A stretch of 64,000 nucleotides of DNA from a virus, in IMG/VR virus record IMGVR_UViG_3300036790_000396, positions 82,945 to 146,944 of that record. One strand, given 5' to 3'. The position numbers and the translations under genes were made by a program. The notes under the pieces were generated by a model. That model made no database searches, was not told where the DNA came from, and saw only the letters and a program-made list of their open reading frames with translations. How positions within the stretch are numbered: position 1 is the first letter of the stretch; the number at the start of each line of letters is the position of its first letter. Of this stretch, positions 1-64,000 are shown in pieces.

Positions 1-756
1 TACCTCACGCAGCCCGGTCCCGTCCAGGAGGCCACCGGGTCCCGGCACCGCCGCCACGCCCAGGGCGGCAGTGACGTCTCCCTCGCCGAGACGCCCCCCG
101 ACACCGATACCGGATTCGGCTCCGTCGACCTCGACCCCGCCGACCAGTCCAGCACCCAGTCCGGCCGCAGCGCCACGTCCGCGCGCCGCTACGCGTCCCG
201 CCGCTACGCGGACTCCACCGCCGGCTCGCCGGCGGGCGGCATGAGCACCGTCCCCGCAGGCGTGGGCGGCATGCCCTCCAGCCCGGACGGGTCGTCGTCC
301 TCCCCCGCGGCGCAGCCGCTGCCGCCCCTGGACCAGACCGTCACCAGCCAGGGACCCGACACCAGCTTCGACCTCACCCCGACGCCCAGTGCCGGCGCGA
401 CGTCCGGCACCGACTCGGGCACGTCGGCGATCACCGGCACCGGGTCGCGCCGCGACCCTGTCGCCGCGCAGATCCGCGCGGTGGCCAGCTCCGTGGCGGT
501 GTCCAACCCGCAGCTCCCCGCCAGCGAGTGCCGCCGCGTGGCGCGCCGCGTGGTCGGCGGCTACCTGCGCCGCGCCGACCTGGACAGCTCCGTCATGTCG
601 GATGATCCCGGTGACGGGGACGGCCCCGCAGGCGGCGCCGCCCCCCAGGGCGGCGGTGGCAACGCCGTGGAGCACGGCGCGGAGTTCCAGGTCGGCAAGT
701 CGGTGGCCCGCGGCCTGATGGGCGGCGCCGAGGATGCCGCCGCGGCGGCCTTCTAG
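1..756 (+). CDS. C-terminal part of a low-complexity head-associated protein (5' end outside window)
   Basis: Frame +1 is open from base 1 to TAG at 754-756. Contains RRHAQ/RRYASRRYAD/RRAD linkers like the downstream head proteins. Confidence 0.6.
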   Translation, partial: YLTQPGPVQEATGSRHRRHAQGGSDVSLAETPPDTDTGFGSVDLDPADQSSTQSGRSATSARRYASRRYADSTAGSPAGGMSTVPAGVGGMPSSPDGSSSSPAAQPLPPLDQTVTSQGPDTSFDLTPTPSAGATSGTDSGTSAITGTGSRRDPVAAQIRAVASSVAVSNPQLPASECRRVARRVVGGYLRRADLDSSVMSDDPGDGDGPAGGAAPQGGGGNAVEHGAEFQVGKSVARGLMGGAEDAAAAAF

Positions 757-895
757 CATGCGGAAGCCGAAGCTGCCCTCCCCGAAGAGGAGCAAGAGCG
801 AGGCGGTCAACGTGAAGTCGGCGCGTCCGGCTAAGTATCCCGAGCCGCCCGTCAGCGCCAGGCTGCCGGAGGCTCCCCCGCGCTAGGCTGGCCGC

Positions 896-1174
896 ATGGA
901 CCTGACTTCCCCGCTGATGGACCGCGTCTTGTGGGACCGCCGCGCGTTCACCTGGGCGGGATGCTTCGCGTGGAAATGCGCGGACTGCGGGCGCATGGTG
1001 ATGCCCGGCGAGGACGCCGTCCGCGGCATGCACCTGCTGACGGGCCTGTTCATCGTCCACGCCTGGCATCACGGCCTGGGCCGCGACCGGGCACGCCTCA
1101 TCGACGAGGGCATGGCGATGGCGGCTGCGCGCTGGCCGTCCCTGCAGGAGCGCGCAGCGGCGCTGCGGCCCTAG
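896..1174 (+). CDS. small hypothetical protein with CxxC
   Basis: ORF with WKCADCG motif and typical GC3 codon bias. Confidence 0.5.
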   Translation: MDLTSPLMDRVLWDRRAFTWAGCFAWKCADCGRMVMPGEDAVRGMHLLTGLFIVHAWHHGLGRDRARLIDEGMAMAAARWPSLQERAAALRP

Positions 1175-1350
1175 ATCGCGCGGACCAGGAACAGGATCAG
1201 CAGGATGATCACGACCAGGACCAGCAGGCCCCAGAGGCTGTAGGCAGGCATCGTTCTCCTCTCGTCCCGCTGCTGCTGCCCGCGGTCGCGGGAATCATGC
1301 GAAAAAGCCGGGTGCGCCCCTCGTGCACCCGGCTTCTCTGACGGCCTGCG

Positions 1351-1557
1351 TTACCAGAACGGGATCAGGAAGGCCAGTGCCAGCGACGCCAGGCCGCCCG
1401 GCAGCAGCCAGCCCCAGGAGCCGCTCGTCCCGAGCCCGGTCACGATCGCGTCGATGAGGAACAGCAGGAACGCGATGAACATGAACAGCCGCGACACGGC
1501 TGCCGGGTGCGGTCCCGGTACTTGCTGGGGCGTCGTCATGACAAGGTTCCTACCCAC
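1351..1557 (-). CDS. small two-TM membrane protein
   Basis: Two hydrophobic stretches (LFMFIAFLLFLIDAIV; LLPGGLASLALAFLIPFW). Confidence 0.6.
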   Translation of the reverse strand: MGRNLVMTTPQQVPGPHPAAVSRLFMFIAFLLFLIDAIVTGLGTSGSWGWLLPGGLASLALAFLIPFW

Positions 1558-1753
1558 CGGTGACGGGCGTATCCTCGCTGACCTCTTCCCATCCCCACGG
1601 GCAGGCGTTGTTCACGGCCTCCGCAGCGTAGGTCTGCAGCCATTCCTGCTGCTGCCCGTCCGTCATGCCCTCAAGTTCCCCGTCAGGGATCTCGACGATC
1701 ATGGTCTTGTGGTCGATCGTCCAGCTCGGCTCGATGGTGACTTCGATCTTCAT
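1550..1753 (-). CDS. small acidic hypothetical protein
   Basis: ORF in a tightly packed minus-strand operon. Confidence 0.6.
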   Translation of the reverse strand: MKIEVTIEPSWTIDHKTMIVEIPDGELEGMTDGQQQEWLQTYAAEAVNNACPWGWEEVSEDTPVTGG

Positions 1754-1762
1754 GACTGGCCC

Positions 1763-2134
1763 TCACTCTTCGGGGCGTAGCGGGTAGACGTGAACGGTGT
1801 TGACAGAGGAGGGGACGATCCGCAGGGCCGGGTGCCCGAAGATCACGACGTGATCGTCCTGGGCCTTGACGGAGACGTGCCGCCGGAACTTGCGGTACTC
1901 CTTCTCGCTGTCGGGGTGCGCGGGCCAGAAGTTCACCGTCTCGTCCTGGCTCAGCATCAGGTCCGGCTGGATGCTGTACCCCTCGGTCTGCGTGTTGGTG
2001 GGAGCGCCCGTGCTGCTCAGCTCGGCGATCCGCGCCCGCGCTTCCCCGAGGGTCTTCTCCAGGTGCGCGATGTAGGACCGGACCTTGCGCGTGCAGCGCG
2101 CCAGCTCCTCCGGTGTCGGCTCGTCCGTGCTCAT
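1763..2134 (-). CDS. hypothetical phage protein
   Basis: Coiled N-terminus and beta-rich C-terminus (LRIVPSSVNTV); operon packing. Confidence 0.6.
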   Translation of the reverse strand: MSTDEPTPEELARCTRKVRSYIAHLEKTLGEARARIAELSSTGAPTNTQTEGYSIQPDLMLSQDETVNFWPAHPDSEKEYRKFRRHVSVKAQDDHVVIFGHPALRIVPSSVNTVHVYPLRPEE

Positions 2135-2299
2135 CGTCTTCTCATCCCTCGTCGAATCCGCCGCAGCGCGGTCCGTCCTGGACGCGGCTCATGCCGAGCA
2201 GCCGGCACGGCCACGCGTGGATCCCGGCAGCGGAGCGGCAGCGCGGGCGCAGCGGCCACGCCCGGTAGAGCGCGACCGCGCCGGCCACGACTGCCCGCA

Positions 2300-2617
2300 T
2301 CAGTTTTTCTCCGCGGCGATCTCGTCCGCCAGCGCGGCGATCTCCGCCGCGATCGTGACAGCCTGCGCGAAGGCCCTCGCGTCCTCGCTGCCGAACACGG
2401 CTGACGTGGAAGCCCAGCTGACGTGCGCCGGCTGCTCGGTGCCGTAGCGCCGGTCCCGGGCGTAGACCTCGACGAGATCATGCTCGTCGCCGTCGGTATC
2501 GGTGAAGGTGATGAGGACCCGGCCGCCGTCCCGGACGGCCAGCGCCCGGGCGGCTGTCGGCCGGGTGATGTTCCTGGCGATGCCGTCTCCGGTGACGAGA
2601 TCGATCGTGTACTTCAT
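2300..2617 (-). CDS. hypothetical protein (MKYTIDL...)
   Basis: ATG at 2617 with AGGAG RBS, overlapping the stop of the upstream gene. Confidence 0.55.
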   Translation of the reverse strand: MKYTIDLVTGDGIARNITRPTAARALAVRDGGRVLITFTDTDGDEHDLVEVYARDRRYGTEQPAHVSWASTSAVFGSEDARAFAQAVTIAAEIAALADEIAAEKN

Positions 2618-3114
2618 GACTGCTCCTTGGATGCATCGAAGTCCGCGAGCGCCAGGACGGCCTCGCGGTGCTGCTCCGCGGCGGCTTCCAGCATCCGCCG
2701 GGATTCCTCCACGCGCTCCTGCAGCTGGCGTTTCCGCCCGAGGGTGATGACTTCCGGGTGAGCCGCCTGGTATGCCTCCGCGACCGGGGTGAGGACGGAG
2801 GCAAGTGCCGTCACTTCCTTGTGCGTGAGGGAGGTTCCGGTGGCTGCCCGGTTCATCGCGCCGTAGAAGTGAGGCGACAGGGCCAGGTCCCCGCCGCACG
2901 GCTCCAGGAAGAGGATCCCGCTCAGCCGGGCGCCGCGCCCGCCGGTGAGGATGCCCTTCTCCGGCTGTGACCTGTCGGCGAGACTCTGCACGCCGATGCT
3001 GCCGCCGGTGTTCCAGCGGAAGACTGCAGTGCCGTGGCCGGGCACGTCGAGGAGGACTTCGGGGCCGTTGACGCTCATGGCCCACGGCCGGCTGGTGTTC
3101 TCGGTGTCGCTCAT
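2614..3114 (-). CDS. hypothetical protein, leaderless
   Basis: ATG 6 nt after TTTATTGA-TATTAT. Confidence 0.65.
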   Translation of the reverse strand: MSDTENTSRPWAMSVNGPEVLLDVPGHGTAVFRWNTGGSIGVQSLADRSQPEKGILTGGRGARLSGILFLEPCGGDLALSPHFYGAMNRAATGTSLTHKEVTALASVLTPVAEAYQAAHPEVITLGRKRQLQERVEESRRMLEAAAEQHREAVLALADFDASKEQS

Positions 3115-3189
3115 GCCACGATAATATCAATAAACCTTAGTAAAAAGCAAGAGGACCGGCGGATCCGCATACGCCGGTCCCCTTGCCGC

Positions 3190-3918
3190 TCATATCCGGG
3201 CAGAATCGGAGAGGTACCTCCGGTACTCCTCGTCGCATGCCGCGGAGCACACCGTGCCGTTTCCCCACTCTTCCGTGAGCTGGTACCGATCGCCGCAGTT
3301 GGCGCACCTGGACCAGTTCTCCCCGCGGTCGCGGATCCCGATGCTGATCTCCGCGATCTGCCTGTGGATCTCCGGTGCCTGCGGGTCCGCCAGGATCGCC
3401 TCGGGATCGTACGGCGCGCCCTGATCCCGCGATGCGGGGACGTACTCCGGGGGCTGCGACGGCAGCCCCAGGCGCTGGCGCAGCCGCATCCTCAGCGCCT
3501 CCAGCGAGACCGGCCTGCTGACGGTGACCCCCTCGCCGTGCGGCATCCGCCGGGCCTCCGCCGTGGCCTTCTCGTCTGCTTGCCACCCCGGGAGTCCCGG
3601 CATCTCCCCCGGCATCTCCGGCAGCCCGACGGTCTCCGTCCCGCGCGCCTGCTTCCCCGGATCGGGAGCGTCGCCGTCCGGCATCTCCCGGTCGAAGCAC
3701 TCCCCGTGCATCCCGGTCAGGATGATCTCCCGCTCCTCGTCGCTTGCTGCCGGGAATGCCTCGTGCAGCCGGAGGGTGCGGTAGGCGTAGTAGCCGTCCC
3801 ACGCCGCCCGCGACAGGCCGCTGACGACGGCCTCCCGGCCGCAGGACGGGCAGACGTAGGTCACGGTCACTTCCGTCCCGCCGCCGGCGACGGTGACGTC
3901 CTTCGGGAGCGCGCTCAT
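3190..3918 (-). CDS. Zn-finger-containing hypothetical protein
   Basis: CPSC...HGEC and CANC...CSAAC motifs; start MSALPKD overlaps the upstream stop. Confidence 0.6.
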   Translation of the reverse strand: MSALPKDVTVAGGGTEVTVTYVCPSCGREAVVSGLSRAAWDGYYAYRTLRLHEAFPAASDEEREIILTGMHGECFDREMPDGDAPDPGKQARGTETVGLPEMPGEMPGLPGWQADEKATAEARRMPHGEGVTVSRPVSLEALRMRLRQRLGLPSQPPEYVPASRDQGAPYDPEAILADPQAPEIHRQIAEISIGIRDRGENWSRCANCGDRYQLTEEWGNGTVCSAACDEEYRRYLSDSARI

Positions 3919-4448
3919 CCCAGTACCGCGCTTCGCCCGTCGCCTGAAGGGGCGCCGGCGTCGAGGAGGTCCAGGATCCGCGTGCTCCTGCCCGGGCCGA
4001 GCATGTTCTGGGCGTCCAGCACCTCGCTCCGGATGGCGGCGGTGTCCTCCGGCCACAGCACTGACGGCTCCTCGAACGCCACCTGCGCCCCGCTGGTGCC
4101 GTCCGCCTTCACGTACCGCACGCGCCAGGCGAGACCGTCGTCGGTGACGCCCCGGATCGAGCCGGCCAGGGTGCGCTCCGGTGTACCGATCTCCTCCAGG
4201 ATCGCTCTCAGCTCCAGGTCGATGCCCTCTACGCTGGTGTGCCTGTCCCCGGGGACGATGCGCCGCGCGCTCCAGCGCGTCAGCACGCCGTCGGGAGTGG
4301 TCTCCTCGGCCGTTTCCACCGGGATGAGGACCGAGTGGGCCTCCGACCGGCGGAAGGCGTCCGTGCGGTCGCCCAGGGCGCGGATCTCGTCCGCGTTCAG
4401 GGGCGGGTCGATGGTGATCTCCCCGCTGAGGATGCTCTGCGTTCCCAT
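3915..4448 (-). CDS. hypothetical protein
   Basis: AGGAG RBS; GEITIDPPL N-terminus seen in small actinophage proteins. Confidence 0.6.
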   Translation of the reverse strand: MGTQSILSGEITIDPPLNADEIRALGDRTDAFRRSEAHSVLIPVETAEETTPDGVLTRWSARRIVPGDRHTSVEGIDLELRAILEEIGTPERTLAGSIRGVTDDGLAWRVRYVKADGTSGAQVAFEEPSVLWPEDTAAIRSEVLDAQNMLGPGRSTRILDLLDAGAPSGDGRSAVLG

Positions 4449-5034
4449 GCTGTCTCCTGTCGTCTGAGGGATGCTCCAACTTTACTATAGATTATTGATA
4501 TTTCCTAGAGCGGCTTGTTCTCTTCCGCGTGGTAGAAGAGGACGGCCGAGACCGCGAACCTGGCGGAGAACTCACCCGCCTGCTTCATCACGTCCGCTAT
4601 GACGGCGGTGAACAGCATCTCCGGGGTCGGTGACCTCGCGCTGACCGTTCCCTGCGCGCGCATGAGCCGCGTTCCGGTGCCCGCGTGCTGCAGCGTGATG
4701 ATGTAGAACCACTCCCGCTCCGGCTCCTCAGTCGGGCCAGCGGAGGTCGTACCAGTCGTCTCCGGCTGGGTCTTCATGATGCTCTCCCAGGATGTAGACG
4801 AACTTCTGCCCGTGGTCATCGGACACCGTGAGCTTCACGCCGCTTGCGGGAGCACCGTCGTTCCCCGCTATCAGGGCCACCCAGGCCGCGCCGGCTTTCA
4901 CCAGGGGATCGGCCCGGGTGATCGTCCCGCGCATGCGGATCTCGGCGCTCCTCAGGACCGGGCCGTCGAAGGTGGCGATTCCGTCCAGCCTCATCTCGCC
5001 CACGTGCCCGGTGGCGAGGATCTCCCCGTACTCC

Positions 5035-6362
5035 TCAGCATTCACGGAGCCGCTCCAGGACCGGGGGAACCAGGGCATGCCATGCCATGAACGCCTGGGC
5101 CGCGACGACCCCGTTGCCGATGATCTTCAGCTGCGCCGACCGGGACAGGCCCGGCACTCCCGTCACCCAGCCCGGCGGCATGCCCATCATCCACTCCGCG
5201 AACGCCGCCGCCAGCCGGGGCTGCCCCTTCACCCCCGTCTCGACGGGGGCCGGGACCGTCCTGCCGGTCACCAGCTCCCAGCGCCGGATCGCCGGCCCGT
5301 ACTGCCGCCAGTCCCACTGCGGACCGTCCTGCGCCCGGTCCAGGCCGATCACCTCGCCGGTCAGCATGGTGTCCCCGCGGGTGCGGTGCTGGCCGGGCGA
5401 GCCGTGGCGGGCCTCCCCCGTCAGCGGCGTCGGGAGCAGTGACAGCACGTCCCCGGCCGCCGGGTCGCCCTTCACCCCGGGATGGCTCATGCTGCCCGCC
5501 GCGCCCCCGGACTGCACCCGCAGCGCGGCCAGCAGGGCGATGTCCTTCACCACGTCGGGCAGGTACTGGTCTCCCGGCCCGCGGACGCGCCCGTCATTGC
5601 GCACCCGGCCGACCGGCCTCGTCGTCCCCTTGGCGTCGCGGGCTGTCGGCGAGGGCATGAGCGTCAGCCGGCGCGTTCCGTCTCCTGCGGATCCGGCTGC
5701 GGCAGCAGGAACGACACCTCGTCCTCCAGTGTCGGCCCGTGGCCGCCTGCTTTCCTCTTCTCCGGGTGCTGAGGCCCCCCGTTCGATCCCAGCTGCGCGG
5801 TCGGCGATTTCAGCAGACCGCCGGAGGAGGGCAGGGCCGCCGCTGCGGGGATGGACGGCGAGCAGGAACCACCGCTTGCGTAGATGCGGGGCTCCGGCCT
5901 CGGCTGCGCTGTAAATCCCGTAGGACCCCACGTACCCGAGGCGGGCCAGCCCTCCGGTGACCTGCGCGAGCGCCGCGCCCCTGCTGACCCGGAGGAGGTT
6001 GGGGACGTTTTCGAGGAAGATGACGCCGGGGGGTTCCTGAACCTGGTGATCCCGTCCTCGATGTACGGCCAGAGCCAGCGGTCATCCTCGATCCCCTTCT
6101 GCTTTCCGGCGGAAGATGCTGGTTGGCATGGAAATCCGCCGCAAAGTATATCTATGTCCGGTATTCTGTTCCACGGTATCAGCTTGATGTCGTCGTACAG
6201 CGGCATCCACGGGTGCCGTGCGCCGAGCACCTGGCGCGCGGCCGGGTCGATCTCCGCCATCCAGGCCAGCCCGGCGCCCGCGGCTGCTTCCACGGCCCGG
6301 CCGAGCTGTCCCGTCCCGGCGCATATCTCGCCGATCGCCTGCTGCGTCACGGGCGCGGCCAC
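5035..6362 (-). CDS. C5 cytosine DNA methyltransferase, split across two frames by a -1 shift near 6030
   Basis: Motif I (EICAGTG) and motif IV (GGFPCQP) are in the frame starting at 6362. Motif VI (FLENV), VIII (HLRKRWF), LPTP-type TRD repeats, IX (EWMMGMPPGW) and X (IIGNGVV) are in the frame ending at 5035. Confidence 0.85.
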
Positions 6363-6730
6363 CCGGGCAGCCCTTCGAGCCGCAGCACGTCCATCCCCGG
6401 CAGCCGCGGGCTGCTGCTGTATCCCGCGCGGAGCCCGAGCAGCTCCGCGTCGAGCACCCGGCGGGCGAGTTCCAGCACGTCGTCTTCCACCTGAGATGGG
6501 CTGAGCGCAGCACCGTAGAGTCTCGCGCCGGGGGTGCCGTCCTTTCTCACGCGCTGGGCCTCGTTCAGCCGGATCATGTGAAGCCGGGGCTCGCCGCCGT
6601 GGAGCTGCCGGAACTGGAAGTTAATTGACCTGGCCCGCATGCTGTAGCCGGAGAAGGGCATCCTCACGTCAGGCAGGTCACCGCTGAACGTGAGTTCCCA
6701 GTGACAGTAGCCCGAGGAGCTGATGTCCAT
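6347..6730 (-). CDS. hypothetical protein
   Basis: GGAG RBS; overlaps neighbouring genes. Confidence 0.5.
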   Translation of the reverse strand: MDISSSGYCHWELTFSGDLPDVRMPFSGYSMRARSINFQFRQLHGGEPRLHMIRLNEAQRVRKDGTPGARLYGAALSPSQVEDDVLELARRVLDAELLGLRAGYSSSPRLPGMDVLRLEGLPGWPRP

Positions 6731-7248
6731 CAGGGCTCCTCTCCCGCGCTCAGCTTCCGGGAGGCGAGTCCGGTTTCCGCGAGGAACAGCCGCAGGAGCG
6801 CCTGCATGTCCATGATCTCCCGCCGTGCCGCCGCCGCGTGCTCCCTGAACCGGTCCTGGTCGAAGTCCGTGACCAACTCGGCATGATGGAGCGAGCCGGC
6901 CTTGCGGCTCGCGTCGGCGAGGGCCCTGTGCGCCGTGTCGAGCACTCCCGCGAGGGTGCCCGCGCGTACCGCGTCCTGGTCGAGGAACTCCAGGTCGCTC
7001 TCGCTGTCCTCGGTCCAGTCTGCGTGATGCCTGCGGAGCGTGCTGATCTCCGTGCCCGCTCCTTCGTCCGGGACGTGATCCCGGATGGTGTAGTCGCCCG
7101 CGTGCACTTTCCGGTAATTCCCGTCGGTGCCGATCGCGTAGACGTCCAGCCCGGCGGAGACGATGACGACGACTGCGGCCCCGGCTCCCGCGTTCTTCTG
7201 CAGGTCGATGATGTCCCCGGATTCGGGGACCCTGGTCTGGTAGCTCAT
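6730..7248 (-). CDS. hypothetical protein, leaderless (MSYQTRV...)
   Basis: ATG 7 nt after TTTATTGG-TAATAT; the longer track ORF is the antisense shadow of the intein. Confidence 0.6.
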   Translation of the reverse strand: MSYQTRVPESGDIIDLQKNAGAGAAVVVIVSAGLDVYAIGTDGNYRKVHAGDYTIRDHVPDEGAGTEISTLRRHHADWTEDSESDLEFLDQDAVRAGTLAGVLDTAHRALADASRKAGSLHHAELVTDFDQDRFREHAAAARREIMDMQALLRLFLAETGLASRKLSAGEEP

Positions 7249-7323
7249 GCCCTGCATATTACCAATAAATCTTGGTATATGCCACTCGTCTGCGGCCCGT
7301 CCTCGGAAGCAACGGGAGGCACG

Positions 7324-10300
7324 ATGCCACAGCAACGTTTTGTCCGTATAGCGCATGATCCCGGAGACCCGCAGCTTTGTTCCCATTGCTTCGGGCCTGA
7401 GACGAGATACCTCACGCCGGATGGCGTCAAGACCTTGGGCGAGACGGTCGGGACTGCCCAGCGGGTAATGACCGCGGATTCCCTCCAGTCTCACGACGGG
7501 CGCTGGGCCGATGCTGAGATCCGCTCGTTCGGCGTACAGCAGCTGCACCGGATCACCCTGAAGCGCAACAAGGTAACCAAGGTGATCCGGGCGACTGCCG
7601 GGCACCGCTGGCTGGTGCGCCGCCCGGATCGCATTGTCACGACGGATCGTCTTCTCCCGGGCCACCGGCTGGCCACTGCCCGGCTCCCGCGCCAGGAGCT
7701 GGCGATGGACCGTGAGGGCATCTGCCATGGTTTCTTTTTCGGCGACGGAAGCCTGCGCCGCACGGAGAACGCTGATTACGGCAAAGTGATCCTGTGGGGG
7801 CAGAAGCGCGAGCTTGCTTCTTATTTTGAGGAAATAGCAGGTCGTCCCGGCGTCGAGAAGCACACTCCGAATGGCGTTCCCGGTCTTGCGTTCCAGGCCG
7901 GGATGAAGGGCTATGCCAAGTCGCTGCCGCTGCTGACGATGCCGCCCGAGTACCTTTACGGCTGGCTGGCCGGCTACTTTGCCGCAGACGGGTGGAGCGG
8001 GGGCACCAACGCCTCTCTCTCGTCTGCGGTGCGCGCTCACCTGGAGCACGTACGCGATATCTGCACGCTGCTCGGCATAGGTACTTACGGTATTACCTCG
8101 AAGACGCGCACTGGATTCGGGAAGGAATCTGAGATCTTCGAGGTCGGGTTCAGCCAGTCCGACCTCAATACGGATTTTTTCCTTCGCAGTGATCACCGCG
8201 AGGCCCGCAGGCCGCCGCCCCAGGAACGTTTCGGATGGACAGTCGTCTCCGTCGAGCCAGATGCTGAAGAAGAAGTCTTCTGCGCGATTGTTCCGGAGAA
8301 TGAGCGCTTCGCGCTCGAAGACAACATCCTCACCATGAACTGTCCTTTTTGCGGCTCCGGTCAGATTACGGGCAGATCTGACGGGGGCATAGACTGTGCT
8401 TTCTGCGGACAAAGCTTCATAGTTCGGGTACAGCCCGCTTTCCCAGGCATGCCGCAAGCGCCCGGAATGGGCGCTCCCACCGATGCCGGGCCCGAGGGCA
8501 TCCCGGTGGGCCTTCCCCCCGGTGCCGGGCCCGAGGGCCTTCCCCCCGGTGCCGACGGCGGCATGCCTCCCGGCGGGGACGAGGAAGGCGGCGGCTTCCC
8601 GCCCGGCGGTGACGAGGACGAAGAGGCCCCTCCCGGCGCGGATGACGAAGACGAGGACGACGGTGCTCCTCCCTTCGCGAAGAAATCATCGCGCCGCCTG
8701 GGCGCCCACGAGCATCCTGATGACGACCTGCGCCGTCACCTCGCCGAGGAGCACGGCCACGGCTGGATCGAGTACCCCGGCGTCAGCGAGATCAGCCGCA
8801 TCCACGATGCCGACCACCGCAACCGCGGCGCCGCCGCCCACCGCGGGGACATCGCCCCGCCGCTGCAGTCTCTTCCCGAGCCTGCGGCCAGGCACTGGCC
8901 GGCCCACCGCCGCGAGCGCTTCGACGATCCTCGCCTCGGCGACAGCTACGGCGACCGCTTCGGGGCTGAGGATGTTGCGGACCAGTACCGCCGCGAGACG
9001 CACGGACAGCCTTCCCCGGACTCGGACTACGGCCGGTTCGCCCCCGCGCCCCCGGAGCGCCGTCACCTGTCCGTCCGCCGCTACCGCACCATTTCCGGCG
9101 ACGTGCTCCCCGAGGACGCCTACATCCGCCATCTCGCCGTCCTGCACTCCGGCGGCAGCTCCCGCGTGCTGGCGCTGCTGCGCCGCGAGGCGGCATCCGG
9201 GGGCGACGACGGCAGGCTGCCCCCCCGCAGCGTCATGACGCAGCGCCAGCACCTGCAGGCGACCCGGGACATGCGCGACCGTCTCGCCGCGTCCGGGTTC
9301 CCGATGGACGCCCCGTCAGGCGACGAGGACATGCGGATGAACCCGTCGTGCAGGCTGGAGACGGGGCATCACATCTCATTCGGCGTGGAGCTGCGCGGCG
9401 GGAAGCACTCGATGTTCATCACCCACCCGGCGGACATGGGCCAGGGCCGCACGTTCCTGGAAGTCGGCCTGGGGCGTGACCCGTCCCGCGTGGCGGATCT
9501 CGCCCGCCGCGAGCTGGGCTGCCCTCATGTTGCGGGGGAAATGACGGAACAGCTCCGCGGCCACGGCGACGAGCCCCTCAGGCAGCCGCCCTCGGCCCGG
9601 TCGGTGAGGCACGAGGCGGAGGGCACGCAGCCGCGCGAGGCGTCCCTGCGGTACCGTGCCGCGTTCGACTGGGACAATGCCACCGAGGACGAGGCCGACC
9701 GTGAGTTCCAGCGCCGTGAGGACGGGATGCAGGATGCGGTAGAACGCCACGGCGTGGACAGCATCCTGCGTCCCAACCGCGTGAACCGGATAGAGACCGG
9801 TCACGAGATCTCTTTCGAGCACCATCCCGCGGAGGGGGAGGGAGATGATTACTGGACGGTCGGCGTCAACCATCCGGCTGACTCCTGGACCGGGGATGCG
9901 GAGCGCTACCCGCGCTACTACTGGAAGGGCTTCCGCGGTCCTGACGACGACGTGGTCCGCCAGGCGGTGCAGCACCTGCGCTCTCCCCGGACGATGGACG
10001 TGATGCGCGAGCAGTCCCGCCGTGCGATGAGCCGCGAGGCATCCCTGCGGCGCCGGGCCGACCTGGATTACGACGAGGTCCCTGAGGGGCACGCGATGTC
10101 CAAGCGGGAGCAGATCAGCCGGCTGCGCGAGATGCGCGGGCGCCTGGAGGACCACGGGATCCGGATGCTGCCGTCTGATAGCGGCATGGCTCCCTACTTC
10201 GACCTGGAGACCGGGCACCGCATCCTCCTGGGCCTTTCGCAGCAGCACGGGGACTGGCACATGTACGTCAACCACGCCCGCTCCGGCCCCGCAGCCGGCA

Positions 10301-10521
10301 TGCTGGCCGTGAACCTGGGCCCTGACTCCGGCCGCGTCCCGGACCTCATGCACCGCGAGCTGGGCTGCCGTACCGTCATGAATGCGATGATGAGCCAGTC
10401 GGCGAACGCGGCGAGGACGGAGCCGGGGGAAAGGCAGCCTAGGGTGCGCCATGTCGCCGAGGGCGTCATCCCGAACGAGCTGCGGCAGCGTGAGGCATCG
10501 GCACGACGGAGGATCGCGTGA
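7324..10521 (+). CDS. intein-containing Zn-ribbon head-associated modular protein
   Basis: GGAGG RBS before ATG 7324. The spliced N-terminus reads SH|CPFCGSGQ...CAFCG, followed by a Pro/Gly/acidic linker, a His module and three ETGH repeats. Confidence 0.8.
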   Translation: MPQQRFVRIAHDPGDPQLCSHCFGPETRYLTPDGVKTLGETVGTAQRVMTADSLQSHDGRWADAEIRSFGVQQLHRITLKRNKVTKVIRATAGHRWLVRRPDRIVTTDRLLPGHRLATARLPRQELAMDREGICHGFFFGDGSLRRTENADYGKVILWGQKRELASYFEEIAGRPGVEKHTPNGVPGLAFQAGMKGYAKSLPLLTMPPEYLYGWLAGYFAADGWSGGTNASLSSAVRAHLEHVRDICTLLGIGTYGITSKTRTGFGKESEIFEVGFSQSDLNTDFFLRSDHREARRPPPQERFGWTVVSVEPDAEEEVFCAIVPENERFALEDNILTMNCPFCGSGQITGRSDGGIDCAFCGQSFIVRVQPAFPGMPQAPGMGAPTDAGPEGIPVGLPPGAGPEGLPPGADGGMPPGGDEEGGGFPPGGDEDEEAPPGADDEDEDDGAPPFAKKSSRRLGAHEHPDDDLRRHLAEEHGHGWIEYPGVSEISRIHDADHRNRGAAAHRGDIAPPLQSLPEPAARHWPAHRRERFDDPRLGDSYGDRFGAEDVADQYRRETHGQPSPDSDYGRFAPAPPERRHLSVRRYRTISGDVLPEDAYIRHLAVLHSGGSSRVLALLRREAASGGDDGRLPPRSVMTQRQHLQATRDMRDRLAASGFPMDAPSGDEDMRMNPSCRLETGHHISFGVELRGGKHSMFITHPADMGQGRTFLEVGLGRDPSRVADLARRELGCPHVAGEMTEQLRGHGDEPLRQPPSARSVRHEAEGTQPREASLRYRAAFDWDNATEDEADREFQRREDGMQDAVERHGVDSILRPNRVNRIETGHEISFEHHPAEGEGDDYWTVGVNHPADSWTGDAERYPRYYWKGFRGPDDDVVRQAVQHLRSPRTMDVMREQSRRAMSREASLRRRADLDYDEVPEGHAMSKREQISRLREMRGRLEDHGIRMLPSDSGMAPYFDLETGHRILLGLSQQHGDWHMYVNHARSGPAAGMLAVNLGPDSGRVPDLMHRELGCRTVMNAMMSQSANAARTEPGERQPRVRHVAEGVIPNELRQREASARRRIA
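7387..8340 (+). mobile_element. intein with LAGLIDADG homing endonuclease (318 aa)
   Basis: Block A CFGPETRYLT; block B ATAGHRW; LAGLIDADG-like HGFFFGDGS and GWLAGYFAADG; end EEVFCAIV...NILTMN followed by Cys+1. Confidence 0.93.
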
Positions 10522-13500
10522 AGGTCAGGTTCTCGCCGACGGCGGCGCTCCAGCGCGACCAGGCGGTCGCCCAGGGCATGAGCCGGATGCTCGCCCGCGG
10601 CGCGGAAGGCGCCCGCGATGACATGACCCCCGAGGTCGCCGAGGCCCGCATCAACCGGCGGGCATCGCTGCGCCGGACCGGCAGCTACGGCGGGGGAGGA
10701 GGCGGCGGAGCCTCTGGAGGCTTCTCGGACATTCAGTTCGCAACCGGGAGGCCCAGGGATCCTCTCTTCTACTGGAGGCAGAACAACCTCCCGTACGACT
10801 TCAGCCAGAACGAGGAGCTGGCGAAAGTCCGTGCCTTCTGCCGGCTGCTGTACCAGACCGACCCGATTGTCGGGTCCTGCATCGACATCTTCACGAAGTT
10901 CCCCACGATCGGGATGAACCTGGAGTGCCTCGGGCGTGACACGGGAGTCCTGACGCGCCAGGGCATGCGTCCTATCGGCGAGCTAGCCGGATCTGCCCAG
11001 GAGATCCTGACCGTCGGCGGCAAGTGGGCTACGGCGAAGTTCGAGAATTACGGCAGCAGGCGCCTTTACAAGATCACCCTGCGCCGTAACCGTCGTGAGA
11101 AGACGATTTACGCCACAGAAAATCACCGCTGGTTCCGCTGGAATGCGGACAAGGAAGCAAGGCGCTACGAGGGATCTTTCAATCCTGCTTCTAAGGTTTC
11201 GTGGGAGGATGTTCGAGAAATAAGGCTTAAATACGCTGAAGGCGATATTACTCAGAAGGACCTGGCTTCAGAGTACGGGATAACTCAGCCGGCGATCGGC
11301 CAGATAATCAGGCATGGCACCTGGAAGAATCCTCCCGCTGAGAAAAAGGAGCAGGCAACTAGAGCCTTTCCGGTGAAGGAAGAGGCAGTCACCGCTGACC
11401 TCATGCCGGGAGACCGGCTTGTCAGCGGGTGGTCGAAGAACCTCATCCATTCGACGTTTCCTTCTCCTTTTGGGATCGCGCATGGCATGACGTACGGAGA
11501 CGGTTCTCTGGAGACATCCGGAGGCGGCTCCTACATCACGCTGTACGGGGTGAAGGATCTCCAGATGCTGCCGTATTTCAACGGCTGCCATGTGACGGAT
11601 CCTCCCTCTGAAGCTCGCCGGAACGGAAGGCGCGTCAGCGGCCTTCCGTCTTCGTTCAGGCAGCGCCCGACCTTGGACGAAGGGACTTCCTACCTGTACG
11701 GCTGGCTGGCTGGCTACTTTGCGGCAGACGGCACCGTGTCCAGTGGCGGAGAGTGCTACCTAGATACTGCTTTTGAAGACAATGCCAGGTTCATTCAGCA
11801 TCTCTGCACAGTCTTGGGAATCAAGACCTATGACTATTACGCGTACACGGTGCCCTTTGTTCAGACGCCTCAGGGAGCTGTCTACGAAAATCACGAATCA
11901 TACCGCGTGCCCATCGATTCTGCGTCTCTTACGAAGGATTTCTTCTGCATCAGCGAGCATCGTGCGCGATGGGAAGGGCGCAAGGAACGTCAGCGACGAG
12001 AAGAATGGACTGTCATAGGAGTAGAGCGTACAGACCAGGTCGAAGAGGTTTTCTGCGCTAAGGTTCCCGAAACGGAATCTTTTGTCATCGAGGGAAATAT
12101 CCTCACCGGAAACTGCAAGGACAGCCGGCTGGAGGATTTCCACGGCGGCCTGTTCTTCGACGAGGACCATCTCGACTACGAGGAGTTCCTCGTCGACATC
12201 GGCCGCGAGTACTGGACTTCCGGGGAGGCGTGGCCGTTCGCCACGTTCAACGAGGATCTCGGCATCTGGGATGACGAGGAGCTGCTCAACCCCGACGACG
12301 TCAAGGTCGAGCGCAGCCCGTTCCTGAAGGAGCCCCGCTACTTCATCCGGCTCCCGTGGACCATCCGGCAGATCCTGCAGACGCGCCAGCCCCAGTACGA
12401 GTACTCCCGCCTCGTGCAGGAGTACCCCGAGCTGACCGCCTACACGGCGGAGAACACGTTCATGCCCGTGTCGAACGTGCTGCTGCGCCAGCTGAAGTTC
12501 CGCGGCGACACGTTCAACGTCCGCGGCCTCCCGCTGCTGACCCGCGCCATGCGCGCGATGCTGCAGAAGGAGATGCTCAACACCGCGCTGGACTCGATCG
12601 CGGACCGGCTCTACACGCCGCTGATCCTGTGCAAGCTCGGCGCCTCCGCCACCGACCTCGGGACCAGCCAGCCGTGGATCCCCACCGAGGACGACATGGA
12701 GAACTTCGAGCTGGCCCTCGACGCCGCCCTCGCCGGGGACTTCCGTGCCCTGATCTACAACTTCGCCGTCGACATGGCGCCCGTCCTGGGCCGCGAGCAG
12801 ATGCCCGACCTCACCCCTGACTTCGAGCGGATCGAGGACACGGTGCTGCAGGTCTTCGGGCTGTCCCGCACGCTGCTCACCGGTGCCGGGGCCGGGCAGA
12901 CCTACGCCGCCGACGCGCTGAACAAGGATCTCGTCACCCAGCTGATGAGCCGGTACCAGAAGTTCCTTGCCCGCCACTTCCGGCAGCGCGCCCAGGTCGT
13001 CGCCGAGGCCCAGGAGCACTACGACTACCGCGAGCACGGCGGCAAGAGGTACGTCATCATGGAGGAAGTCCTCGAAACCGACGAGGAGACCGGCGAGAAG
13101 CGCCTCGTCGAGCAGCCCAAGCTGCTGGTGCCCGAGCTGAAGTTCAAGGTGCTGAACCTGTCGGACGAGGACGCCCGGCGCCAGTTCATCGAGGCGCTGC
13201 GCTCCGGCGGCGTCCCCGTCTCCCAGCGCACCCGCACCCGCGGCCTCGACGTCGACCTGCAGGAGGAAGAGGAAGTCTCCTCCGACGAGGCCGTCCGCCA
13301 GGCGGTCAAGGAGCAGGAAACCCGCAGGCAGACGTTCATCGCGCTGCGAGACGGCGGCCTGCCCATCCCGGAGGATCTCGCGACGGACTTCAGCCCGCAC
13401 GCCCAGGTCCAGGGGATGCCCGCGATGCCCGGCGCACCGGGGATGCCGCTCCCGCGCCTGGGCAGCGAGCCGCAGCCGCTGATGGCCCTCGCCCCCGTCC

Positions 13501-13898
13501 CGCAGGACCAGGAGGAGGAGCAGGCCGCGCAGGAGGACGAGATGAACGCGCCGCCCGAGGACTCCGGGGGAGAGTTCCCGCCCGCAGGGGAGGAGAGCGC
13601 GGTGCCGCCCGAGTCGGGCGAGCAGCGCAAGGGGATGCCCAGCCAGGCTGCCCTGTTCCGGCGTACCGCCTCGTCCCGCGACCGCGCGCTGGCCCGCCGC
13701 CGGGAGCGCAGCGAGCGGCTGGCCGCGGAGGCCGCCGTCCCCGAGGAGCATGCCGGGGGCCCGGACAGCACCTGGCACTCGTACGGCACCCCCGAGCCGT
13801 ACCGGACGCCCGCGGTGGTGGGATCGCGGTGGTCGCGCCCGGCCGGGTCGGGCGAGAAGCCGGAAGCCGATGAGATGGAGTACTTGACACCAGGCTGA
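10518..13898 (+). CDS. portal protein, intein-containing
   Basis: Helical portal-like extein (LYQTDPIVGSCIDIF; RGLPLLTRAMR; ADRLYTPLILCKLG); position ahead of protease and capsid genes. Confidence 0.8.
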   Translation: MKVRFSPTAALQRDQAVAQGMSRMLARGAEGARDDMTPEVAEARINRRASLRRTGSYGGGGGGGASGGFSDIQFATGRPRDPLFYWRQNNLPYDFSQNEELAKVRAFCRLLYQTDPIVGSCIDIFTKFPTIGMNLECLGRDTGVLTRQGMRPIGELAGSAQEILTVGGKWATAKFENYGSRRLYKITLRRNRREKTIYATENHRWFRWNADKEARRYEGSFNPASKVSWEDVREIRLKYAEGDITQKDLASEYGITQPAIGQIIRHGTWKNPPAEKKEQATRAFPVKEEAVTADLMPGDRLVSGWSKNLIHSTFPSPFGIAHGMTYGDGSLETSGGGSYITLYGVKDLQMLPYFNGCHVTDPPSEARRNGRRVSGLPSSFRQRPTLDEGTSYLYGWLAGYFAADGTVSSGGECYLDTAFEDNARFIQHLCTVLGIKTYDYYAYTVPFVQTPQGAVYENHESYRVPIDSASLTKDFFCISEHRARWEGRKERQRREEWTVIGVERTDQVEEVFCAKVPETESFVIEGNILTGNCKDSRLEDFHGGLFFDEDHLDYEEFLVDIGREYWTSGEAWPFATFNEDLGIWDDEELLNPDDVKVERSPFLKEPRYFIRLPWTIRQILQTRQPQYEYSRLVQEYPELTAYTAENTFMPVSNVLLRQLKFRGDTFNVRGLPLLTRAMRAMLQKEMLNTALDSIADRLYTPLILCKLGASATDLGTSQPWIPTEDDMENFELALDAALAGDFRALIYNFAVDMAPVLGREQMPDLTPDFERIEDTVLQVFGLSRTLLTGAGAGQTYAADALNKDLVTQLMSRYQKFLARHFRQRAQVVAEAQEHYDYREHGGKRYVIMEEVLETDEETGEKRLVEQPKLLVPELKFKVLNLSDEDARRQFIEALRSGGVPVSQRTRTRGLDVDLQEEEEVSSDEAVRQAVKEQETRRQTFIALRDGGLPIPEDLATDFSPHAQVQGMPAMPGAPGMPLPRLGSEPQPLMALAPVPQDQEEEQAAQEDEMNAPPEDSGGEFPPAGEESAVPPESGEQRKGMPSQAALFRRTASSRDRALARRRERSERLAAEAAVPEEHAGGPDSTWHSYGTPEPYRTPAVVGSRWSRPAGSGEKPEADEMEYLTPG
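10926..12113 (+). mobile_element. intein with LAGLIDADG endonuclease and inserted HTH (396 aa)
   Basis: CLGRDTGVLT start; ATENHRW; HGMTYGDGS and GWLAGYFAADG; EEVFCAKV...NILTGN|C end; lower GC than the extein. Confidence 0.93.
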
Positions 13899-13920
13899 TT
13901 ACCAATAATATTAGTGACGC

Positions 13921-14070
13921 GGCTCCTGGCACGTGATTCGCACTCCGGCATTCACCGGATGGAGAGGACTGCGAATCCTCTCGCGCGTGCTTCGCTAAGT
14001 CCCGGGAGCGGGCAGGCGGCTGCCGCCGACCTAGTCGGAGAGGCATCTCCGGCAAGGCGGCAGCCGCCGT
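13921..14070 (+). ncRNA. putative structured RNA upstream of two tRNA-like elements
   Basis: Nested stems GCTCCTGG/CCGGGAGC, GCACGTG/CGCGTGC, GAGAGGA/TCCTCTC and GGCGGCTGCCGCC/GGCGGCAGCCGCC; follows a TACCAATAAT motif. Confidence 0.45.
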
Positions 14071-14074
14071 CACG

Positions 14075-14158
14075 GGGCACGTAGCTCAATAGCAGAGCCG
14101 GCCGGCGCCGTTAAACAACAGAGGCCAGAGATGCAGGTGCAAATCCTGCCGTGCCCCC
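14075..14158 (+). ncRNA. tRNA-like element with enlarged anticodon region
   Basis: Acceptor GGGCACG/CGTGCCC; D-arm GCTC/GAGC; T-arm GCAGG-TGCAAAT-CCTGC; GGCC/GGCC stem enclosing a ~19-nt loop. Confidence 0.65.
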
Positions 14159-14173
14159 TCGTACGCTGGGACC

Positions 14174-14251
14174 GGGCGGGTAGCTCAGGTGGCAGAGCGC
14201 GCGCTGGCGTCCCCGGCGCGGACAGTGCCGGTTCGAGTCCGGCCCCGCCCT
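14174..14251 (+). ncRNA. tRNA-like element with non-canonical anticodon arm
   Basis: Acceptor GGGCGGG/CCCGCCC; D-arm GCTC-AGGTGGCA-GAGC; T-arm GCCGG-TTCGAGT-CCGGC; 8-bp anticodon stem with 5-nt loop CGTCC. Confidence 0.7.
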
Positions 14252-14287
14252 GGGGCCATCCCTCGGAAGAAACGAGAGGGAGGCCCC

Positions 14288-15478
14288 GTGGAACGACGCA
14301 TCACCCGGCACGCCGCCAGGCTGGCCGCGCAGGACACCGGACCGGACGCTGACTTCCGGCAGGGCCAGCGCGTGCGCACCGCTGACGGCATCGCCGGCAC
14401 CGTGGCCGCTGTCGAGCCCGGCTTCTCGCCCGGCTCCGAGACCTACTCCGTGACCCTCGACGGCGGCATGGGCGGGGGCTCTTACAGTCCCGGCCAGCTC
14501 CGCGCGGTGGCCGCGATCGACGAGGTGACCGCCGATATCGACGGCAAGCTCGCCTCCGACTCCTACCCCGAGATGGGCACCATCCTGCACGACCGCCCCG
14601 ACCCCGGCCGCGAGATCACCGTCATCGGCATGCGCAAGCAGGCCGCTTCCCAGTTTCACCAGCAGATGGACCCGTTCCTGTACCGCGGCCTCAATGTCGA
14701 GCTGCCGCCGGACGTGCACGCGAAGGTTCACGACTCGTCTCGCCCTGAGCATGAGCGCGGATTCCATCTCGCCCGCTACCTCCTCACGCACCCGCACCCG
14801 TTCGGGGGAGAAGCCGGAGAAGGGCTGGGCCGGGACTGGTACTACGACTCGCACAAGGCGTCCGAGGCGGCCGAGCAGAGAATGCCCTGGTCCCGGAACC
14901 TCAGCAGCGGGCGCGACCCGAAGCGCACTCCCGTCGTCGTCAAGGCGTACAACCCCGAACTGGAGCATCTCCTCAAGCCGGAGGAAATGGCTTCCTACAC
15001 GCGGTCCCGGAACTGGTCTGATGTCATGATGCCCGAGCACGGCAAAACCGAGGTGCGCCGCGCCGGATCACCGGTTGAGATCCATTCCCTGTGGTGGAAC
15101 CACCCGGAGCACCTCGACCCGGGATCCCTGCATTACGGGGAAGAGGGCGAGCTGCAGTTCCCGGAGCCGATCCGGGTGAAGGCCGGCCTGTCGCGCAGCG
15201 CCGCCGACCAGGGCGAGATGGAGCGCCACCTGACGCTGCCCGCCGGCAACGGCGGCCACGGCATGCCCCCGGAGATAATGCGCGCCTTCCGCAGCGGCGG
15301 CCGGGGCCTGGAAGACGTGCACTCGCAGATCCACGCGAAGCACGACTTCGGCGAGCACGAACTCAGCCACCATCACGGCGGTCCCTCCGCCTGGGAGTAC
15401 GGCGCCGACGCCGCGGGCACCCACGCGTTCACCGGCTCGCGCCGCTGGATTCCCGCCGACCCCCGCTGGGAGGCATGA
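14288..15478 (+). CDS. modular head-associated protein (SH3-like N-domain, ART-like repeat, His module)
   Basis: GGAGG RBS then GTG 14288; FRQGQRVRTADGIAGTV; LYRG... repeat homologous to those in the next gene. Confidence 0.75.
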   Translation: MERRITRHAARLAAQDTGPDADFRQGQRVRTADGIAGTVAAVEPGFSPGSETYSVTLDGGMGGGSYSPGQLRAVAAIDEVTADIDGKLASDSYPEMGTILHDRPDPGREITVIGMRKQAASQFHQQMDPFLYRGLNVELPPDVHAKVHDSSRPEHERGFHLARYLLTHPHPFGGEAGEGLGRDWYYDSHKASEAAEQRMPWSRNLSSGRDPKRTPVVVKAYNPELEHLLKPEEMASYTRSRNWSDVMMPEHGKTEVRRAGSPVEIHSLWWNHPEHLDPGSLHYGEEGELQFPEPIRVKAGLSRSAADQGEMERHLTLPAGNGGHGMPPEIMRAFRSGGRGLEDVHSQIHAKHDFGEHELSHHHGGPSAWEYGADAAGTHAFTGSRRWIPADPRWEA

Positions 15479-18400
15479 TGGCCTGGTACGACGAGCCCGG
15501 CCATGCTCCTGTCGGCGACGAGCTGCACCGCGGCATCGGGATCTACCTCCCGCAGGATCTCCACGACTACGTCCACGACGAGTCGGTCCCGCCGGACAGG
15601 CGCGCTCACGCGCTGCTGGACCGCATCGGGCACACTCCCGGCTGGGCCTGGTCCGACGACCCGGTGTCCGCCAAGCGCTACGCCGAGCTGAACGAGCCCC
15701 CCGTATGGCATGAGGGCGAGTCCGGCGAGGTTACCCCGGTGATGCTGCACGCCCGCACCCCGGGGCGCGAGCACTGGCTGTCCGGCCCGCATGCCCTGCG
15801 CGCCCGCGAGCTGGCCGGCGGCTACGACGACGAGCGCCCGCGCCCTGATCCCGCGCAGCGGGAAGTGCAGCTGGAGGCGGGTGCCCCGCTCGACGTCACC
15901 GGCATCTCCTGGGCGCGCCCGGACCACGTCGGCCCGTGGGGCATCCATGCGGGCGAGCAGTCCCCCGCGCAGGACCCCGGCTGGACGGCGCACCGGTTCC
16001 CGCGCCGCATCCAGCTGACTGCCGCTGTTCTCCCCGCGAAGACGGCTGCCGCCAGCCGGGACGACTTGCAGGACAAGAGCAAGGTCTACCTGAGGTTCGG
16101 GCACTGGCCGGAGAACGAGCGCTCTTTCAGCGGCGCGGGCGGCTATCACGAGGACGGCGTGAGCGCCTACGAGCTGGACGGGGACGGTGACCCGAAGGAC
16201 CCGGATCCCGATTATGAGCGCGGTCACGTCCACGAGGGATGCGATCCTGACTGCGACATGGACCTGGACGACCCGGACAACGACACGGGCGAGGAGATGG
16301 AAGGCCGCGTCCGCCGCGCCCAGCGCAACCGGGAGAACGGCAGTGACGTCCGGGGCGAGACCGGGCACCTCGTGAGGGGAGACGTCGCCGGCCTCGGCTA
16401 CGACGCTGAGCCGCTGCTGACGAACGTGCGCCGCGTCGGCGACTGGATCGACCACCGGCACCTGTTCGTCCCGGGTGCCCGGCCGCACCGTCTTGCCCGC
16501 GATCCCTCCAGCGGGGACTACGAGCCCCCGGCGGAGCAGCCGCCGCTGCGTCACGAGGGAGCCGCTTTCCCTCATTCCCAGCTGAAGCTGTTTCACATGC
16601 AGCCCGATCCGGGCCTGAATGTCCCGGAGTCCGGCCGCCACAACCCTGAGGATCCCGGTGCCCACTCCCGCTGGCGCGAGGAGACCGACCCGGACTACGA
16701 GGCACCGCGCTGCCAGAACTGCGGCGGCAACCTGCATGACCCGGAAGGCCACGCTGAAGACCACCAGAACTGGCTCGGGGAACAGGACTGGCATACCGAC
16801 TGGAACGAGGAGCAGCCAGGTCCCGTCCTGCACCGCGGCCTCGTCATGGAACTGCCGCCGGAACTGCACAACCGCGTCCACGACGAGTCCGTCCCCGCCG
16901 CCGACCGTGCCCGCGCACTGGTCCGCCATGTCATCCGCGACCAGGGGGACGGAAGCCCGCACGGGGGCCTGGGCAATTTCTGGTCCGATGATCCCGACGT
17001 CTCCAAGAGCTACGCGGAAGGCCGCGGCGGCTCCCGGTCCGAGACGCCGGTCATGCTGCACGTGAAGACGCCGCCGATGGAGCACGTCGAGACCGACCCG
17101 GATCAGCTGGAGCACTGGGGCGTATTCAGTTACCACCTGAACGGCAACCGCGAGGTCCCCCTCCAGCATCAGGCCCCGCTGGAGATCACCGGCGTCTCCT
17201 GGGCGCACCCGGGCCATGCCGTGACCAGGGGCCCCTCTCCCCATGATGCTGCCGCCTGGCATGAGCCGGGCCCGCATCACTTCGGGCAGGATCCCGCCTG
17301 GACGCATCACGAGTTCGGCGACGGCATACGCGCGCACGCAGCCAGCGAGAAGACGTGGACGGGTGATCCTGCCCCTGACTGGGAACGCGCTTTCAGGGAG
17401 AAGGACCCGCGCCTGACGGAGATGCACCGCGGCATCCGGGTGTATCCCTCCGACGATGTCTACCGGCACGTCACCGATACGAGCATCCCCGGCGCTGACC
17501 GGGCACATGTCCTGCTGCGGCATATCGGCGAGCAGATGCGCGAGCAGCCCGGGCACGGAATCGGCATTTCCTGGACCGATAATCCCGATCACGCGATGCG
17601 CGTGGCGCGCGACGGCGGCTGGGCCGAGGACGCAGCGCGTTCCTGGCGCTGGCCGCACCCGGATGACCGGGGCGACCACCTGGGCGTCGTGCTCAATGCG
17701 AAGTGGCCCGAGAAAGGGCACATCGAGACTGACCAGCGGGTACTGAACAGGCATCTTGTCGTTCCCTATGACTCGCCGGCCACTGAAGGAGAGATTCCTC
17801 TCCGCAAGGGCGCTCCCGCCACGATCACGGGGCTCACATGGTCCCAGCCCCTTCCCGGATGGGGACACCAGTATGCTGTCCACTCCGGTACCTTCGGCCG
17901 TCCTGTCCGCTACAACGGCACGGACTTCGAGTTTCCCGGCCAGGACCGCATCGCCGCCTATCAGGGCGAGACTGACCCGCGCGAGAGCGAGTTCAACGGC
18001 GACCCCCAGGTCGCCGGCGTCTACTGGACCGCCCCGGCCCAGCAGTCCGCGGTGCAGGACGGGCAGCTGGACGATCCGCAGGTGCTGGCTCCCGTGCTGC
18101 CGGTCCCTCCGATGCTGCCGATGACCCCGGTCGCCACGCGGATCTACGACCAGAAGATCGACGATCACGGGGATGCCCCCGACCACGGGACGCGGCCCCG
18201 CGCCTCCGACCCCGAGGGCTACGACCGTGACTCCACCGAGGGCAACGGCGACCCGAAGTGGTCGGACGCGAGCGAGCAGACCAAGCGCGACCAGAACGGC
18301 GCCGCGATTGCCATGTACCCCGAGGGCGTCTCCGCCGGCGGGGGCCCGGGGATCTCGGTGGGCCCGTTCACCGCGGCCCGGCTGCGGTACTCCGCCTGCG

Positions 18401-21400
18401 GTACCGCCCCCGAGGGCGGCGAGGTGACTGCGGCCCGTGTCCCGTGGACCGATCATGAGCGCACTGTTCTCAAGGGCTGGCAGGAAGTGCCGGCCGGGCA
18501 AGAGGGAGACTTCGTGAGCAGCAGGGACTTCACCGGGCGCCATCCCGAGCCGCCGCCGGACAACCTCGCGATGCTGCCTCCCTCCGAGGCCGCGAGGAAC
18601 GAGGAGACCTGGCCCGAGCTGCCCGGCGCCGACCTGGTTTCCTCGCCCCAGGAGCGCAGCAAGCCGTATCACCCCGAGACGACCCTGGAGAATTTCGACC
18701 ACCGCGAGTGGATCAACGACATCGACCCGAACGCTCACAAGTCCGGGGACAAGGGCTGGTTCGAGCACACCCTCAGCTCCCTCCGCGCCCAGGCCGCAGA
18801 GGAGGGCGAAGAGGAAGACGAGCCCGCGCCCCGGTCCCTGCGCGAGTTCCGCGTCAGCCCCCGCCAGGGTCATCCCGGCCAGGGCGGAACGGTGCCGAAG
18901 AACCCGCAGTCGGCCATCACCAACGCCGTGCCGCACGACTGGGCAGCGGCCTACGGGCCGCTGACTCGCGCCAAGATGAGCGCCCTGGAGCCCACTCCCC
19001 GCGCCTTCCTCCTGGCCGTCGCCGCGGCGGCCTCTCCTGCCGCCGGCCCGGATGACGACGATCCCGGTGAGGACGAGGAAGACGCCGAGGAGATGCCGGG
19101 CGGCTTCGATGACCGCGCCCTGATGCCGCAGGTGCTGCAGGGGCAGGCCCCTCCCGGCGCGTTCGCGCCGCCGCCGGTGGCGGCCGAGGGCCTCGATCCC
19201 TACAGCCAGGCCGGGATGAGCAGCCAGGACCGGCTGATGCGCCAGTACGAGCGTGATCACCCCGGCGCGGGCGAGCTGAAGCCGTTCAGCCGCGACGACG
19301 AGACGGAGCGGAAGGAAGACCGCGAGAGCGTGCAGGCGCATGCGTCGCTGCGCGCCCTCGCGTCGCTGCCGGCGTTCCGGTTCGAGGTCACCGCCTCCTG
19401 GAACGACGTGCAGGCCAAGGCGCAGCGGCTGCGCACCACCGGGTCGGTGAGGATCACCCACGCCACGAAGGGCATGATCATCGGCGAGGTCCGCGGCGAC
19501 CACGCTACCTACGAGTCCGGCATCCAGTCCTATCCGGGGCGCCCGCAGTCCGTGATGGCATGGGAGTGCGGCTGCCCCTGGGCGTCCTTCCACCAGAATC
19601 AGCCGCGGGGCAGCTCCCGCTTCGCGGCCCGGATGTGCAGTCATGCCCTGGCGATCCGGTACGAGGCGCAGTCCCGCGGCATGTTCGGCCGCACGGTCGC
19701 TCCCGACACCCGCGCCCCGTCGTGGCAGCCGCACGACGTCGTCGTCAAGTCCTGGCCGCCGTACGAGGGCGATCCGCACGCCGGCCGCTGGCGCGAGCAG
19801 CTCATGGCCCCGGCCGCCAGCCGTACCGCCGCGCGGGAGGGGGGGCTGCCGTTCGTCCCGTCCTACGGGCAGGACGATCTCCGCGCGCACCTGATGCACC
19901 ACCACGGGCTGCCCGCGTCGTTGCAGAACGCCCACATGAGCGACGCGGAGACAGAGCGGTGGCACCGGGGGAAGCACCGGAACCGGACGGACGAGACTCA
20001 CCAGCACGAGCGGCCGGAGGGCATCGGCGCCGAGCACGAGTACCCCGCGATGGCCGAGCCGTCCGAGGACTACGGCGCGTGGAACGGCGACCGGGAGGTT
20101 CACCCGCGGTACTTCCCCGGGATGCTCGCTGACGAGGACCGGTCGCGGGCGTTCGGGCCGCTGCCGCCCTCCTACAGCTCGCTGCAGAGGACGGCTGCCG
20201 AGGACGAGGACTCCCAGCAGGACGTCCCGTTCGGCGAGGGCGTCACGCCCGGCCACCCGTTCCGCCGCGGTGACATCTCCAACGGCATGTACTCCCCGCA
20301 CACCCAGCTCGGCAGTCCCTGGTACCTTCCCGCCGGCACGCAGGAGCGGTACGAGGAGGGAAGCAGCGACGAGCACGCCGGGCAGCTCAGCGCGCTCCGC
20401 GAGCAGCGCGAGGAAATGCGGGAGGACGCCGAGGAAGAGGAGCGCGAGCGCCGCGAGCACCAGGAGAACGGCGGCGGCTTCCGGCCGCGCCCGTCACTGC
20501 GCATGTCCCGCCGCGTGACCGCCGACCAGGCCAATGCCCCCTGGGGTGCCCAGAACGTCGTGCAGCACCTCCCGCAGCAGCCCTACGGTGCCACGTCGCC
20601 GGCCGAGAAGGACCAGGATCCCGGCTCCTACGGCCCGCTGTCCGGCCCCGACCCGGAGAACTGGGGCGAGATCCAGGACGGGTCGGCCGTCCAGATGCCC
20701 CTGAGCAGCGAGGCCGTCCTGCATTACATCGCCGCCGGCGCCGCGGTGATGGACGCTCCCGTGCGCACGCGCCAGGTCAGCAGCCCGAAGCTCAGTGATG
20801 ACGGCGGGGGTCCTCCCCCGCTGGAGATGGGCAGCGGCGGCGGAGGAGACGGCGAGGGCCGGTACCGGTACCTGATCACCCGGCACAGCCCCAACGGCTT
20901 CAGCCTCATCAACGACCTCCCGGCGGGTCATCAGGACCAGCATGTCTCCTACCACCACACGGCGGACGAGGCGCTGCACATGCTCGGCCACAAGCAGCGG
21001 GCCGGGTCGGCTTCCCCGCACGAGGTGTACTACCTGCCGAAGATGGACGACACTGCGGGATGGAAGCAGAGCGACCGCGGGATGTACTGGGAAGACCAGG
21101 GGCGCAAGCCGCCGCCGCGCTACGACTGGGGAAAGAAATACCAGGAGCACCTGAACCGCTGGTTCAATCCCCGCTCTCCTTCGTACAGCCCGCACCCCGA
21201 TTACGTGCCGGCCTCGGCTGACATGAGCGACGCGGAGCTGCAGGACCACTGGAAGCAGCAGCACTCCCAGACGCCCATGCCGAAGCTGCGCAGCCGCGAG
21301 CAGCATGATCACCGCCATGACCGGCTGACCGACGACGTGCTGCCCGAGTCATTCGACTCGTTCAAGAACCAGTCGAATGACTTCAGGGACCAGAAGAAAG

Positions 21401-23172
21401 GCGTCGAGCTGTTCGGCTGCCCGGCGAACCACCTGGAGGCCAGGGACTCCGCCGGGTGCGAGTACGGCGGCGGCGGCCATGTGCACGGCCCGTCGATGAG
21501 TGACCTGTTCGGCGACGACAGCGCCCGCGACCAGTACATGGACGAGGGAGAGGGGCCCGGGCACCTGTCGAGCCTGCATACCGCCGACGCGACCGCGATC
21601 ATGGGCGAGCCCGTTCCCGGGCTGCTCACCCCCGGTAAGCCGACGGCCGTGCAGGAATGGCAGGAATCATTCCCGTACGCCGACCGGGCGGCTACGGCCG
21701 GCCCGATGACCTCGATCACGCCGCACGACGGCAACGGGCTGCGGTTCGAGGAGTCAGCCGAGTACGCGCACCGGGATCCGTCGCGCCTGACCGAGGAGGA
21801 CAAGGACCGCCTGAGCGGGATCACCGATGCCCGGGCGGACCGCCTGGACCCGCAGTCCGACGAGCACGAGTACATCTGGGGCTTCCGCCAGGACCGGCCG
21901 CACGAGCACATGCGCTACGGCCAGCAGGCGGCGGAGGAGCACCGCGCTGCGTACGATGCCGGCGCCTCGGCCCGCGGGCACGACGTGCAGTGGGAGCGCG
22001 GGCACGGCTGGGGCGATCCTGCATCCGCGCAGTCCGTGCAGGGCACCTGCCGCAACTGCGGCGGGACGATGACCGTCGGCCCTTCCAGCACCTCTTCGAC
22101 GTCACACGTCAGCCGGGATCTCCGCTCCGGCCAGTGCCCTGGTCCGGGTACCGCCTGGCAGGCGCAGATGCAGGACGAGCTGGCCAGCGAGCGGTTCAGG
22201 GGCGCCGTTTCCCAGTTCGGCCATGACGTGAAGGACGGCCTCGACCGGCAGTGGCTGCGAGACCAGGGCATCGAGGCCAGCCTCCGCGCTGCGGACGCCA
22301 TGCTCGTCCTGGCCGCAGAGGAAGGGTTCCGGGGCACTGACGATCATGGCCATGAGGTGGAGTACGACGGTATCGACGGCTGGCAGCACCTGGACGGTTC
22401 CGTCTCCCACGATGACGGGACCTGCGTCACTGACGGGCATGTCCGCGAGCACCGGGCATCCCTCGGCGAGCCCGAGCAGCCCGGCGGTGCCCTCGCTGAA
22501 CTTAAGGACGAGCCGGACGCCGCCCTGGACCCCGACGGCCTCACCGGTGCCGCTGACGGCACGATCGGCGGCGGGGACGCGGGAACGGACGGCAGCGCCG
22601 CCTGGGGTGCCGCCAGCTCTGCCCTCGTCAGCTCCTGGGGCGCCCGCACGTACGACCCGAGCCAGACGCCGGCCGTAGGCTCCTCTGCCCAGCACCCGGA
22701 CATGGCCACGCAGGAGCCCGGCCTGGGATCGATGGACGACGCCCTGTCCCCGGATGACCTGTCCATCCAGACCGTCGGCTACCAGCAGTGGTCCGGTGAC
22801 CAGGTCGATTCCGGTGACCTCGCGGTGTCCGCGCACCCGCAGGAGTTCCCGCAGGAGGCCGAAGCCGACGGCCCCGGCATCGCCGACGGGCAGCTGCACC
22901 TCACGGGGAAGGCTGCGTCGCTGTACGATCCGCGGCAGGAGGGGAAACTGCGCGGCGACGGCGACATCGCCGCCGCGGCCCGGCAGTTCCTCGCCTCGGG
23001 GCAGCTCTCGAAGACCGCCGAGGTGCTGCCCGCGGCCGAGGCCCAGGAGCTGATTCGGGAGGGGACCGGGTCCCGTGCCCGCAACCTGGACCTGCTGCAG
23101 CTCGACGGCACCCACTATGCCGACGCACCGGATGATATAGATGATCACGAGGATGACGTGCTTTGGGTATAA
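15478..23172 (+). CDS. giant (~2560 aa) modular protein with three ART-like repeats, a SWIM Zn finger and His modules
   Basis: GGAGG RBS and TGATG overlap; three (L/M)HRG...W(S/T)D.P...xxEV repeats; WECGCPW...CSHALA SWIM motif; CQNC and CRNC knuckles. Confidence 0.85.
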   Translation: MAWYDEPGHAPVGDELHRGIGIYLPQDLHDYVHDESVPPDRRAHALLDRIGHTPGWAWSDDPVSAKRYAELNEPPVWHEGESGEVTPVMLHARTPGREHWLSGPHALRARELAGGYDDERPRPDPAQREVQLEAGAPLDVTGISWARPDHVGPWGIHAGEQSPAQDPGWTAHRFPRRIQLTAAVLPAKTAAASRDDLQDKSKVYLRFGHWPENERSFSGAGGYHEDGVSAYELDGDGDPKDPDPDYERGHVHEGCDPDCDMDLDDPDNDTGEEMEGRVRRAQRNRENGSDVRGETGHLVRGDVAGLGYDAEPLLTNVRRVGDWIDHRHLFVPGARPHRLARDPSSGDYEPPAEQPPLRHEGAAFPHSQLKLFHMQPDPGLNVPESGRHNPEDPGAHSRWREETDPDYEAPRCQNCGGNLHDPEGHAEDHQNWLGEQDWHTDWNEEQPGPVLHRGLVMELPPELHNRVHDESVPAADRARALVRHVIRDQGDGSPHGGLGNFWSDDPDVSKSYAEGRGGSRSETPVMLHVKTPPMEHVETDPDQLEHWGVFSYHLNGNREVPLQHQAPLEITGVSWAHPGHAVTRGPSPHDAAAWHEPGPHHFGQDPAWTHHEFGDGIRAHAASEKTWTGDPAPDWERAFREKDPRLTEMHRGIRVYPSDDVYRHVTDTSIPGADRAHVLLRHIGEQMREQPGHGIGISWTDNPDHAMRVARDGGWAEDAARSWRWPHPDDRGDHLGVVLNAKWPEKGHIETDQRVLNRHLVVPYDSPATEGEIPLRKGAPATITGLTWSQPLPGWGHQYAVHSGTFGRPVRYNGTDFEFPGQDRIAAYQGETDPRESEFNGDPQVAGVYWTAPAQQSAVQDGQLDDPQVLAPVLPVPPMLPMTPVATRIYDQKIDDHGDAPDHGTRPRASDPEGYDRDSTEGNGDPKWSDASEQTKRDQNGAAIAMYPEGVSAGGGPGISVGPFTAARLRYSACGTAPEGGEVTAARVPWTDHERTVLKGWQEVPAGQEGDFVSSRDFTGRHPEPPPDNLAMLPPSEAARNEETWPELPGADLVSSPQERSKPYHPETTLENFDHREWINDIDPNAHKSGDKGWFEHTLSSLRAQAAEEGEEEDEPAPRSLREFRVSPRQGHPGQGGTVPKNPQSAITNAVPHDWAAAYGPLTRAKMSALEPTPRAFLLAVAAAASPAAGPDDDDPGEDEEDAEEMPGGFDDRALMPQVLQGQAPPGAFAPPPVAAEGLDPYSQAGMSSQDRLMRQYERDHPGAGELKPFSRDDETERKEDRESVQAHASLRALASLPAFRFEVTASWNDVQAKAQRLRTTGSVRITHATKGMIIGEVRGDHATYESGIQSYPGRPQSVMAWECGCPWASFHQNQPRGSSRFAARMCSHALAIRYEAQSRGMFGRTVAPDTRAPSWQPHDVVVKSWPPYEGDPHAGRWREQLMAPAASRTAAREGGLPFVPSYGQDDLRAHLMHHHGLPASLQNAHMSDAETERWHRGKHRNRTDETHQHERPEGIGAEHEYPAMAEPSEDYGAWNGDREVHPRYFPGMLADEDRSRAFGPLPPSYSSLQRTAAEDEDSQQDVPFGEGVTPGHPFRRGDISNGMYSPHTQLGSPWYLPAGTQERYEEGSSDEHAGQLSALREQREEMREDAEEEERERREHQENGGGFRPRPSLRMSRRVTADQANAPWGAQNVVQHLPQQPYGATSPAEKDQDPGSYGPLSGPDPENWGEIQDGSAVQMPLSSEAVLHYIAAGAAVMDAPVRTRQVSSPKLSDDGGGPPPLEMGSGGGGDGEGRYRYLITRHSPNGFSLINDLPAGHQDQHVSYHHTADEALHMLGHKQRAGSASPHEVYYLPKMDDTAGWKQSDRGMYWEDQGRKPPPRYDWGKKYQEHLNRWFNPRSPSYSPHPDYVPASADMSDAELQDHWKQQHSQTPMPKLRSREQHDHRHDRLTDDVLPESFDSFKNQSNDFRDQKKGVELFGCPANHLEARDSAGCEYGGGGHVHGPSMSDLFGDDSARDQYMDEGEGPGHLSSLHTADATAIMGEPVPGLLTPGKPTAVQEWQESFPYADRAATAGPMTSITPHDGNGLRFEESAEYAHRDPSRLTEEDKDRLSGITDARADRLDPQSDEHEYIWGFRQDRPHEHMRYGQQAAEEHRAAYDAGASARGHDVQWERGHGWGDPASAQSVQGTCRNCGGTMTVGPSSTSSTSHVSRDLRSGQCPGPGTAWQAQMQDELASERFRGAVSQFGHDVKDGLDRQWLRDQGIEASLRAADAMLVLAAEEGFRGTDDHGHEVEYDGIDGWQHLDGSVSHDDGTCVTDGHVREHRASLGEPEQPGGALAELKDEPDAALDPDGLTGAADGTIGGGDAGTDGSAAWGAASSALVSSWGARTYDPSQTPAVGSSAQHPDMATQEPGLGSMDDALSPDDLSIQTVGYQQWSGDQVDSGDLAVSAHPQEFPQEAEADGPGIADGQLHLTGKAASLYDPRQEGKLRGDGDIAAAARQFLASGQLSKTAEVLPAAEAQELIREGTGSRARNLDLLQLDGTHYADAPDDIDDHEDDVLWV

Positions 23173-23549
23173 AACATGGTATGACCGTTCCGGCGTCCAT
23201 GATTCCGGAGAGCGCCTTCGGCATCGCCGCACGCGATTTCGCCGACGAGGAGATCTGGGAGCAGGACCCCTTCGGCGGGGCCGGACTGCGCCTGCGCGTC
23301 CTTGACGGGCGCATACTCACGCCCGCCGATGTCCGTGACGCGCTGGGTGCGGTACGTTGCGCCGTCAGCGTGGCCTCTGTATGGATACATCTCGATGACA
23401 ACGCGGATGAGCGCCGGGAAGGAGTGAGGCGCGCGTGGGAGGGGTGGCTTGCCCGCGACCCGGACTGACCGCCTGAACGACCGTTTTTCGGGAAGGGGCG
23501 GGGTGAAGTCTTCAGGAGGGGGCAGGCACGGTGAGATGGCAGGCCGGCA

Positions 23550-23924
23550 GTGAGCGTGCACGCGCTCGCCTCCGCGTCCTCGGCCATCACCATCAGCGAC
23601 ATCGCGAACTACGGTGCCCTGATCATGAACGCGGGAGCCGTCGGGCTCTGGCTGTTCGCGTTCCTGCGCCGCTGGATCGTGCTCCCCTCGGAGGTAGCGT
23701 CCGCCGAGAAGGAGCGCGACGAGTGGAAGCGCATGTTCCGGGAGGAGCGCCAGGCTCACGACCGCACGCGCGACGGGCTGCAGGCGGCGCTGCAGCGCAC
23801 CGAGTCCGGGGTGGAAGCGTCCCGGATGATCGCCACCGCCATCGCCGCCGTGCAGGGCCGTGATGTTCCGCCGTCGCTGCAGGAAGGACACCGCCGCCAG
23901 CGAGGAGCTGGCCGAGGCCCGTGA
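23550..23924 (+). CDS. membrane protein, holin-like
   Basis: N-terminal TM followed by coiled coil (ERDEWKRMFREERQAH). Confidence 0.55.
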   Translation: MSVHALASASSAITISDIANYGALIMNAGAVGLWLFAFLRRWIVLPSEVASAEKERDEWKRMFREERQAHDRTRDGLQAALQRTESGVEASRMIATAIAAVQGRDVPPSLQEGHRRQRGAGRGP

Positions 23925-24108
23925 GTACACGGCTGCCTCGCGCCGCCGTGCCGAGGAAGAGGCATCCGAGCAGGAGGAGAAACTGCGCCATGAGCAGGGG
24001 CTCGTGGCCGAGCTGCGCCAGATGAGGCAGCGTAATCACGTAGGGGAGGCCCTCAGGGCCTTGGTTGAGGGGGGGGACGGGAAAGATGCTGCCCGCGGCG
24101 CTGGTTAA
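23860..24108 (+). CDS. small coiled-coil protein of a putative lysis-type cassette
   Basis: RQRNHVGEAL motif; sits between two membrane genes. Confidence 0.5.
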   Translation: MMFRRRCRKDTAASEELAEAREYTAASRRRAEEEASEQEEKLRHEQGLVAELRQMRQRNHVGEALRALVEGGDGKDAARGAG

Positions 24109-24451
24109 CGTCATCGAGTGGGGCGCCAACGTGGCTTTCTGGGCTTCGTGCCTGTTCCTGTTCGGGACGTCGTTCTTCTGGCCGTGGTGGAAATCCTCCT
24201 GGGGCGCGAACATCATCGCCCTGGAGTTCGCCCTGGTGCTGGCGATCATGCCGTTCGTGCTCAGCTACGACTTCGGGATTCACATCCAGGCATCGCTCGC
24301 CTACGGCTACACCGAGGCGGTCAGCCTCTGGATGATCGCCGTGATCGTCATCTGGCGGGGGATCCTGATCTTCGTCCAGCAGCAGCGCGGGGCGGCGGGC
24401 CAGCCGCAGCGCCGGGCGTTCTTCTCCTTCCCGCGCAGGGGGAAGCGGTGA
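24086..24451 (+). CDS. three-TM membrane protein, putative holin
   Basis: Three hydrophobic helices, WPWWKSSWG motif, basic C-terminus. Confidence 0.6.
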   Translation: MLPAALVNVIEWGANVAFWASCLFLFGTSFFWPWWKSSWGANIIALEFALVLAIMPFVLSYDFGIHIQASLAYGYTEAVSLWMIAVIVIWRGILIFVQQQRGAAGQPQRRAFFSFPRRGKR

Positions 24452-25572
24452 GCGTGACCCCGCAGGACGTGCAGGATGCCTGGGAGCTGTACGACCGCCT
24501 GCGCCGCGAGGAAGTATGCCGCCGCGAGGAATGGGAGGAGGGCAGCGCCGCGGGCGGTACCGACGGCACCGCCGCAGCGCTGTTCTCCCGTTTCTACCAG
24601 GCCGAGCAGCAGACCGAGAACGCCTACCTCGCCTGGGCGCAGGCCCTGCGGCGGCTGTCCCGCGAGACCGGCACGTTCGCCGGGTTCGGGGGTCCTGCGT
24701 TCATCTCCGGGCAGTACCCGGTCCAGCAGCAGCCGCCCTCGGTCATCTGACCGGCCGCGCTTTTCCCTGCAGGGCCGCGAGCACCCGCAGCCGGGACAGC
24801 ACCTCCCGGCTGTGCCCGCACTGGCCGCAGGCGATCCGCGTCCCCACCTCGACGGTGGTCTTCCCTTCCTGCCAGTGCCCGCACTTCAGCGGGTGCAGCG
24901 CCCGTTCCCCGAGCGTGATGCCGTTCGACCCGGGGATGAGCCCCTTCACTTTCGCCCGCTCGATCCGGGCCTGGTGAACGTACTCGCCGGTGCCCTTCAG
25001 CTCGGTGTAGGTATCCCCGAGCTGCATCCTGCGCACGGTGATCACGCATTCCTTCTCGGAGCCGGGCCAGCACTGGCCGCACTCGGCGAGCAGGATGACG
25101 TGCCGTACCTCGTCCCATGTCACGGGCTCGCCGTTCCAGGTGACGCCGTCTTCCTCGGCGATGGCGCTCACCGGCTCCTCCTGGGGACCTGCGGGGAGCG
25201 CAGGGCATCCGGCACGCGCTTCCAGTCGATGGTGATGACGGCCACATCGGCGTCCTGGTCGTGCTCGGCCGTGCACGCGTCCGCGGGGAGCTGCTCCAGC
25301 AGGATGCCGATGGCATCGGAGAGCGCGATGCCCCTGGTATCGAGCGTGGTCCAGCCGCTTTCTCCTGCCTTCAGCCTGCGCCGGAGGCTGAGCCGTGCCC
25401 ATTCCGCTTCGACGGCCTCCAGCTCCCTGCGCTGCGCAGCCGCGAACTCCTCGGCCGCCGGGAAGCTGCCTGCTCCCGTGTCCTGATTTGCCATCCCGCT
25501 CCCTTGGTTTTCGCTAGAAACCTTGATAATCTGAAAGTACCACGGAGCGAAGAGTAGAGGAAGGCGCAAATC

Positions 25573-26178
25573 ATGGAGAACAGGAAGATGGCCCCTCAGG
25601 AACTGCTGGACGACATCGTCACCCTGAGCCGGGCCAAGGATCACCGCATGAACGCCGCGCAGGTCTCCGGCAAGCCGATGACCCTGGTCAGCGCGGAGTC
25701 CGTCCTGGCGTACCTGAGGGGGCGCGAATGGCGCGAGGGCGTTTCCCCCGCGGAGCGCGAGTCCCTCGGCGCGAGGATCGAGGGGCGTCACTTTCCCGTC
25801 CCGGGCATCCCTGCGGCACCGCAGCCGGCCCCGGCCTTCGATTCCCGGCGCATCGGCCGCGAGGGAATCTTCGTCGTGGAGAAGGACGGCGAGATGAAGG
25901 TCTACAAGGTGCTGCGCTCGCAGTACTCAGGGCACTGGCAGGCGAAGCTGTTCATCCCGCCGGAGGCGAAGGGCGGGCGTGGCACCTGGGAGTACGCCAG
26001 GGGCATGATGAGCGTCCTGCGCGAGGGCCACCGCATGACGCCCGCGCAGTCGCTGCGCTACGAGGCGCTGTACGGCTACCCGGTGTGCACCCGCTGCGGG
26101 GCCCCGCTGGAGAACGACGAGTCCCGGGAGCGCCGCTACGGCCCGGTGTGCTGGGGCAAGAAAGACGACATGGACTGA
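25573..26178 (+). CDS. DUF6011-like Zn-binding protein
   Basis: C-terminal CTRCGAPLENDESRERRYGPVC. Confidence 0.7.
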   Translation: MENRKMAPQELLDDIVTLSRAKDHRMNAAQVSGKPMTLVSAESVLAYLRGREWREGVSPAERESLGARIEGRHFPVPGIPAAPQPAPAFDSRRIGREGIFVVEKDGEMKVYKVLRSQYSGHWQAKLFIPPEAKGGRGTWEYARGMMSVLREGHRMTPAQSLRYEALYGYPVCTRCGAPLENDESRERRYGPVCWGKKDDMD

Positions 26179-26291
26179 CCCGGCATAGGGGGATGTCGCC
26201 CGATTTCAGCGTTCCGGGCGACATCCCCTGATCTTTTAGGCTATGCTGCCGGGCAGAAGGTAATTTTCCTTAGGTTCCTTAGGAGGAATCA

Positions 26292-26537
26292 GTGTCTTCC
26301 GCGTCCCCGAATCCCGAGCCCCTGCTGACCCCGGCGGAGGTCGCTGCCCGTTTCAGGGTAGATCCGAAGACTGTCACCCGCTGGGCGAAGGCCGGGCGGA
26401 TCACGTCCATCCGCACCCTCGGGGGCCACCGGCGCTACCGGGAGTCCGAGATCATCGCGCTTCTCAGCGGTGCCGCGCAGGCTCAGATCGCCTCCGACGT
26501 CCAGGCCGCCAACGCCGCGGTCTTCGGCCGCTCCTGA
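26292..26537 (+). CDS. bldC: BldC-like MerR-family HTH regulator
   Basis: LLTPAEVAARFRVDPKTVTRWAKAGRITSIRTLGGHRRYRESEI closely matches Streptomyces BldC; AGGAGG RBS. Confidence 0.9.
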   Translation: MSSASPNPEPLLTPAEVAARFRVDPKTVTRWAKAGRITSIRTLGGHRRYRESEIIALLSGAAQAQIASDVQAANAAVFGRS

Positions 26538-26604
26538 TCATCCCGGCTCCCGCCGCCCTGCACGGCGGCGGGAGCCGGGGCATCCCCCGGCACGAGAAAG
26601 GTAC

Positions 26605-27489
26605 ATGATGAGCGAGGCTCCTCCCGTCCGGTTCGCCGGCCCCCTCCAGCTGGCTCCCCCTGCCGCTGTTCCCGCTGATCCCGAGGACTCGCGTGCGGTC
26701 CTCATGACCGTCACGCCCGAGACCGCCGCCCGCTGGCTGTCCCTGGACGTGCTGCGGCGTCCCGTCCGCAAGTCCAAGCTGGTCGAGTTCGCCCGCGACA
26801 TGCGCGGCGGCAGCTGGGTGCTCAACGGCGAGACGATCAAGCGCGCGCTGGACGGCGGCGTGCTCGACGGCATCCACCGTCTCGCCGCCGTTGCCGAGTC
26901 CGGCGTCTCCATCCGCTCCTGGGTCATCGAAGGGCTGCCGCCCGAAGTGCAGTCCACCATCGATACCGGTTCCCCTCGCACCATGAGCGACCAGCTTCAC
27001 ATGCGCGGAGTGCCCAACTCGGTGCTGCTGGCCGCGATCACCAAGCGCGGCTGGCGCTGGCTGCAGGGTCACCGGGGCAGCGGCGGTCCCACTCCCACGC
27101 ACACTGAGATGGACCTGATGATCGCCACCGTCCCGGTGCTCGCCGAGGCGACCGCCTACGCGCAGCAGGCGCGCCGGGACTTCCCGATGATCAGGGCATC
27201 GGTCTACGGCACCGCCTACCTGATCTTCTCCGCCGTCTCCAGCATCGCGGCCCGCGCCTTCCTCGAAATGGTGTCCACCGGGGAAAGCCTGCACAAGGGC
27301 GACCGGGCCCTCGCGGTGCGCAACCGCATGATCCAGGCCGCCAAGCAGGGCGAGCGCAGGCTGAACGAGCACGAGCAGCTCGCCCTCATCATCATGGGCT
27401 GGAACGCCTGGCGCGACGAGCGCTCCCTCGCGCACGTCCAGCTCCCCGCCGGCGGCCTGAAGGCCGTCAACTTCCCCGAGCCGAAGTAG
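26605..27489 (+). CDS. ParB/Srx-like (DGQHR-type) domain protein
   Basis: VTPETAARWL...FARDM..G.W.LNGETI...LDGIHRLAA. Confidence 0.65.
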   Translation: MMSEAPPVRFAGPLQLAPPAAVPADPEDSRAVLMTVTPETAARWLSLDVLRRPVRKSKLVEFARDMRGGSWVLNGETIKRALDGGVLDGIHRLAAVAESGVSIRSWVIEGLPPEVQSTIDTGSPRTMSDQLHMRGVPNSVLLAAITKRGWRWLQGHRGSGGPTPTHTEMDLMIATVPVLAEATAYAQQARRDFPMIRASVYGTAYLIFSAVSSIAARAFLEMVSTGESLHKGDRALAVRNRMIQAAKQGERRLNEHEQLALIIMGWNAWRDERSLAHVQLPAGGLKAVNFPEPK

Positions 27490-27515
27490 CCGCGGGGATC
27501 ACCGGGGGAGCGGTC

Positions 27516-27785
27516 GTGTTCCTGGCCGGGATCCTCATCGGGCGCTACGGCCCGTGGCGCAGGAGCCCGCAGCCGCAGGAGAACGGCCCCTCCTGCGGCT
27601 GCGGCCACCACCTGTCGTTCCACGAGAACGGCACCGGCCGCTGCCGTTTCGAGAAGCGCGGCAGGGCGGCCAGCTACGACAGGGGCAGCCGCCCTGTCGG
27701 GTGGGATACGGAACGCTGCGGCTGCCAGCATTACAGCGGCCCGGAGCCGTATCCCGAGTACTACGCTCGGGACATCTCGTCCTGA
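27516..27785 (+). CDS. small Cys/His-rich membrane-anchored protein
   Basis: CGCGHHLSFH...C...CGCQHY. Confidence 0.55.
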   Translation: MFLAGILIGRYGPWRRSPQPQENGPSCGCGHHLSFHENGTGRCRFEKRGRAASYDRGSRPVGWDTERCGCQHYSGPEPYPEYYARDISS

Positions 27786-27877
27786 GGGGGTGAGGCCGCT
27801 GTATCCCGTAGGTGACACGGCGCCCCTGTTAGCCGGCCTCCGTCCCTCGGAAGAACAGAGGGACGGAGGCCGTTTTC

Positions 27878-28795
27878 ATGTCGCTGACCAAGTACGCCAG
27901 CCTGGAGCTGCTGGAGGCGTGGCGCGTGCCCGCGAAGGCGACGCCGCGCGGGCTGTCCAAGGCGGCGCACCGCGTCGACTTCGAGTACACGCCGCGGCCC
28001 GGCTACCTCGCGTACTGTTGCCATGTGAGAGACAGCAACAAGGGAAAAAGCTGCACGGGGCCCGGGTGCCTTCGGGAAGCAAAATGCAAGGGTCTTTGCC
28101 TTGCTCATTACACTCAGCGGAGATCTGGAAAAGATCTTTCCGTGATCCGCGTTCGTGCAAAAAATGCTACGGACTCCTGCGTATTTCCCGGATGCGATCG
28201 TCCCCATTTTGCTAAAGAATACTGCAAATCCCACTATCATCAGCGGCAGCGTCACGGAGAAGTAACAGTATTTCGTCAGTTCTTGGAAATTTGTTCTTTT
28301 CCTGGATGCGATCGTGGTCACTCTGCGCATGGATACTGCGACGGGCATGCGATTCAGCTGCGGAAGGGAAAGGAGCTGTCTCCCCTCCGGGCTCGCCAGA
28401 AGGGCCGTGTATGCACAGTAGACGGCTGCAGCGATCCTTACCTTGCCCGCGGCTTCTGCGCAGTTCATTATAACCAGTGGCACTGGGCTGAATCGGAAGA
28501 GGGACGCGAGGCTCGAAAACGTGCTTTCCACAAGCGACGTGCTATTAAGGCATCTGCCGAGACAAGACTGATCTCTTCTCGCGAATGGAAGCGCCTGGTC
28601 AATCGTTACCAGGGGAAATGTGCTTATTGCAGGAAGGCCCCGTGGAATCATCGTGAGCACATAATTCCCCTAAGCCGCGGTGGAAGGGAATCGATCGGGA
28701 ACCTGCTTCCGTGCTGCGAGAGATGCAACACGTCTAAGCACAATAAGCTTCTCTCTGAGTGGAGGTACGGTGCTTCGCAAGTACGCATCGCTTGA
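27878..28795 (+). CDS. HNH homing endonuclease fused to the original 5' end of the protease gene
   Basis: Four CxxxGC...G.C..HY repeats; CAYC...EHIIPLSRGG...NLLPCCERCNTSK; the first ~44 aa duplicate the protease N-terminus. Confidence 0.9.
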   Translation: MSLTKYASLELLEAWRVPAKATPRGLSKAAHRVDFEYTPRPGYLAYCCHVRDSNKGKSCTGPGCLREAKCKGLCLAHYTQRRSGKDLSVIRVRAKNATDSCVFPGCDRPHFAKEYCKSHYHQRQRHGEVTVFRQFLEICSFPGCDRGHSAHGYCDGHAIQLRKGKELSPLRARQKGRVCTVDGCSDPYLARGFCAVHYNQWHWAESEEGREARKRAFHKRRAIKASAETRLISSREWKRLVNRYQGKCAYCRKAPWNHREHIIPLSRGGRESIGNLLPCCERCNTSKHNKLLSEWRYGASQVRIA

Positions 28796-31700
28796 GGTAC
28801 TGGAGGCGTGGCGTCAGACATCTTCTGCTGCTATGTCGAAAACTGCTCATAGAGTAGATTTTTCGTACATTCCACGTAAAGGATACTTGTACGTCCGCTC
28901 CCGGGCTATCTCCTCGCGCACCAACGACAACCACGACACGTTCGAGGCCCCGGAGATCGAGCAGGGCTACCGGACTTTCCTCGGAAAGCCCGCCTTCGTG
29001 AATCACCGTAACAGCAACCACCGCCGTGCCCGCGGCGTCATCGTGGCCGTGGCGCTGCACCGGGACCGCAACCCTGACGGCTCCCCCGACACCTGGGTCG
29101 AGGCACTGCACGAGCTGGACGCGGTGCGGTTCCCCAAGCTGGCGAAGGCGATCATCGAGGGCCGCGTCAACCGCACCTCGATGGGCGTCGACTGCGAGTA
29201 CTCCACCTGCTCCGCGTGCGGCAACCGGGCCACCAACCCTGCTGAGTACTGTGCTCATCTTCCGGCTCGCAAGGGGCTGAAGATCAGGCAGCGTAACAAT
29301 GAGACGGGGAAACTGGAAGAGAAGCTTATTCATGAAATATGTGCTGGTCTTACATTTTTCGAGAACAGTTTTCTCGTAGAGGATCCTGCCGACCCAACTG
29401 CCCATGTTTTGGACAAGCCGGACGACAGGGGCATGAAAATAAATGCCTCACGTCACGTGCTTCCAGGTGCGCCCCATGCGGATGCAGTTGACCGAGGAAA
29501 CGGAAACGCCGTACCGGCGCGCTATGTCAGCGAGCGTGAGCGCCCCGGAACCCCGGTTCATCCAGTCCTTGCCCGTCGCGACCTGAGGCAGCAGTTCACG
29601 CTTGATGATCCGGACATCCTCTTCGGTCAGCCTGCGGTTGGGATGAGTCGCCCCGCGAGCGTGCCGTTCTTTGGACACCATGTCAGCGACGTTGTCGGCC
29701 CGCGTGCCGAGGAACCAGTGCATCGGGTTCATGCACGGCGGCCAGTCACAGCGGTGGAGTACCCCCAGGCGCGCAGGGATCGGGCCGCGAATCAGCGCCC
29801 ATCCGTATCTCGATCCCAGGACACTTCTGCGGTCCGTGCCCGACAGCGTGAACCGCGGGTAGCCGGTCCTGAAGAATCCTCCCGTCCACGGATTGCAGAA
29901 TCCCGGTCCGGGCGTGAAGTCGATTTTCGACAGGAAGCGCTCGATCTCGGACTCAGTGCTCGCGAAGCGTCCGTCTACCAGCGATCGTTCCATGGACGTG
30001 ATTCTATCAATAATCCTAGGCAGGCCCGCTACCTCACCATGGATGAGGCCCGCGCTGCGGGCCGCGAGGCCATCCGGCGGCAGGCGGAGGATCCCCGCTT
30101 CGACGGCGTCGGCCTGAAGCAGGACGATGACGGCTGGTACGTGCGCACGCACCGGGCGCGCAGCCGTTCCCATCCCGTCCCGGAGGCGATCCCCGCGAAG
30201 GACATCGAGTTCATCCGCTCTACCGGGTCCCGCCGCACCGCCCGCAACGAGGAGGGCGGCGAGATGCCGGTAGTCCCCTCCAGCCGCCTCCCCCGGGTGA
30301 GCCTCCCCGAGTCCCGGAGCAGCTATGAACAGGCCGGCGACTTCCTGGATAACCTGCTGGGCAACGTGGGAAATCCGGACGCGGCTGAGTGGAGGCCGTC
30401 CTATCCCACCCGCGGCTGGGACGACGAGCGCCAGCCCAGGCTGCACGAGGAGCTGCGCAAGTCGCGCGAGCGCAACCTCCGGCGCGACATTGACGATGAC
30501 AGCGGCGAGGGCCTGGCCAGCAAGCTCGACCGCCCGGAGCAGTGGGAGCACCAGATCGAGCACGGCCTCCCGGAAAGCCTGTTCGGTGCCGGCGTGCACG
30601 TCACGCACGATTTCAGGGACGATCCCGAGGGCTTCCTCCGCGACCGGTGGAACATGCGCGCCTTCCCGTACCGCGACCCGGGCGGCACCGGCCCCGGAGG
30701 CCTGAAGCCGTCGAACAAGTGGGTCCGCAAGACCTGGCAGCGGGCAGTCGGCCCGCTGGCCTGCGACCACCCCGGCTGCCCGCCCTGGGAGCACCGGGGG
30801 CCGCGCCCTCAGGCATCGCTGCGTACCGCTGACCGGGACGATGATTACTTCTACGACGAGGACGACGATCAGCACCCGGATGAGCTGCCGAGCCGCCGGG
30901 ACTGGCGCCGGGAGGATGACGTGACCCGCAGCGAGTCCTACCCCTATTCGCCCTCTCCCGGCTCGGAGGGGCGCGACGACCTGGCGGGCTCCCGCACCCG
31001 CGGGCGCCGCGCCGCCGAGTCGTGGGACGGCTTCCCCGACGTGCGCCCCGCTCCGCCGTCCGGCCCGCGCCTGTCCAGCCGTGTCGCGGCTGCCGGGGAC
31101 AGCTGGGAGCCTGATCAGTGCCCGGAGTGCGGCGAGGGCTGGACCGAGGGCAGCTCGCGTTTCGATGACTCAGACTCGCAGTGCCTGAACTGCGGTACCC
31201 GTTACAATGCTTTTTCCGGGGCTCCGCTCAGCGATGACGAGATTGCCGTTAATGATGCTGCGATGGCCAACGAGCAGCAGAAGCGCGAGGACACGCGCTC
31301 CGGGCAGGAACTGTGGAGGAAAGTCCACCCGGGCCCCGGGCACGAGTACTCCTATAACCCGGCCGGCGACAATGCCCCGCTGGAGATGATGAATGACCTG
31401 CAGGACCAGGAGAACCAGGACAAGAGCGGACCGCTGCGGCTGAACCCGAGGCTTCCCTCCTACGAGAAGATGATGCGCCGCCGGCGCGAGCGCGCCATCC
31501 AGCAGTGGCCGTCCCATCAGGAGGTCCCCGTCGCCCCTCCGGGGACGGAGAGGCTGTCCAGCCGCATGGCGAAAGGGCGCCATGACTACCGGATGATGCA
31601 CCAGGCTCCCGACCGGCACAGCGGCGTTCCCTATCACGAGGCGAGCGGCGCGGACCCGGATGACCTGGTCACGATCTACCGGGGAGTGCCCCGGAACGTG

Positions 31701-34076
31701 AAGACGATTCACCGCGGCGACTGGGTGACCACCGATCCGGCCTACGCCCACCAGCACGGGCGCCACAACTCCGACCCATCGAAAGACTGGCCGGTGCTGC
31801 AGGCGGACGTTCCTGCGCGGCACCTGTACTGGGACGAGAACGACGAGAACGAGATCGGCTACCAGGGGCCGCACCTGGGCCAGCGTGACGTGAGCTACCA
31901 CGAGGAAGACCCGGATGATGTCCCGGGCGCTGCCGATCCTGATGCGTGGCGCGGGCATTTCGCCTCCGTGCGCCGCCGCGCGGACATCTCCGACGACGAG
32001 ATCCGCCGCGGCCTGAACCTCCCCGGCTCCCGCGAGGAGGAGCACCAGGAGGACGTGCGCGACAAGGTGAACGGCCTCTTCGGCCCGCTGCACGAGGACT
32101 ACGGCGGCCAGGAGAACTACAACCTCGCCCGGCAGAACGACACGATGACGGACCTGCAGCGCCGCTTCGAGGGCGGCCGGGGCAGGTTCGCCTTCGACGA
32201 GGAGGGGGACCCCTACTACGAGGCCCGGCACCCGTCCGGCTGGAGGGCCCGTGTCTACACCGACCAGAGCGGCGAGGCCCAGGTCCACCACGACGCGACC
32301 GGCGACGAGGCCCACGACGTGATGGACATCGGCGAGTGGGGGCCGCAGGGTCACCGCCTGTCAGAGACCTACGGCCCCGCCGATCTTGACCGTGATCTCG
32401 CCGCGTGGCACGGCGATGACGGCGAGGAGGGGTACCGGGCGCACCTGGAGCAGGAGGACCCGCGCATCCGCCGGCGGAAGCGCCGTCATCAGGGCGCGCG
32501 CCGTACCGCCGCCGACCAGCCGCCGCGGATGCCCCCGCCCGTCGACACGCTGCGCCCCGACAAGTGCCCCGTCTGCGGGGACAGCGACGTGTTCAAGGGC
32601 CAGCGCTGCTCCGTGTGCGGGTTCGTCGCGCCGCCGGACATCTTCCGCGATCCCGACACCCAGCAGGCCGCGCAGAACCACCAGATGCTCGAAGAGGGCA
32701 AGGTCCCCCTCGGCATGCCGGAGGGGCCCGCCGACGAGGAGCAGGTCGGCTCCGGCCAGGACGCTGACGACCAGCTGCTGCACCCTGACCAGATCGCCCC
32801 CGACGGCGTCCCCGGCGTGCAGCCCGGCAGCAGCCAGCCCGAGAACGGCCCCCTCGGCGGCGGCCAGGACGAGGGCCTCGTCGATCCCTCCCGCGTGAGC
32901 GCCCAGGGCGACGTCCCCGAGGAGGACGAGGAGCAGGCGGCGCAGCAGGAGACGGACGAGGGAGAGCAGCAGGCGGCGGAAGGACAGGCCGAGGAGGAAG
33001 AGGGAGCGGCCCGCGCCGACGAGGCGCAGGCAGCCGCAGCGGGGGAGCAGGAGGCCGAGGACGCTGACGCGGATGCCTCGCCCCGGAAGGATCAGGACGA
33101 CGACCGCCCCGGAGGGAAACGCAGGATGGCTAAGCAGCAGCAGCGGCGGCAGGCACCGCCCCGGTCTCGCCAGGAGCCGCGGACTGCCGCGACTGCGGTG
33201 CTGGCCGCCCAGCAGGACACCATCCGCCGGCAGGCGGCCCAGATCCGCTCTCTCGCCGCGCAGATGAGCTTCCTCGCGGACCTCGCCGGGGTCCGGCCGC
33301 AGATGGAGCAGATCCGCCGGCAGGCCGACATGATGAACCCGGCCTCCCCCGTCCCGGACCCGCCGGAGCGGCCCCCGTACGAGACCACCGAGCAGGCGCT
33401 CCAGCCGGAGACGATGGGCGACGCGAGCCGCCCGGGCACCGAGCCCGGGTCGACGTCGCACGTGCCTGCCGCGATGACCACCACTTCCGTCACGCCGGGC
33501 GTCGAGATCCAGACGGCGCCGGCCTCCTACCTCGATGACGTCACCGCTCCCGTCCAGGGCACCAACCCGTCGGAAGACGGCGGCGTGCCGGTTGAGCAGC
33601 GGCGCATCGAGACCGATGTCCGGATTGACCCTGACCCGCTGAAGGCCCAGGGTCCGGGCATCGGGGGACTGGGCAGCGACGGCACCGCCTACCCGTGGGT
33701 GATCGCCGCCCGCGGCGGCATGCCGCGCACCGCCTCGCAGGCGGCGGCCTCGCAGGAGGATGAGCACGGGGCGCGCACGTTCGCCTCGATCCGCCTTGCC
33801 CGCGCCCGCGTCACCGCGGGGCTCGCCCGCGGCGACGAGCTGGAGGGCGCGGCCCTCATCGAGAAGGACGCGTCGCTGTCCCTGAGGGACATCGAGCGGG
33901 AGATCGGCACGCTGGAGAAGGTCGCCGCCGCGGCCCCGCCGCAGCGTCCCCGCGCCTCGCAGCGCACCGCCGCCCGGTCGGCGCCGTCGATGTCCGCGCC
34001 GCCGCAGCTGGCCCGCACGGCGAGCTACTCCGACCCGGGCGACCCGATGGACGCCTCGGACGTGTTCCTCGACTGA
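28770..34076 (+). CDS. prohead (capsid maturation) protease polyprotein with C-terminal scaffold
   Basis: GGAGG then GTG 28770; FLGKPAFVNH (His), RTSMG (Ser), CSACGN..CAHL, FFENSFLVEDPADP; lies upstream of the capsid genes. Confidence 0.8.
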   Translation: MLRKYASLEVLEAWRQTSSAAMSKTAHRVDFSYIPRKGYLYVRSRAISSRTNDNHDTFEAPEIEQGYRTFLGKPAFVNHRNSNHRRARGVIVAVALHRDRNPDGSPDTWVEALHELDAVRFPKLAKAIIEGRVNRTSMGVDCEYSTCSACGNRATNPAEYCAHLPARKGLKIRQRNNETGKLEEKLIHEICAGLTFFENSFLVEDPADPTAHVLDKPDDRGMKINASRHVLPGAPHADAVDRGNGNAVPARYVSERERPGTPVHPVLARRDLRQQFTLDDPDILFGQPAVGMSRPASVPFFGHHVSDVVGPRAEEPVHRVHARRPVTAVEYPQARRDRAANQRPSVSRSQDTSAVRARQREPRVAGPEESSRPRIAESRSGREVDFRQEALDLGLSAREASVYQRSFHGRDSINNPRQARYLTMDEARAAGREAIRRQAEDPRFDGVGLKQDDDGWYVRTHRARSRSHPVPEAIPAKDIEFIRSTGSRRTARNEEGGEMPVVPSSRLPRVSLPESRSSYEQAGDFLDNLLGNVGNPDAAEWRPSYPTRGWDDERQPRLHEELRKSRERNLRRDIDDDSGEGLASKLDRPEQWEHQIEHGLPESLFGAGVHVTHDFRDDPEGFLRDRWNMRAFPYRDPGGTGPGGLKPSNKWVRKTWQRAVGPLACDHPGCPPWEHRGPRPQASLRTADRDDDYFYDEDDDQHPDELPSRRDWRREDDVTRSESYPYSPSPGSEGRDDLAGSRTRGRRAAESWDGFPDVRPAPPSGPRLSSRVAAAGDSWEPDQCPECGEGWTEGSSRFDDSDSQCLNCGTRYNAFSGAPLSDDEIAVNDAAMANEQQKREDTRSGQELWRKVHPGPGHEYSYNPAGDNAPLEMMNDLQDQENQDKSGPLRLNPRLPSYEKMMRRRRERAIQQWPSHQEVPVAPPGTERLSSRMAKGRHDYRMMHQAPDRHSGVPYHEASGADPDDLVTIYRGVPRNVKTIHRGDWVTTDPAYAHQHGRHNSDPSKDWPVLQADVPARHLYWDENDENEIGYQGPHLGQRDVSYHEEDPDDVPGAADPDAWRGHFASVRRRADISDDEIRRGLNLPGSREEEHQEDVRDKVNGLFGPLHEDYGGQENYNLARQNDTMTDLQRRFEGGRGRFAFDEEGDPYYEARHPSGWRARVYTDQSGEAQVHHDATGDEAHDVMDIGEWGPQGHRLSETYGPADLDRDLAAWHGDDGEEGYRAHLEQEDPRIRRRKRRHQGARRTAADQPPRMPPPVDTLRPDKCPVCGDSDVFKGQRCSVCGFVAPPDIFRDPDTQQAAQNHQMLEEGKVPLGMPEGPADEEQVGSGQDADDQLLHPDQIAPDGVPGVQPGSSQPENGPLGGGQDEGLVDPSRVSAQGDVPEEDEEQAAQQETDEGEQQAAEGQAEEEEGAARADEAQAAAAGEQEAEDADADASPRKDQDDDRPGGKRRMAKQQQRRQAPPRSRQEPRTAATAVLAAQQDTIRRQAAQIRSLAAQMSFLADLAGVRPQMEQIRRQADMMNPASPVPDPPERPPYETTEQALQPETMGDASRPGTEPGSTSHVPAAMTTTSVTPGVEIQTAPASYLDDVTAPVQGTNPSEDGGVPVEQRRIETDVRIDPDPLKAQGPGIGGLGSDGTAYPWVIAARGGMPRTASQAAASQEDEHGARTFASIRLARARVTAGLARGDELEGAALIEKDASLSLRDIEREIGTLEKVAAAAPPQRPRASQRTAARSAPSMSAPPQLARTASYSDPGDPMDASDVFLD
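29448..29993 (-). CDS. HNH endonuclease with C-terminal HTH, nested antisense in the protease gene
   Basis: ERFLSKI...CNPWTG...GYPRF...VLHRCDWPPCMNPMHWFLGTRADNVADM...LADIARRYGVS; own ATTATTGA-TAGAAT promoter 7 nt upstream. Confidence 0.9.
   Translation of the reverse strand: MERSLVDGRFASTESEIERFLSKIDFTPGPGFCNPWTGGFFRTGYPRFTLSGTDRRSVLGSRYGWALIRGPIPARLGVLHRCDWPPCMNPMHWFLGTRADNVADMVSKERHARGATHPNRRLTEEDVRIIKRELLPQVATGKDWMNRGSGALTLADIARRYGVSVSSVNCIRMGRTWKHVT
33126..34076 (+). CDS. probable internally initiated scaffolding protein
   Basis: In-frame ATG preceded by GGAGG and by the CCCCGGAAG motif at 33081. Confidence 0.5.
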   Translation: MAKQQQRRQAPPRSRQEPRTAATAVLAAQQDTIRRQAAQIRSLAAQMSFLADLAGVRPQMEQIRRQADMMNPASPVPDPPERPPYETTEQALQPETMGDASRPGTEPGSTSHVPAAMTTTSVTPGVEIQTAPASYLDDVTAPVQGTNPSEDGGVPVEQRRIETDVRIDPDPLKAQGPGIGGLGSDGTAYPWVIAARGGMPRTASQAAASQEDEHGARTFASIRLARARVTAGLARGDELEGAALIEKDASLSLRDIEREIGTLEKVAAAAPPQRPRASQRTAARSAPSMSAPPQLARTASYSDPGDPMDASDVFLD

Positions 34077-34249
34077 TGGCGTGGTCCGTAACGGTCAGCG
34101 AGGACCTTCATGACGTGGTGCTGCCGTCCGGCCTGCGGGTGCAGGGCGGCGGCAGCGCCGTGCTGTCGGACCGGGAGTTCTCGCTGCTGCCGGAGGCGTC
34201 CCAGTTGTCCGGCGGCATTTTCTCCGCGGTGAGCCAGGTGACGTCGTGA
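34076..34249 (+). CDS. 57-aa virion-type protein, paralog of the next gene's N-domain
   Basis: MAWSVTVSEDLHDVVLPSGLRVQGG.. vs MTYQVTLADGVPDIVLPNGLRVQGG..; coupled start/stop codons on both sides. Confidence 0.75.
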   Translation: MAWSVTVSEDLHDVVLPSGLRVQGGGSAVLSDREFSLLPEASQLSGGIFSAVSQVTS

Positions 34250-35082
34250 CCTATCAGGTGACCCTCGCCGACGGCGTCCCCGATATCGTGCTGCCGAACG
34301 GGCTGCGCGTGCAGGGCGGTGCGGTCGTCGTCCTGTCGGACGGGGAGTACTCCCGGATCACTGACGCTTCCTCCGCGATCCTGTTCTCGTCGGTGACGTA
34401 CCTGGGCGGGGGCGCTGGCAACGCCGTTTCCTCGTTCAACGGGCGCACCGGTAACGTCGAGCCCGCATCGGGCGACTACACGGTGTCCGAGGTGACCGGT
34501 GCGGCGCCTCTCGCCTCTCCCGTGTTCACGGGCACCCCCGCAGGCCCGACCGCTGCCGCGGGAACCAGCACCACCCAGCTGGCCACGACGGCGTTCGCCA
34601 CGACCGCCCTGGCGCTGAAGTCGAACATCGCCTCGCCGACGTTCACCGGCACTCCCGCCGCGCCGACGGCCACGGCGGGTACCTCGACCACGCAGCTGGC
34701 GACGACCGCGTTCGCCACCGGGGCCGTCGCGACGGAGACCACCAGGGCCGAGACTGCGGAGGCCCTCAAGGCACCGCTTGCCTCCCCTGCTTTCACCGGT
34801 CAGGTGTCAGCCACCACGGTCGGTGACGGCTATTCGGTGGCCGAGGGCAGCAGCGGCAAGCAGGGAGTCGTTACCCTTGCTGCCGGATCCGCTACGGTTG
34901 ACACTGCGAGCGTGACGGCGAACTCGCGGATCTTCCTGACCGTGCAGTCGCTGGGCACAATAACCGCCCCTGCGGCGGTTGCAGTCACTGCGAGGACTGC
35001 GGGCACCTCCTTCACCATCACTTCGGCCTTGGGTACTGATACCTCGGTCGTCGCTTACGAGATCTTCGAGCCCGCAGCCTGA
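34246..35082 (+). CDS. fiber-like structural protein
   Basis: VSSFNGRTG motif and repeated APLASP.FTGTP.APTA.AGTSTTQLATTAF fiber repeats. Confidence 0.75.
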   Translation: MTYQVTLADGVPDIVLPNGLRVQGGAVVVLSDGEYSRITDASSAILFSSVTYLGGGAGNAVSSFNGRTGNVEPASGDYTVSEVTGAAPLASPVFTGTPAGPTAAAGTSTTQLATTAFATTALALKSNIASPTFTGTPAAPTATAGTSTTQLATTAFATGAVATETTRAETAEALKAPLASPAFTGQVSATTVGDGYSVAEGSSGKQGVVTLAAGSATVDTASVTANSRIFLTVQSLGTITAPAAVAVTARTAGTSFTITSALGTDTSVVAYEIFEPAA

Positions 35083-35093
35083 CAGGGAGCATC

Positions 35094-35390
35094 ATGACGT
35101 TTTCCGTGACCCCGTCCGCGCAGTCCGGCGGCGGCTACCTCGACGTGAGCTACGGATCCGGGGCCGCGCGCTTCACGGTGACCGAGGATGCCGGGCACCT
35201 GCGCAGTTTCTGGGGCCAGCTGGGGCGCGAGATCTCCCGGGCCGAGGGCGTCACTCCCGGCCAGCGGGCCTACACGCGGTACCGGGCGCACACGGGCGGC
35301 CGGTCCCTCGCTTCCGGTGATGAGATCCCGGAGTGGGACGGCCTGGGCGATGACATCCGGGAAGCCTGGGAAGCGTCCGCGCGCCCGTGA
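35094..35390 (+). CDS. hypothetical protein
   Basis: GGGAG RBS; AY..Y...P.W..L....REAW motif. Confidence 0.55.
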   Translation: MTFSVTPSAQSGGGYLDVSYGSGAARFTVTEDAGHLRSFWGQLGREISRAEGVTPGQRAYTRYRAHTGGRSLASGDEIPEWDGLGDDIREAWEASARP

Positions 35391-35659
35391 GCGATGAGGA
35401 ATGCCCGCACAAGGGCCGCTCGTGCACGGACAGGAACTGCCCCTGCAATTGCGCGGCCTGCATCATCGACTACTCGCCGTGGATGAACCCGGATGAGAAG
35501 CCTCAGGGTTCCTGACGGGGACGATCCGGAACGGCCCGAGGCACACGCTGCTCTGCCGGTCCCGGATTATCCAGGCGACGCCGTCACGGCGGTCCTGCTC
35601 CGTCTGCTCGATCCGGTCCTCCGGGACCAGGACCGTCACGCACGGGATCTCCGGTTCCG

Positions 35660-36214
35660 TCACCGGGATGCCTCCTGACGGGGACGGGACGGCGGGATCC
35701 CCCCCGGCGGCGGCCGCCTCATGTCCCGGCTGCCGGGCCCCAGGCACCGCCACCGGACGCCTCCCTCGGCAGTGCGGCCCTTGATGTGGACCCGGACCGG
35801 CCCGCAGGCTGAGCAGGCCGCGGTGTGCTCGGCCGGGCTGATCTCCGTCAGGACGTGCACGGCATCGTGGCCGCCGTGCCCGTGGACATGCCGTTTCGGC
35901 TGCCCGCTCACGTAGCCGAGGCGCGGGCTGTTCCGGTCCGAGAGGGCCGTGGGCAGCCCGCACCCGCAGTGGCAGGTACCCCAGGGGACACGGCAGCCGG
36001 CCGAGCACGGGCACGGCTCTCCCTGTTTCCCCGGCTGCACGGCCAGCGCCTCCCGGGACCGCTGCGGGTCCAGGCTGCCCCGGCCGTTGCAGCGCCATTC
36101 CGCTGCCTTCCCTCGGGACTTCCTGATCCGCACGCGGCAGCCGCACTCGGAGCACCGGGCAGACGGCGGGTTCCCGCTGATCTCCGTCAGGAAATGGCGC
36201 ACGGGCGGGCTCAT
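35660..36214 (-). CDS. Zn-finger protein homologous to the N-terminal part of the EndoVII-type gene, no nuclease domain
   Basis: CHCGCG, H.LTEI...A.CS.CG.V and WRC repeats. Confidence 0.65.
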   Translation of the reverse strand: MSPPVRHFLTEISGNPPSARCSECGCRVRIRKSRGKAAEWRCNGRGSLDPQRSREALAVQPGKQGEPCPCSAGCRVPWGTCHCGCGLPTALSDRNSPRLGYVSGQPKRHVHGHGGHDAVHVLTEISPAEHTAACSACGPVRVHIKGRTAEGGVRWRCLGPGSRDMRRPPPGGIPPSRPRQEASR

Positions 36215-36913
36215 CTTCTCTCCCTCATTCCCGCGTGCCCTGCTGCGTCTCCGTGCCGCACGCCGGGACTTTCTCGGGGCGCAGCGAGCTGGCGAGGCGC
36301 TCGGAGTTCCGCTGCTCGCCCGGGAGCGGTGCCGGGACGGAGACCTGGCCTGTCTCCTCTTTCCGGCTGCTCACGGTGCCCCGTGCACGCTGCTCCGTCT
36401 GCTTTTCCTGGTACTGGATGCGGACGACGATGCAGTCGTCGTACGGCACCGCCCGCACGGCGCCGTCGGGCGCGCTCCGGCCCGGGTTGCGTGCTTCCCA
36501 CCAGCGGACGGCGTCGCCGATCGCGTCGCTGAGGTCCCGGTGGGCGCAGCCGTCCTCGCCGTAGAGGGGGACGGACCATTCTTCGTACGTGACGGTGCGC
36601 GTGCTGCGGGTGTAGGCGGCCACGGTTCCTCCCGGGGATGTGAAGAGGCCCCTCCCGCGGTGACAGCGGCGGGAGGGGCCCTGCTCCGCTCCGGCGGGGT
36701 ACCGGGTGCGGAGAGTGCCGCGCGGTCCGTGCTGCGCGGCGGGAGGAGCGGGTGGCTCTCCCTGCTCCGGAGTGTACGCGAGCTGCCCGGATGATCGCAA
36801 GGTTTATTGATTTTCCCTGGAGTTCAACCTGAACCATATCGCTCTGCTCCAGGCCCGGGGCCGTAGCGAGACGGATTCGACTGGCGCTTGCGCTCCCAGT
36901 ACAGCTTCATCTT

Positions 36914-37246
36914 CTAGCTGCGGCTTAGCTGCTCGTAGTCATCGGGCTTTTGGTAGACCTCTGGCGGGAGAAAAGATCGCCGCTTCCGGTTCTGGGTAAA
37001 AGCGTCGGCCCACTGAACATTTCCGGGCTCGTAATTTCCCTCATTATCGACGCGGTCAAGAGTATGTCCGTCAGGACGTTCTCCCAGGTTGCCGATGATC
37101 CATTCGTAGAATTTTTCGTAATTGTGCCAGTCTGAATGTACCCTTATTCCTCTTTCTCCATAGTTAATATAGTCTTTGTCCCTTTCGTTCTCGCATCTGC
37201 GGATCATTGAGTACCAGGCGCTGTAGAGGGGTTTAGAGGATCCCAC
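36914..37246 (-). CDS. HNH-type endonuclease, AT-rich
   Basis: YSAWYSMIRRC...YINYGERGIRV...ERPDGHTLDRVDNEGNYEPGNVQWA. Confidence 0.85.
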   Translation of the reverse strand: MGSSKPLYSAWYSMIRRCENERDKDYINYGERGIRVHSDWHNYEKFYEWIIGNLGERPDGHTLDRVDNEGNYEPGNVQWADAFTQNRKRRSFLPPEVYQKPDDYEQLSRS

Positions 37247-37392
37247 GCTCCTATTTTATCAATATTCCTAGGTTCCGTACCTTCAACCTCAGCTTTAGCT
37301 CGGAAGTAGCAGGAGAGGGGCACGCGTTTCTCCCCGGAATACGTAGAGGGAGGTGCAGCGTGAGCGGACCGTACGCCGGGATGGCGGTGAGG

Positions 37393-38262
37393 TCAGTTCT
37401 CGCTGCCGCCGTCCTCCTGCAGGGCCTCCAGCAGGATGCGCCCGGCTTCCAGGATCTCCTCGCGCGAGGGCTTCAGGTAGACGATGGCCTTCGCCATGCG
37501 GACGGGATCGTCGCGGAAGGAACCGAGCCCGGAATTGCAATCCCGGTCCAGGTAGCCCCGGATGCGCCCGTTCTCGTGATCGTGATCGACGCACAGGGAC
37601 GTCCCGTTGGTGCCCTTGGCGTTGGGCTCGCCTCCGCAGATGTCGCAGCGGCCAAACCGCTTTGCTACCTGGGCGTCGTACTCGGCTCCCGTGACGCCGT
37701 ACGCGCGCTTGAGGGCAGCGTCCCGGACCTGGCGCCGGTACGCGGGATTGCGCTCGCGCCATTCGGCGTGCTTTTCCTTGATGACCTCGGCGTTGGCGTT
37801 GCGGTAGTCCTCGGCGCTCTGGTGCTCCCGGTTGGAGCACACCCATCCCTTGCCGCGATCGGCTTTCTGGAGAATTCCGACGCGGCTTCCGCAGCCCCGG
37901 CAGTCAGCTGTCCGGCTCTCGGGATCGATGTTCACCAGGTAGTGCTGCGTGACGAGCCGGCCGAGGCATCTCCACTGAGTGCGTCCCGTCTTGGTCTTGC
38001 CGTGGATCCGGATGCTGACGGGGCCGCAAATCGAGCACGTGGCCGTGCGCATCGTCTCGTCGACGTCACTCAGGCCGTGCGTGATCTTGTGGCCGGCGTG
38101 CCCGCGGACGAACCGCTTCGGCTCCCCGGCGGTGTAGCCGTTCGCAGTCTCGGACTGCGTGGCGATAGTGGTCTCCTGCCCGCACCCGCAGTGGCACGTC
38201 CCGTAGGGAATCGTGCACCCGGGGGTACACGGGCAGGTCTGGTTACCAAGGTTGCTTGTCAT
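37393..38262 (-). CDS. endonuclease VII-type homing endonuclease
   Basis: YGVT...CDICG...LCVDHDHENGRIRGYLDRDCNSGLGSFRDDP; N-terminal Zn repeats. Confidence 0.88.
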   Translation of the reverse strand: MTSNLGNQTCPCTPGCTIPYGTCHCGCGQETTIATQSETANGYTAGEPKRFVRGHAGHKITHGLSDVDETMRTATCSICGPVSIRIHGKTKTGRTQWRCLGRLVTQHYLVNIDPESRTADCRGCGSRVGILQKADRGKGWVCSNREHQSAEDYRNANAEVIKEKHAEWRERNPAYRRQVRDAALKRAYGVTGAEYDAQVAKRFGRCDICGGEPNAKGTNGTSLCVDHDHENGRIRGYLDRDCNSGLGSFRDDPVRMAKAIVYLKPSREEILEAGRILLEALQEDGGSEN

Positions 38263-38390
38263 AACTCCGAAGGTACCAGAGAGCAGAGCCTGTTTAAACA
38301 GGCTCTTTCGTCCGTTCAAACGGATGATCAGCCCGCAGTTCTACTCGGCGCTGAGGGGAAAGCCCTCGAACACAGATTGGAAAAAGCGCG

Positions 38391-39128
38391 GTGATCAGGA
38401 CCTACCTCAGCAACGACTATATCAAAAGGACGATCCGTCCCCTCTTTACCTGGACGCAGGCAACGCCCAAGCCGGTGTTCCTCGACCCGAACTGGACGCG
38501 GTCGGTGCCGATCTGGCCGGGCATGGGCTTCGTCCGGACCGTGGGCGACCTCGTCACCCTCGCCGGCTCGAACAACGCCCAGCTGAACAGTGCCTACGGC
38601 ACGGCGACCGACGGCAGCGCCGGCGCCTGGGGACACGCGGGCACGTCCGGCAACGGCTCGTACGCCCTCAGCACCACGTACGGGACGCCTCCCGTCTACG
38701 GGCTCGGCGGGCTGTACGTCGGCGGCGACGGCATCGACGAGCTGCTGTACGCGGGCATCAACGCCTTCTCGGTCTGGGTCCTGGGCCCCGACGCGGAGTT
38801 CGAGATCCTCGCGCCGGCGTTCGACCCCACCAGCACCTGGGACGACCCGCAGGTGCTGTCCGGCAGCGGCATGACCGGCGGCGGCTCCGCACTCGTCGGC
38901 GTCGCCCTGCAGAACGCCAGCGGGGCCCAGGGCTCGGCTCAGCTCGGCACCGGCACCCTCCAGGGGCAGCTCGTCCCCTGGGCAGCGTCGGCATCCATCT
39001 CGGCCCCGGTCGCGAAGCTGCTGAAGCAGAACTCCAGCACGAAGATCACGATCGGCGGCCTGTCGCCGTACGACGCCAACCAGATCCTGGCTGGCATCGG
39101 CACGGCCGGCACTGTCGGCGTCAACTAA
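38391..39128 (+). CDS. capsid decoration/minor head protein
   Basis: KRTIRPLF..QATP..FLDP.W.RS..IWPGM resembles the gene preceding the capsid gene in Bxz1-like phages. Confidence 0.7.
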   Translation: MIRTYLSNDYIKRTIRPLFTWTQATPKPVFLDPNWTRSVPIWPGMGFVRTVGDLVTLAGSNNAQLNSAYGTATDGSAGAWGHAGTSGNGSYALSTTYGTPPVYGLGGLYVGGDGIDELLYAGINAFSVWVLGPDAEFEILAPAFDPTSTWDDPQVLSGSGMTGGGSALVGVALQNASGAQGSAQLGTGTLQGQLVPWAASASISAPVAKLLKQNSSTKITIGGLSPYDANQILAGIGTAGTVGVN

Positions 39129-39159
39129 GGCGACGAGAGAAAAGGAAGGTAAGGCAGCG

Positions 39160-40179
39160 ATGACCGAACTCGCGACGCTGGCCCCCCAGGGGCAGCTGAC
39201 CGCGCAGGGCGCTCCGTCCGGGCTGCGCCGCGTAGCGGCTCGCAAGTCTGACGACTACGTCACGGACATCGAGCGGCGGCGGGCCTCCCGCTCGCCGCTC
39301 ACCCGTGAGGCCAAGGTCCGCAAGATGGCCCTGGTCCTGTCCGACGAGATGCACGGCTTCCGCCGCCTGGGCGTCGGCATGGTCGGCCCCATCCAGCTCA
39401 AGCTCCGCTATCAGGGCATCACCCGCAACGTCCTGGTGGAGGACCCGGTCACCCCCGGCACTCCCGTCGAGTACGACGTGTGGGACGACCTGGGCCAGGC
39501 GTACATCCTGTCCGGCACCGAGGGCGAGGTCCGCGTGACCCCGTTCGAGGGCAAGCGGATCCCGGTCCGGTTCTTCCGGATCGCGTCCCGCCCGGCGATC
39601 CGCAAGGAAGACCTCTTCTACCTGCGGATCAACGCGGTCGAGCAGGCCCAGGACGAGACCAAGCAGGCGATCCTGAAGCAGGAGGACGCGCGGCTGCTCG
39701 TCATCCTGCAGGCCGCCGTCACGGACTACGCCACCCGCCCTGACCACGTCGTCACCCCGAACCACAACATCACCGAGGCCAGCGGCTACCTGACGCCGGG
39801 CTCCCTGTACTCCGCGGTCGCGATGACCGACCTGCACGAGCTTCCCTCGGCGCGGATCCTCATCAACCCGTTCGACTTCCGGGACCTGTACAGATGGGAC
39901 ATAAACCAGACAGGATGGGCTTTTAAGGACAGGGTGGTAGCTGGTGAGACAATCACCTCATTTGGTGAGTTTCAGCTCCAGCGCTCCATCATCGTCCCGC
40001 AGGCCAAGATCTTCCTGACGCCCGAGCCGAACTTCCTGGGCGTTTTTCCAGTTCTGTACTCTCTTGATGTGGAAGAGAACCATCTGGTCGAGGCTTTCTG
40101 GAAAGGTTGGGTTTTCGACGAAATGGTGGCCATGTCGATCCTTAACCCAAGGGGCATAGCTACTATAACGAAAAGCTGA
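39160..40179 (+). CDS. major capsid protein (HK97 fold)
   Basis: GPIQLKLRYQGITRNVLVED...PFEGKR...FRIAS.P.I.KEDL...GWVFDE resembles Bxz1-type MCP; length and position fit. Confidence 0.88.
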   Translation: MTELATLAPQGQLTAQGAPSGLRRVAARKSDDYVTDIERRRASRSPLTREAKVRKMALVLSDEMHGFRRLGVGMVGPIQLKLRYQGITRNVLVEDPVTPGTPVEYDVWDDLGQAYILSGTEGEVRVTPFEGKRIPVRFFRIASRPAIRKEDLFYLRINAVEQAQDETKQAILKQEDARLLVILQAAVTDYATRPDHVVTPNHNITEASGYLTPGSLYSAVAMTDLHELPSARILINPFDFRDLYRWDINQTGWAFKDRVVAGETITSFGEFQLQRSIIVPQAKIFLTPEPNFLGVFPVLYSLDVEENHLVEAFWKGWVFDEMVAMSILNPRGIATITKS

Positions 40180-40233
40180 GTATTTTCTGTGATGGTCTCA
40201 GCGAAGATCATCACAGATGATACAAGGTCATCG

Positions 40234-40295
40234 TTGACATGACTCACCCTCTCCGTGTAGCCTGACATCAGGATCACATGGAGAGGGTGAGTCAT
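40234..40295 (+). promoter_or_regulatory. sigma70-like promoter inside an RBS-sequestering hairpin
   Basis: TTGACA-18nt-TAGCCT; ATGACTCACCCTCTCC (40239-54) pairs with GGAGAGGGTGAGTCAT (40280-95). Confidence 0.75.
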
Positions 40296-40297
40296 TT

Positions 40298-41275
40298 ATG
40301 GCACCAAAATCGTCAAAGCCGAAGTACATTGACGAGGTCAAGCGGCTCTACATCACGGAGCTGTGGTCTCTTAGCGAGATCAGTCAGCGGCTTGGCCCGA
40401 GCGTGCAGACACTTTCTCGCTGGCTGGGTGAAGAGGGGATCGAGCTAGCCGCCCGGCCCCGCGACCCTAACGCAGGACGCACGCCAGGGGCCCAGGCCGA
40501 GATCAATCAGCGCATCAGTGCCGCTCAGGCTGCGCGCCTGGAGTCCGGCGGCAACCGCGGCGGCCGGGTAAAGCAGTTTGCCGAAGAGACGCGTTCCTGC
40601 GCGAATCCGGGATGTGATGCCGCTTTCCGTGTCCGCGAAGACTCCTCGCAGCAGTTCTGCAGCCGCCAGTGCGCACGCACGGTGGGCAATAAGCAGCGGT
40701 GGGACGGGAAGAAAAATATGACCACATGCCCGTGTGGTGAGATATTCTACAGCCCGTATCCGAAGAAATATCATTCAGATGAATGCCGACAGGAATACGG
40801 CGGCAAGAGGCAGCCTAACCCGGCTAACACTCTTACGGGGATCTGCCAGAATCCTGGCTGCCCGCAGTCGGCTCGTGAGTTCTCTTACCCGAAATCGCAA
40901 GGGCACCGGAAGTACTGTTCTGATAAGTGCTCGCAGGAGCATGTGCGTCCCATCGAGCAGCTGAACGGCCTGGAAAAGCAGTTCACCGGCTTGTGCGAGC
41001 TGACGGGCATCGGCTGGCGTCGGCCTTTCGCCGACGAGCAGATCTCGTGGGGCGAGCGCGGATCTTACGCGCCTGACTTCATCTGCGAGTGGCAGGGCTC
41101 CGTGGTTGCCATCGAGACCAAGGGCGACTACTGGATTAAGGAAGACACCCATGCCAAGATCGACGCGTGGCGCGCTCGCAAGGAGATTCCCGTGATTCTC
41201 CTGTTCGAGTCCCAGGTGAGGGAGCTGCGGATGATTCCCGATGCGGCTGCCTTCTGGATGCGGCTGCAGGGATAG
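40298..41275 (+). CDS. free-standing PD-(D/E)XK endonuclease with HTH and Zn-finger repeats
   Basis: N-terminal HTH; C.NPGC...F/YCS..C repeats; YAPDF...IETKG. Confidence 0.8.
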   Translation: MAPKSSKPKYIDEVKRLYITELWSLSEISQRLGPSVQTLSRWLGEEGIELAARPRDPNAGRTPGAQAEINQRISAAQAARLESGGNRGGRVKQFAEETRSCANPGCDAAFRVREDSSQQFCSRQCARTVGNKQRWDGKKNMTTCPCGEIFYSPYPKKYHSDECRQEYGGKRQPNPANTLTGICQNPGCPQSAREFSYPKSQGHRKYCSDKCSQEHVRPIEQLNGLEKQFTGLCELTGIGWRRPFADEQISWGERGSYAPDFICEWQGSVVAIETKGDYWIKEDTHAKIDAWRARKEIPVILLFESQVRELRMIPDAAAFWMRLQG

Positions 41276-41288
41276 GCTCTGCGATGTA

Positions 41289-41327
41289 GTGCCCCGGCCT
41301 CTCTGGGAGATGTGAGGCCGGGGCACT
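41289..41327 (+). terminator. hairpin terminator, copy 1 of an identical 39-nt repeat
   Basis: GTGCCCCGGCCTC...GAGGCCGGGGCAC then TGTTCTT. Confidence 0.7.
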
Positions 41328-41534
41328 GTTCTTGCCTCATGAGCGAGCCGGAGCCAGCGGACGCCGCGCCGCGCACCGCGGGGCTGTCCGGCTGTAGTTG
41401 CAGTGTCACTTACTCCCGGCCGCAAGCGCAGGGGTTCCTGTGCCGCAAGGACCGGAAACGGCCCTCTGCGCCCGGCGCAAGCGCACGGCCGGGCCGCAAG
41501 CGCGGGGTCATGCCCGGCGCAAGCGTGCTAGCTT

Positions 41535-41825
41535 TTACCAATAAACCTTGCTATGCCACGCCAGGAGCGCCTCCATGGTCCTGGGCGCTCCTTCCTCCCA
41601 CCGCGCGCCCCGGTCGACTGCGGCCATCGCGAAGTTGCAGCGGTAGCACGCCTCGCCGCGGACGGCATCGTGGGCGTGGCAGTGCTCGAAGACGAAGGAG
41701 CCCTGCGCCTGCCCGCAGATGCCGCACGGCGACCGGGCGGGGCGGAAGCCGCCCTGCCGGCGCAGGAGGGCCAGCTCGCGGTAGCTCGATGAGGGGAAGT
41801 CGTCCATGGCCCTAGCATATACCAA
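41535..41825 (-). CDS. small EndoVII-like domain protein
   Basis: CGICG...FEHCHAHDAVRGEACYRCN. Confidence 0.65.
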   Translation of the reverse strand: MVYARAMDDFPSSSYRELALLRRQGGFRPARSPCGICGQAQGSFVFEHCHAHDAVRGEACYRCNFAMAAVDRGARWEEGAPRTMEALLAWHSKVYW

Positions 41826-42160
41826 GGTTTATTGGTAATATGGAGCTATCTCCTCCTCGGAAGGACCGATCTCATGAGCCTCGCCTCGCTGATCACCCCG
41901 CAGACCCGGCGCGAGCACCGCGCCACCTGGTACGCGTACGCCGGCGGCCGGGGGCAGCTCCTCCAGAAGATGCGCCATACGGCGCAGATGCGGGGCCACT
42001 GGGCCGGGTACGACGTGACGTGCTCCTGCGGGTGGGAGTCGCACACGGGAGGCGCCACCAGGGGCTGCGTGAGCGGGATGCTCTGGGACCACCGCTACGC
42101 GGCGCAGGCTAGCGCATAGCTTTTACCGGCAAGTGCGGCAGCGAGGTAAGCTGCGGCGCG

Positions 42161-42199
42161 GTGCCCCGGCCTCTCTGGGAGATGTGAGGCCGGGGCACT
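42161..42199 (+). terminator. hairpin terminator, copy 2
   Basis: Identical to 41289-41327. Confidence 0.7.
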
Positions 42200-42373
42200 A
42201 TTCTCTGATCTCTGAGGCCATATAACTCTCAGTTACTGGTTCAGGATCTACCAGGGTATTCTACCCAGGTCTATAGTCATATTTAACTGTTTTAATTGTC
42301 ACCCATTGTGTTCGCCGTCGAAGATGAGGATGATGAGGAAGGTGCAGCCAGCACATAGAGGCAAGGAGTAATA

Positions 42374-42517
42374 ATGCCTGGATTCGACGGAATACTGCAG
42401 CGGATAGGCAGCTGGGAGTGCGAGGCCGATCCTTCGCACCGCATCACTGTCAATAGCCGAGGCGAAGCTTCATGCGGAGTAGACCAGAGTCACGCAGTGA
42501 AGCGCGAAGAGAACTAG
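42374..42517 (+). CDS. 47-aa microprotein with two CxxDxSH motifs
   Basis: AGGAG RBS; MPGFDGILQRIGSWECEADPSHRITVNSRGEASCGVDQSHAVKREEN. Confidence 0.5.
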   Translation: MPGFDGILQRIGSWECEADPSHRITVNSRGEASCGVDQSHAVKREEN

Positions 42518-43249
42518 CTTTTATCAATAAACCTTGCTATCCTGGCCTCATGATCACTTCCGTACCTCCCCGCGAGGTCCCGGCCGACGAGGCCGGCGGC
42601 CATGCCGCCTGGCACGCCTGGCGCGAGCACCTCGGCCTGGGCACCGCCGGCCCCGACACGCTCATCTGGAACCGCCTCGCCTCCCGCAGCCGGGTCCTGT
42701 GGGTGCAGCGCGCCGCCGCTCCCGGCTGCTCCCTCCCCGACGACAGCGCGCTGCTGCGCCAGGTCATGGCCGCGCACGCCGCCAGCCCGGAGGCCGGCAA
42801 TGGCCGCGGCTGAGGGAGCGCCCGGCTCCTTCTCGGAGGCCAGGTGGTTCCGGGTGCTGTGCGAGATGACCGGGATCGGCTGCCGGCCGCCGGAGGAGCG
42901 GGAGCGGGCTGTCATGGCCACCGCGAATCCCTTCCTCATTGAGTATTCCGGCTACGCGCCCCTGTTCATCTGCCGGCACGGCACCGCCGTGACGGGCGTC
43001 GAGATCCACGACGGCGACCTCACTCCGGAGATGACCCGGGACCTGGGCACCTGGTGCGCCCGGACGGGCACTGCCGTCTCCCTCATCACCGCTGCGCACG
43101 TGCGCGACCTGCGCGCCCGCACGGAGGCTGATGACTTCTGGTCCTACCTCGCCGCGCGGGACGCGCTGAACATCACCGCCGTCCTCAACGCCGCCCTCCA
43201 GCTGCCGCCGCGGGAGAATCCGCCCTCCCGTCCTTCCTGACGTCCCCGG

Positions 43250-43283
43250 CGCCCCGGTCCCCCGAAGGACCGGGGCGTTTTCG
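43250..43283 (+). terminator. intrinsic terminator
   Basis: CGCCCCGGTCC/GGACCGGGGCG followed by TTTT. Confidence 0.7.
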
Positions 43284-43319
43284 TTGTTTTTCCTAAGATT
43301 TATTGATACTGTGGATCTC

Positions 43320-43919
43320 ATGAAGACCATCACCGTCGCCGCCCCCCTCCTGGGCGCTCTTGCCATCGCCGGCCTCGCCGCCTGCGCCCCTGCCACCGTC
43401 ACCGCCGTCTCCTCCGCGCCCGCGGCGCCCCCGGTGCCCCCGGCCTCCGCGCCGGCTCCGAGCGCCTCTCCCTCCCCCTCCGCCACGGCGGCCTCCCTCG
43501 GCACCACCTTCGAGGTGACGTCGGAGAACACGTCCGACGGAAGCCCCGTCACCTACAGGGTCACCCTCGACAAGGTCGACCAGGACGCGCAGCTCGGCGC
43601 CTACCAGACCCCCGACAACCCCTCCGACCACATGGCCGCCGCCGAGTTCACCGTCACCGGCGTGACCGGGCAGGCGTCCGACGACGTCAACTCCGACGCC
43701 GTCGCCCTGGACGGCGATACCTCGGTCCTGCAGGCGTCGTTCGACGACGTGTCCGACGGCGGCAATTTCAACTCCGGCACCTGGTCCGTCGGCCCCGGCG
43801 AGACGCAGTCCGGCTGGGCGGCGTTCGAGGTCCCCTCCGGCCAGAAGGTCACCGCCGTGCAGTGGCAGGCCGATGACGGCTTCGGCGGCTCCTCCGGCCA
43901 GTGGAACCTCGGCTCCTGA
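43320..43919 (+). CDS. lipoprotein, DUF4352-like Ig fold, leaderless
   Basis: Lipobox LAAC; Pro/Ser linker; VGPGETQSGWAAFEVP. Confidence 0.75.
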   Translation: MKTITVAAPLLGALAIAGLAACAPATVTAVSSAPAAPPVPPASAPAPSASPSPSATAASLGTTFEVTSENTSDGSPVTYRVTLDKVDQDAQLGAYQTPDNPSDHMAAAEFTVTGVTGQASDDVNSDAVALDGDTSVLQASFDDVSDGGNFNSGTWSVGPGETQSGWAAFEVPSGQKVTAVQWQADDGFGGSSGQWNLGS

Positions 43920-44398
43920 CCCTCTTCACCCGCGCCCCGTCTCCTTCCCGGAGGCGGGGCGCTTTGCTATCTTTATTGGCATGGACAGCATGGACAGCAC
44001 GGAAGATGGCGCGGAACGCATTGCCACGGCAATTCTTGATCTCTACACGAAGCTGGTGCCCGGACGCCGCGAGAAGCACCCGGTGATGGAGGCGGTCGAG
44101 CTGGCCGTCACGGTGTTCGACCCCTCGGCTGAGCCTTACAGTGATTTCGAACTGCACAGGGCCTGGGGAAACGTTTCCGGGGAATATTACGCACAGGTGA
44201 TCGAGGGATGAAGCTCTCCGGACTCATGACCGCCCGGCAGGTGCGCCGGCAGGAGCCGCTCTCCGTCCGGGTCCGGTACTGGCCGGGCTGGCTGAAGAAC
44301 CGGATCGAGATCGCCGTCATCCGGCAGCGGCTGCGCGCGCAGAAGGCGCATGCCGGGTACCTGCGCCGGACCTGGATCCCGTAGCTATAATCCTTGGT

Positions 44399-45031
44399 AT
44401 GGACATCTACCTCGTGATCCACGAGACACATAACGCCGACACGGAGGTGACTCCCTTCGTTCTCGACCTCGACGCCTTCCGGTTCGCCTCGCAGCAGGTC
44501 CAGGATTCCTTCGCCGGGTCCGGCACCATCCCCGACCCCCGCGAGTTCGAGATGGAACTCACGCAGGTCATGGCCGCTGCCGGCTGGATGTGGTACTGCC
44601 GCTACCATCCCGAGGGCGACTCGGTCCGCGTCGTGAAGCGGGAGCTGCGCGGCGTCGAGACGGCTCCCGGGTTCCTTCCCTCCTCCTGGATGCCGTCCCC
44701 GGAGGAGACCGCGGAGCTGGCGCAGACCCTCGCGAACGTGACGAACCTCTCCCGCACTCCCGTCAAGCCCTTCCTGTATGACGTGTATGACAACCTGGGC
44801 CAGGCCGGGCCGTACCCTGTTCCTTCCGTGCGCCTGCCCGGCACGGAGCCGGGCGAGCACGTTCCCGTCACGGGCACGTGGCACAGCACCGCTGAGGATT
44901 CCGCCAGCGACGAGGACGAGTTCGCCGCCTGGTGGGACGAGGCCGCGGAGCTGAGCAAGTACGAGGACATCCGCCAGGCGGCCCGCAGCACCTGGATGGC
45001 GGCGCGCGGCTGGACGGGGGAGAACGGATGA
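44399..45031 (+). CDS. hypothetical protein, leaderless
   Basis: TATAAT 7 nt before ATG; C-terminal F..WW...W.AAR module. Confidence 0.6.
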   Translation: MDIYLVIHETHNADTEVTPFVLDLDAFRFASQQVQDSFAGSGTIPDPREFEMELTQVMAAAGWMWYCRYHPEGDSVRVVKRELRGVETAPGFLPSSWMPSPEETAELAQTLANVTNLSRTPVKPFLYDVYDNLGQAGPYPVPSVRLPGTEPGEHVPVTGTWHSTAEDSASDEDEFAAWWDEAAELSKYEDIRQAARSTWMAARGWTGENG

Positions 45032-45741
45032 GCGACGGCGGCGCGCACCTGAACCGCACCGCGGTCAGGGACGTCCTGGGCTTCTGCCCGCAGGGCTGCG
45101 GGCAGACCCTGCACGTCATGGCGACGGGCGCGGTCCTGTGCCTGCACCGGGACTGCCCGGACCCGCAGTCCGTGCACACGATCCTGTCCGGTCAGGAGAC
45201 CGAGCACACTATCCGCTTCACCAATGAGGTGTGGACGGTGCTGCACCCGCTGCGCGAGCGCGCCGGCGATGCCCTCGAAGCCTGTCCCGTGTCCCTGTGG
45301 GTGTCCCGCACGATTGCCCAGTACCCGGAGCGCTTCCCGGTGAAGGAGAGCCGCTGGCGGCTGCTCCCGGACGGCGCGGGTGCCTGGGCCTGGGAGCCGC
45401 TGGAGCCGGGAGGGAAGCCGTGACGGAGATGCCCCTGGGCCGCGTTGCCTACGAGGCAGCGATCACGGAAGCGCGCAGGCAGGATTCGGGTACCGCGTTC
45501 ACGCCGTGGGAGGAGCTGGAGCCGTGGAAGCACGAGCGCTACGAGGCTGCCGTGCAGGCCGTCCTTCGAGGGAGGGAGCCGTGAGGTGCGCGGTGACCTG
45601 TGGAAGTGCCGCCGCTGCGCTGCGGTCATCTTCCCCGGCGACTGGGACATTCATGACCGGTTCCACGACGGTCTCGGCAGCACGGGCGTGAATGGTTAAT
45701 CCTCCTTCCCGCGGGCAGCTGCCGCTTAAAGGAGGACTGTC

Positions 45742-46197
45742 ATGACACTGACTGCAGCTCAGGCCGGCTCGCTGCCCGGCCGTACCGCCGTCACCTCGGA
45801 CGGCGAGCACGCCGGCAAGGTCTCGGACCTGTTCGCCGGCGCTGCGGGCGATCCCGAGTGGGTGACCCTGAAGTCCGGCGTCTTCGGCACCCGGGAGAAC
45901 TTCGCGCCCCTGTCCGGCGCGGCGGTCACCCCGGACGGGGACCTGTCCCTGGCGGTGACGCTCGCCCAGGTGCGGGACGCGCCCGGGACGGACGGCGACG
46001 GCTCCCTCACGCCGGGCGAGGTATCGCAGCTGTACGCCCACTACGGCATCCCGCCCGGTCCTGCCGCTCCCGCCGCGCAGCCGGGCTATTCCGCTCCCGG
46101 CCAGGAGCCTGCTGCTCCCGCAGCCCAGTCGGTGCCGGTGCTGCAGCGCTACGAGGTGACCGAGGAGACCCGTCAGGTCGGGAAGCGCAGGATCTGA
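45742..46197 (+). CDS. PRC-barrel domain protein
   Basis: G.T.V.SDGE..GKV.DLF....G.PEWVTLKSG.FG.RENFAPL; LYAHYG. Confidence 0.85.
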   Translation: MTLTAAQAGSLPGRTAVTSDGEHAGKVSDLFAGAAGDPEWVTLKSGVFGTRENFAPLSGAAVTPDGDLSLAVTLAQVRDAPGTDGDGSLTPGEVSQLYAHYGIPPGPAAPAAQPGYSAPGQEPAAPAAQSVPVLQRYEVTEETRQVGKRRI

Positions 46198-46295
46198 CCT
46201 GACACCGGAGGCACGGCTGCCGACAGGGACGGCAGCCGTGCCGTCATGTCCCCGTAAAGAATTGAAATACCAATAAATCTTGATACAGTAGGGGG

Positions 46296-46670
46296 ATGGA
46301 GAAGACTGCGGCCGAAAAGGCCAACTTCCAGCTGTACGCCATGATCGAAGAAACGTACGCGCGCCTCGACGCTGATCACTCGGTCCTCAACACGGTGCAG
46401 AGTGCCCTGTCAGAGGCGCGGCACTCGCCGGAGAAGGATCCCTATGCCCTCAACAAGGTGCTGCGCCGGTCCCTGTGCGTCCTCCAGGACATCCAGGCCA
46501 GCCAGCTGACCGTGACGCGCCGGGCCCGCATCACCATCGAGATGCCCCTCTTTTTCGGGGAGAGCGCCGAGGAGGCTGCCGGAAAGCTCCGCAGCGGGAC
46601 GCGCCGCAGCGACCTGACCCCGATTCTCGGCGATTTCGAGATCACCGGTGCGGAAGAAATCAGCTCATGA
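46296..46670 (+). CDS. hypothetical protein, leaderless
   Basis: TACCAATAAA..TGATACAGT 6 nt upstream of ATG. Confidence 0.6.
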   Translation: MEKTAAEKANFQLYAMIEETYARLDADHSVLNTVQSALSEARHSPEKDPYALNKVLRRSLCVLQDIQASQLTVTRRARITIEMPLFFGESAEEAAGKLRSGTRRSDLTPILGDFEITGAEEISS

Positions 46671-46972
46671 GCCTGAGCGCCGCTGACCTGCACGCTCTCG
46701 CGCGTTCAGCCGGCCAGCACTTCGCCGAGAGCCACGCTTCCGCCATCGTGCTCGCCTCGGCGGACGACGGCCTGACCACCACCGGGCTGGCCCGCTCGTT
46801 CGAGCAGGGGGTGCGCGACTTCGGCACCGACGAGGCCGCGTTCGCCCGCTGGTGGAGCGGGACGGAGATGAAGAACGCCAGGCGGCACGAGCCCGCCCAG
46901 CAGTCGGCGCAGCGGATGCTGGCCTGGCGCTCCTGGATGGCCGCCCGCGAGGGGCACGAAGGAAAGCAGTGA
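46667..46972 (+). CDS. hypothetical protein
   Basis: ATGA overlap; FARWW...WMAAR module. Confidence 0.5.
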   Translation: MSLSAADLHALARSAGQHFAESHASAIVLASADDGLTTTGLARSFEQGVRDFGTDEAAFARWWSGTEMKNARRHEPAQQSAQRMLAWRSWMAAREGHEGKQ

Positions 46973-46978
46973 GGGAGC

Positions 46979-47305
46979 ATGATGACAGCGGAGAATGAGT
47001 TCCCGGCCTCGTACATGCGGCGCGCAGCGCGCCAGTGGGGCCGCGACATGGCCCGGGAATGGCCGATGCGCCTCAGCCAGGCCATGAGGGAGGAGGGCCT
47101 GAGCCCCGGTGACCTGGGCACCGAGTTCGCCGCCGGCGTGAGCGAGCGCACGGCGCAGGAGCTGGAGTTCGACTCCTGGTGGGACGAGTTCCGGGGCGGC
47201 ATTATCGAGACGGACGCCCAGGGGCGCCTGATGCGCGATGCCGCCCAGCACGCGTGGCTGGCCGCCCGCGGCGCTGGCAAGAGGGAAGGACCGCCTCATG
47301 TCTAG
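46979..47305 (+). CDS. hypothetical protein
   Basis: GGAG RBS; FDSWW...WLAAR module. Confidence 0.55.
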   Translation: MMTAENEFPASYMRRAARQWGRDMAREWPMRLSQAMREEGLSPGDLGTEFAAGVSERTAQELEFDSWWDEFRGGIIETDAQGRLMRDAAQHAWLAARGAGKREGPPHV

Positions 47306-47337
47306 CAGTTACCCAGGTTTATTGATATTATAAGTTC

Positions 47338-47835
47338 ATGACATCCTCTCCTGATCCCCTGGATCATCCTGATTACCGGCTCATCAGCCAGGTTCTCCTC
47401 GACATGGACGCCCAGCAGGACGCGGGCATCCCGTTCGAGGACACGATGGGCCGCATGTTCAGCACGGAGCCCGTGAGCCGTGCCGCCATGGCCCGCGCCG
47501 GCCGGGCGGCGGCGGCACGCGGCAGCTTCGGGCTGCCGCCGGGCACCTCCCGCGACGTGCAGGACACCGTCCTGTCCGCGGGTGCCTGGATGGACGGCTT
47601 CCTCGCCGGCGTCATGGCGCAGCAGGCAAAGTACGCGAGGACGTACGGCTCCCTCCTGGTCACCGCGTCCGGCGGCACGGAGGACGGCTACCGGACCGTG
47701 CGCGTCACGGTGCTCGCCGGCGGCGCGCTGCGCGTCTGGCGCGATCACTCGTTCGCCCCCGGCGTGCGCGAGTTCGATCACGTCTACGCGCCCGGCACCT
47801 GGAGCGGCTACGATTCCGCGGACGTGGCCCCGTGA
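47338..47835 (+). CDS. hypothetical protein, leaderless
   Basis: TTTATTGA-TATTAT 6 nt before ATG. Confidence 0.6.
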   Translation: MTSSPDPLDHPDYRLISQVLLDMDAQQDAGIPFEDTMGRMFSTEPVSRAAMARAGRAAAARGSFGLPPGTSRDVQDTVLSAGAWMDGFLAGVMAQQAKYARTYGSLLVTASGGTEDGYRTVRVTVLAGGALRVWRDHSFAPGVREFDHVYAPGTWSGYDSADVAP

Positions 47836-48077
47836 GCGCCCCCGTCCCGATGGCCGGGATCCCCGTTCCGCGCTCGCTGCCCCCGGAGCTGCGCCGCGCC
47901 TGGAAGGCTGCCCGCGAGCAGGGCTGGACATGGCGGCTATCGCCCAGGGGCAACGCGATGATGTGGCTTCCCCCGCGCAGCACCGTCCTCGTCGCGGTGC
48001 ACTGCACCCCCGGCACCGCGAACCGGGGGCTGGCCAACACGATCGGCCAGCTGAGGAAGGCGGGGCTGCGGTGGTAG
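47832..48077 (+). CDS. HicA-like small protein
   Basis: AREQGW.W....G.....P....V.VH.TP......N....LRKAGL pattern. Confidence 0.55.
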   Translation: MSAPVPMAGIPVPRSLPPELRRAWKAAREQGWTWRLSPRGNAMMWLPPRSTVLVAVHCTPGTANRGLANTIGQLRKAGLRW

Positions 48078-48187
48078 ACCTGGCCCGGGCCTGGCAGTGC
48101 CCGGTGACCTTCGAGAGCGCCTTCTGGTGGCAGTGCGAGGCGTGCGGCCGGGGATCCCGCGACCAGGGAGCATGGCATACTGCGCCT

Positions 48188-48481
48188 ATGGCCAACTTTT
48201 TTGAGAAAGCACTGAAGGACGTGTCGTCGTTCTTCTCGTCCCTGAAGGGCGACGCCGTGAAGATCCTCGGCACCGAGGACGCTGCGGAGCTGGAGGGCAA
48301 GATCCGCTCGATCGCCTCCCAGGAGGCGTCGAAGCTCATCGCCGAGGCCCTCGCGGCCCTCGCCGAGCACGAGGGCACCCAGAAGTCCGACGCCGTCACC
48401 GCGTCGGCCGCCGAGTCGCAGAACCAGGCGGGCGAGCCTGACCAGGCCCCGGAGACCGTGACGCCGCCGCCTTCTGCCTGA
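48188..48481 (+). CDS. hypothetical helical protein
   Basis: CATACT -10-like box 6 nt before ATG; terminator follows. Confidence 0.55.
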   Translation: MANFFEKALKDVSSFFSSLKGDAVKILGTEDAAELEGKIRSIASQEASKLIAEALAALAEHEGTQKSDAVTASAAESQNQAGEPDQAPETVTPPPSA

Positions 48482-48546
48482 TCTCCGTCACGCCGCCTTC
48501 CTGCTGTCTGCCAGCAGGAGGGCGGCTTTTCGCTATAATCCTTAGC

Positions 48547-48720
48547 ATGGCAAAGCTCGGAAACTGGATCTTCGGCAAGCACGAGAAGCCTGCCGGCAAT
48601 ACCTGCCCCTACTCCTGGGGCCATGCCGCCCGCCCGTTCGAGCACGTGCACATGTGCCAGGAGGACGCAGGGCACGGCGGGAAGCACAAGTGCACGATCT
48701 GCCCGCAGGAGCATGCATGA
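48547..48720 (+). CDS. 57-aa Cys/His microprotein
   Basis: TATAAT + 7 nt + ATG; HVHMC...GHGGKHKC..C. Confidence 0.55.
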   Translation: MAKLGNWIFGKHEKPAGNTCPYSWGHAARPFEHVHMCQEDAGHGGKHKCTICPQEHA

Positions 48721-49253
48721 GGGTCGTCCCCCGCACCGGCCTCGCGCCGCTCCTGACCGCGACGAAGCGCTTTCCCGACCTCGACGCCGCCGCGGGGTGG
48801 GTGAAGGCGGTCCTCGCCGACATGTCCGGGCTCTACGCAGACAGGCAGCGCTGGACGCCGGGTGCCCGCCAGGTGGCCGAGACGTGGCTGGAGTCGGAGC
48901 TGAACGCCCCGGAGGGCTGGCACTGGACGGCGGAGGAGTCGCCCGAGCGCCTGGGCACCATCGTGATCGCGCTGGCCCGCGACGGCCAGCCGGTCCGCGA
49001 TATCACCTTCCGCGACGGCTTCACCCTGCGCCATCCCCGCGACCTGGTCATCACCCGCTGCTCGGACTGCTCCGCCCTCGTCCTCGCCGAGGACCAGGAG
49101 CGCCATGCCCGCTGGCACGCCGCCCTGCAGCCGTGATCTTTTCGTAACAAGGAATCTGGCGAATAACTCGCCAGTATCAAGATTTATTGGTACAGTCTTC
49201 TCCGTCGGGACACCCTGTCCCGTGAGCCAGTTCCCCCTCCGCGAAGGAGATTC

Positions 49254-50825
49254 ATGAAGGTATCAAAGGGCATCGCGGCCCTGGCGGTTGCCGCCAGCGC
49301 TGCTGCCGGAATAGCAGTCGTGAGCGGGGGCGTCGCGAATGCGGCTGCGCCTTCGCTGAGCGTCGCCCTCGGCACTCAGCTCTCGACGGACGGATCTCAC
49401 GCGACCTGGTCCGCTGACGGCTCGACTATCGAGCTGGAACTGGGGACTGGCTCCCCGACTACAGGGGCCTACGCTACCCTCACGCCTGCATCGGGCGAAG
49501 TCCCGGCAACGGAGCCCGCGTTCGTGAGCGATCACTACGGTGCGGGCTCTCCGCGCATGGAGATCGCCCTGAGCAACGGGAAGACGCTTGTGGGCTACCC
49601 GGCCGTCTCCGGCCTCAACGGAGATGACATGGCGTGGGGCGTCGGCGAAGGTGCTCCTTACACGGGCTATGCGACTGCACTGACCAGCGCGGGCGTGGAC
49701 TCCTCCACGACCGTCACCGGAGTTCAGATCGTGGCGGACGGCGACCAGGCCGCCGGGACCACCGACGACATCACGGGCGTGCAGTATGACGGCCAGGCGA
49801 TCGGCGGCGGTACCGTTTCCTTCGCCGCGGGGACCACGCAGCACGCCACGGAGGATGCTCCCTTTACTCAGCTGAAGGACCCGGCGACCACTACTGCCAG
49901 CGACCAGGCCCTGACCTACACCGCGCACGGTCTCCCGGCTGGCATGCAGGACGTGAACGGCGATATCTCCGGTATGCCTACCGCATCCGGCCAGTTCTCC
50001 GTGTCGGTGACCGCCAAGGATGTCTACGGTGACGTGGGCCACCAGAGCTTCGTCTTCGACGTGGCTACCGGCAATACGGTCACACTGCCCCCGGAGGGCA
50101 CGCAGACTGCTACTGACGGCAAGTCCTTCGACCTGACGGACACGGCGACTACGGCTCCGGCTGGCGCAACTGTCACCTATGGCGAGACCGGTCTTCCGGC
50201 GGGCGGCGACCTGTCGATCAACGCCGCTACGGGTGAGATCAGCGGCACGCCCACGGCAGCTGACAACGGGCAGTACGCGGTCACTCTCTCGGCTGCTGCC
50301 GCGGGAGCAAAGACAGCACGCCAGGCGTTCATCCTGAACGTGGTTGCGGCTCCGGCGGCACCTGTCTACACCGCCGTCGGCGGCACTAACGGCAAGGTGG
50401 AGAACCTGGGATCGGACAAGTACCTGAACGTGGCGTCCAACTCCTACGCCCCGGGGAACAGCCTCATCCAGTGGAACGCCTCGGGTGCCTCGCACGAGAC
50501 GTTCCAGTACGTCACGATCGACAAGAACGGCAAGGCTGCCGGCGGCTACCTCCAGGCAGAGTCCCCGGCCGGTGACTGGTACTACGTGACCGCCAGCGGT
50601 AAGAGCCAGCTGACCCTGGGCACGAAGGTCGTGCATCCGGCCTCAGCCGTGCTGGGTGCTGCTCTCACGTCCGGCGAGGACGCCACGCTGGACGGCGCCG
50701 GCATCACGTTCCCGAACGACGGCGGCTATGTCGCGGACGACTCCGGCCAGTCCACGGCCAACGGCGCGCACGTCATCGCGTTCCCGAAGAACGGCGGCAA
50801 GAACCAGCAGTGGAAGCTGCCGTAG
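49254..50825 (+). CDS. secreted protein with Ig-like (He_PIG-type) repeats and a ricin-B-like lectin domain
   Basis: Signal peptide ending ANA; two GLPAG....G.ISG.PT repeats; LIQW and NQQW motifs. Confidence 0.8.
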   Translation: MKVSKGIAALAVAASAAAGIAVVSGGVANAAAPSLSVALGTQLSTDGSHATWSADGSTIELELGTGSPTTGAYATLTPASGEVPATEPAFVSDHYGAGSPRMEIALSNGKTLVGYPAVSGLNGDDMAWGVGEGAPYTGYATALTSAGVDSSTTVTGVQIVADGDQAAGTTDDITGVQYDGQAIGGGTVSFAAGTTQHATEDAPFTQLKDPATTTASDQALTYTAHGLPAGMQDVNGDISGMPTASGQFSVSVTAKDVYGDVGHQSFVFDVATGNTVTLPPEGTQTATDGKSFDLTDTATTAPAGATVTYGETGLPAGGDLSINAATGEISGTPTAADNGQYAVTLSAAAAGAKTARQAFILNVVAAPAAPVYTAVGGTNGKVENLGSDKYLNVASNSYAPGNSLIQWNASGASHETFQYVTIDKNGKAAGGYLQAESPAGDWYYVTASGKSQLTLGTKVVHPASAVLGAALTSGEDATLDGAGITFPNDGGYVADDSGQSTANGAHVIAFPKNGGKNQQWKLP

Positions 50826-50926
50826 GCACCGGATAGCGTTACCTGAAGGGCGGCCGGATCCGCTTCCGGCCGTCCTTCCCTTTTGCCATCACGCCCTCCT
50901 GCGATTCTCTGAGGATTTGCCTAGTC

Positions 50927-52060
50927 ATGCCCGAGGATGACACCCCGACCGAGCACTGGAACACCCGCAACGAGCAGGAGAAGACGGAGCAGCCGTACCG
51001 CCCGACCCGTGAGTACCCCCCGATGCCGGACCTGAAGTACCTTGCTCCCGATCCTCGCAAGAGCCCCCCGGTCCGGCTGCCGCCGCCGCGTTACGGTCCC
51101 CTTCCTCCCGTCCCGGAGAGGGTGCAGGAGTACGACATCAAGGCGCTGCGCGCCCAGGCCGGCGGCGACGGGCCGAAGCGCCCCTACGGCACCCGGCCGC
51201 CCCGCCAGTACGCCACTGGCAAGATCCCCGCCAGGGGCCCGAAGGAACGCCGCCAGATCCTGCAGCCCAGCCAGCTGCTCATCGCCGGCGTCGCCGAGAT
51301 GACCAGCTCGATGCTCGGCTCGATCTTCTCCGTCAACGGCACCATCATCGGCGCCGGGATCGGGGCGGTCGTCTACGGCCTCGTCGCGGCCCTGTACGGC
51401 CGGGCGTGGGAGGTCGCCTGGTCCTCGGTGAAGGGGAAGAGGGTCCCGCACATCCGCGTCGGGCACCTGGCGGCCCGCTCGCGCAGGATGATGGCCGGGC
51501 ACCGGGTCGCCACCGCGATGACCCTCACCTCGGCCGTGGTCCTGGGCACGTTCGGGGTGCTCGTGGTGATCACCGGCACCGAGGCGGTCACCGGCAAGAC
51601 CATGCACGGCAACGTCACCGGCGCGAACTCCTACGGCCTGACAGTCGGCGGCAACTCGACTGCGGCCCCGTCCCCGGCGCCCCCTTCTCCCTCCGGGTCC
51701 CCCGCCTCGTCCTATCCGGCCGTCGTGCCGCAGACGGGCCGGTCCGCCACGGCGGTCCCGTCTGCTGTGCCGTCTGCTGCTCCCTCGGGGATCCTGCCGG
51801 CGGTGCCCTCGGCGGCGTCCTCTTCCGTCTCCTCCCCGTCCTACTCCGCCTCCCCGAGCGCCCCCGCAACGGCTTCGGCGCCGCCGGCCGGCACGCAGCC
51901 GTCGCAGCCTGCGCAGTCTTCGCCGCCGCTGCAGCAGCCGACGGTCCCTCCTACGCAGGCCGGCGTCCCCGCGGCTCCCGGGAGCGCCGGGGGAAAGTAC
52001 GTTCCGGTATCTCCCGCCGCCACCACCGTCCCGGAGCCGTCCGCGACCGGCTCCCCGTGA
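50927..52060 (+). CDS. Pro-rich membrane protein
   Basis: GSIFSVNGTIIGAGIG TM region; Pro/Ser C-terminal tail. Confidence 0.7.
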   Translation: MPEDDTPTEHWNTRNEQEKTEQPYRPTREYPPMPDLKYLAPDPRKSPPVRLPPPRYGPLPPVPERVQEYDIKALRAQAGGDGPKRPYGTRPPRQYATGKIPARGPKERRQILQPSQLLIAGVAEMTSSMLGSIFSVNGTIIGAGIGAVVYGLVAALYGRAWEVAWSSVKGKRVPHIRVGHLAARSRRMMAGHRVATAMTLTSAVVLGTFGVLVVITGTEAVTGKTMHGNVTGANSYGLTVGGNSTAAPSPAPPSPSGSPASSYPAVVPQTGRSATAVPSAVPSAAPSGILPAVPSAASSSVSSPSYSASPSAPATASAPPAGTQPSQPAQSSPPLQQPTVPPTQAGVPAAPGSAGGKYVPVSPAATTVPEPSATGSP

Positions 52061-52147
52061 CCGGCATGCACTGAGCCGCGCGGGAAAACGTGCCGGTAGC
52101 GAAGAGACGCTCTCTGAGAGGGCGTCTCTTTTGCTATATTCCTTGAT

Positions 52148-52285
52148 ATGCAGAAGCTCACGTATTCTCAGGTCATCAAGCGCGCTATCGTGGCAGCTCT
52201 CGTCTCCGAGGCTGTCTCGTTCGCGGTGCGCCGCTATGTCGTGCCGCTCGCCGAGGGCTTCCTCGACGGGGAAGAGACAAGCTGA
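52148..52285 (+). CDS. 45-aa hydrophobic microprotein, leaderless
   Basis: TGCTATATT + 7 nt + ATG after a terminator. Confidence 0.5.
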   Translation: MQKLTYSQVIKRAIVAALVSEAVSFAVRRYVVPLAEGFLDGEETS

Positions 52286-52296
52286 GGGAGTTCCCC

Positions 52297-52641
52297 GTGG
52301 ACGCAGGAGCCCGCGCTTTCGCGGACCAGATGACTGCCGCAGCCCGGGCGGCCGACCAGGAATCGGCCGGGACGGCGTTCCTCCGGTCGATGGCCGCCGC
52401 CCTGGGCGCCGAGGTCACTCCGGGCGGCCTGCTGCGCCTGGACGGGCCCGCGAGCGCGGAGGCGATCATGGACCGCGCCGGGGCGCACATGAGGGCCCTT
52501 TCCGATGACGGTGACATCGCCTTCGGGCACATGCACTTCGGCTACTGCCGGGAGGCGGGGGCGCTGCACCTGGGCGGCATGATCGCCGTTCCCCTCAGCC
52601 CCGGGGACGATGACTTCCCGGCCGGCTGGACGGAGATGTAG
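52297..52641 (+). CDS. hypothetical protein
   Basis: GGGAG RBS. Confidence 0.5.
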   Translation: MDAGARAFADQMTAAARAADQESAGTAFLRSMAAALGAEVTPGGLLRLDGPASAEAIMDRAGAHMRALSDDGDIAFGHMHFGYCREAGALHLGGMIAVPLSPGDDDFPAGWTEM

Positions 52642-52700
52642 CCTGGCGCATGCCGGAGGCCCGGCCCCGCCTAAGGGAGAGCCGGGCCTCCGGCGTCCTG

Positions 52701-53270
52701 TCAGCTTTCCCCTTCGAGGTCAGTGATGATGACCTGCCGCACGAAGTAGCGCCAGCCCGCGGGCGCGTTCTCGCGGAATTTTCCTGCGCATGCCAGGGCC
52801 GTGCTCCGGGCCGCAGCCGGAGGGAAATCCGGGCCGGCCCTGAAGACGCCGCCGCCCACGGTGCCAGTGCGGCCTAGGTCACGCTCGCTCTTGTCCTCGT
52901 AGATGACGTGGTACTCGATGACGGTATTCCCGGCCCCGGAAGTCATCGCCACGGCGCCCATTGCCTCCAGCACCGGGACCGGCGCCATCTTGTGCCCGTA
53001 GTCGCGCCGGAAGCCGGCGTCTTCCACCCGGGCGACGGCCTCATCGCGGCGCTTCTCCCGGGCTACGTCGGCCAGCTCCCGGATGACGTGGCTGTAGCCG
53101 GAGCGGGCCGATGCCGGGTACAGCAGCCCGTCGTCCATGCCGAACGTCAGCGCCGGGGCGGCCTTGACGCGCACGTACTTGCGGCCGACGGACTCTACCG
53201 TGGTGAGCCTCTGGCTGCTCCCGTGCGCGAGGACCACTTCCTGGCCTGCGGTGCCGAATTTCGCGGTCAT
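52701..53270 (-). CDS. beta-barrel-type hypothetical protein
   Basis: GQEVV...TTVESVGRKYVRV motif; ATGA overlap. Confidence 0.5.
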   Translation of the reverse strand: MTAKFGTAGQEVVLAHGSSQRLTTVESVGRKYVRVKAAPALTFGMDDGLLYPASARSGYSHVIRELADVAREKRRDEAVARVEDAGFRRDYGHKMAPVPVLEAMGAVAMTSGAGNTVIEYHVIYEDKSERDLGRTGTVGGGVFRAGPDFPPAAARSTALACAGKFRENAPAGWRYFVRQVIITDLEGES

Positions 53271-53547
53271 GATTCCGCTGCCCGGTGGCTTTCGATCCAC
53301 TTGCTGTCGCCGAGCCTGTCCTGCCAGCTGAACCACGCGCTCTCCGCTTCCTCGTAGCCGCGCAGTTCCTCTTCCGTGAGCCGGACGAGGGGCAGGTGAC
53401 GGCTCAGGCCGAGGCTTTCCTTCTCGTCTTCCAGCCCGTACCAGTCGGTGAAGCCGACCCGGCGCAGTTCTCCCGGCATGATCTTTTCTCCGCTCTCTTC
53501 GCTCTGTATCCTCTTAATATACCAATAAACCTTGATATAGTAAAAGC

Positions 53548-54099
53548 ATGAGCGATACTCCCGAGAAAAGACCACTCATCGCCGTCGATGTCGACGGCGT
53601 CCTGAGCGCCATCGCCTGGAACGGGCGCAAGATCGGCTGGACTTGCCCCGAGGGCTACCAGAAGCACAAGGTGCTCCTGGACGGCCGCCGCTACACGATC
53701 GCCCTGAACCGGGCCCACGGTTCCGCGCTGCTGCGGCTCGCCGCCGCGACCGGCGCCGAGCTGGCCTGGGGCACCATGTGGGGCGAGCACGCCAACACGG
53801 TCATCGCCCCGCGGCTCGGGCTGCCCCGGCTGCCCGTGATCCCGGCCGCCGAGTCCTACTACGGCCCGGAGCGGTGCAAGGCCGCCGCCATCCTGGAGTA
53901 CGCAGCGGGCCGTCCCGTCGTCTGGTTCGACGACGATCCGGAGGAGCAGGAACAGTTCAGCCGCCGGGTGCTCCTGCGTGAGGCTCCCGGCTACTGCATC
54001 CCGGTGAACGCGCTCACGGGGCTGACGGCTGCCGACATCCACGAGGCGCACGTGTGGCTGGAAGGCCATGCCGAGGTCCGGAACGTGCGCCGGGGCTAG
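53548..54099 (+). CDS. HAD-superfamily phosphatase (RNA-repair-associated type)
   Basis: IAVDVDGVL; WGTMW; K...I; VWFDDD. Confidence 0.85.
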   Translation: MSDTPEKRPLIAVDVDGVLSAIAWNGRKIGWTCPEGYQKHKVLLDGRRYTIALNRAHGSALLRLAAATGAELAWGTMWGEHANTVIAPRLGLPRLPVIPAAESYYGPERCKAAAILEYAAGRPVVWFDDDPEEQEQFSRRVLLREAPGYCIPVNALTGLTAADIHEAHVWLEGHAEVRNVRRG

Positions 54100-54194
54100 C
54101 GGGATGCGCTCCCGCTTAGCGGAACAGCGACGGCCCCGTGCCGGCAAGGTACGGGGCCGTCACCGCGAGAAGCGTTGCTCACGCAGGAGACAGG

Positions 54195-54938
54195 CTAGTC
54201 CAGGAGATAGCGTGCCAGCGCCACGCCGGCGCTCATCCCGGGAGCGTCTTCCCTGTTGGCCTGCTCGCGGGCAGTCTTCACGGCGCCCTGCAGGGCGGCG
54301 ATGCGCCGCTCCATCTCGCGCTTGTGCTCCGCGGTGAGCGCGCCGGACCGCTTGACGGTGGTCCACCGGCCGGTCGGCACGTCCTCGGTCACTACCTGCA
54401 CCTGGGCGGGGTGCTCCTTGGTCGGGAGGCTCAGGACGAGGGGGACGGCGCGCTTCTCGGTCCGGACGGTGAACGTCTCCGGGGTGCGCATCCAGAGGGT
54501 GCCCTCCTCGGACTGCCATTCCTCGGCCGGGCTGAGCACGGGCAGCTTCGCGATGAACGTGGCGACGTCGTCGAGCACCTTGCTCATGTGCAGCAGCCAC
54601 GTCGCGGGCACGTCCGCGAAGACGATCTCCCCGTCCACCGTCACGTTGGCGCGGGCGCTGGCGTTGGCCACGTCCCGGGTGAGGGCCAAGTCGACTGCGG
54701 GCGCCAGCTCGCTCATGAACTCTTCCAGGACGCGCCCCGCGCTGAGCTGGACGTGCTGAACCTCGGCCGGGAGCTGGTGCCGGTTGTCGTCGCTTTCCTC
54801 GAACGGGGCGTAGGTGCGGGAGAAGCCGGTGAACAGCTGCTCCTTCTGGCTGTCCTTGTGAAGCTTCCCGAGGCGCTTGTTGGCCTCGCTGCGGGCCGCT
54901 GCCTCCAGGGCGACGACCTGGCCGAGTGTCCTGGCCAT
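54195..54938 (-). CDS. conserved helical protein of unknown function (recalled as DUF7873-like; unverified)
   Basis: GGAGG RBS; LGQVVALE...LFTGFSRTY.P...LP.E...VQ...DVANASARA.V.VDG...VPATWLL..K...KLPVL.P...HPAQV...DVPTG.W...SGAL...VK.ARE.AN. Confidence 0.8.
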   Translation of the reverse strand: MARTLGQVVALEAAARSEANKRLGKLHKDSQKEQLFTGFSRTYAPFEESDDNRHQLPAEVQHVQLSAGRVLEEFMSELAPAVDLALTRDVANASARANVTVDGEIVFADVPATWLLHMSKVLDDVATFIAKLPVLSPAEEWQSEEGTLWMRTPETFTVRTEKRAVPLVLSLPTKEHPAQVQVVTEDVPTGRWTTVKRSGALTAEHKREMERRIAALQGAVKTAREQANREDAPGMSAGVALARYLLD

Positions 54939-55070
54939 GATTCCTCCTGTGATGAAAGGGGCCCCTCCCGCTTTCCCTGCGGGAGGGGCCGTGATGTGAG
55001 CGCATGCATGAGATGCGTGCCGCCTGGGGCGGCTCTCCTGGCATCCGTCCGCGCGCAGCGGCAGGCGGGA

Positions 55071-55170
55071 ACCCGTCGTCGTTGAATGCAGGGCGTCTTG
55101 CCTTTGGACCACCGCGCCATGCTGGAGGCGCGGCCCGGGGTCGAACCGGGACTTCCCTGATGATGCGGGC
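55071..55170 (-). ncRNA. circularly permuted tRNA-like domain 2
   Basis: CAGGG-AAGT-CCCGG TTCGACC CCGGG-CCGCGCC TCCAGCAT GGCGCGG-TG-GTC CAAAGGCAA GAC-G-CCCTG. Confidence 0.8.
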
Positions 55171-55233
55171 ACCCTGGAGATCTGCGCACGCGGATGCGAT
55201 GCTGAGCTTCGAGCGGCGCATCCTGATCCTGAG

Positions 55234-55317
55234 GCTCCCGCGGGCGCTCTCCTTGAGCTACCGGGGCGCGTACCCCGGCGTGGTATCGAGCCACGGCCTT
55301 CCCGCTGATGAGGGAGC
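55234..55317 (-). ncRNA. circularly permuted tRNA-like domain 1
   Basis: GCGGG-AAGGC-CGTGG CTCGATA CCACG-CCGGGGT ACGC GCCCCGG-TA-GCTC AAGGA GAGC-G-CCCGC. Confidence 0.8.
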
Positions 55318-55409
55318 TGTTTCAGCCTCATTCTGAACCTGACTTTTCGCTCGCGGGCGACTCTACCAGCTCCTGCTTTTCTTGACAACATTTATTGGTA
55401 TGGTAGTGT

Positions 55410-55703
55410 CCCTGAAGGTTGACGGAATCCGTGAGCACGTGCACGGGGAACGTCCGGGACTGCCGCTGCCTAGGTTCTGGCGGCAATCCTGCCGCGCGCA
55501 GCACGAGACGCTGCCTCCTCGGGGAAGACCGGGTTCGACACCCGGGCGCGGGCGCGGAGATAGGGTTCCTGGCGCACGAGGGTTCTCTGCGGGGCCGGCG
55601 GTTCGCGAGCCGGACGCTAAACACGGCGGTGCGCCCGCCCGGCGGCTGGCGTAACAGCCGCAGGGCAGCCCCTTCGCCGGGTCCGCGGAGAAGGGGCTGC
55701 CCT
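55410..55703 (+). ncRNA. putative structured RNA containing a tRNA-like module
   Basis: Promoter motif at 55382-55409; T-arm CCGGG-TTCGACA-CCCGG inside CCGCGC/GCGCGG (55492-55551); closing hairpin AGGGCAGCCCCTTC/GAAGGGGCTGCCCT. Confidence 0.55.
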
Positions 55704-55715
55704 ATATTTATTGGC

Positions 55716-55997
55716 ATGGCATCCTCCGTGCTTTCCGCTGTCCCCGGTGACCAGGTTGTCGCCGCTACGACGGCCACGACGGTCATCATCAACCTCGCCA
55801 ACTGGGCGCTCACCGCCTACGCGTGGCCTGACACGGGCATCCCCGCGCCGGTCGAGGCCGCGATCGTGCTGGTCATCTCCGCGGGCCTCGGTTACGGGGC
55901 AGTGCTGCTCACGTACTGGAAGAACCGCCTGGCGCCGCCGGCTGCGGCGCCCTCCTCCGTGAAATCCTCGACTTCACAGGATTTATTGATACAGTGA
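55716..55997 (+). CDS. two-TM holin-like protein
   Basis: Hydrophobic helices around IPAPVEAAIVLVISAGLGY. Confidence 0.6.
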   Translation: MASSVLSAVPGDQVVAATTATTVIINLANWALTAYAWPDTGIPAPVEAAIVLVISAGLGYGAVLLTYWKNRLAPPAAAPSSVKSSTSQDLLIQ

Positions 55998-56333
55998 GGA
56001 CACGCCCCGTCGCGATCGGGGCGGACCCGATAATCCCGGAGGAGTCATGAACCCAGAGCAGGACCAGGCATCCGCCGGGCGGCAGTACGTGCTCGACGCC
56101 GCCCTGGACGTGGCCGGGCCTCACCTGGACTCCGACGGGGTGGAGCTGCTGAAGCTGGCAGACCGGGTCACGCGCCCGGGGAGCCGGCCGTTCCCCTAGG
56201 CGCGGCATGCCGCACCGCGCGGAGGCATCCGGCCGGGAGTCCATGCTCCCGGCGGGGCCGCACCGGGCCCCGGCGGTGCACCGGGGGCAGGACGGGCTTC
56301 GGCTCCTTCCACCGTCCTGCCCCCGGAAGGTAT

Positions 56334-56861
56334 GTGAGCACCGATACCGTCGCGGTTTACGCGTCCCAGGCCACTGTGGTGGTCCGCAACCTCACCAGCA
56401 GCGTCCTGGTGATCGCCAGCGACCCCAAGCGCACGCACGAGGTCAACTTCGAGGCCAAGGGCGCTCCCGACGGCGGTGACTACCAGCACATGCCGCCGGA
56501 GATCATCGCGACCCCCGCGTTCGCCCGGCAGATCTCCCTCGGCACCCTCGAAGTCGTGCAGGGCGCGGATTCCCCCGTTGTCCAGCAGGCCATGCGCGCC
56601 CAGGGTTCCAGGTTCTGGGCGCAGCAGGACAAGGACAGGGACGCCGCGCTGGCGACGATCGACCGGGAGCCCGACCGTGACTTCCAGGTGCTGAAGTGCG
56701 TGGGCCCCGGCACCCGGGCCGGGTCCCCGTGCGGTACCGACATCCCCCTGCGCGTCACGGAGCTGGCCACTGCCGTCCCGCTGTGCACCGCGCACGAGCA
56801 CCTCAAGGACAGGGCCGTGCGCCGCGGCTCGGGCGACTGGCAGATTGAGGGGCAGGCATAA
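56334..56861 (+). CDS. putative virion/assembly protein
   Basis: VVRNL...F.AKG.P.G.D.Q; C-terminal C..C..C..H; first gene of a structural block. Confidence 0.6.
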   Translation: MSTDTVAVYASQATVVVRNLTSSVLVIASDPKRTHEVNFEAKGAPDGGDYQHMPPEIIATPAFARQISLGTLEVVQGADSPVVQQAMRAQGSRFWAQQDKDRDAALATIDREPDRDFQVLKCVGPGTRAGSPCGTDIPLRVTELATAVPLCTAHEHLKDRAVRRGSGDWQIEGQA

Positions 56862-57283
56862 TGCACTTCCGCCCGGACCCGGCCGCGATGACCGGCACCT
56901 ACGACACGTCCGACACTGCGGGTCCCGACGCCCGCTTCGGCCGCGTCGAGGACACCTCCTCCGTGTTCGACATCGCCCGCGCCGGCGATCTGCAGTGGGC
57001 GCTGCGCTCGATGGACCCTGGCGACACCGACGTGCCGTTCAACCTTGTCCAGACGTCTCCCGGCCTGACAATTAACCGCGGATCGCCGGATGAGGATAAG
57101 CAGCGAGTGGCAGAAGCTGCTCAGAGGAACCTGCGGCACCTCGTCGGGCACGGCTTCCACCTGGGCAGCGACGGGCTGCCCGTCAGGGACGCCTCCAGCT
57201 TCCACCAGCCGTGGAAGAACCAGGCCCAGGGGCTCGGTCCCGCCGTCAGCATTGACCACCCGCCGACCGGCGCGGCCGGGTGA
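56861..57283 (+). CDS. hypothetical structural-region protein
   Basis: TAATG coupling with the upstream gene. Confidence 0.55.
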   Translation: MHFRPDPAAMTGTYDTSDTAGPDARFGRVEDTSSVFDIARAGDLQWALRSMDPGDTDVPFNLVQTSPGLTINRGSPDEDKQRVAEAAQRNLRHLVGHGFHLGSDGLPVRDASSFHQPWKNQAQGLGPAVSIDHPPTGAAG

Positions 57284-57339
57284 GCCGTCCCCGCTAGCCG
57301 CGCCCCGGAAGGAACAGGACCGCTCCCGAGGAGGACGCC

Positions 57340-60237
57340 TTGAGCACCCCGCTGCCGCCTGATGATGGCGGAGACACCCCGGCTGGCTTCTCGCCTGCTG
57401 CCGATGATGTCCCGACCGAGGGCGTCTACGGCTCCCCGGTGGCGCCCTCTCCCGGCTCGCCGGGCTCCATGGAGGGCAACGCCGCCCAGTCCGCCTCCGA
57501 CGAGGACACGACCGGCACGTCCGTTTCCGGCACCGGCGCCGCGCTTCCCGGCGGCTCCGCCACGGACTCGATTCCCTGGGCCGCTTCCGGCCAGCTCGGC
57601 GGGGAAACCGGTCCCGGCCCGCTCAACGACTCCTCCTACGCGGTAACCGAGGCGGACCCGGAGCGCTACGGCTGGGCTCCCGGCTCCCCCGACACCGAGG
57701 GCGTCTACGGCGGCAGCAAGCCGAACGGCACCCCGACGCAGGCTAACCCGAACGCTTTCAACGGCGTCTCCACCGCCTACGGCGCCCAGGGCGAGATCGA
57801 CACGGTCTCCTCGCTCGGCTCCAACCTGGTGCCGGCGGAGTACCCGAGCCCTAATCTCTACCGCAAGCCGTCCTCGGTGATCGCGGCCAGCGTGAAGGAC
57901 ACCACCCTCACCGACGTGCTCGGCAGCCAGATCGCCTCCGCGCCGCTGACCGATGCCTCCTACGCCGCGACGGACGTCGACACCCTCTACATCGGCGCTC
58001 CCGCCGCCCCCGCGCCGCTCAGCGCGCAGGCGGACGCGTTCACGGACACTGCCGCCGCCACCCGGTACTACCTGACACGGCAGGGCGTCATGCCGGCGAC
58101 GATCGTGGTGAAGGACACTACCCACGCGGGCACGCTGGTCTCCGGCACCGACTACGCCGTCACCACCGCCGGGAACGGCCCGGACACCTCGTCCTACCTC
58201 GTCCTGACCGCGGGCACGAACTACACCGCCGGCGACAGCATCACGATCGCGTACTCCTACGGCACCCCTCAGTACTTCGACAGCAACCTCCCCGTCCCGG
58301 CCGCCCAGTCGCAGGCCGACACCCTGCACCTGTCCCAGCGCCCGGTGCAGCTGCTGGCCTGGAACGTCACCACGTCCGCTGCGGACCTTGCCGTCTACGA
58401 CGTGACGCAGGCCGCGGCGCTGACGTATGACACGGACTACGCCGTCGCCCAGGTCACCGCGCCGCACACCCCCGGGCAGGACTACGCCGAGACGCCGCCG
58501 GTCTCCTACCGGATCTCGTGGAAGCCCACGTCGGCGGTGGCGAAGCTCGGCGACACGATCATGGTCACCTACGACTACGACACCTCCGTGCCGCCGGCCC
58601 CCTCGGTCGGCTCCGCGGCATCGCAGACGGACTCGGTCGCCAGCTTCACGTCCACCGCGTCGGCGCTGAGCAAGACCGGCATCGTCACGCCGCCCGCGGC
58701 CCTGGACGTGCTCGACGTCACCAACGGCAAGACTCTGGTCCTCAATACCGACTACACCGTCGCGATCACCGGCACGGGCTCGACGCTGACCTACAGCGTC
58801 AGCCGCCTGTCCGGCAGCACGAACAGCACTTCCGGCGATCACGTCACCGTCACCTACTCCTACGGCGACGCCGCCTACTTCACCTCCGGCCCGGTCACGC
58901 CCCAGAACGAGGGCGTCTGGGTTCCCTTCGCCCCTCCGTCGGGCACGACCCCGGTCGACTACTATTTCGTCCAGTCCAGCGACCTGGGCACCCAGTACGT
59001 GCCCAAGACCGGCCTGCCCGTGAACTACGGCCAGCCGTCGCCCTCGGGCGGGTCGGCCTGGGGGCAGCCCGCCTACCAGGTCGACGCCTTCTCGGTCCTC
59101 GCTCCCCCTGCCGCCCCGGTCCTGACGACGGCGGCGACCGGGGGCACCGTCGCCGCCGGCGTCTACAAGGCGGAAGTGACCTACGTCAGCGCCACCGGCG
59201 AGTCCGCCGGGTCCGCCCAGGGCACGGTCACCGCGGCCGGCACGACCTCGACGGTCACGGTGCCGTCCCCGCCCGCGGTCGTCGGCGCGACCGGCTGGTA
59301 CGCCTACGTCTCGCAGGCAGGCGGCAGCACCCTCACCCGCCAGCAGGCGGCGGGCACCCCCACCGCGATCGGCACCGCCCTCACGATCAGCGCCCCGCCG
59401 ACGAGCAGCGGCGCCGGTGCGCCGGCCGCAGCCTCCCGGACGATCGCCCTGTCCCGCTCCGGCGTCGTCACCCCGCCCGGGCAGCTGGTCGTCCGGGACC
59501 TCACCAGCATCCAGGAGGACCCGCTCCAGCCCGACGCGAGCGTCCTGATCTACGACTACGACTACACCGTCACGGGAACCGGGACCGGCCCCTGGCAGAC
59601 GTACAGCATCCAGCTGCTGTCGACCTCGGTCAACGCGAAGCCGACAGACACGATCACGGTGTCGTACTGGTGGAACCCGGCCGCCTCCGGCCTGTCGTCC
59701 GCGGAGGACACGCTGACCCTCGCGGCGGGGACGGCCTCCCTGGCGCACCAGGACATCGCCACCGCCCCGCAGGACGTGATCGTGTGGGACACGACGGTCT
59801 CCAGGGCGCTGGCCTACGGCGCCGACTTCACCGTCTCCCTGGACGGCGAGGGGACCGGCCAGTCCGCCTCCCTCTCGGTGATCACCACGGGACCCGCTGG
59901 CGCGGGCGCGGCCGACACGCTGCACGCGTACTACTCCTACGGCTCGGTGCTGGGCACCCTGTTCACCCAGGGACTGCGCACGAACGACGTCCCGGTCGCG
60001 GAGCCGTCCGGCGCTGCGGAGCCAGCGGGCTTCCGGTTCGCGGTCGCCGCCGGCAACCGGGCGGGCCTGGGCCCGTTCTCAGGATGGTCCGACCTGGCCG
60101 CGCCGCTGAACTACAACGCGCCTCAGCCGGGCAGCCAGGGCAGCACCGGCACGATTACCTTCCGGGATCCGGCCAACACGGTCAATCCCATCTACCTGCC
60201 CTCCGGAGAAACTAAGTCCGGCACAGGGCTCGGGTAA
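57340..60237 (+). CDS. large beta-rich virion protein with Ig-like repeats and split FN3-like motif
   Basis: Repeated V.D.T....L....DY.V...G...(D)TI.V.Y.Y units; C-terminal FRFAVAAGNRAGLGPFSGWS. Confidence 0.8.
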   Translation: MSTPLPPDDGGDTPAGFSPAADDVPTEGVYGSPVAPSPGSPGSMEGNAAQSASDEDTTGTSVSGTGAALPGGSATDSIPWAASGQLGGETGPGPLNDSSYAVTEADPERYGWAPGSPDTEGVYGGSKPNGTPTQANPNAFNGVSTAYGAQGEIDTVSSLGSNLVPAEYPSPNLYRKPSSVIAASVKDTTLTDVLGSQIASAPLTDASYAATDVDTLYIGAPAAPAPLSAQADAFTDTAAATRYYLTRQGVMPATIVVKDTTHAGTLVSGTDYAVTTAGNGPDTSSYLVLTAGTNYTAGDSITIAYSYGTPQYFDSNLPVPAAQSQADTLHLSQRPVQLLAWNVTTSAADLAVYDVTQAAALTYDTDYAVAQVTAPHTPGQDYAETPPVSYRISWKPTSAVAKLGDTIMVTYDYDTSVPPAPSVGSAASQTDSVASFTSTASALSKTGIVTPPAALDVLDVTNGKTLVLNTDYTVAITGTGSTLTYSVSRLSGSTNSTSGDHVTVTYSYGDAAYFTSGPVTPQNEGVWVPFAPPSGTTPVDYYFVQSSDLGTQYVPKTGLPVNYGQPSPSGGSAWGQPAYQVDAFSVLAPPAAPVLTTAATGGTVAAGVYKAEVTYVSATGESAGSAQGTVTAAGTTSTVTVPSPPAVVGATGWYAYVSQAGGSTLTRQQAAGTPTAIGTALTISAPPTSSGAGAPAAASRTIALSRSGVVTPPGQLVVRDLTSIQEDPLQPDASVLIYDYDYTVTGTGTGPWQTYSIQLLSTSVNAKPTDTITVSYWWNPAASGLSSAEDTLTLAAGTASLAHQDIATAPQDVIVWDTTVSRALAYGADFTVSLDGEGTGQSASLSVITTGPAGAGAADTLHAYYSYGSVLGTLFTQGLRTNDVPVAEPSGAAEPAGFRFAVAAGNRAGLGPFSGWSDLAAPLNYNAPQPGSQGSTGTITFRDPANTVNPIYLPSGETKSGTGLG

Positions 60238-60453
60238 GGGAATCACAGAACAGGGAGCGCGAAGAGAAAAGATCCGGCGAGACAGAGAAGCAGCGGAAGA
60301 AAAGAGAAGCCGCAGCTCGATATTACCGGAATAACAGAGAGCGTCTCCTGCAGGCTCAGAAGGAAAGAGATTCCGGACGGGCAGGAGAAAAAAGAGCTTA
60401 CAGCCAGGAATACTACCGGCGCGAAAAAGAGCGCCATGAAGGAGGTGGTGCAG
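60238..60453 (+). pseudogene. remnant of a homing-endonuclease helical region
   Basis: Start-less purine-rich frame reads KKREAAARYYRNNRERLL...RAYSQEYYRREKE; no catalytic motif. Confidence 0.5.
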
Positions 60454-61132
60454 ATGAGCACTTATTCAACATTTCTTAACTTGAAACTGAATGAGTCTTC
60501 TTTAGGCTGACCCTTTCCTGCTGAGCGATTTCGTCGGCAACTGGTCCATCCTCGACCAGTCTCCTGGCGTGTACGTCTGCACGTCGTCCTCGCGCCCCTC
60601 CTGGGGCAGCGGGCAGGCCGGGCGCCTCATCTTCATGACCGACTACAAGTGCCTGTCCTACTGGACGGGCTCGGCATGGTCCGACATGAGCAACGCGGCG
60701 CCGGCCTTCGCCGGGGGCACTTCCCCCAGCTATGCCATCGCGCCGAACGCGTCGGTGAGCCTCACCGTACTGTCGTTCACGCTGGGGCGCCCGGCCTCGC
60801 TCGCCATCATCCTGAGCGGCACCTACTACGCTGCCTACAACGTCAGCCAGACGCTGTCCCAGCGCATTCTCGTCGACGGCTCCGGCTCCACGGCCCAGCA
60901 GCTGGGGGGCTCGCGCACGGGCGTCGGATTCAGCGCGTCGGCGCCGGGCAACGACGGCGCGCACGGCGGCCAGACCGGCACGGCCACGAGCCTGCAGATG
61001 GCCACGGGCCTCTCCGCCGGGGCCCACACGATCGGCATCGGGATCGACATGGGGGACGCCACTTTCAACGACCTCACCCTGGAGGGCACCCAGGTGCTGG
61101 CGCTCATCTCATTCACCGGATCGAGCCTGTAG
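60454..61132 (+). CDS. minor tail/virion protein with apparent +1 frameshift at ~60505
   Basis: GGAGG-ATG MSTYSTFLNLKLNESS stops at 60510; the +1 frame continues ADPFLLSDFVGNWSILDQSPGVYVCTSSSRP. Confidence 0.6.
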
Positions 61133-61138
61133 GCGCCC

Positions 61139-62050
61139 ATGGCTGACGTGCTGATCAACGGGGACCTGGCCGACTGGAAGGACCGCGAGTACGTCAGCCA
61201 GTTCAGCATGCCGGCCCTCGACTTCGAGGTGTGGATCGACGGCCAGCGCGCCGACCCCGACGGCGGCACGGCATCCGCAGTCCTGTGGCTGCAGAACGGC
61301 GACGGCACCCAGTCGCAGGCAGCCTCCTACACCGCTGACCACGTCGCGACCGGCCTGTTCCGCGTCACCCCGTCCAGCCAGGACACCGGGCAGCCCTCCG
61401 ACGCGGCCCTGGTCTGGTCCTACTCCTACCAGGGCATGCCCCAGCAGTACGTCTCCCCGCTCGTCATCGGCCCGGCCAATCCGCACTACGACCGGCTGCC
61501 GTGGATGATGAAGGACGAGATCGAGCTGTGCTGGGCCCGGTTCGCTGACTGCGCCGATTCCCCGAGCGGCGGCCCGAACATCTCCGCGACGCCCTATTTC
61601 CAGGCGCACTGGTCCCGGGGCCGGATGGCGCAGATGGCCGAGATCGCCATCGGCAAGATCAACGGCTCCTCGCAGCCCTACAGCCGGTATTCCCTGGACG
61701 GGCACAGCGGCCCGATGTTCCCGGTCCGCGCCTGGGGCGGCCTGCTGCAGGCGCAGACGTTCGTGGAGTCGGTGAGGCACCTGATCCGCTCCTACAACGA
61801 GCAGCCGCTCCTGGCAGGCGGCGGCGGCATCACCCGCCTGGACCGCCGCGACTACACTGACCGGTGGCGCGAGACTCTCCGGGACGAGGAACCCGACCTG
61901 AAGAACATGCTGGACGTCTTTAAGATCCGACACATGGGGCTTTCGAACCCACGTGTCCTAGTTTCAGGTGGAACGTACGGAAGATACGCCCCTACCAGGA
62001 TCGCAGGCAGCGTGGCCGCCAGGCCCCGCATGTGGGCAAGATGGTACTGA
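61139..62050 (+). CDS. putative head-to-tail adaptor/neck protein
   Basis: DS..GGP, HLIRSY.EQP, RLDRRDY..RW motifs; synteny after head genes. Confidence 0.55.
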   Translation: MADVLINGDLADWKDREYVSQFSMPALDFEVWIDGQRADPDGGTASAVLWLQNGDGTQSQAASYTADHVATGLFRVTPSSQDTGQPSDAALVWSYSYQGMPQQYVSPLVIGPANPHYDRLPWMMKDEIELCWARFADCADSPSGGPNISATPYFQAHWSRGRMAQMAEIAIGKINGSSQPYSRYSLDGHSGPMFPVRAWGGLLQAQTFVESVRHLIRSYNEQPLLAGGGGITRLDRRDYTDRWRETLRDEEPDLKNMLDVFKIRHMGLSNPRVLVSGGTYGRYAPTRIAGSVAARPRMWARWY

Positions 62051-62350
62051 CATTCGGCAGTGACGCCCGAGCCTGACGAAAAAGCACGGGACAGGAGGCT
62101 GGCCATGTGCGAGACCGCTGGTGATCCCGGCGAGCAGCTGCGCGTGCTTGCCTCATTCTTCACGCCGCTGCCGTCCGGGGAATACGAGGAGCAGCTCCGC
62201 GTCCTGCGCGAGGCCGGGACAGCCGGTCCCGATGCGATCATGAAGTTCGCTTCCCCGCGCCTGTCCGGGGATCCCTGATACGGTTTCCGTCGGCAGCATC
62301 TCAAGGTTTCTTGCTACTATGGGCGCGACATACCCTTGGAGGGAGTGACC

Positions 62351-62671
62351 ATGAACGGAGAGACGGCAGCGGGCTGGCGCAAAAGCTCGCTCTCGGAAGC
62401 GGGCAACTGCGTCGAGGCGGCCTCCGGGCGCAGAAAGGCAGCGCCCGGCATGCCCGGCGGCGCCTGCGCCGATGCCGCCGCAGGGCGCGGCGGCTGGGGG
62501 GCCGTGGTCTACGTGGCTGACACCTCCGAGGGAACCGGCTTCGGCCGCACTGTCCTGGAGTTCACTTCCTCCGCGTGGGAACGCTTCACCGGCACCCTGC
62601 GCGGCTGCTCGTGTGCCTGCCGGGCGTGCCGGGACGGGAATTGCTGGATGTGCCCCAACGGAGGTCACTAG
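62351..62671 (+). CDS. DUF397 domain protein
   Basis: WRKSSLSEAGNCVEAA...V.V.D....L.F...AW..F. Confidence 0.8.
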   Translation: MNGETAAGWRKSSLSEAGNCVEAASGRRKAAPGMPGGACADAAAGRGGWGAVVYVADTSEGTGFGRTVLEFTSSAWERFTGTLRGCSCACRACRDGNCWMCPNGGH

Positions 62672-62674
62672 ACC

Positions 62675-63478
62675 GTGCTCGATCCTGAATCATCCGTCCC
62701 GGGCAAGGTCATCCTCGCCGGGGACTGGCACGCCAACTCCCAGTGGGCGTGCCATGTCATCACCATGGCCGCGGGGCTGCTGGACGGCGAGCCCCGCAAG
62801 ATCATCATCCAGCTGGGCGATTTCGGGTTCCTGCCGGGGAAGCAGGGATACCTGTCCGCGCTGCAGCGCGTCCTGGCGGACGCGGGGGCAGAGCTGTGGT
62901 TCATCGACGGCAACCACGAGTGGCACCCCGAGCTGCAGCGCCTGCACGCGGACGAGCCCGGCCCCGTGCGCCTGGGCCCTCCCGAGTCCCGGATCTGGCA
63001 CCTTCCCCGCGGCACCCGCTGGGAATGGCGCGGAAGGAAATGGCTCGCGGTCGGCGGGGCCGGATCCGTCGACTGGATCGCCCGGACCCCTGGCCAGTCC
63101 TGGTGGCCCGAGGAGATCATCACCGGGCAGCAGGCTTACGAGATCTGCGCCGGCGGCCGGGCGGACGTCATGCTCTGCCATGACTGCCCGCCCGACGCGT
63201 GGCCGACCGGCCTCCCGGCCGGCTCCCAGCTCTGGGACTACTCCTACGCGGACAAGAGCAACCGGAACCTTGGCACGATCTGGCGCCACGTCTCCCCGTC
63301 GCGCACGTTCCACGGCCACCTGCACGGGAACTACCTCTGGGCCCAGGAGCACGCGGACCGCCAGGTGCAGGGCCTGGACATGGACGGCGAGAACGGCAAC
63401 TACGCCGTGCTCAGCACGGACGCCGTGGAGCTGTCGTTCCCCGAGCGCGCCTCAGCCGCAGTCCGGGCACGGGACTAG
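62675..63478 (+). CDS. calcineurin-like metallophosphoesterase
   Basis: GDWH, GDFG, DGNHE, CHD, FHGHLH. Confidence 0.9.
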   Translation: MLDPESSVPGKVILAGDWHANSQWACHVITMAAGLLDGEPRKIIIQLGDFGFLPGKQGYLSALQRVLADAGAELWFIDGNHEWHPELQRLHADEPGPVRLGPPESRIWHLPRGTRWEWRGRKWLAVGGAGSVDWIARTPGQSWWPEEIITGQQAYEICAGGRADVMLCHDCPPDAWPTGLPAGSQLWDYSYADKSNRNLGTIWRHVSPSRTFHGHLHGNYLWAQEHADRQVQGLDMDGENGNYAVLSTDAVELSFPERASAAVRARD

Positions 63479-63543
63479 CTCATGGCCGTTCCAGATCGTG
63501 CCCGAGCCGCCGCAGCGCTTGCAGTCCGGGTCGTAGGAGTCTC

Positions 63544-63831
63544 TCACCGTGTCTCCGGGGCGTCAGGCACGTTACCCGGGAGCGGGGGCACCGGATCGAA
63601 TTCCTCGGCCAGGCCCAGCTCCAGCCGGCGCAGCTTCTGGCGGCGCACGACTGAGACGCCGCGGGCGATGTCGTACTGGGTGGACCAGTTGCCGGCGAAG
63701 ATCCGCTGCATGAGGCGCCGCGTCTCGCTGTCGTCGCCCCGGAGGGCGATATAGCGGTCCATGAGGGGGCTGGCGATGCCGAACGTGAAGATGTACCCGT
63801 TCGGCCAGCTGGCGTAGGAGGGAACAGTCAT
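63544..63831 (-). CDS. hypothetical protein
   Basis: YIFTFG...R..M...F..NWSTQY; TTTATTGG-TAACGT promoter upstream. Confidence 0.6.
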   Translation of the reverse strand: MTVPSYASWPNGYIFTFGIASPLMDRYIALRGDDSETRRLMQRIFAGNWSTQYDIARGVSVVRRQKLRRLELGLAEEFDPVPPLPGNVPDAPETR

Positions 63832-64000
63832 ATCCTCACGTTACCAATAAACCTTATGACCCGCCAGCGTTGTCGATCCGCCGCGCCAGCGCGTCGTGAT
63901 GGTCGTCGAGCTTCGCGCTCAGCCGCTCCTCCATCGCCATCATCTCCGTCGTCACGTGCGCCTTCATCTCCTCGCGCTTGCGCTCGTCATGCTCGGCGTG

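Follow-up and report, generated by a model that had tools for sequence, protein, structure and literature searches.

A recurrent [RK]-T-A-[AS] motif in the head proteins of an uncultured soil actinophage, a candidate cutting site of the phage's own herpes-like head protease

The DNA examined comes from a 147-kb uncultured soil actinophage related to Bxz1 and Myrna, cluster C mycobacteriophages. The stretch analysed, 64,000 nucleotides and called the window below (IMG/VR record IMGVR_UViG_3300036790_000396, positions 82,945 to 146,944), is the head module of this phage. A megablast search of cultured phages with 25 kb of sequence found zero matches. The gene order of portal, polyvalent protein, protease-scaffold fusion and major capsid protein (MCP) is common to the window, Myrna and Rhodococcus phage E3, Table 1. 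The versions in the window phage are longer and richer in modules than those of Myrna and E3, and are accompanied by two inteins and several homing-endonuclease genes. The Myrna and E3 orthologues, mostly labelled 'hypothetical protein' in GenBank with Myrna gp97 noted as 'tape measure', have several of the candidate cutting sites described below in common with the window proteins.

Table 1. Genes, domains and candidate sites in the window. Positions are those of the window; a single number is the start of a site.
Feature	Position	Strand	Remarks
Head-region protein, C-terminal 251 of 418 aa	1..756	+	gene starts 500 nt before window
Weak motif copy RRAD	568-579	+	in 1..756 protein
Zinc-ribbon head protein with intein and three tandem lineage-specific modules	7324..10521	+
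LAGLIDADG intein in zinc ribbon	7378..8340	+	Cys19 to Asn339; Pfam PF14528
R-E-A-S-[L/A]-R, ends of the three modules	9634-9651, 10033-10062, 10489-10506	+
Portal protein	10518..13898	+	phrog_2833, E 1e-125; 38% identity to cluster C portals
Portal sites	RRASLRRTGS 10656-10673, RTAS 13662-13673	+	N-terminal; C-terminal
LAGLIDADG intein in portal	10926..12113	+
Polyvalent head protein, N-terminal piece	14288..15478	+	one copy of repeated ART-like module
KQAA candidate site	14636-14647	+	in N-terminal piece
2565-aa polyvalent head protein	15475..23172	+	orthologue of Myrna gp96 and E3 gp76
Candidate sites, 2565-aa protein	KTAA 16039, ASLR 19342, RTAA 19822, RTAA 20188	+
Further candidate sites, 2565-aa protein	RVTAD 20512, HTAD 21577, ASLRAAD 22276	+
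Prohead protease domain	28770..29450	+	assemblin / T4 gp21 fold; phrog_18299, structure model
K-I-N-A-S candidate site	29436-29450	+	end of protease domain
HNH homing-endonuclease gene, complete, 181 aa	29451..29993	-	antisense, codon-aligned within protease-fusion ORF
R-E-A-S	29961-29972	+	after antisense spacer
Variable cargo segment of protease fusion	29994..33179	+	small conserved module, ParB-C-like module, zinc ribbons, acidic tracts
Candidate sites, variable segment	ASLRTAD 30813, RRAA 31005, RVAA 31080, ASVRRRAD 31962, RTAA 32502	+
Scaffold-like C-terminal region	33180..34076	+	alignment with six relatives and Myrna gp97
Scaffold sites	RTAA 33180-33191, RTAA 33963, RTAS 34014	+
Major capsid protein	39160..40179	+	phrog_2522, E 6e-98; 60% identity to Myrna gp99
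L-R-R-V-A-A-R-K candidate propeptide site	39229-39240	+	in MCP
Cluster C orthologues, same order	Myrna gp89, gp96, gp97, gp99; E3 gp72, gp76, gp77, gp79

A preliminary description of this DNA had proposed that its head proteins are strings of modules separated by recurrent xAS(L)R / RTA(A) linkers, and every motif quoted in it was found in the window translations. Weak copies, RRAD and RRYASRRYAD, are present in the protein that enters the window at its left end, which has one short paralogous block in common with a head-region protein further upstream, where the same motifs continue. In the zinc-ribbon protein the motif closes each of the three modules, and the orthologues in relatives are only 275–423 aa long and do not have these modules. 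The portal is likewise long, at 1126 aa against 725–778 aa in relatives. Its N-terminal site, which precedes a Gly-rich linker, is kept as ARTAS[LV]GRRTAY in five relatives and as RRAM in Myrna. The N-terminus of the MCP carries the RRVAARKS previously pointed out, and its conserved counterpart reads RPRVA-SRKSDDY in relatives and GRFA-KSSDDY in Myrna and E3. The inteins of the zinc-ribbon and portal proteins are 36% identical, and that of the zinc-ribbon protein is removed through protein splicing, not by the head protease. As each of these two proteins contains an intein, not every 'module' is cargo.

The two genes starting at 14288 and 15475 jointly match one protein in relatives. The larger product, of 2565 aa, has three ART-like repeats followed by conserved and variable modules. 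Several of the window sites are not kept as the same motif in relatives; for example, the alignment sets A-L-A-M-F-T-A-A opposite ASLR of residue 1290 and L-A-R-R opposite RTAA of residue 1450. Pfam domains found in homologues of the 2565-aa protein comprise GNAT, NUDIX, Arr-ms, ART-PolyVal, SGNH, LigT and Hint. When whole window proteins and nine segments of the 2565-aa protein were searched, the two LAGLIDADG intein domains alone scored above the Pfam gathering threshold and none of the cargo modules matched a family. An atlas match of the 2565-aa protein to ADP-ribosyltransferases (score 0.88) is a lead only.

The open reading frame starting at 28770 encodes a fusion of a prohead protease domain, a variable segment and a scaffold-like region. 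The protease domain matched the 'head maturation protease' family phrog_18299 (E 1e-21), and tblastn matches included E3 gp77, annotated as 'prohead protease', and prohead core proteases of Erwinia jumbo phages; searches of Pfam and of PDB sequences gave no match. A single-sequence AlphaFold model was useless (pLDDT 33) and an AF2 model from a 40-sequence alignment, with pLDDT 81, was used instead. This model aligned (VIA-align) with T4 gp21, 5jbl, at Z 10.2 and rmsd 3.0 over 127 residues and with the VZV, PRV, HSV-1 and HCMV proteases at Z 8.9 to 7.1, the highest value being for 1vzv. The top 12 Foldseek matches were to the same families, at weak E values of 0.04–0.1. As modelled, therefore, the domain folds like T4 gp21 and the herpes assemblins, as the preliminary description had supposed. 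His79, His97, Ser137 and His163 are invariant among the 40 family members and are candidates for the catalytic Ser and His. The MCP gene follows the protease gene at a distance of 5 kb.

The protease domain finishes with K-I-N-A-S, the first candidate site of the fusion, and a site just past the protease, RG[LM]K.xA[AS], recurs throughout the family, which comprises at least 500 clusters at 50% identity. At the other end, RTAA immediately precedes the scaffold region and RTAA and RTAS lie 20–35 aa before its C-terminus. These pre-scaffold and C-terminal sites are conserved in six relatives and Myrna gp97. The region is called a scaffold from its position and conservation. Between protease and scaffold the variable segment ranges from near nothing to more than 2000 aa across the family.

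In the window the fusion ORF stays open only by reading the antisense of the HNH gene, whose translation gives a spacer of ∼175 aa between K-I-N-A-S and R-E-A-S. Given the codon usage, the chance of meeting no stop in this antisense frame is ∼0.48, therefore the open frame needs no special explanation. The possibility that the HNH gene sits in an intron, of group I or II, was considered and rejected, with no Rfam match in 28600–30600 even at E 1.

Enrichment of the motif over background had been named beforehand as a check, and it was found. Six target head proteins (7,338 aa) contained six ASLR against 0.3 expected from shuffles, eight RTA[AS] against 0.5 and six copies of a combined long pattern against 0.0, whereas the remaining 33,663 aa of the genome showed no excess (ASLR 2 against 1.4, RTA[AS] 3 against 2.6). 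In an unbiased k-mer scan ASLR was the top exact 4-mer behind a zinc-ribbon word, and RTAA ranked high as well. Both linkers of the preliminary description are thus enriched in the window, but the general core across the family is [RK]-T-A-[AS] and not xASLR: ASLR is a local variant of the form [RK]-x-A-S-L-R, and R-V-A-[A/S] and x-T-A-D are others. Counted on representatives clustered at 50% identity with unrelated module contexts, [RK]-T-A-[AS] occurred 160 times in 144 metagenomic protease-headed fusions, where 13–15 were expected, and 112 times in 104 relatives of the 2565-aa protein, where 12–13 were expected, an enrichment of 9–12 fold. All four positions are sharply specific and the flanks are nearly information-free. 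A literature search covering few subscription papers returned no description of the motif or of virion N-termini of the Myrna/Bxz1 type.

Different synonymous codons occur at the sites, which places the signal in the protein; a DNA-level repeat was ruled out on the same ground. It could still be argued that the motif recurs as a by-product of descent, its copies being linkers carried along with duplicated or shuffled modules and having no present function. The three copies in the zinc-ribbon protein come from one tandem triplication, which accounts for two of the six ASLR copies, and paralogous modules are common to several window head proteins. However, the enrichment persists in the 50%-identity representatives, permuted versions of [RK]-T-A-[AS] show no excess in the two families, the flanks are unconserved while the codons vary, and sites persist across Mycobacterium, Rhodococcus and metagenomic lineages. 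We consider this explanation improbable. It may be added that tandem duplication and a small number of conserved orthologous sites contribute part of the enrichment.

The location of the sites relative to modules was also considered. Borders of homology blocks have a site within 15 aa at ∼2 times expectation in both families and the histogram of distances peaks at zero, although p-values for this are inflated because the sequences are related. In the window itself 6 of 23 block borders have a site against 2.5 expected. The earlier placing of the motif at module boundaries is supported in this respect; against it, a strict site is present at only ∼7% of homology-block borders. In five relatives with Pfam domains just one of ∼50 sites fell within a domain, and several were 6–30 aa from a domain edge. 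The sites are not in unusually disordered sequence, the fraction of order-promoting residues being 0.247 around sites and 0.224 at random positions. This would suit a motif that is never cut and serves as a short docking or structural element, targeting modules to the procapsid through contact with scaffold, portal or capsid interior, or as a helix-capping linker. T4 has capsid-targeting peptides, and some copies of the motif lie at extreme C-termini, 3–5 residues before the end of the protein, which counts against cleavage because a cut there separates nothing. Four residues with uninformative flanks are, however, short for a docking element, and copies that flank the protease domain and mark the N-termini of the MCP and portal fit the topology of cleavage. 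An uncut motif is accordingly judged unlikely, though somewhat less so than mere descent.

The expected substrates of a prohead protease are the scaffold, the flanks of the protease itself and the N-termini of the MCP and portal. Given that conserved sites mark all of these places, namely both N-termini, the stretch following the protease, and the scaffold at its start and close to its end, the [RK]-T-A-[A/S] tag is probably a cutting site of the phage's own herpes-like head protease. In full, the motif would be the recognition site of the N-terminal assemblin-fold protease, which would process the fusion, scaffold, MCP, portal and giant head proteins; we give this a probability of roughly 0.6. 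Starting from a fusion with the prohead protease at its N-terminus, then variable modules and then scaffold, the protease would free itself inside the procapsid, cut the scaffold and its C-terminal tail, trim the N-termini of capsid and portal proteins and split each giant multi-module protein of the head into several pieces. Cutting would be after Ala, and the freed pieces may remain within the head and pass into the host.

A different protease might cut the motif instead, supplied by the host or encoded by the phage as a second peptidase. Staphylococcal phage 80alpha uses a host protease, and the motif is not tied here to any particular enzyme. Polyvalent proteins often have their own zincin-like peptidases (PMC5512222). 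But the best-conserved sites flank the protease and scaffold and mark the MCP and portal N-termini, classic substrates of a prohead protease, and a second peptidase was not detected among the window proteins searched. A different enzyme is thus thought unlikely, marginally more so than an uncut motif.

If the prohead protease does cut at the motif, the modules may be cargo. The enzyme modules in relatives of the 2565-aa protein fit effector cargo and to this extent agree with the preliminary description, but two of the 'modules' are inteins and one stretch is antisense HNH read-through. As a tentative proposal, more doubtful than the cleavage itself, the head proteins could act as a plug-in cargo loader: any module inserted between protease and scaffold of the fusion, or in the adjacent polyvalent protein, and flanked by [RK]-T-A-[A/S] would enter the procapsid, be cut free and be delivered with the DNA, and selfish DNA would be tolerated, the HNH antisense stretch being excised as a junk spacer. 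The statement that any linker-bracketed insert gets packaged is an extrapolation. Were the motif a cleavage code, it would predict where the mature capsid, portal, scaffold and cargo proteins of cluster C phages and many soil relatives begin and end, and dozens of orphan modules would gain a context as capsid-delivered proteins. It would also define a third specificity class among phage proteases of the assemblin fold, one that has Ala at P1 like the herpesvirus enzymes and not Glu like those of T4 and phiKZ, and would supply a simple design rule for packing proteins into the capsids of mycobacteriophages. These readings can be tested directly in cultured Mycobacterium smegmatis phages.

A parallel that favours cleavage comes from the herpesviruses. 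In herpes UL26 a release site follows the protease and a maturation site lies close to the C-terminal end of the scaffold, and both have Ala at P1 (PMC4498786). As in UL26/UL26.5, an N-terminal protease of the same fold is joined to a putative C-terminal scaffold in the window phage, and the candidate sites lie just past the protease and tens of residues before the scaffold C-terminus, like the R and M sites, with Ala at the presumed P1 followed by Ser, Ala or Thr. The upstream preference differs, being Arg/Lys-Thr in the window family and Val/Leu-Asn/Gln in herpes, and the literal herpes consensus was not clearly enriched (1.7 times in one family, 0.6 times in the other). Further differences from herpes are that variable modules amounting to hundreds to more than 2000 residues separate protease from scaffold, that the motif is also present on other giant head proteins, and that cleavage in the window phage is a prediction.

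Among phages, T4 gp21 processes the capsid protein, internal proteins and Alt, a packaged ADP-ribosyltransferase injected with the DNA. The prohead proteases gp175 of phiKZ and gp245 of SPN3US process head proteins including ejection proteins (PMC5694885, PMC10052503). The window phage would resemble all three in using a prohead protease of the same fold on many head proteins with a short consensus. The proteases of these phages, unlike that predicted here, cut after Glu, at L/I-x-E or A/G/S-x-E, and such motifs were not enriched in either family (observed/shuffled 0.74–1.21; together with the literal herpes motif the ratios span 0.63–1.74); nor was R-x-A-M-P enriched here. The cargo of T4, phiKZ and SPN3US is mostly made as separate propeptide-bearing proteins, whereas the window modules are strung between protease and scaffold.

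Polyvalent proteins of phages and conjugative elements are described, in Iyer et al. 2017 (PMC5512222), as giant late-gene strings of unrelated enzyme domains (ART, GNAT, NUDIX etc.) predicted to be packaged and delivered. The family of the 2565-aa protein fits this, with many unrelated enzyme domains, known from homologues, and a neighbourhood of virion genes. That paper stresses autoprocessing by zincins and places assemblin-like peptidases C-terminally in polyvalent proteins; the protease of the window phage, in contrast, is N-terminal. A defined inter-module motif is also proposed for the window family, whereas the searched passages of the paper describe none and the word 'linker' is absent from its main text.

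The linker peptides quoted in the preliminary description of the head region are all present in the translations. In the six proteins concerned (at 1-756 and beginning at 7324, 10518, 14288, 15475 and 28770), ASLR was found 6 times against 0.3 in shuffled sequences and RTA[AS] 8 times against 0.5, with no excess in the remaining 33.7 kaa of genome-encoded protein, in line with the proposed enrichment in head-region proteins over the remainder. An unbiased k-mer scan returned ASLR as the top exact 4-mer behind a zinc-ribbon word, with RTAA near, and head-region proteins upstream of the window carry the same motifs. A repeat at the DNA level was ruled out as the source of the motif since the codons at the sites differ synonymously. 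T-G-S-R was also present in 5 copies (0.19 expected) in the window proteins at 1-756, 14288, 15475 and 28770, often close to a module or protein end, e.g. S-T-G-S-R-R-T-A; this could be another conserved signature of module ends.

The IMG/VR virus record is 146,944 bp with direct terminal repeats, the window being its final 64 kb with a G+C content of ~69%. No near-identical cultured phage was found. The portal has 38% identity to its counterparts in Myrna and other cluster C mycobacteriophages, the major capsid protein (MCP) 60% identity to Myrna gp99, and the gene order is that of Myrna gp87-gp99 and Rhodococcus phage E3 gp70-gp79. Real genes were told from shadow ORFs by a GC3 frame plot. 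The long reading frame that opens at 14189 shares bases with the second tRNA gene, so the true start of the polyvalent-region gene is placed at 14288. The protease-scaffold fusion orthologue is named 'hypothetical protein' in most of the cluster C mycobacteriophages listed, and in Myrna (gp97, 28589-32224) is noted as 'tape measure'; these annotations look wrong or incomplete.

Features of the head module, in window coordinates
Feature	Coordinates	Strand	Remark
418-aa protein	1-756		C-terminal end
Zinc-ribbon protein	7324-10521		
LAGLIDADG intein	7378-8340		in zinc-ribbon protein
Portal	10518-13898		
LAGLIDADG intein	10926-12113		in portal
Two tRNA genes	14075-14157 and 14174-14251		between portal and polyvalent protein gene
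Two genes	14288-15478 and 15475-23172		together match a single protein in relatives
HNH endonuclease gene, low-GC	27878-28795	+	directly upstream of true protease start, overlaps it
Protease fusion	28770-34076		
HNH gene, 181 aa	29993..29451		antisense within protease fusion
Endonuclease VII-like gene	37393-38319	-	flanks MCP gene
MCP	39160-40179		
HNH gene	40298-41275	+	flanks MCP gene

Protease fusions of 1223-2046 aa were found in seven IMG/VR relatives, and all seven have sites directly after the protease, ahead of the scaffold and near the C-terminus. One fusion is broken by a single in-frame stop (9802-9804 of that relative's record, L006) into frames of 550 and 1042 aa, which may reflect a genuine split, read-through or a sequencing mistake. 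When the 227-aa protease domain was run through HMMER, 2019 cluster representatives matched, 501 with E < 1e-30; in nearly all of the best 150 of the 2019 the protease is N-terminal, within proteins of 249-2557 aa. Across 144 protease-fusion tails from these best 150 (129 kaa), [RK]TA[AS] was observed 160 times against 13-15 expected, and the 4-mers recurring most within one protein were, behind zinc-ribbon words, RTAA and RTAS, then RRTA, KTAS and KTAA. A second family, 104 homologues of the 2565-aa polyvalent head protein at 15475, gave 112 occurrences against 12-13 expected, with F/V/A-T-A-A variants too. All four motif positions are sharply specific and the flanks nearly information-free. 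Reversed or permuted motifs showed no excess over expectation, T4-type and phiKZ-type cleavage motifs were at expectation in both families, and the literal herpes consensus stood at 1.7x in one and 0.6x in the other. The family-wide counts, position specificity and null permutations thus define the core across the family as [RK]-T-A-[A/S]. ASLR is enriched ~4-8 fold and is largely a [RK]-x-A-S-L-R flavour of this core.

The sites occupy recurrent places. At the MCP N-terminus the peptide is RRVA-ARKSDDY in the window, RPRVA-SRKSDDY in relatives and GRFA-K in Myrna and E3, and the portal N-terminal site directly precedes a Gly-rich linker and the conserved core. Within the protease fusion, the first site (K-I-N-A-S in the window) lies 8-12 residues past a conserved R-G-[LM], the second directly follows a hypervariable acidic tract ahead of the scaffold-like region, and the C-terminal one is 20-60 residues before the end. 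The orthologues Myrna gp96 and E3 gp76 share with the 2565-aa protein its ASLR at residue 2268. Several window sites have a different peptide at the aligned position in relatives.

The protease domain had no match in Pfam or PDB sequence searches, and its PHROGs match is head maturation protease. A confident model from a 40-sequence alignment (pLDDT 81) matched T4 gp21 best (Z 10.2) and then herpesvirus proteases (Z 7-9), which supports the assemblin-type fold suggested previously, as a predicted one. One Ser and three His are invariant in the domain.

The motif had also been expected at module and indel borders, and there it occurs at about twice expectation. In the window, 6/23 homology-block borders have a site within ~12-15 residues (2.5 expected); family-wide, for borders supported by at least 4 partners, the counts within 15 residues were 66 against 31 and 73 against 37, with p-values overstated by the kinship of the sequences. 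The site-to-border distance histogram has its maximum at zero. In five relatives with Pfam domains, 1 of ~50 sites fell inside a domain and several lay 6-30 residues off a domain edge. Order-promoting residues were not depleted in the 40 residues around sites relative to random positions, which counts against the simplest linker picture.

Not all of the inserts supposed to be cargo are such: the 7324 protein and the portal each hold a LAGLIDADG intein, the two being 36% identical. In the 7324 protein the intein interrupts an N-terminal zinc ribbon after 18 residues; the portal intein is absent from relatives' portals. The three REAS[L/A]R copies in the 7324 protein stem from a tandem triplication absent in relatives. 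The 28770 ORF, described as a string of modules, is continuous only because the codon-aligned antisense of a complete HNH gene is read, giving a ~175-aa spacer that reaches an R-E-A-S peptide. No intron model matched at this gene, and an open antisense frame of such length has a chance of ~0.48 given the codon usage. Within 29436-29993, the TGA stop of this HNH gene and the TCA Ser codon of K-I-N-A-S, the site with which the protease domain ends, are one triplet read on opposite strands, so the first candidate cut site marks exactly where the selfish gene begins. The upstream HNH gene opens with ~45 codons that duplicate the protease N-terminus in diverged form (M-S-L-T-K-Y-A-S-L-E-L-L-E-A-W...); the gene resembles a homing element with a replacement copy of its target's 5' end. 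Counting the two inteins, the two HNH genes at the protease and the two genes flanking the MCP gene, the head module holds at least 6 homing-type elements.

The domains seen in homologues of the 2565-aa protein (GNAT, NUDIX, Arr-type and PolyVal-type ADP-ribosyltransferase, SGNH hydrolase, LigT and Hint) assign this family to the polyvalent proteins described by Iyer et al. (PMC5512222). One repeated module, present in 3 copies in this protein, 1 in the 14288 protein and 2 in an upstream 2288-aa protein, gave a weak atlas lead to ADP-ribosyltransferases.

The substrate set, topology and fold fit a prohead protease code, and we put the probability that the phage's own protease cleaves at the motif at roughly 60%. 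The fuller putative scheme, in which motif-flanked modules enter the procapsid, are cut free and are delivered with the DNA, is a good deal more tentative. No paper describing the motif was found in a literature search of incomplete coverage. In form the nearest parallel is herpes UL26, which has a release site and a maturation site (PMC4498786); in function it is the processing of internal and ejection proteins in T4 and in phiKZ/SPN3US (PMC5694885, PMC10052503).

Follow-up and report, generated by a model that had tools for sequence, protein, structure and literature searches.

Can a nuclease gene persist inside a head-assembly gene when nothing splices it out? To our knowledge, homing endonuclease genes are thought to persist in essential genes only via introns or inteins, and otherwise between genes. 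The question is raised by a 64,000-nt stretch of soil-phage DNA (hereafter the window), in which an HNH endonuclease gene lies on the minus strand inside a long plus-strand ORF that encodes a head-protease polyprotein. The window is part of a complete virus record (146,944 bp, terminal repeats, 68% GC). An earlier note, made from the sequence of the window, had proposed a splicing-free homing strategy with proteolytic removal of the insert. Our preferred reading, to which we assign a probability of roughly 0.7, is that the HNH gene is nested antisense and codon-aligned, would be expressed from a −10 element of its own, and would leave the host gene unspliced and read through a junk linker. The features concerned are listed in Table 1.

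Table 1. Features of the head-protease polyprotein locus and its antisense insert (positions in the window)
Feature	Position	Strand	Basis
Host gene, head-protease polyprotein (probable start)	28770..34076	+	ORF list; homology; GGAGG-N4-GTG start
Predicted prohead (capsid maturation) protease domain, 226 aa	28770..29447	+	PHROG matches, AlphaFold2 model, structure alignment
AT-recoded (low GC3) conserved protease codons, abutting the HNH 3′ end	29240..29447	+	GC, GC3
HNH homing endonuclease gene (predicted)	29448-29993	−	PHROG, Pfam, invariant motif, dN/dS
Insert in host-frame reading, junk peptide, ~187 codons	29448..30008	+	Stop-free in six alleles
−10-like hexamer TAGAAT	30001..30006	−	Exactly 7 nt upstream of the HNH ATG
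First cargo module (RQARYLTMDEAR...), where the native polyprotein resumes	30021..30230	+	phrog_3666 at 9e-7

The host frame is open from 28680 to 34076 on the plus strand, and translation probably begins at the GTG at 28770, as judged from homology and the GGAGG ahead of it. In the polyprotein the protease domain comes first, followed by the insert, then by cargo modules that vary between alleles, and last by a C-terminal region that is conserved. The protease domain matches phrog_2774 (2e-57) and phrog_18299, annotated as ‘head maturation protease’ (5e-23). An AlphaFold2 model built from 39 homologues (pLDDT 86) has T4 gp21 as its best structural match (5jbl: Z 10.7, rmsd 2.7, 128 residues) and also aligns with herpesvirus assemblins (Z 7-9.6; 1vzv: Z 9.6). 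As modelled, the N-terminal domain is a prohead protease of the T4 gp21/assemblin fold, in which H79, S137, and H163, invariant in the 39 homologues, are candidate catalytic Ser/His residues. Its last predicted β-strand (residues 212-218) ends ∼8 residues ahead of the insert. Sequence searches of the PDB with the HNH profile and with the protease profile returned no significant match.

Long single-ORF homologues occur in related loci (1240-2043 aa in L006, L008, L011, L012, and L013; 1392 aa in L007; at least 1410 aa in L020), and among cultured relatives the same long fusion of protease and tail is found in gp17 of Rhodococcus phage Finch (989 aa) and gp93 of mycobacteriophage Cali (1286 aa), the gene for the major head protein lying downstream in both. 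Judging by its location and by the fold of its product, the host gene is probably essential. Alleles differ most in content in the region that follows the protease, where whole cargo modules are gained and lost, so this region appears to be tolerant of insertions. In the window the phrog_3666 match to the first cargo module covers residues 30-69 of the piece that starts at 30021.

The earlier note had described a complete antisense gene of 181 codons, with HNH and helix-turn-helix (HTH) features, directly behind the protease domain, and a plus frame without stops across it. Both observations hold. The ORF encodes 181 aa followed by TGA, beginning MERSLVDGRF and finishing KHVT; its product matches PHROG HNH endonuclease families at 1e-17 to 1e-12, and Pfam HNH_3 matches all four aligned members (best 7e-5), in every case below the gathering cut-off. 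The HTH part is weaker, with sub-threshold matches at residues 145-171. The motif CH.CD....CMN..HW.LGT...N..DM is invariant in the six alleles described below, and the H/N/H-type residues are unchanged. The gene runs antisense to the host ORF with the codons of the two strands in exact register. Plus-strand stops across the insert number zero in the host frame and three and seven in the other two frames. The insert comprises the HNH ORF and only ∼15 nt more, and consequently has no space for a ribozyme core or intein blocks.

The claim that the HNH gene has its own promoter stood in part. All six alleles have a hexamer of the form TAnnnT at −13 to −8 (TAGAAT in three, and TAGTAT, TATGAT, and TACAGT in one each), and the TAGAAT of the window is the −10 element that had been proposed. 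The 7-nt spacer and the sequence beyond about −15 are unrelated between alleles, where different cargo is encoded. The putative −35 element ATTATTGA immediately adjoins TAGAAT and, because no gap separates the two, is not a normally spaced −35 box; a strict sigma-70 scan did not find a full promoter. Leaderless transcripts are common in actinobacteria (established knowledge; discussed in PMC11855218), and the conserved −10 box implies a leaderless or near-leaderless HNH mRNA, so far as a sequence element can predict one. The pattern TAnnnT-N6-7-ATG/GTG is not enriched genome-wide (coding-like ORFs in 11 of 43 cases vs. a 19.6% baseline, P = 0.21).

Comparison with related loci in IMG/VR places the insert in an allelic context. 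Four loci have proteases 73-78% identical to that of the window (L006, L007, L008, and L009). Alignment with the insertion-free alleles L006 (2043 aa), L007 (1392 aa), and L008 (1316 aa), in which one ORF runs uninterrupted from the protease to the conserved C-terminal region, showed that both flanks of the insert align as coding sequence; L009 has the ORF layout of L008. With the HNH protein as query we recovered five further lineages that bear the insert (L011, on a 165-kb contig; L012; L013; L020; and the near-identical group L021-L024), which with the window make six bearing alleles with HNH identities of 56-80%. In all six the HNH gene is antisense at the same site, 17-23 codons past the DPADP motif at the end of the protease domain, and the host ORF is continuous through it, extending to the C-terminal end in L011, L012, and L013 (1240-1416 aa). 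The earlier note had reasoned that homologues with plus-strand stops in the insert would speak against its reading; the five further alleles, although diverged, are all stop-free. The phages with this arrangement are uncultured.

In the tree of protease domains, bearing and free alleles form three sister pairs (L024/L006, L012/L007, and L013/L008; supports 85-99), and there must therefore have been either repeated gain or repeated precise loss. HNH identities and the HNH tree broadly follow the protease tree. The alternation of presence and absence among sister alleles fits homing, as had been suggested for the window, and homing activity is likely; the same patchiness may also reflect one old insertion followed by repeated losses, with no homing at present.

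Substitution patterns differ sharply between the two strands. Differences per site in the HNH frame were concentrated at codon position 3 (0.30-0.58), with fewer at position 1 (0.15-0.35) and fewest at position 2 (0.11-0.30). Across the six alleles dN/dS was 0.28 in the HNH frame and 1.21 when the same DNA was read in the host frame. Judged by these rates, the HNH product is a functional protein under purifying selection, and the host-frame peptide appears to be constrained solely to avoid stops. That peptide is rich in R, A, V, P, S, and G and is ∼20% hydrophobic. Pfam found no families in it, and in a search for it among longer proteins the sole match was the window’s own ORF. A structure model of protease plus insert, from a seven-sequence alignment, was uninformative (pLDDT 35).

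An open host frame could nonetheless be a chance shadow ORF produced by GC-rich codon usage, the host gene being effectively split, with a downstream part that is separately started or dispensable. We consider this unlikely, but parts of the evidence do lean toward it. Host-frame stops require TTA, CTA, or TCA in the HNH gene, and these make up 0.44% of the genome’s codons. The codon-aligned antisense frame is stop-free in 60% of 181-codon stretches of the genome’s genes, and most of the polyprotein gene is itself covered by long shadow ORFs. Because an antisense frame is so often open by chance, a single allele is weak evidence. Resampling of synonymous codons gave a probability of an open frame of 0.15-0.48 per allele, and the product over six alleles (8e-5 to 6e-3) treats as independent alleles that share ancestry. 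For this reason we also made a conservative count of distinct codon states per alignment column (56 Ser and 37 Leu), which returned P = 0.043 with whole-genome codon usage and, when usage was taken from genes whose GC3 is similar, P = 0.003.

Codon choice in the alleles points the same way as the conservative count. TCA never occurs among 87 Ser codons, and TTA and CTA are absent from the 80 Leu codons, while AGT and TCT are used; in every HNH gene there are 21-23 ways in which one synonymous base change would create a host-frame stop, and yet all six frames are open despite a dS between alleles of 0.56-1.6. As controls we took free-standing HNH homologues from high-GC phages (Bradissa, Yvonnetastic, BrutonGaster, EvePickles, SkinnyPete, Awesomesauce, Mx9, and RBC57). 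All eight carry 1-5 stops in the same register, even at GC3 of 0.80-0.83; SkinnyPete and Awesomesauce agree in length, GC3, and stop-complement codons and may count as one lineage. The spacers between DPADP and the HNH stop also differ in length (17, 19, 21, 22, and 23 codons) and are always in phase 0. Since six diverged alleles are open, controls carry stops, and phase 0 is constant, we conclude that the stop-free state is kept by selection and does not reflect a filter at insertion alone.

The splitting of the gene would not necessarily be lethal, for distant metagenomic relatives encode the protease as a separate gene of ∼220 aa. In L035 a 438-aa gene comes next after the stand-alone protease, and the C-terminal region of the polyprotein is not similar to it. 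Against a split, no start codon after the insert is conserved among the alleles, and the protease and the conserved C-terminal region share one frame in every allele.

The HNH gene might instead be domesticated and immobile, for example a packaging helper or regulator fixed antisense in the late operon, inherited vertically and occasionally lost. The broad congruence of HNH and protease trees would be expected in that case, and purifying selection would also fit a gene that serves the host. We nevertheless regard domestication as quite improbable. Three sister pairs differ in presence and absence, the terminase is not adjacent, and in other phages the members of the family are free-standing HNH genes of the homing type, dispersed beside genes of DNA metabolism. 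The protease codons next to the insert, moreover, have the recoding typical of flanks of nuclease targets.

This AT-recoding, first noted in the window, proved to be real and recurrent. In the window GC was 0.44-0.50 at 29250-29450 and 0.44-0.62 over the whole recoded tract, and GC3 of the host codons before the insert was 0.30-0.75, with corresponding values of 0.25-0.30 in L011 and 0.40-0.55 in L020; GC3 at the equivalent codons of the insert-free L006, L007, and L008 was 0.85-1.0. Each of the six bearing alleles has a low-GC3 tract of 15 to ∼90 codons, which the three free alleles lack. The recoding changes third positions and keeps the amino acids (e.g., GAG ATC TGC GCC to GAA ATA TGT GCT). 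Its role may be that of a cleavage-resistant nuclease target, or it may be a co-converted donor tract of variable length. Both co-conversion and resistant targets are known from the intronless homing of free-standing T4 endonucleases (review PMC2988022). The tract was also considered as a terminator for the HNH gene and rejected as such: the hairpin that follows the HNH stop is strong in the window alone (z = −4.3, against −1.5 to +1.0 in the other alleles), and a pattern scan found no matching terminator.

Removal of the insert from RNA as a self-splicing intron with an antisense endonuclease ORF is very unlikely. HNH genes in phages are often intron-borne, group I introns occur in structural genes of actinophages (e.g., the capsid gene of LittleE, cited in PMC11855218), and the hairpin of the window lies beside the HNH stop. 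However, the hairpin is unconserved, only ∼15 nt of the insert lie beyond the HNH ORF, both flanks align as coding with insert-free alleles, and an intron would make an open host frame unnecessary. When 27500-30600 of the window (E up to 10) and five related loci (E up to 1) were compared with Rfam, no intron was detected; the search covers described intron classes, which leaves a small residual doubt. An intein or intein remnant with an antisense endonuclease, from which protein splicing would remove the junk, is hardly credible, for although antisense LAGLIDADG and VSR-like endonucleases have been reported in actinophage inteins (bioRxiv 10.1101/2025.01.02.630785), Pfam found no Hint/intein domain in the insert, its flanks, or the whole host ORF, the insert is little more than the HNH ORF and has no room for splicing blocks, and the host-frame peptide has a dN/dS of 1.21. 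The earlier note, which had seen neither intein motifs nor an obvious intron, is in agreement with these searches.

We return to the antisense, read-through reading favored at the outset. On this model the HNH gene would sit codon-aligned in the linker directly behind the protease domain and be transcribed as a leaderless mRNA from its −10 element. The host mRNA would remain unspliced, and ribosomes would translate the reverse complement of the HNH gene, yielding ∼187 unconstrained and probably disordered residues between protease and cargo. Selection at the level of the phage would purge TTA, CTA, and TCA codons from the HNH gene, these being stops on the host strand, and the AT-recoded protease codons would travel alongside the element.

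Whether the junk peptide is afterwards cut out by the prohead protease, which would then do the job of an intein or intron, is a separate question, on which we lean somewhat toward doubt. Such trimming is plausible because proteases of the same fold cut and clear internal head proteins elsewhere: prohead proteases of T4 and of giant phages process and clear such proteins (PMC10052503; PMC7411985). The KINAS and RQAR motifs to which the earlier note had drawn attention as linker-like flanks do not qualify as cleavage sites. They are specific to the window and unconserved among the six alleles, and RQARYLT opens a cargo module, a similar start being internal in the L024 polyprotein, and is not a duplicated site. 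A linker motif PDxRG[L/M] lies on both sides of the insert in three of the six alleles only (L011, L012, and L013) and never recurs at other module borders; no motif was found that is conserved on both sides in all six. It is doubtful, though conceivable, that in these three alleles the element supplies a second PDxRG[L/M] copy, which would leave each of the two products with an end like the native one.

The arrangement is of interest in several respects. A nuclease gene appears to persist in a head-assembly gene without any splicing, by using the opposite strand, an insertion-tolerant linker, and a double constraint, for its own protein and against stops on the opposite strand. This would make it a natural and testable case of two-strand coding maintained by selection. 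For annotators it is a warning that a long “hypothetical” stretch of a phage polyprotein may be a mobile gene read from its reverse strand. If excision by the protease were true, codon-aligned antisense nesting could offer selfish nucleases a niche without splicing in processed polyprotein genes generally.

The protease itself resembles T4 gp21, the prohead proteases of phiKZ and SPN3US, and herpesvirus assemblin in its predicted fold and in its position in the head module, and differs from them in being fused to >1,300 residues of variable cargo and conserved tail. As to the element, the combination of antisense orientation, splicing-free state, own promoter, and a head-assembly gene as host was not found in the literature searched. 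The free-standing endonucleases of T4 (seg/mob) and mobE in nrdA of Aeh1 are alike in having their own expression signals, sequence variants in the adjoining host gene, and patchy presence; they are reported to be intergenic or, on the same strand, to divide the host gene into two parts that are translated separately (PMC2988022; PMC2790892), whereas the host gene here is one continuous ORF through the element.

The published example nearest to it is the ShiLan domain, a hidden HNH in the DNA methylase of cluster F1 mycobacteriophages (Arsenault, Gosselin and Gogarten 2025, PMC11855218). There, too, an HNH insertion in a coding gene of an actinophage leaves the host frame stop-free, has no intron or intein features, and is distributed disjunctly among close relatives, and read-through has been proposed. 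The ShiLan HNH, however, shares the strand of its host gene, where it occupies the +3 frame, and lacks a promoter of its own, whereas here the gene is on the opposite strand, in exact register, with a conserved −10 element; the host of the ShiLan HNH is a dispensable methylase, whereas here the host is a head-protease polyprotein and stop avoidance is backed by controls. The words ‘antisense’, ‘reverse’, ‘opposite strand’, and ‘complement’ are all absent from the text of PMC11855218. The antisense layout is known from actinophage inteins, in which the endonuclease likewise lies antisense in a host ORF that is kept open (bioRxiv 10.1101/2025.01.02.630785, and Gorbalenya 1998 as cited there). 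In those inteins flanking splicing blocks remove the junk, whereas here there is neither a Hint domain nor space for one. The element is thus a combination of the splicing-free state of the ShiLan domain with the antisense layout known from inteins.

The antisense HNH gene is accompanied by a second HNH gene at the 5′ end of the protease gene. There, the opening ~43 codons of the protease, present as a high-GC copy, are joined in frame to the plus-strand second HNH and are followed by a replacement, low-GC protease N-terminus, with GGAGG-N4-GTG at 28770. Together with the antisense HNH, this second HNH shows that one protease gene has been invaded at both ends. The two invaders are different nucleases, each with a different trick.

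At the antisense insert, three HNH-bearing alleles (L011, L012, and L013) carry two copies of the linker motif PDxRG[L/M]: the first copy is recoded towards A/T third positions and terminates at the stop codon of the HNH gene, which reads CTA or TCA on the host strand; the second, after the insert, is native and GC-rich. This second copy is absent from the window and from the HNH-bearing alleles L020 and L024. In the L021-24 lineage, the HNH gene (about 3025-3534 in L024) has an apparent start, MASEIERF..., 13 residues later than in other alleles, and a -10-like box of TACAGT; this HNH may have lost part of its N-terminus, or its translation may begin elsewhere. Directly 3′ of the antisense HNH stop in the window, within the recoded protease codons, lies a strong RNA hairpin pair, which the other five HNH-bearing alleles do not conserve and which may serve as the 3′ end or stabiliser of the HNH mRNA in the window phage only.

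Features of the protease gene and its relatives
Feature	Location	Strand	Details
Second HNH gene	window 27878-28900	plus	305 aa; Pfam HNH_5 at 7.6e-11
Strong RNA hairpin pair	window 29385-29447	minus	80 nt, -33.6 kcal/mol, z -4.3
Duplicated linker motif PDxRG[L/M]	L011 3950-4620; L012 3950-4610; L013 3950-4620		
Example cargo module			phrog_3666
Example cargo module			region matching phrog_2579 'ParB C-terminal domain'
Example cargo module			zinc-ribbon CPVCG repeats
Stand-alone protease gene and neighbours	L035 6001-10301		220-aa protease

The polyprotein middle (30021-34076 in the window) is a mosaic whose cargo modules are interchangeable and vary among close relatives; all compared polyproteins (the window, L020, L024, and the alleles without antisense HNH, L006 and L008) have in common just the protease and their last ~450 residues. 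In distant relatives (45-49% identity), the protease is a separate gene, so the fusion that characterises the window's clade does not extend to all relatives. In the metagenomic sequence L035, the genes after it are one of 249 aa, one of 438 aa, one for a Phage_cement_3 protein, and a probable capsid gene.
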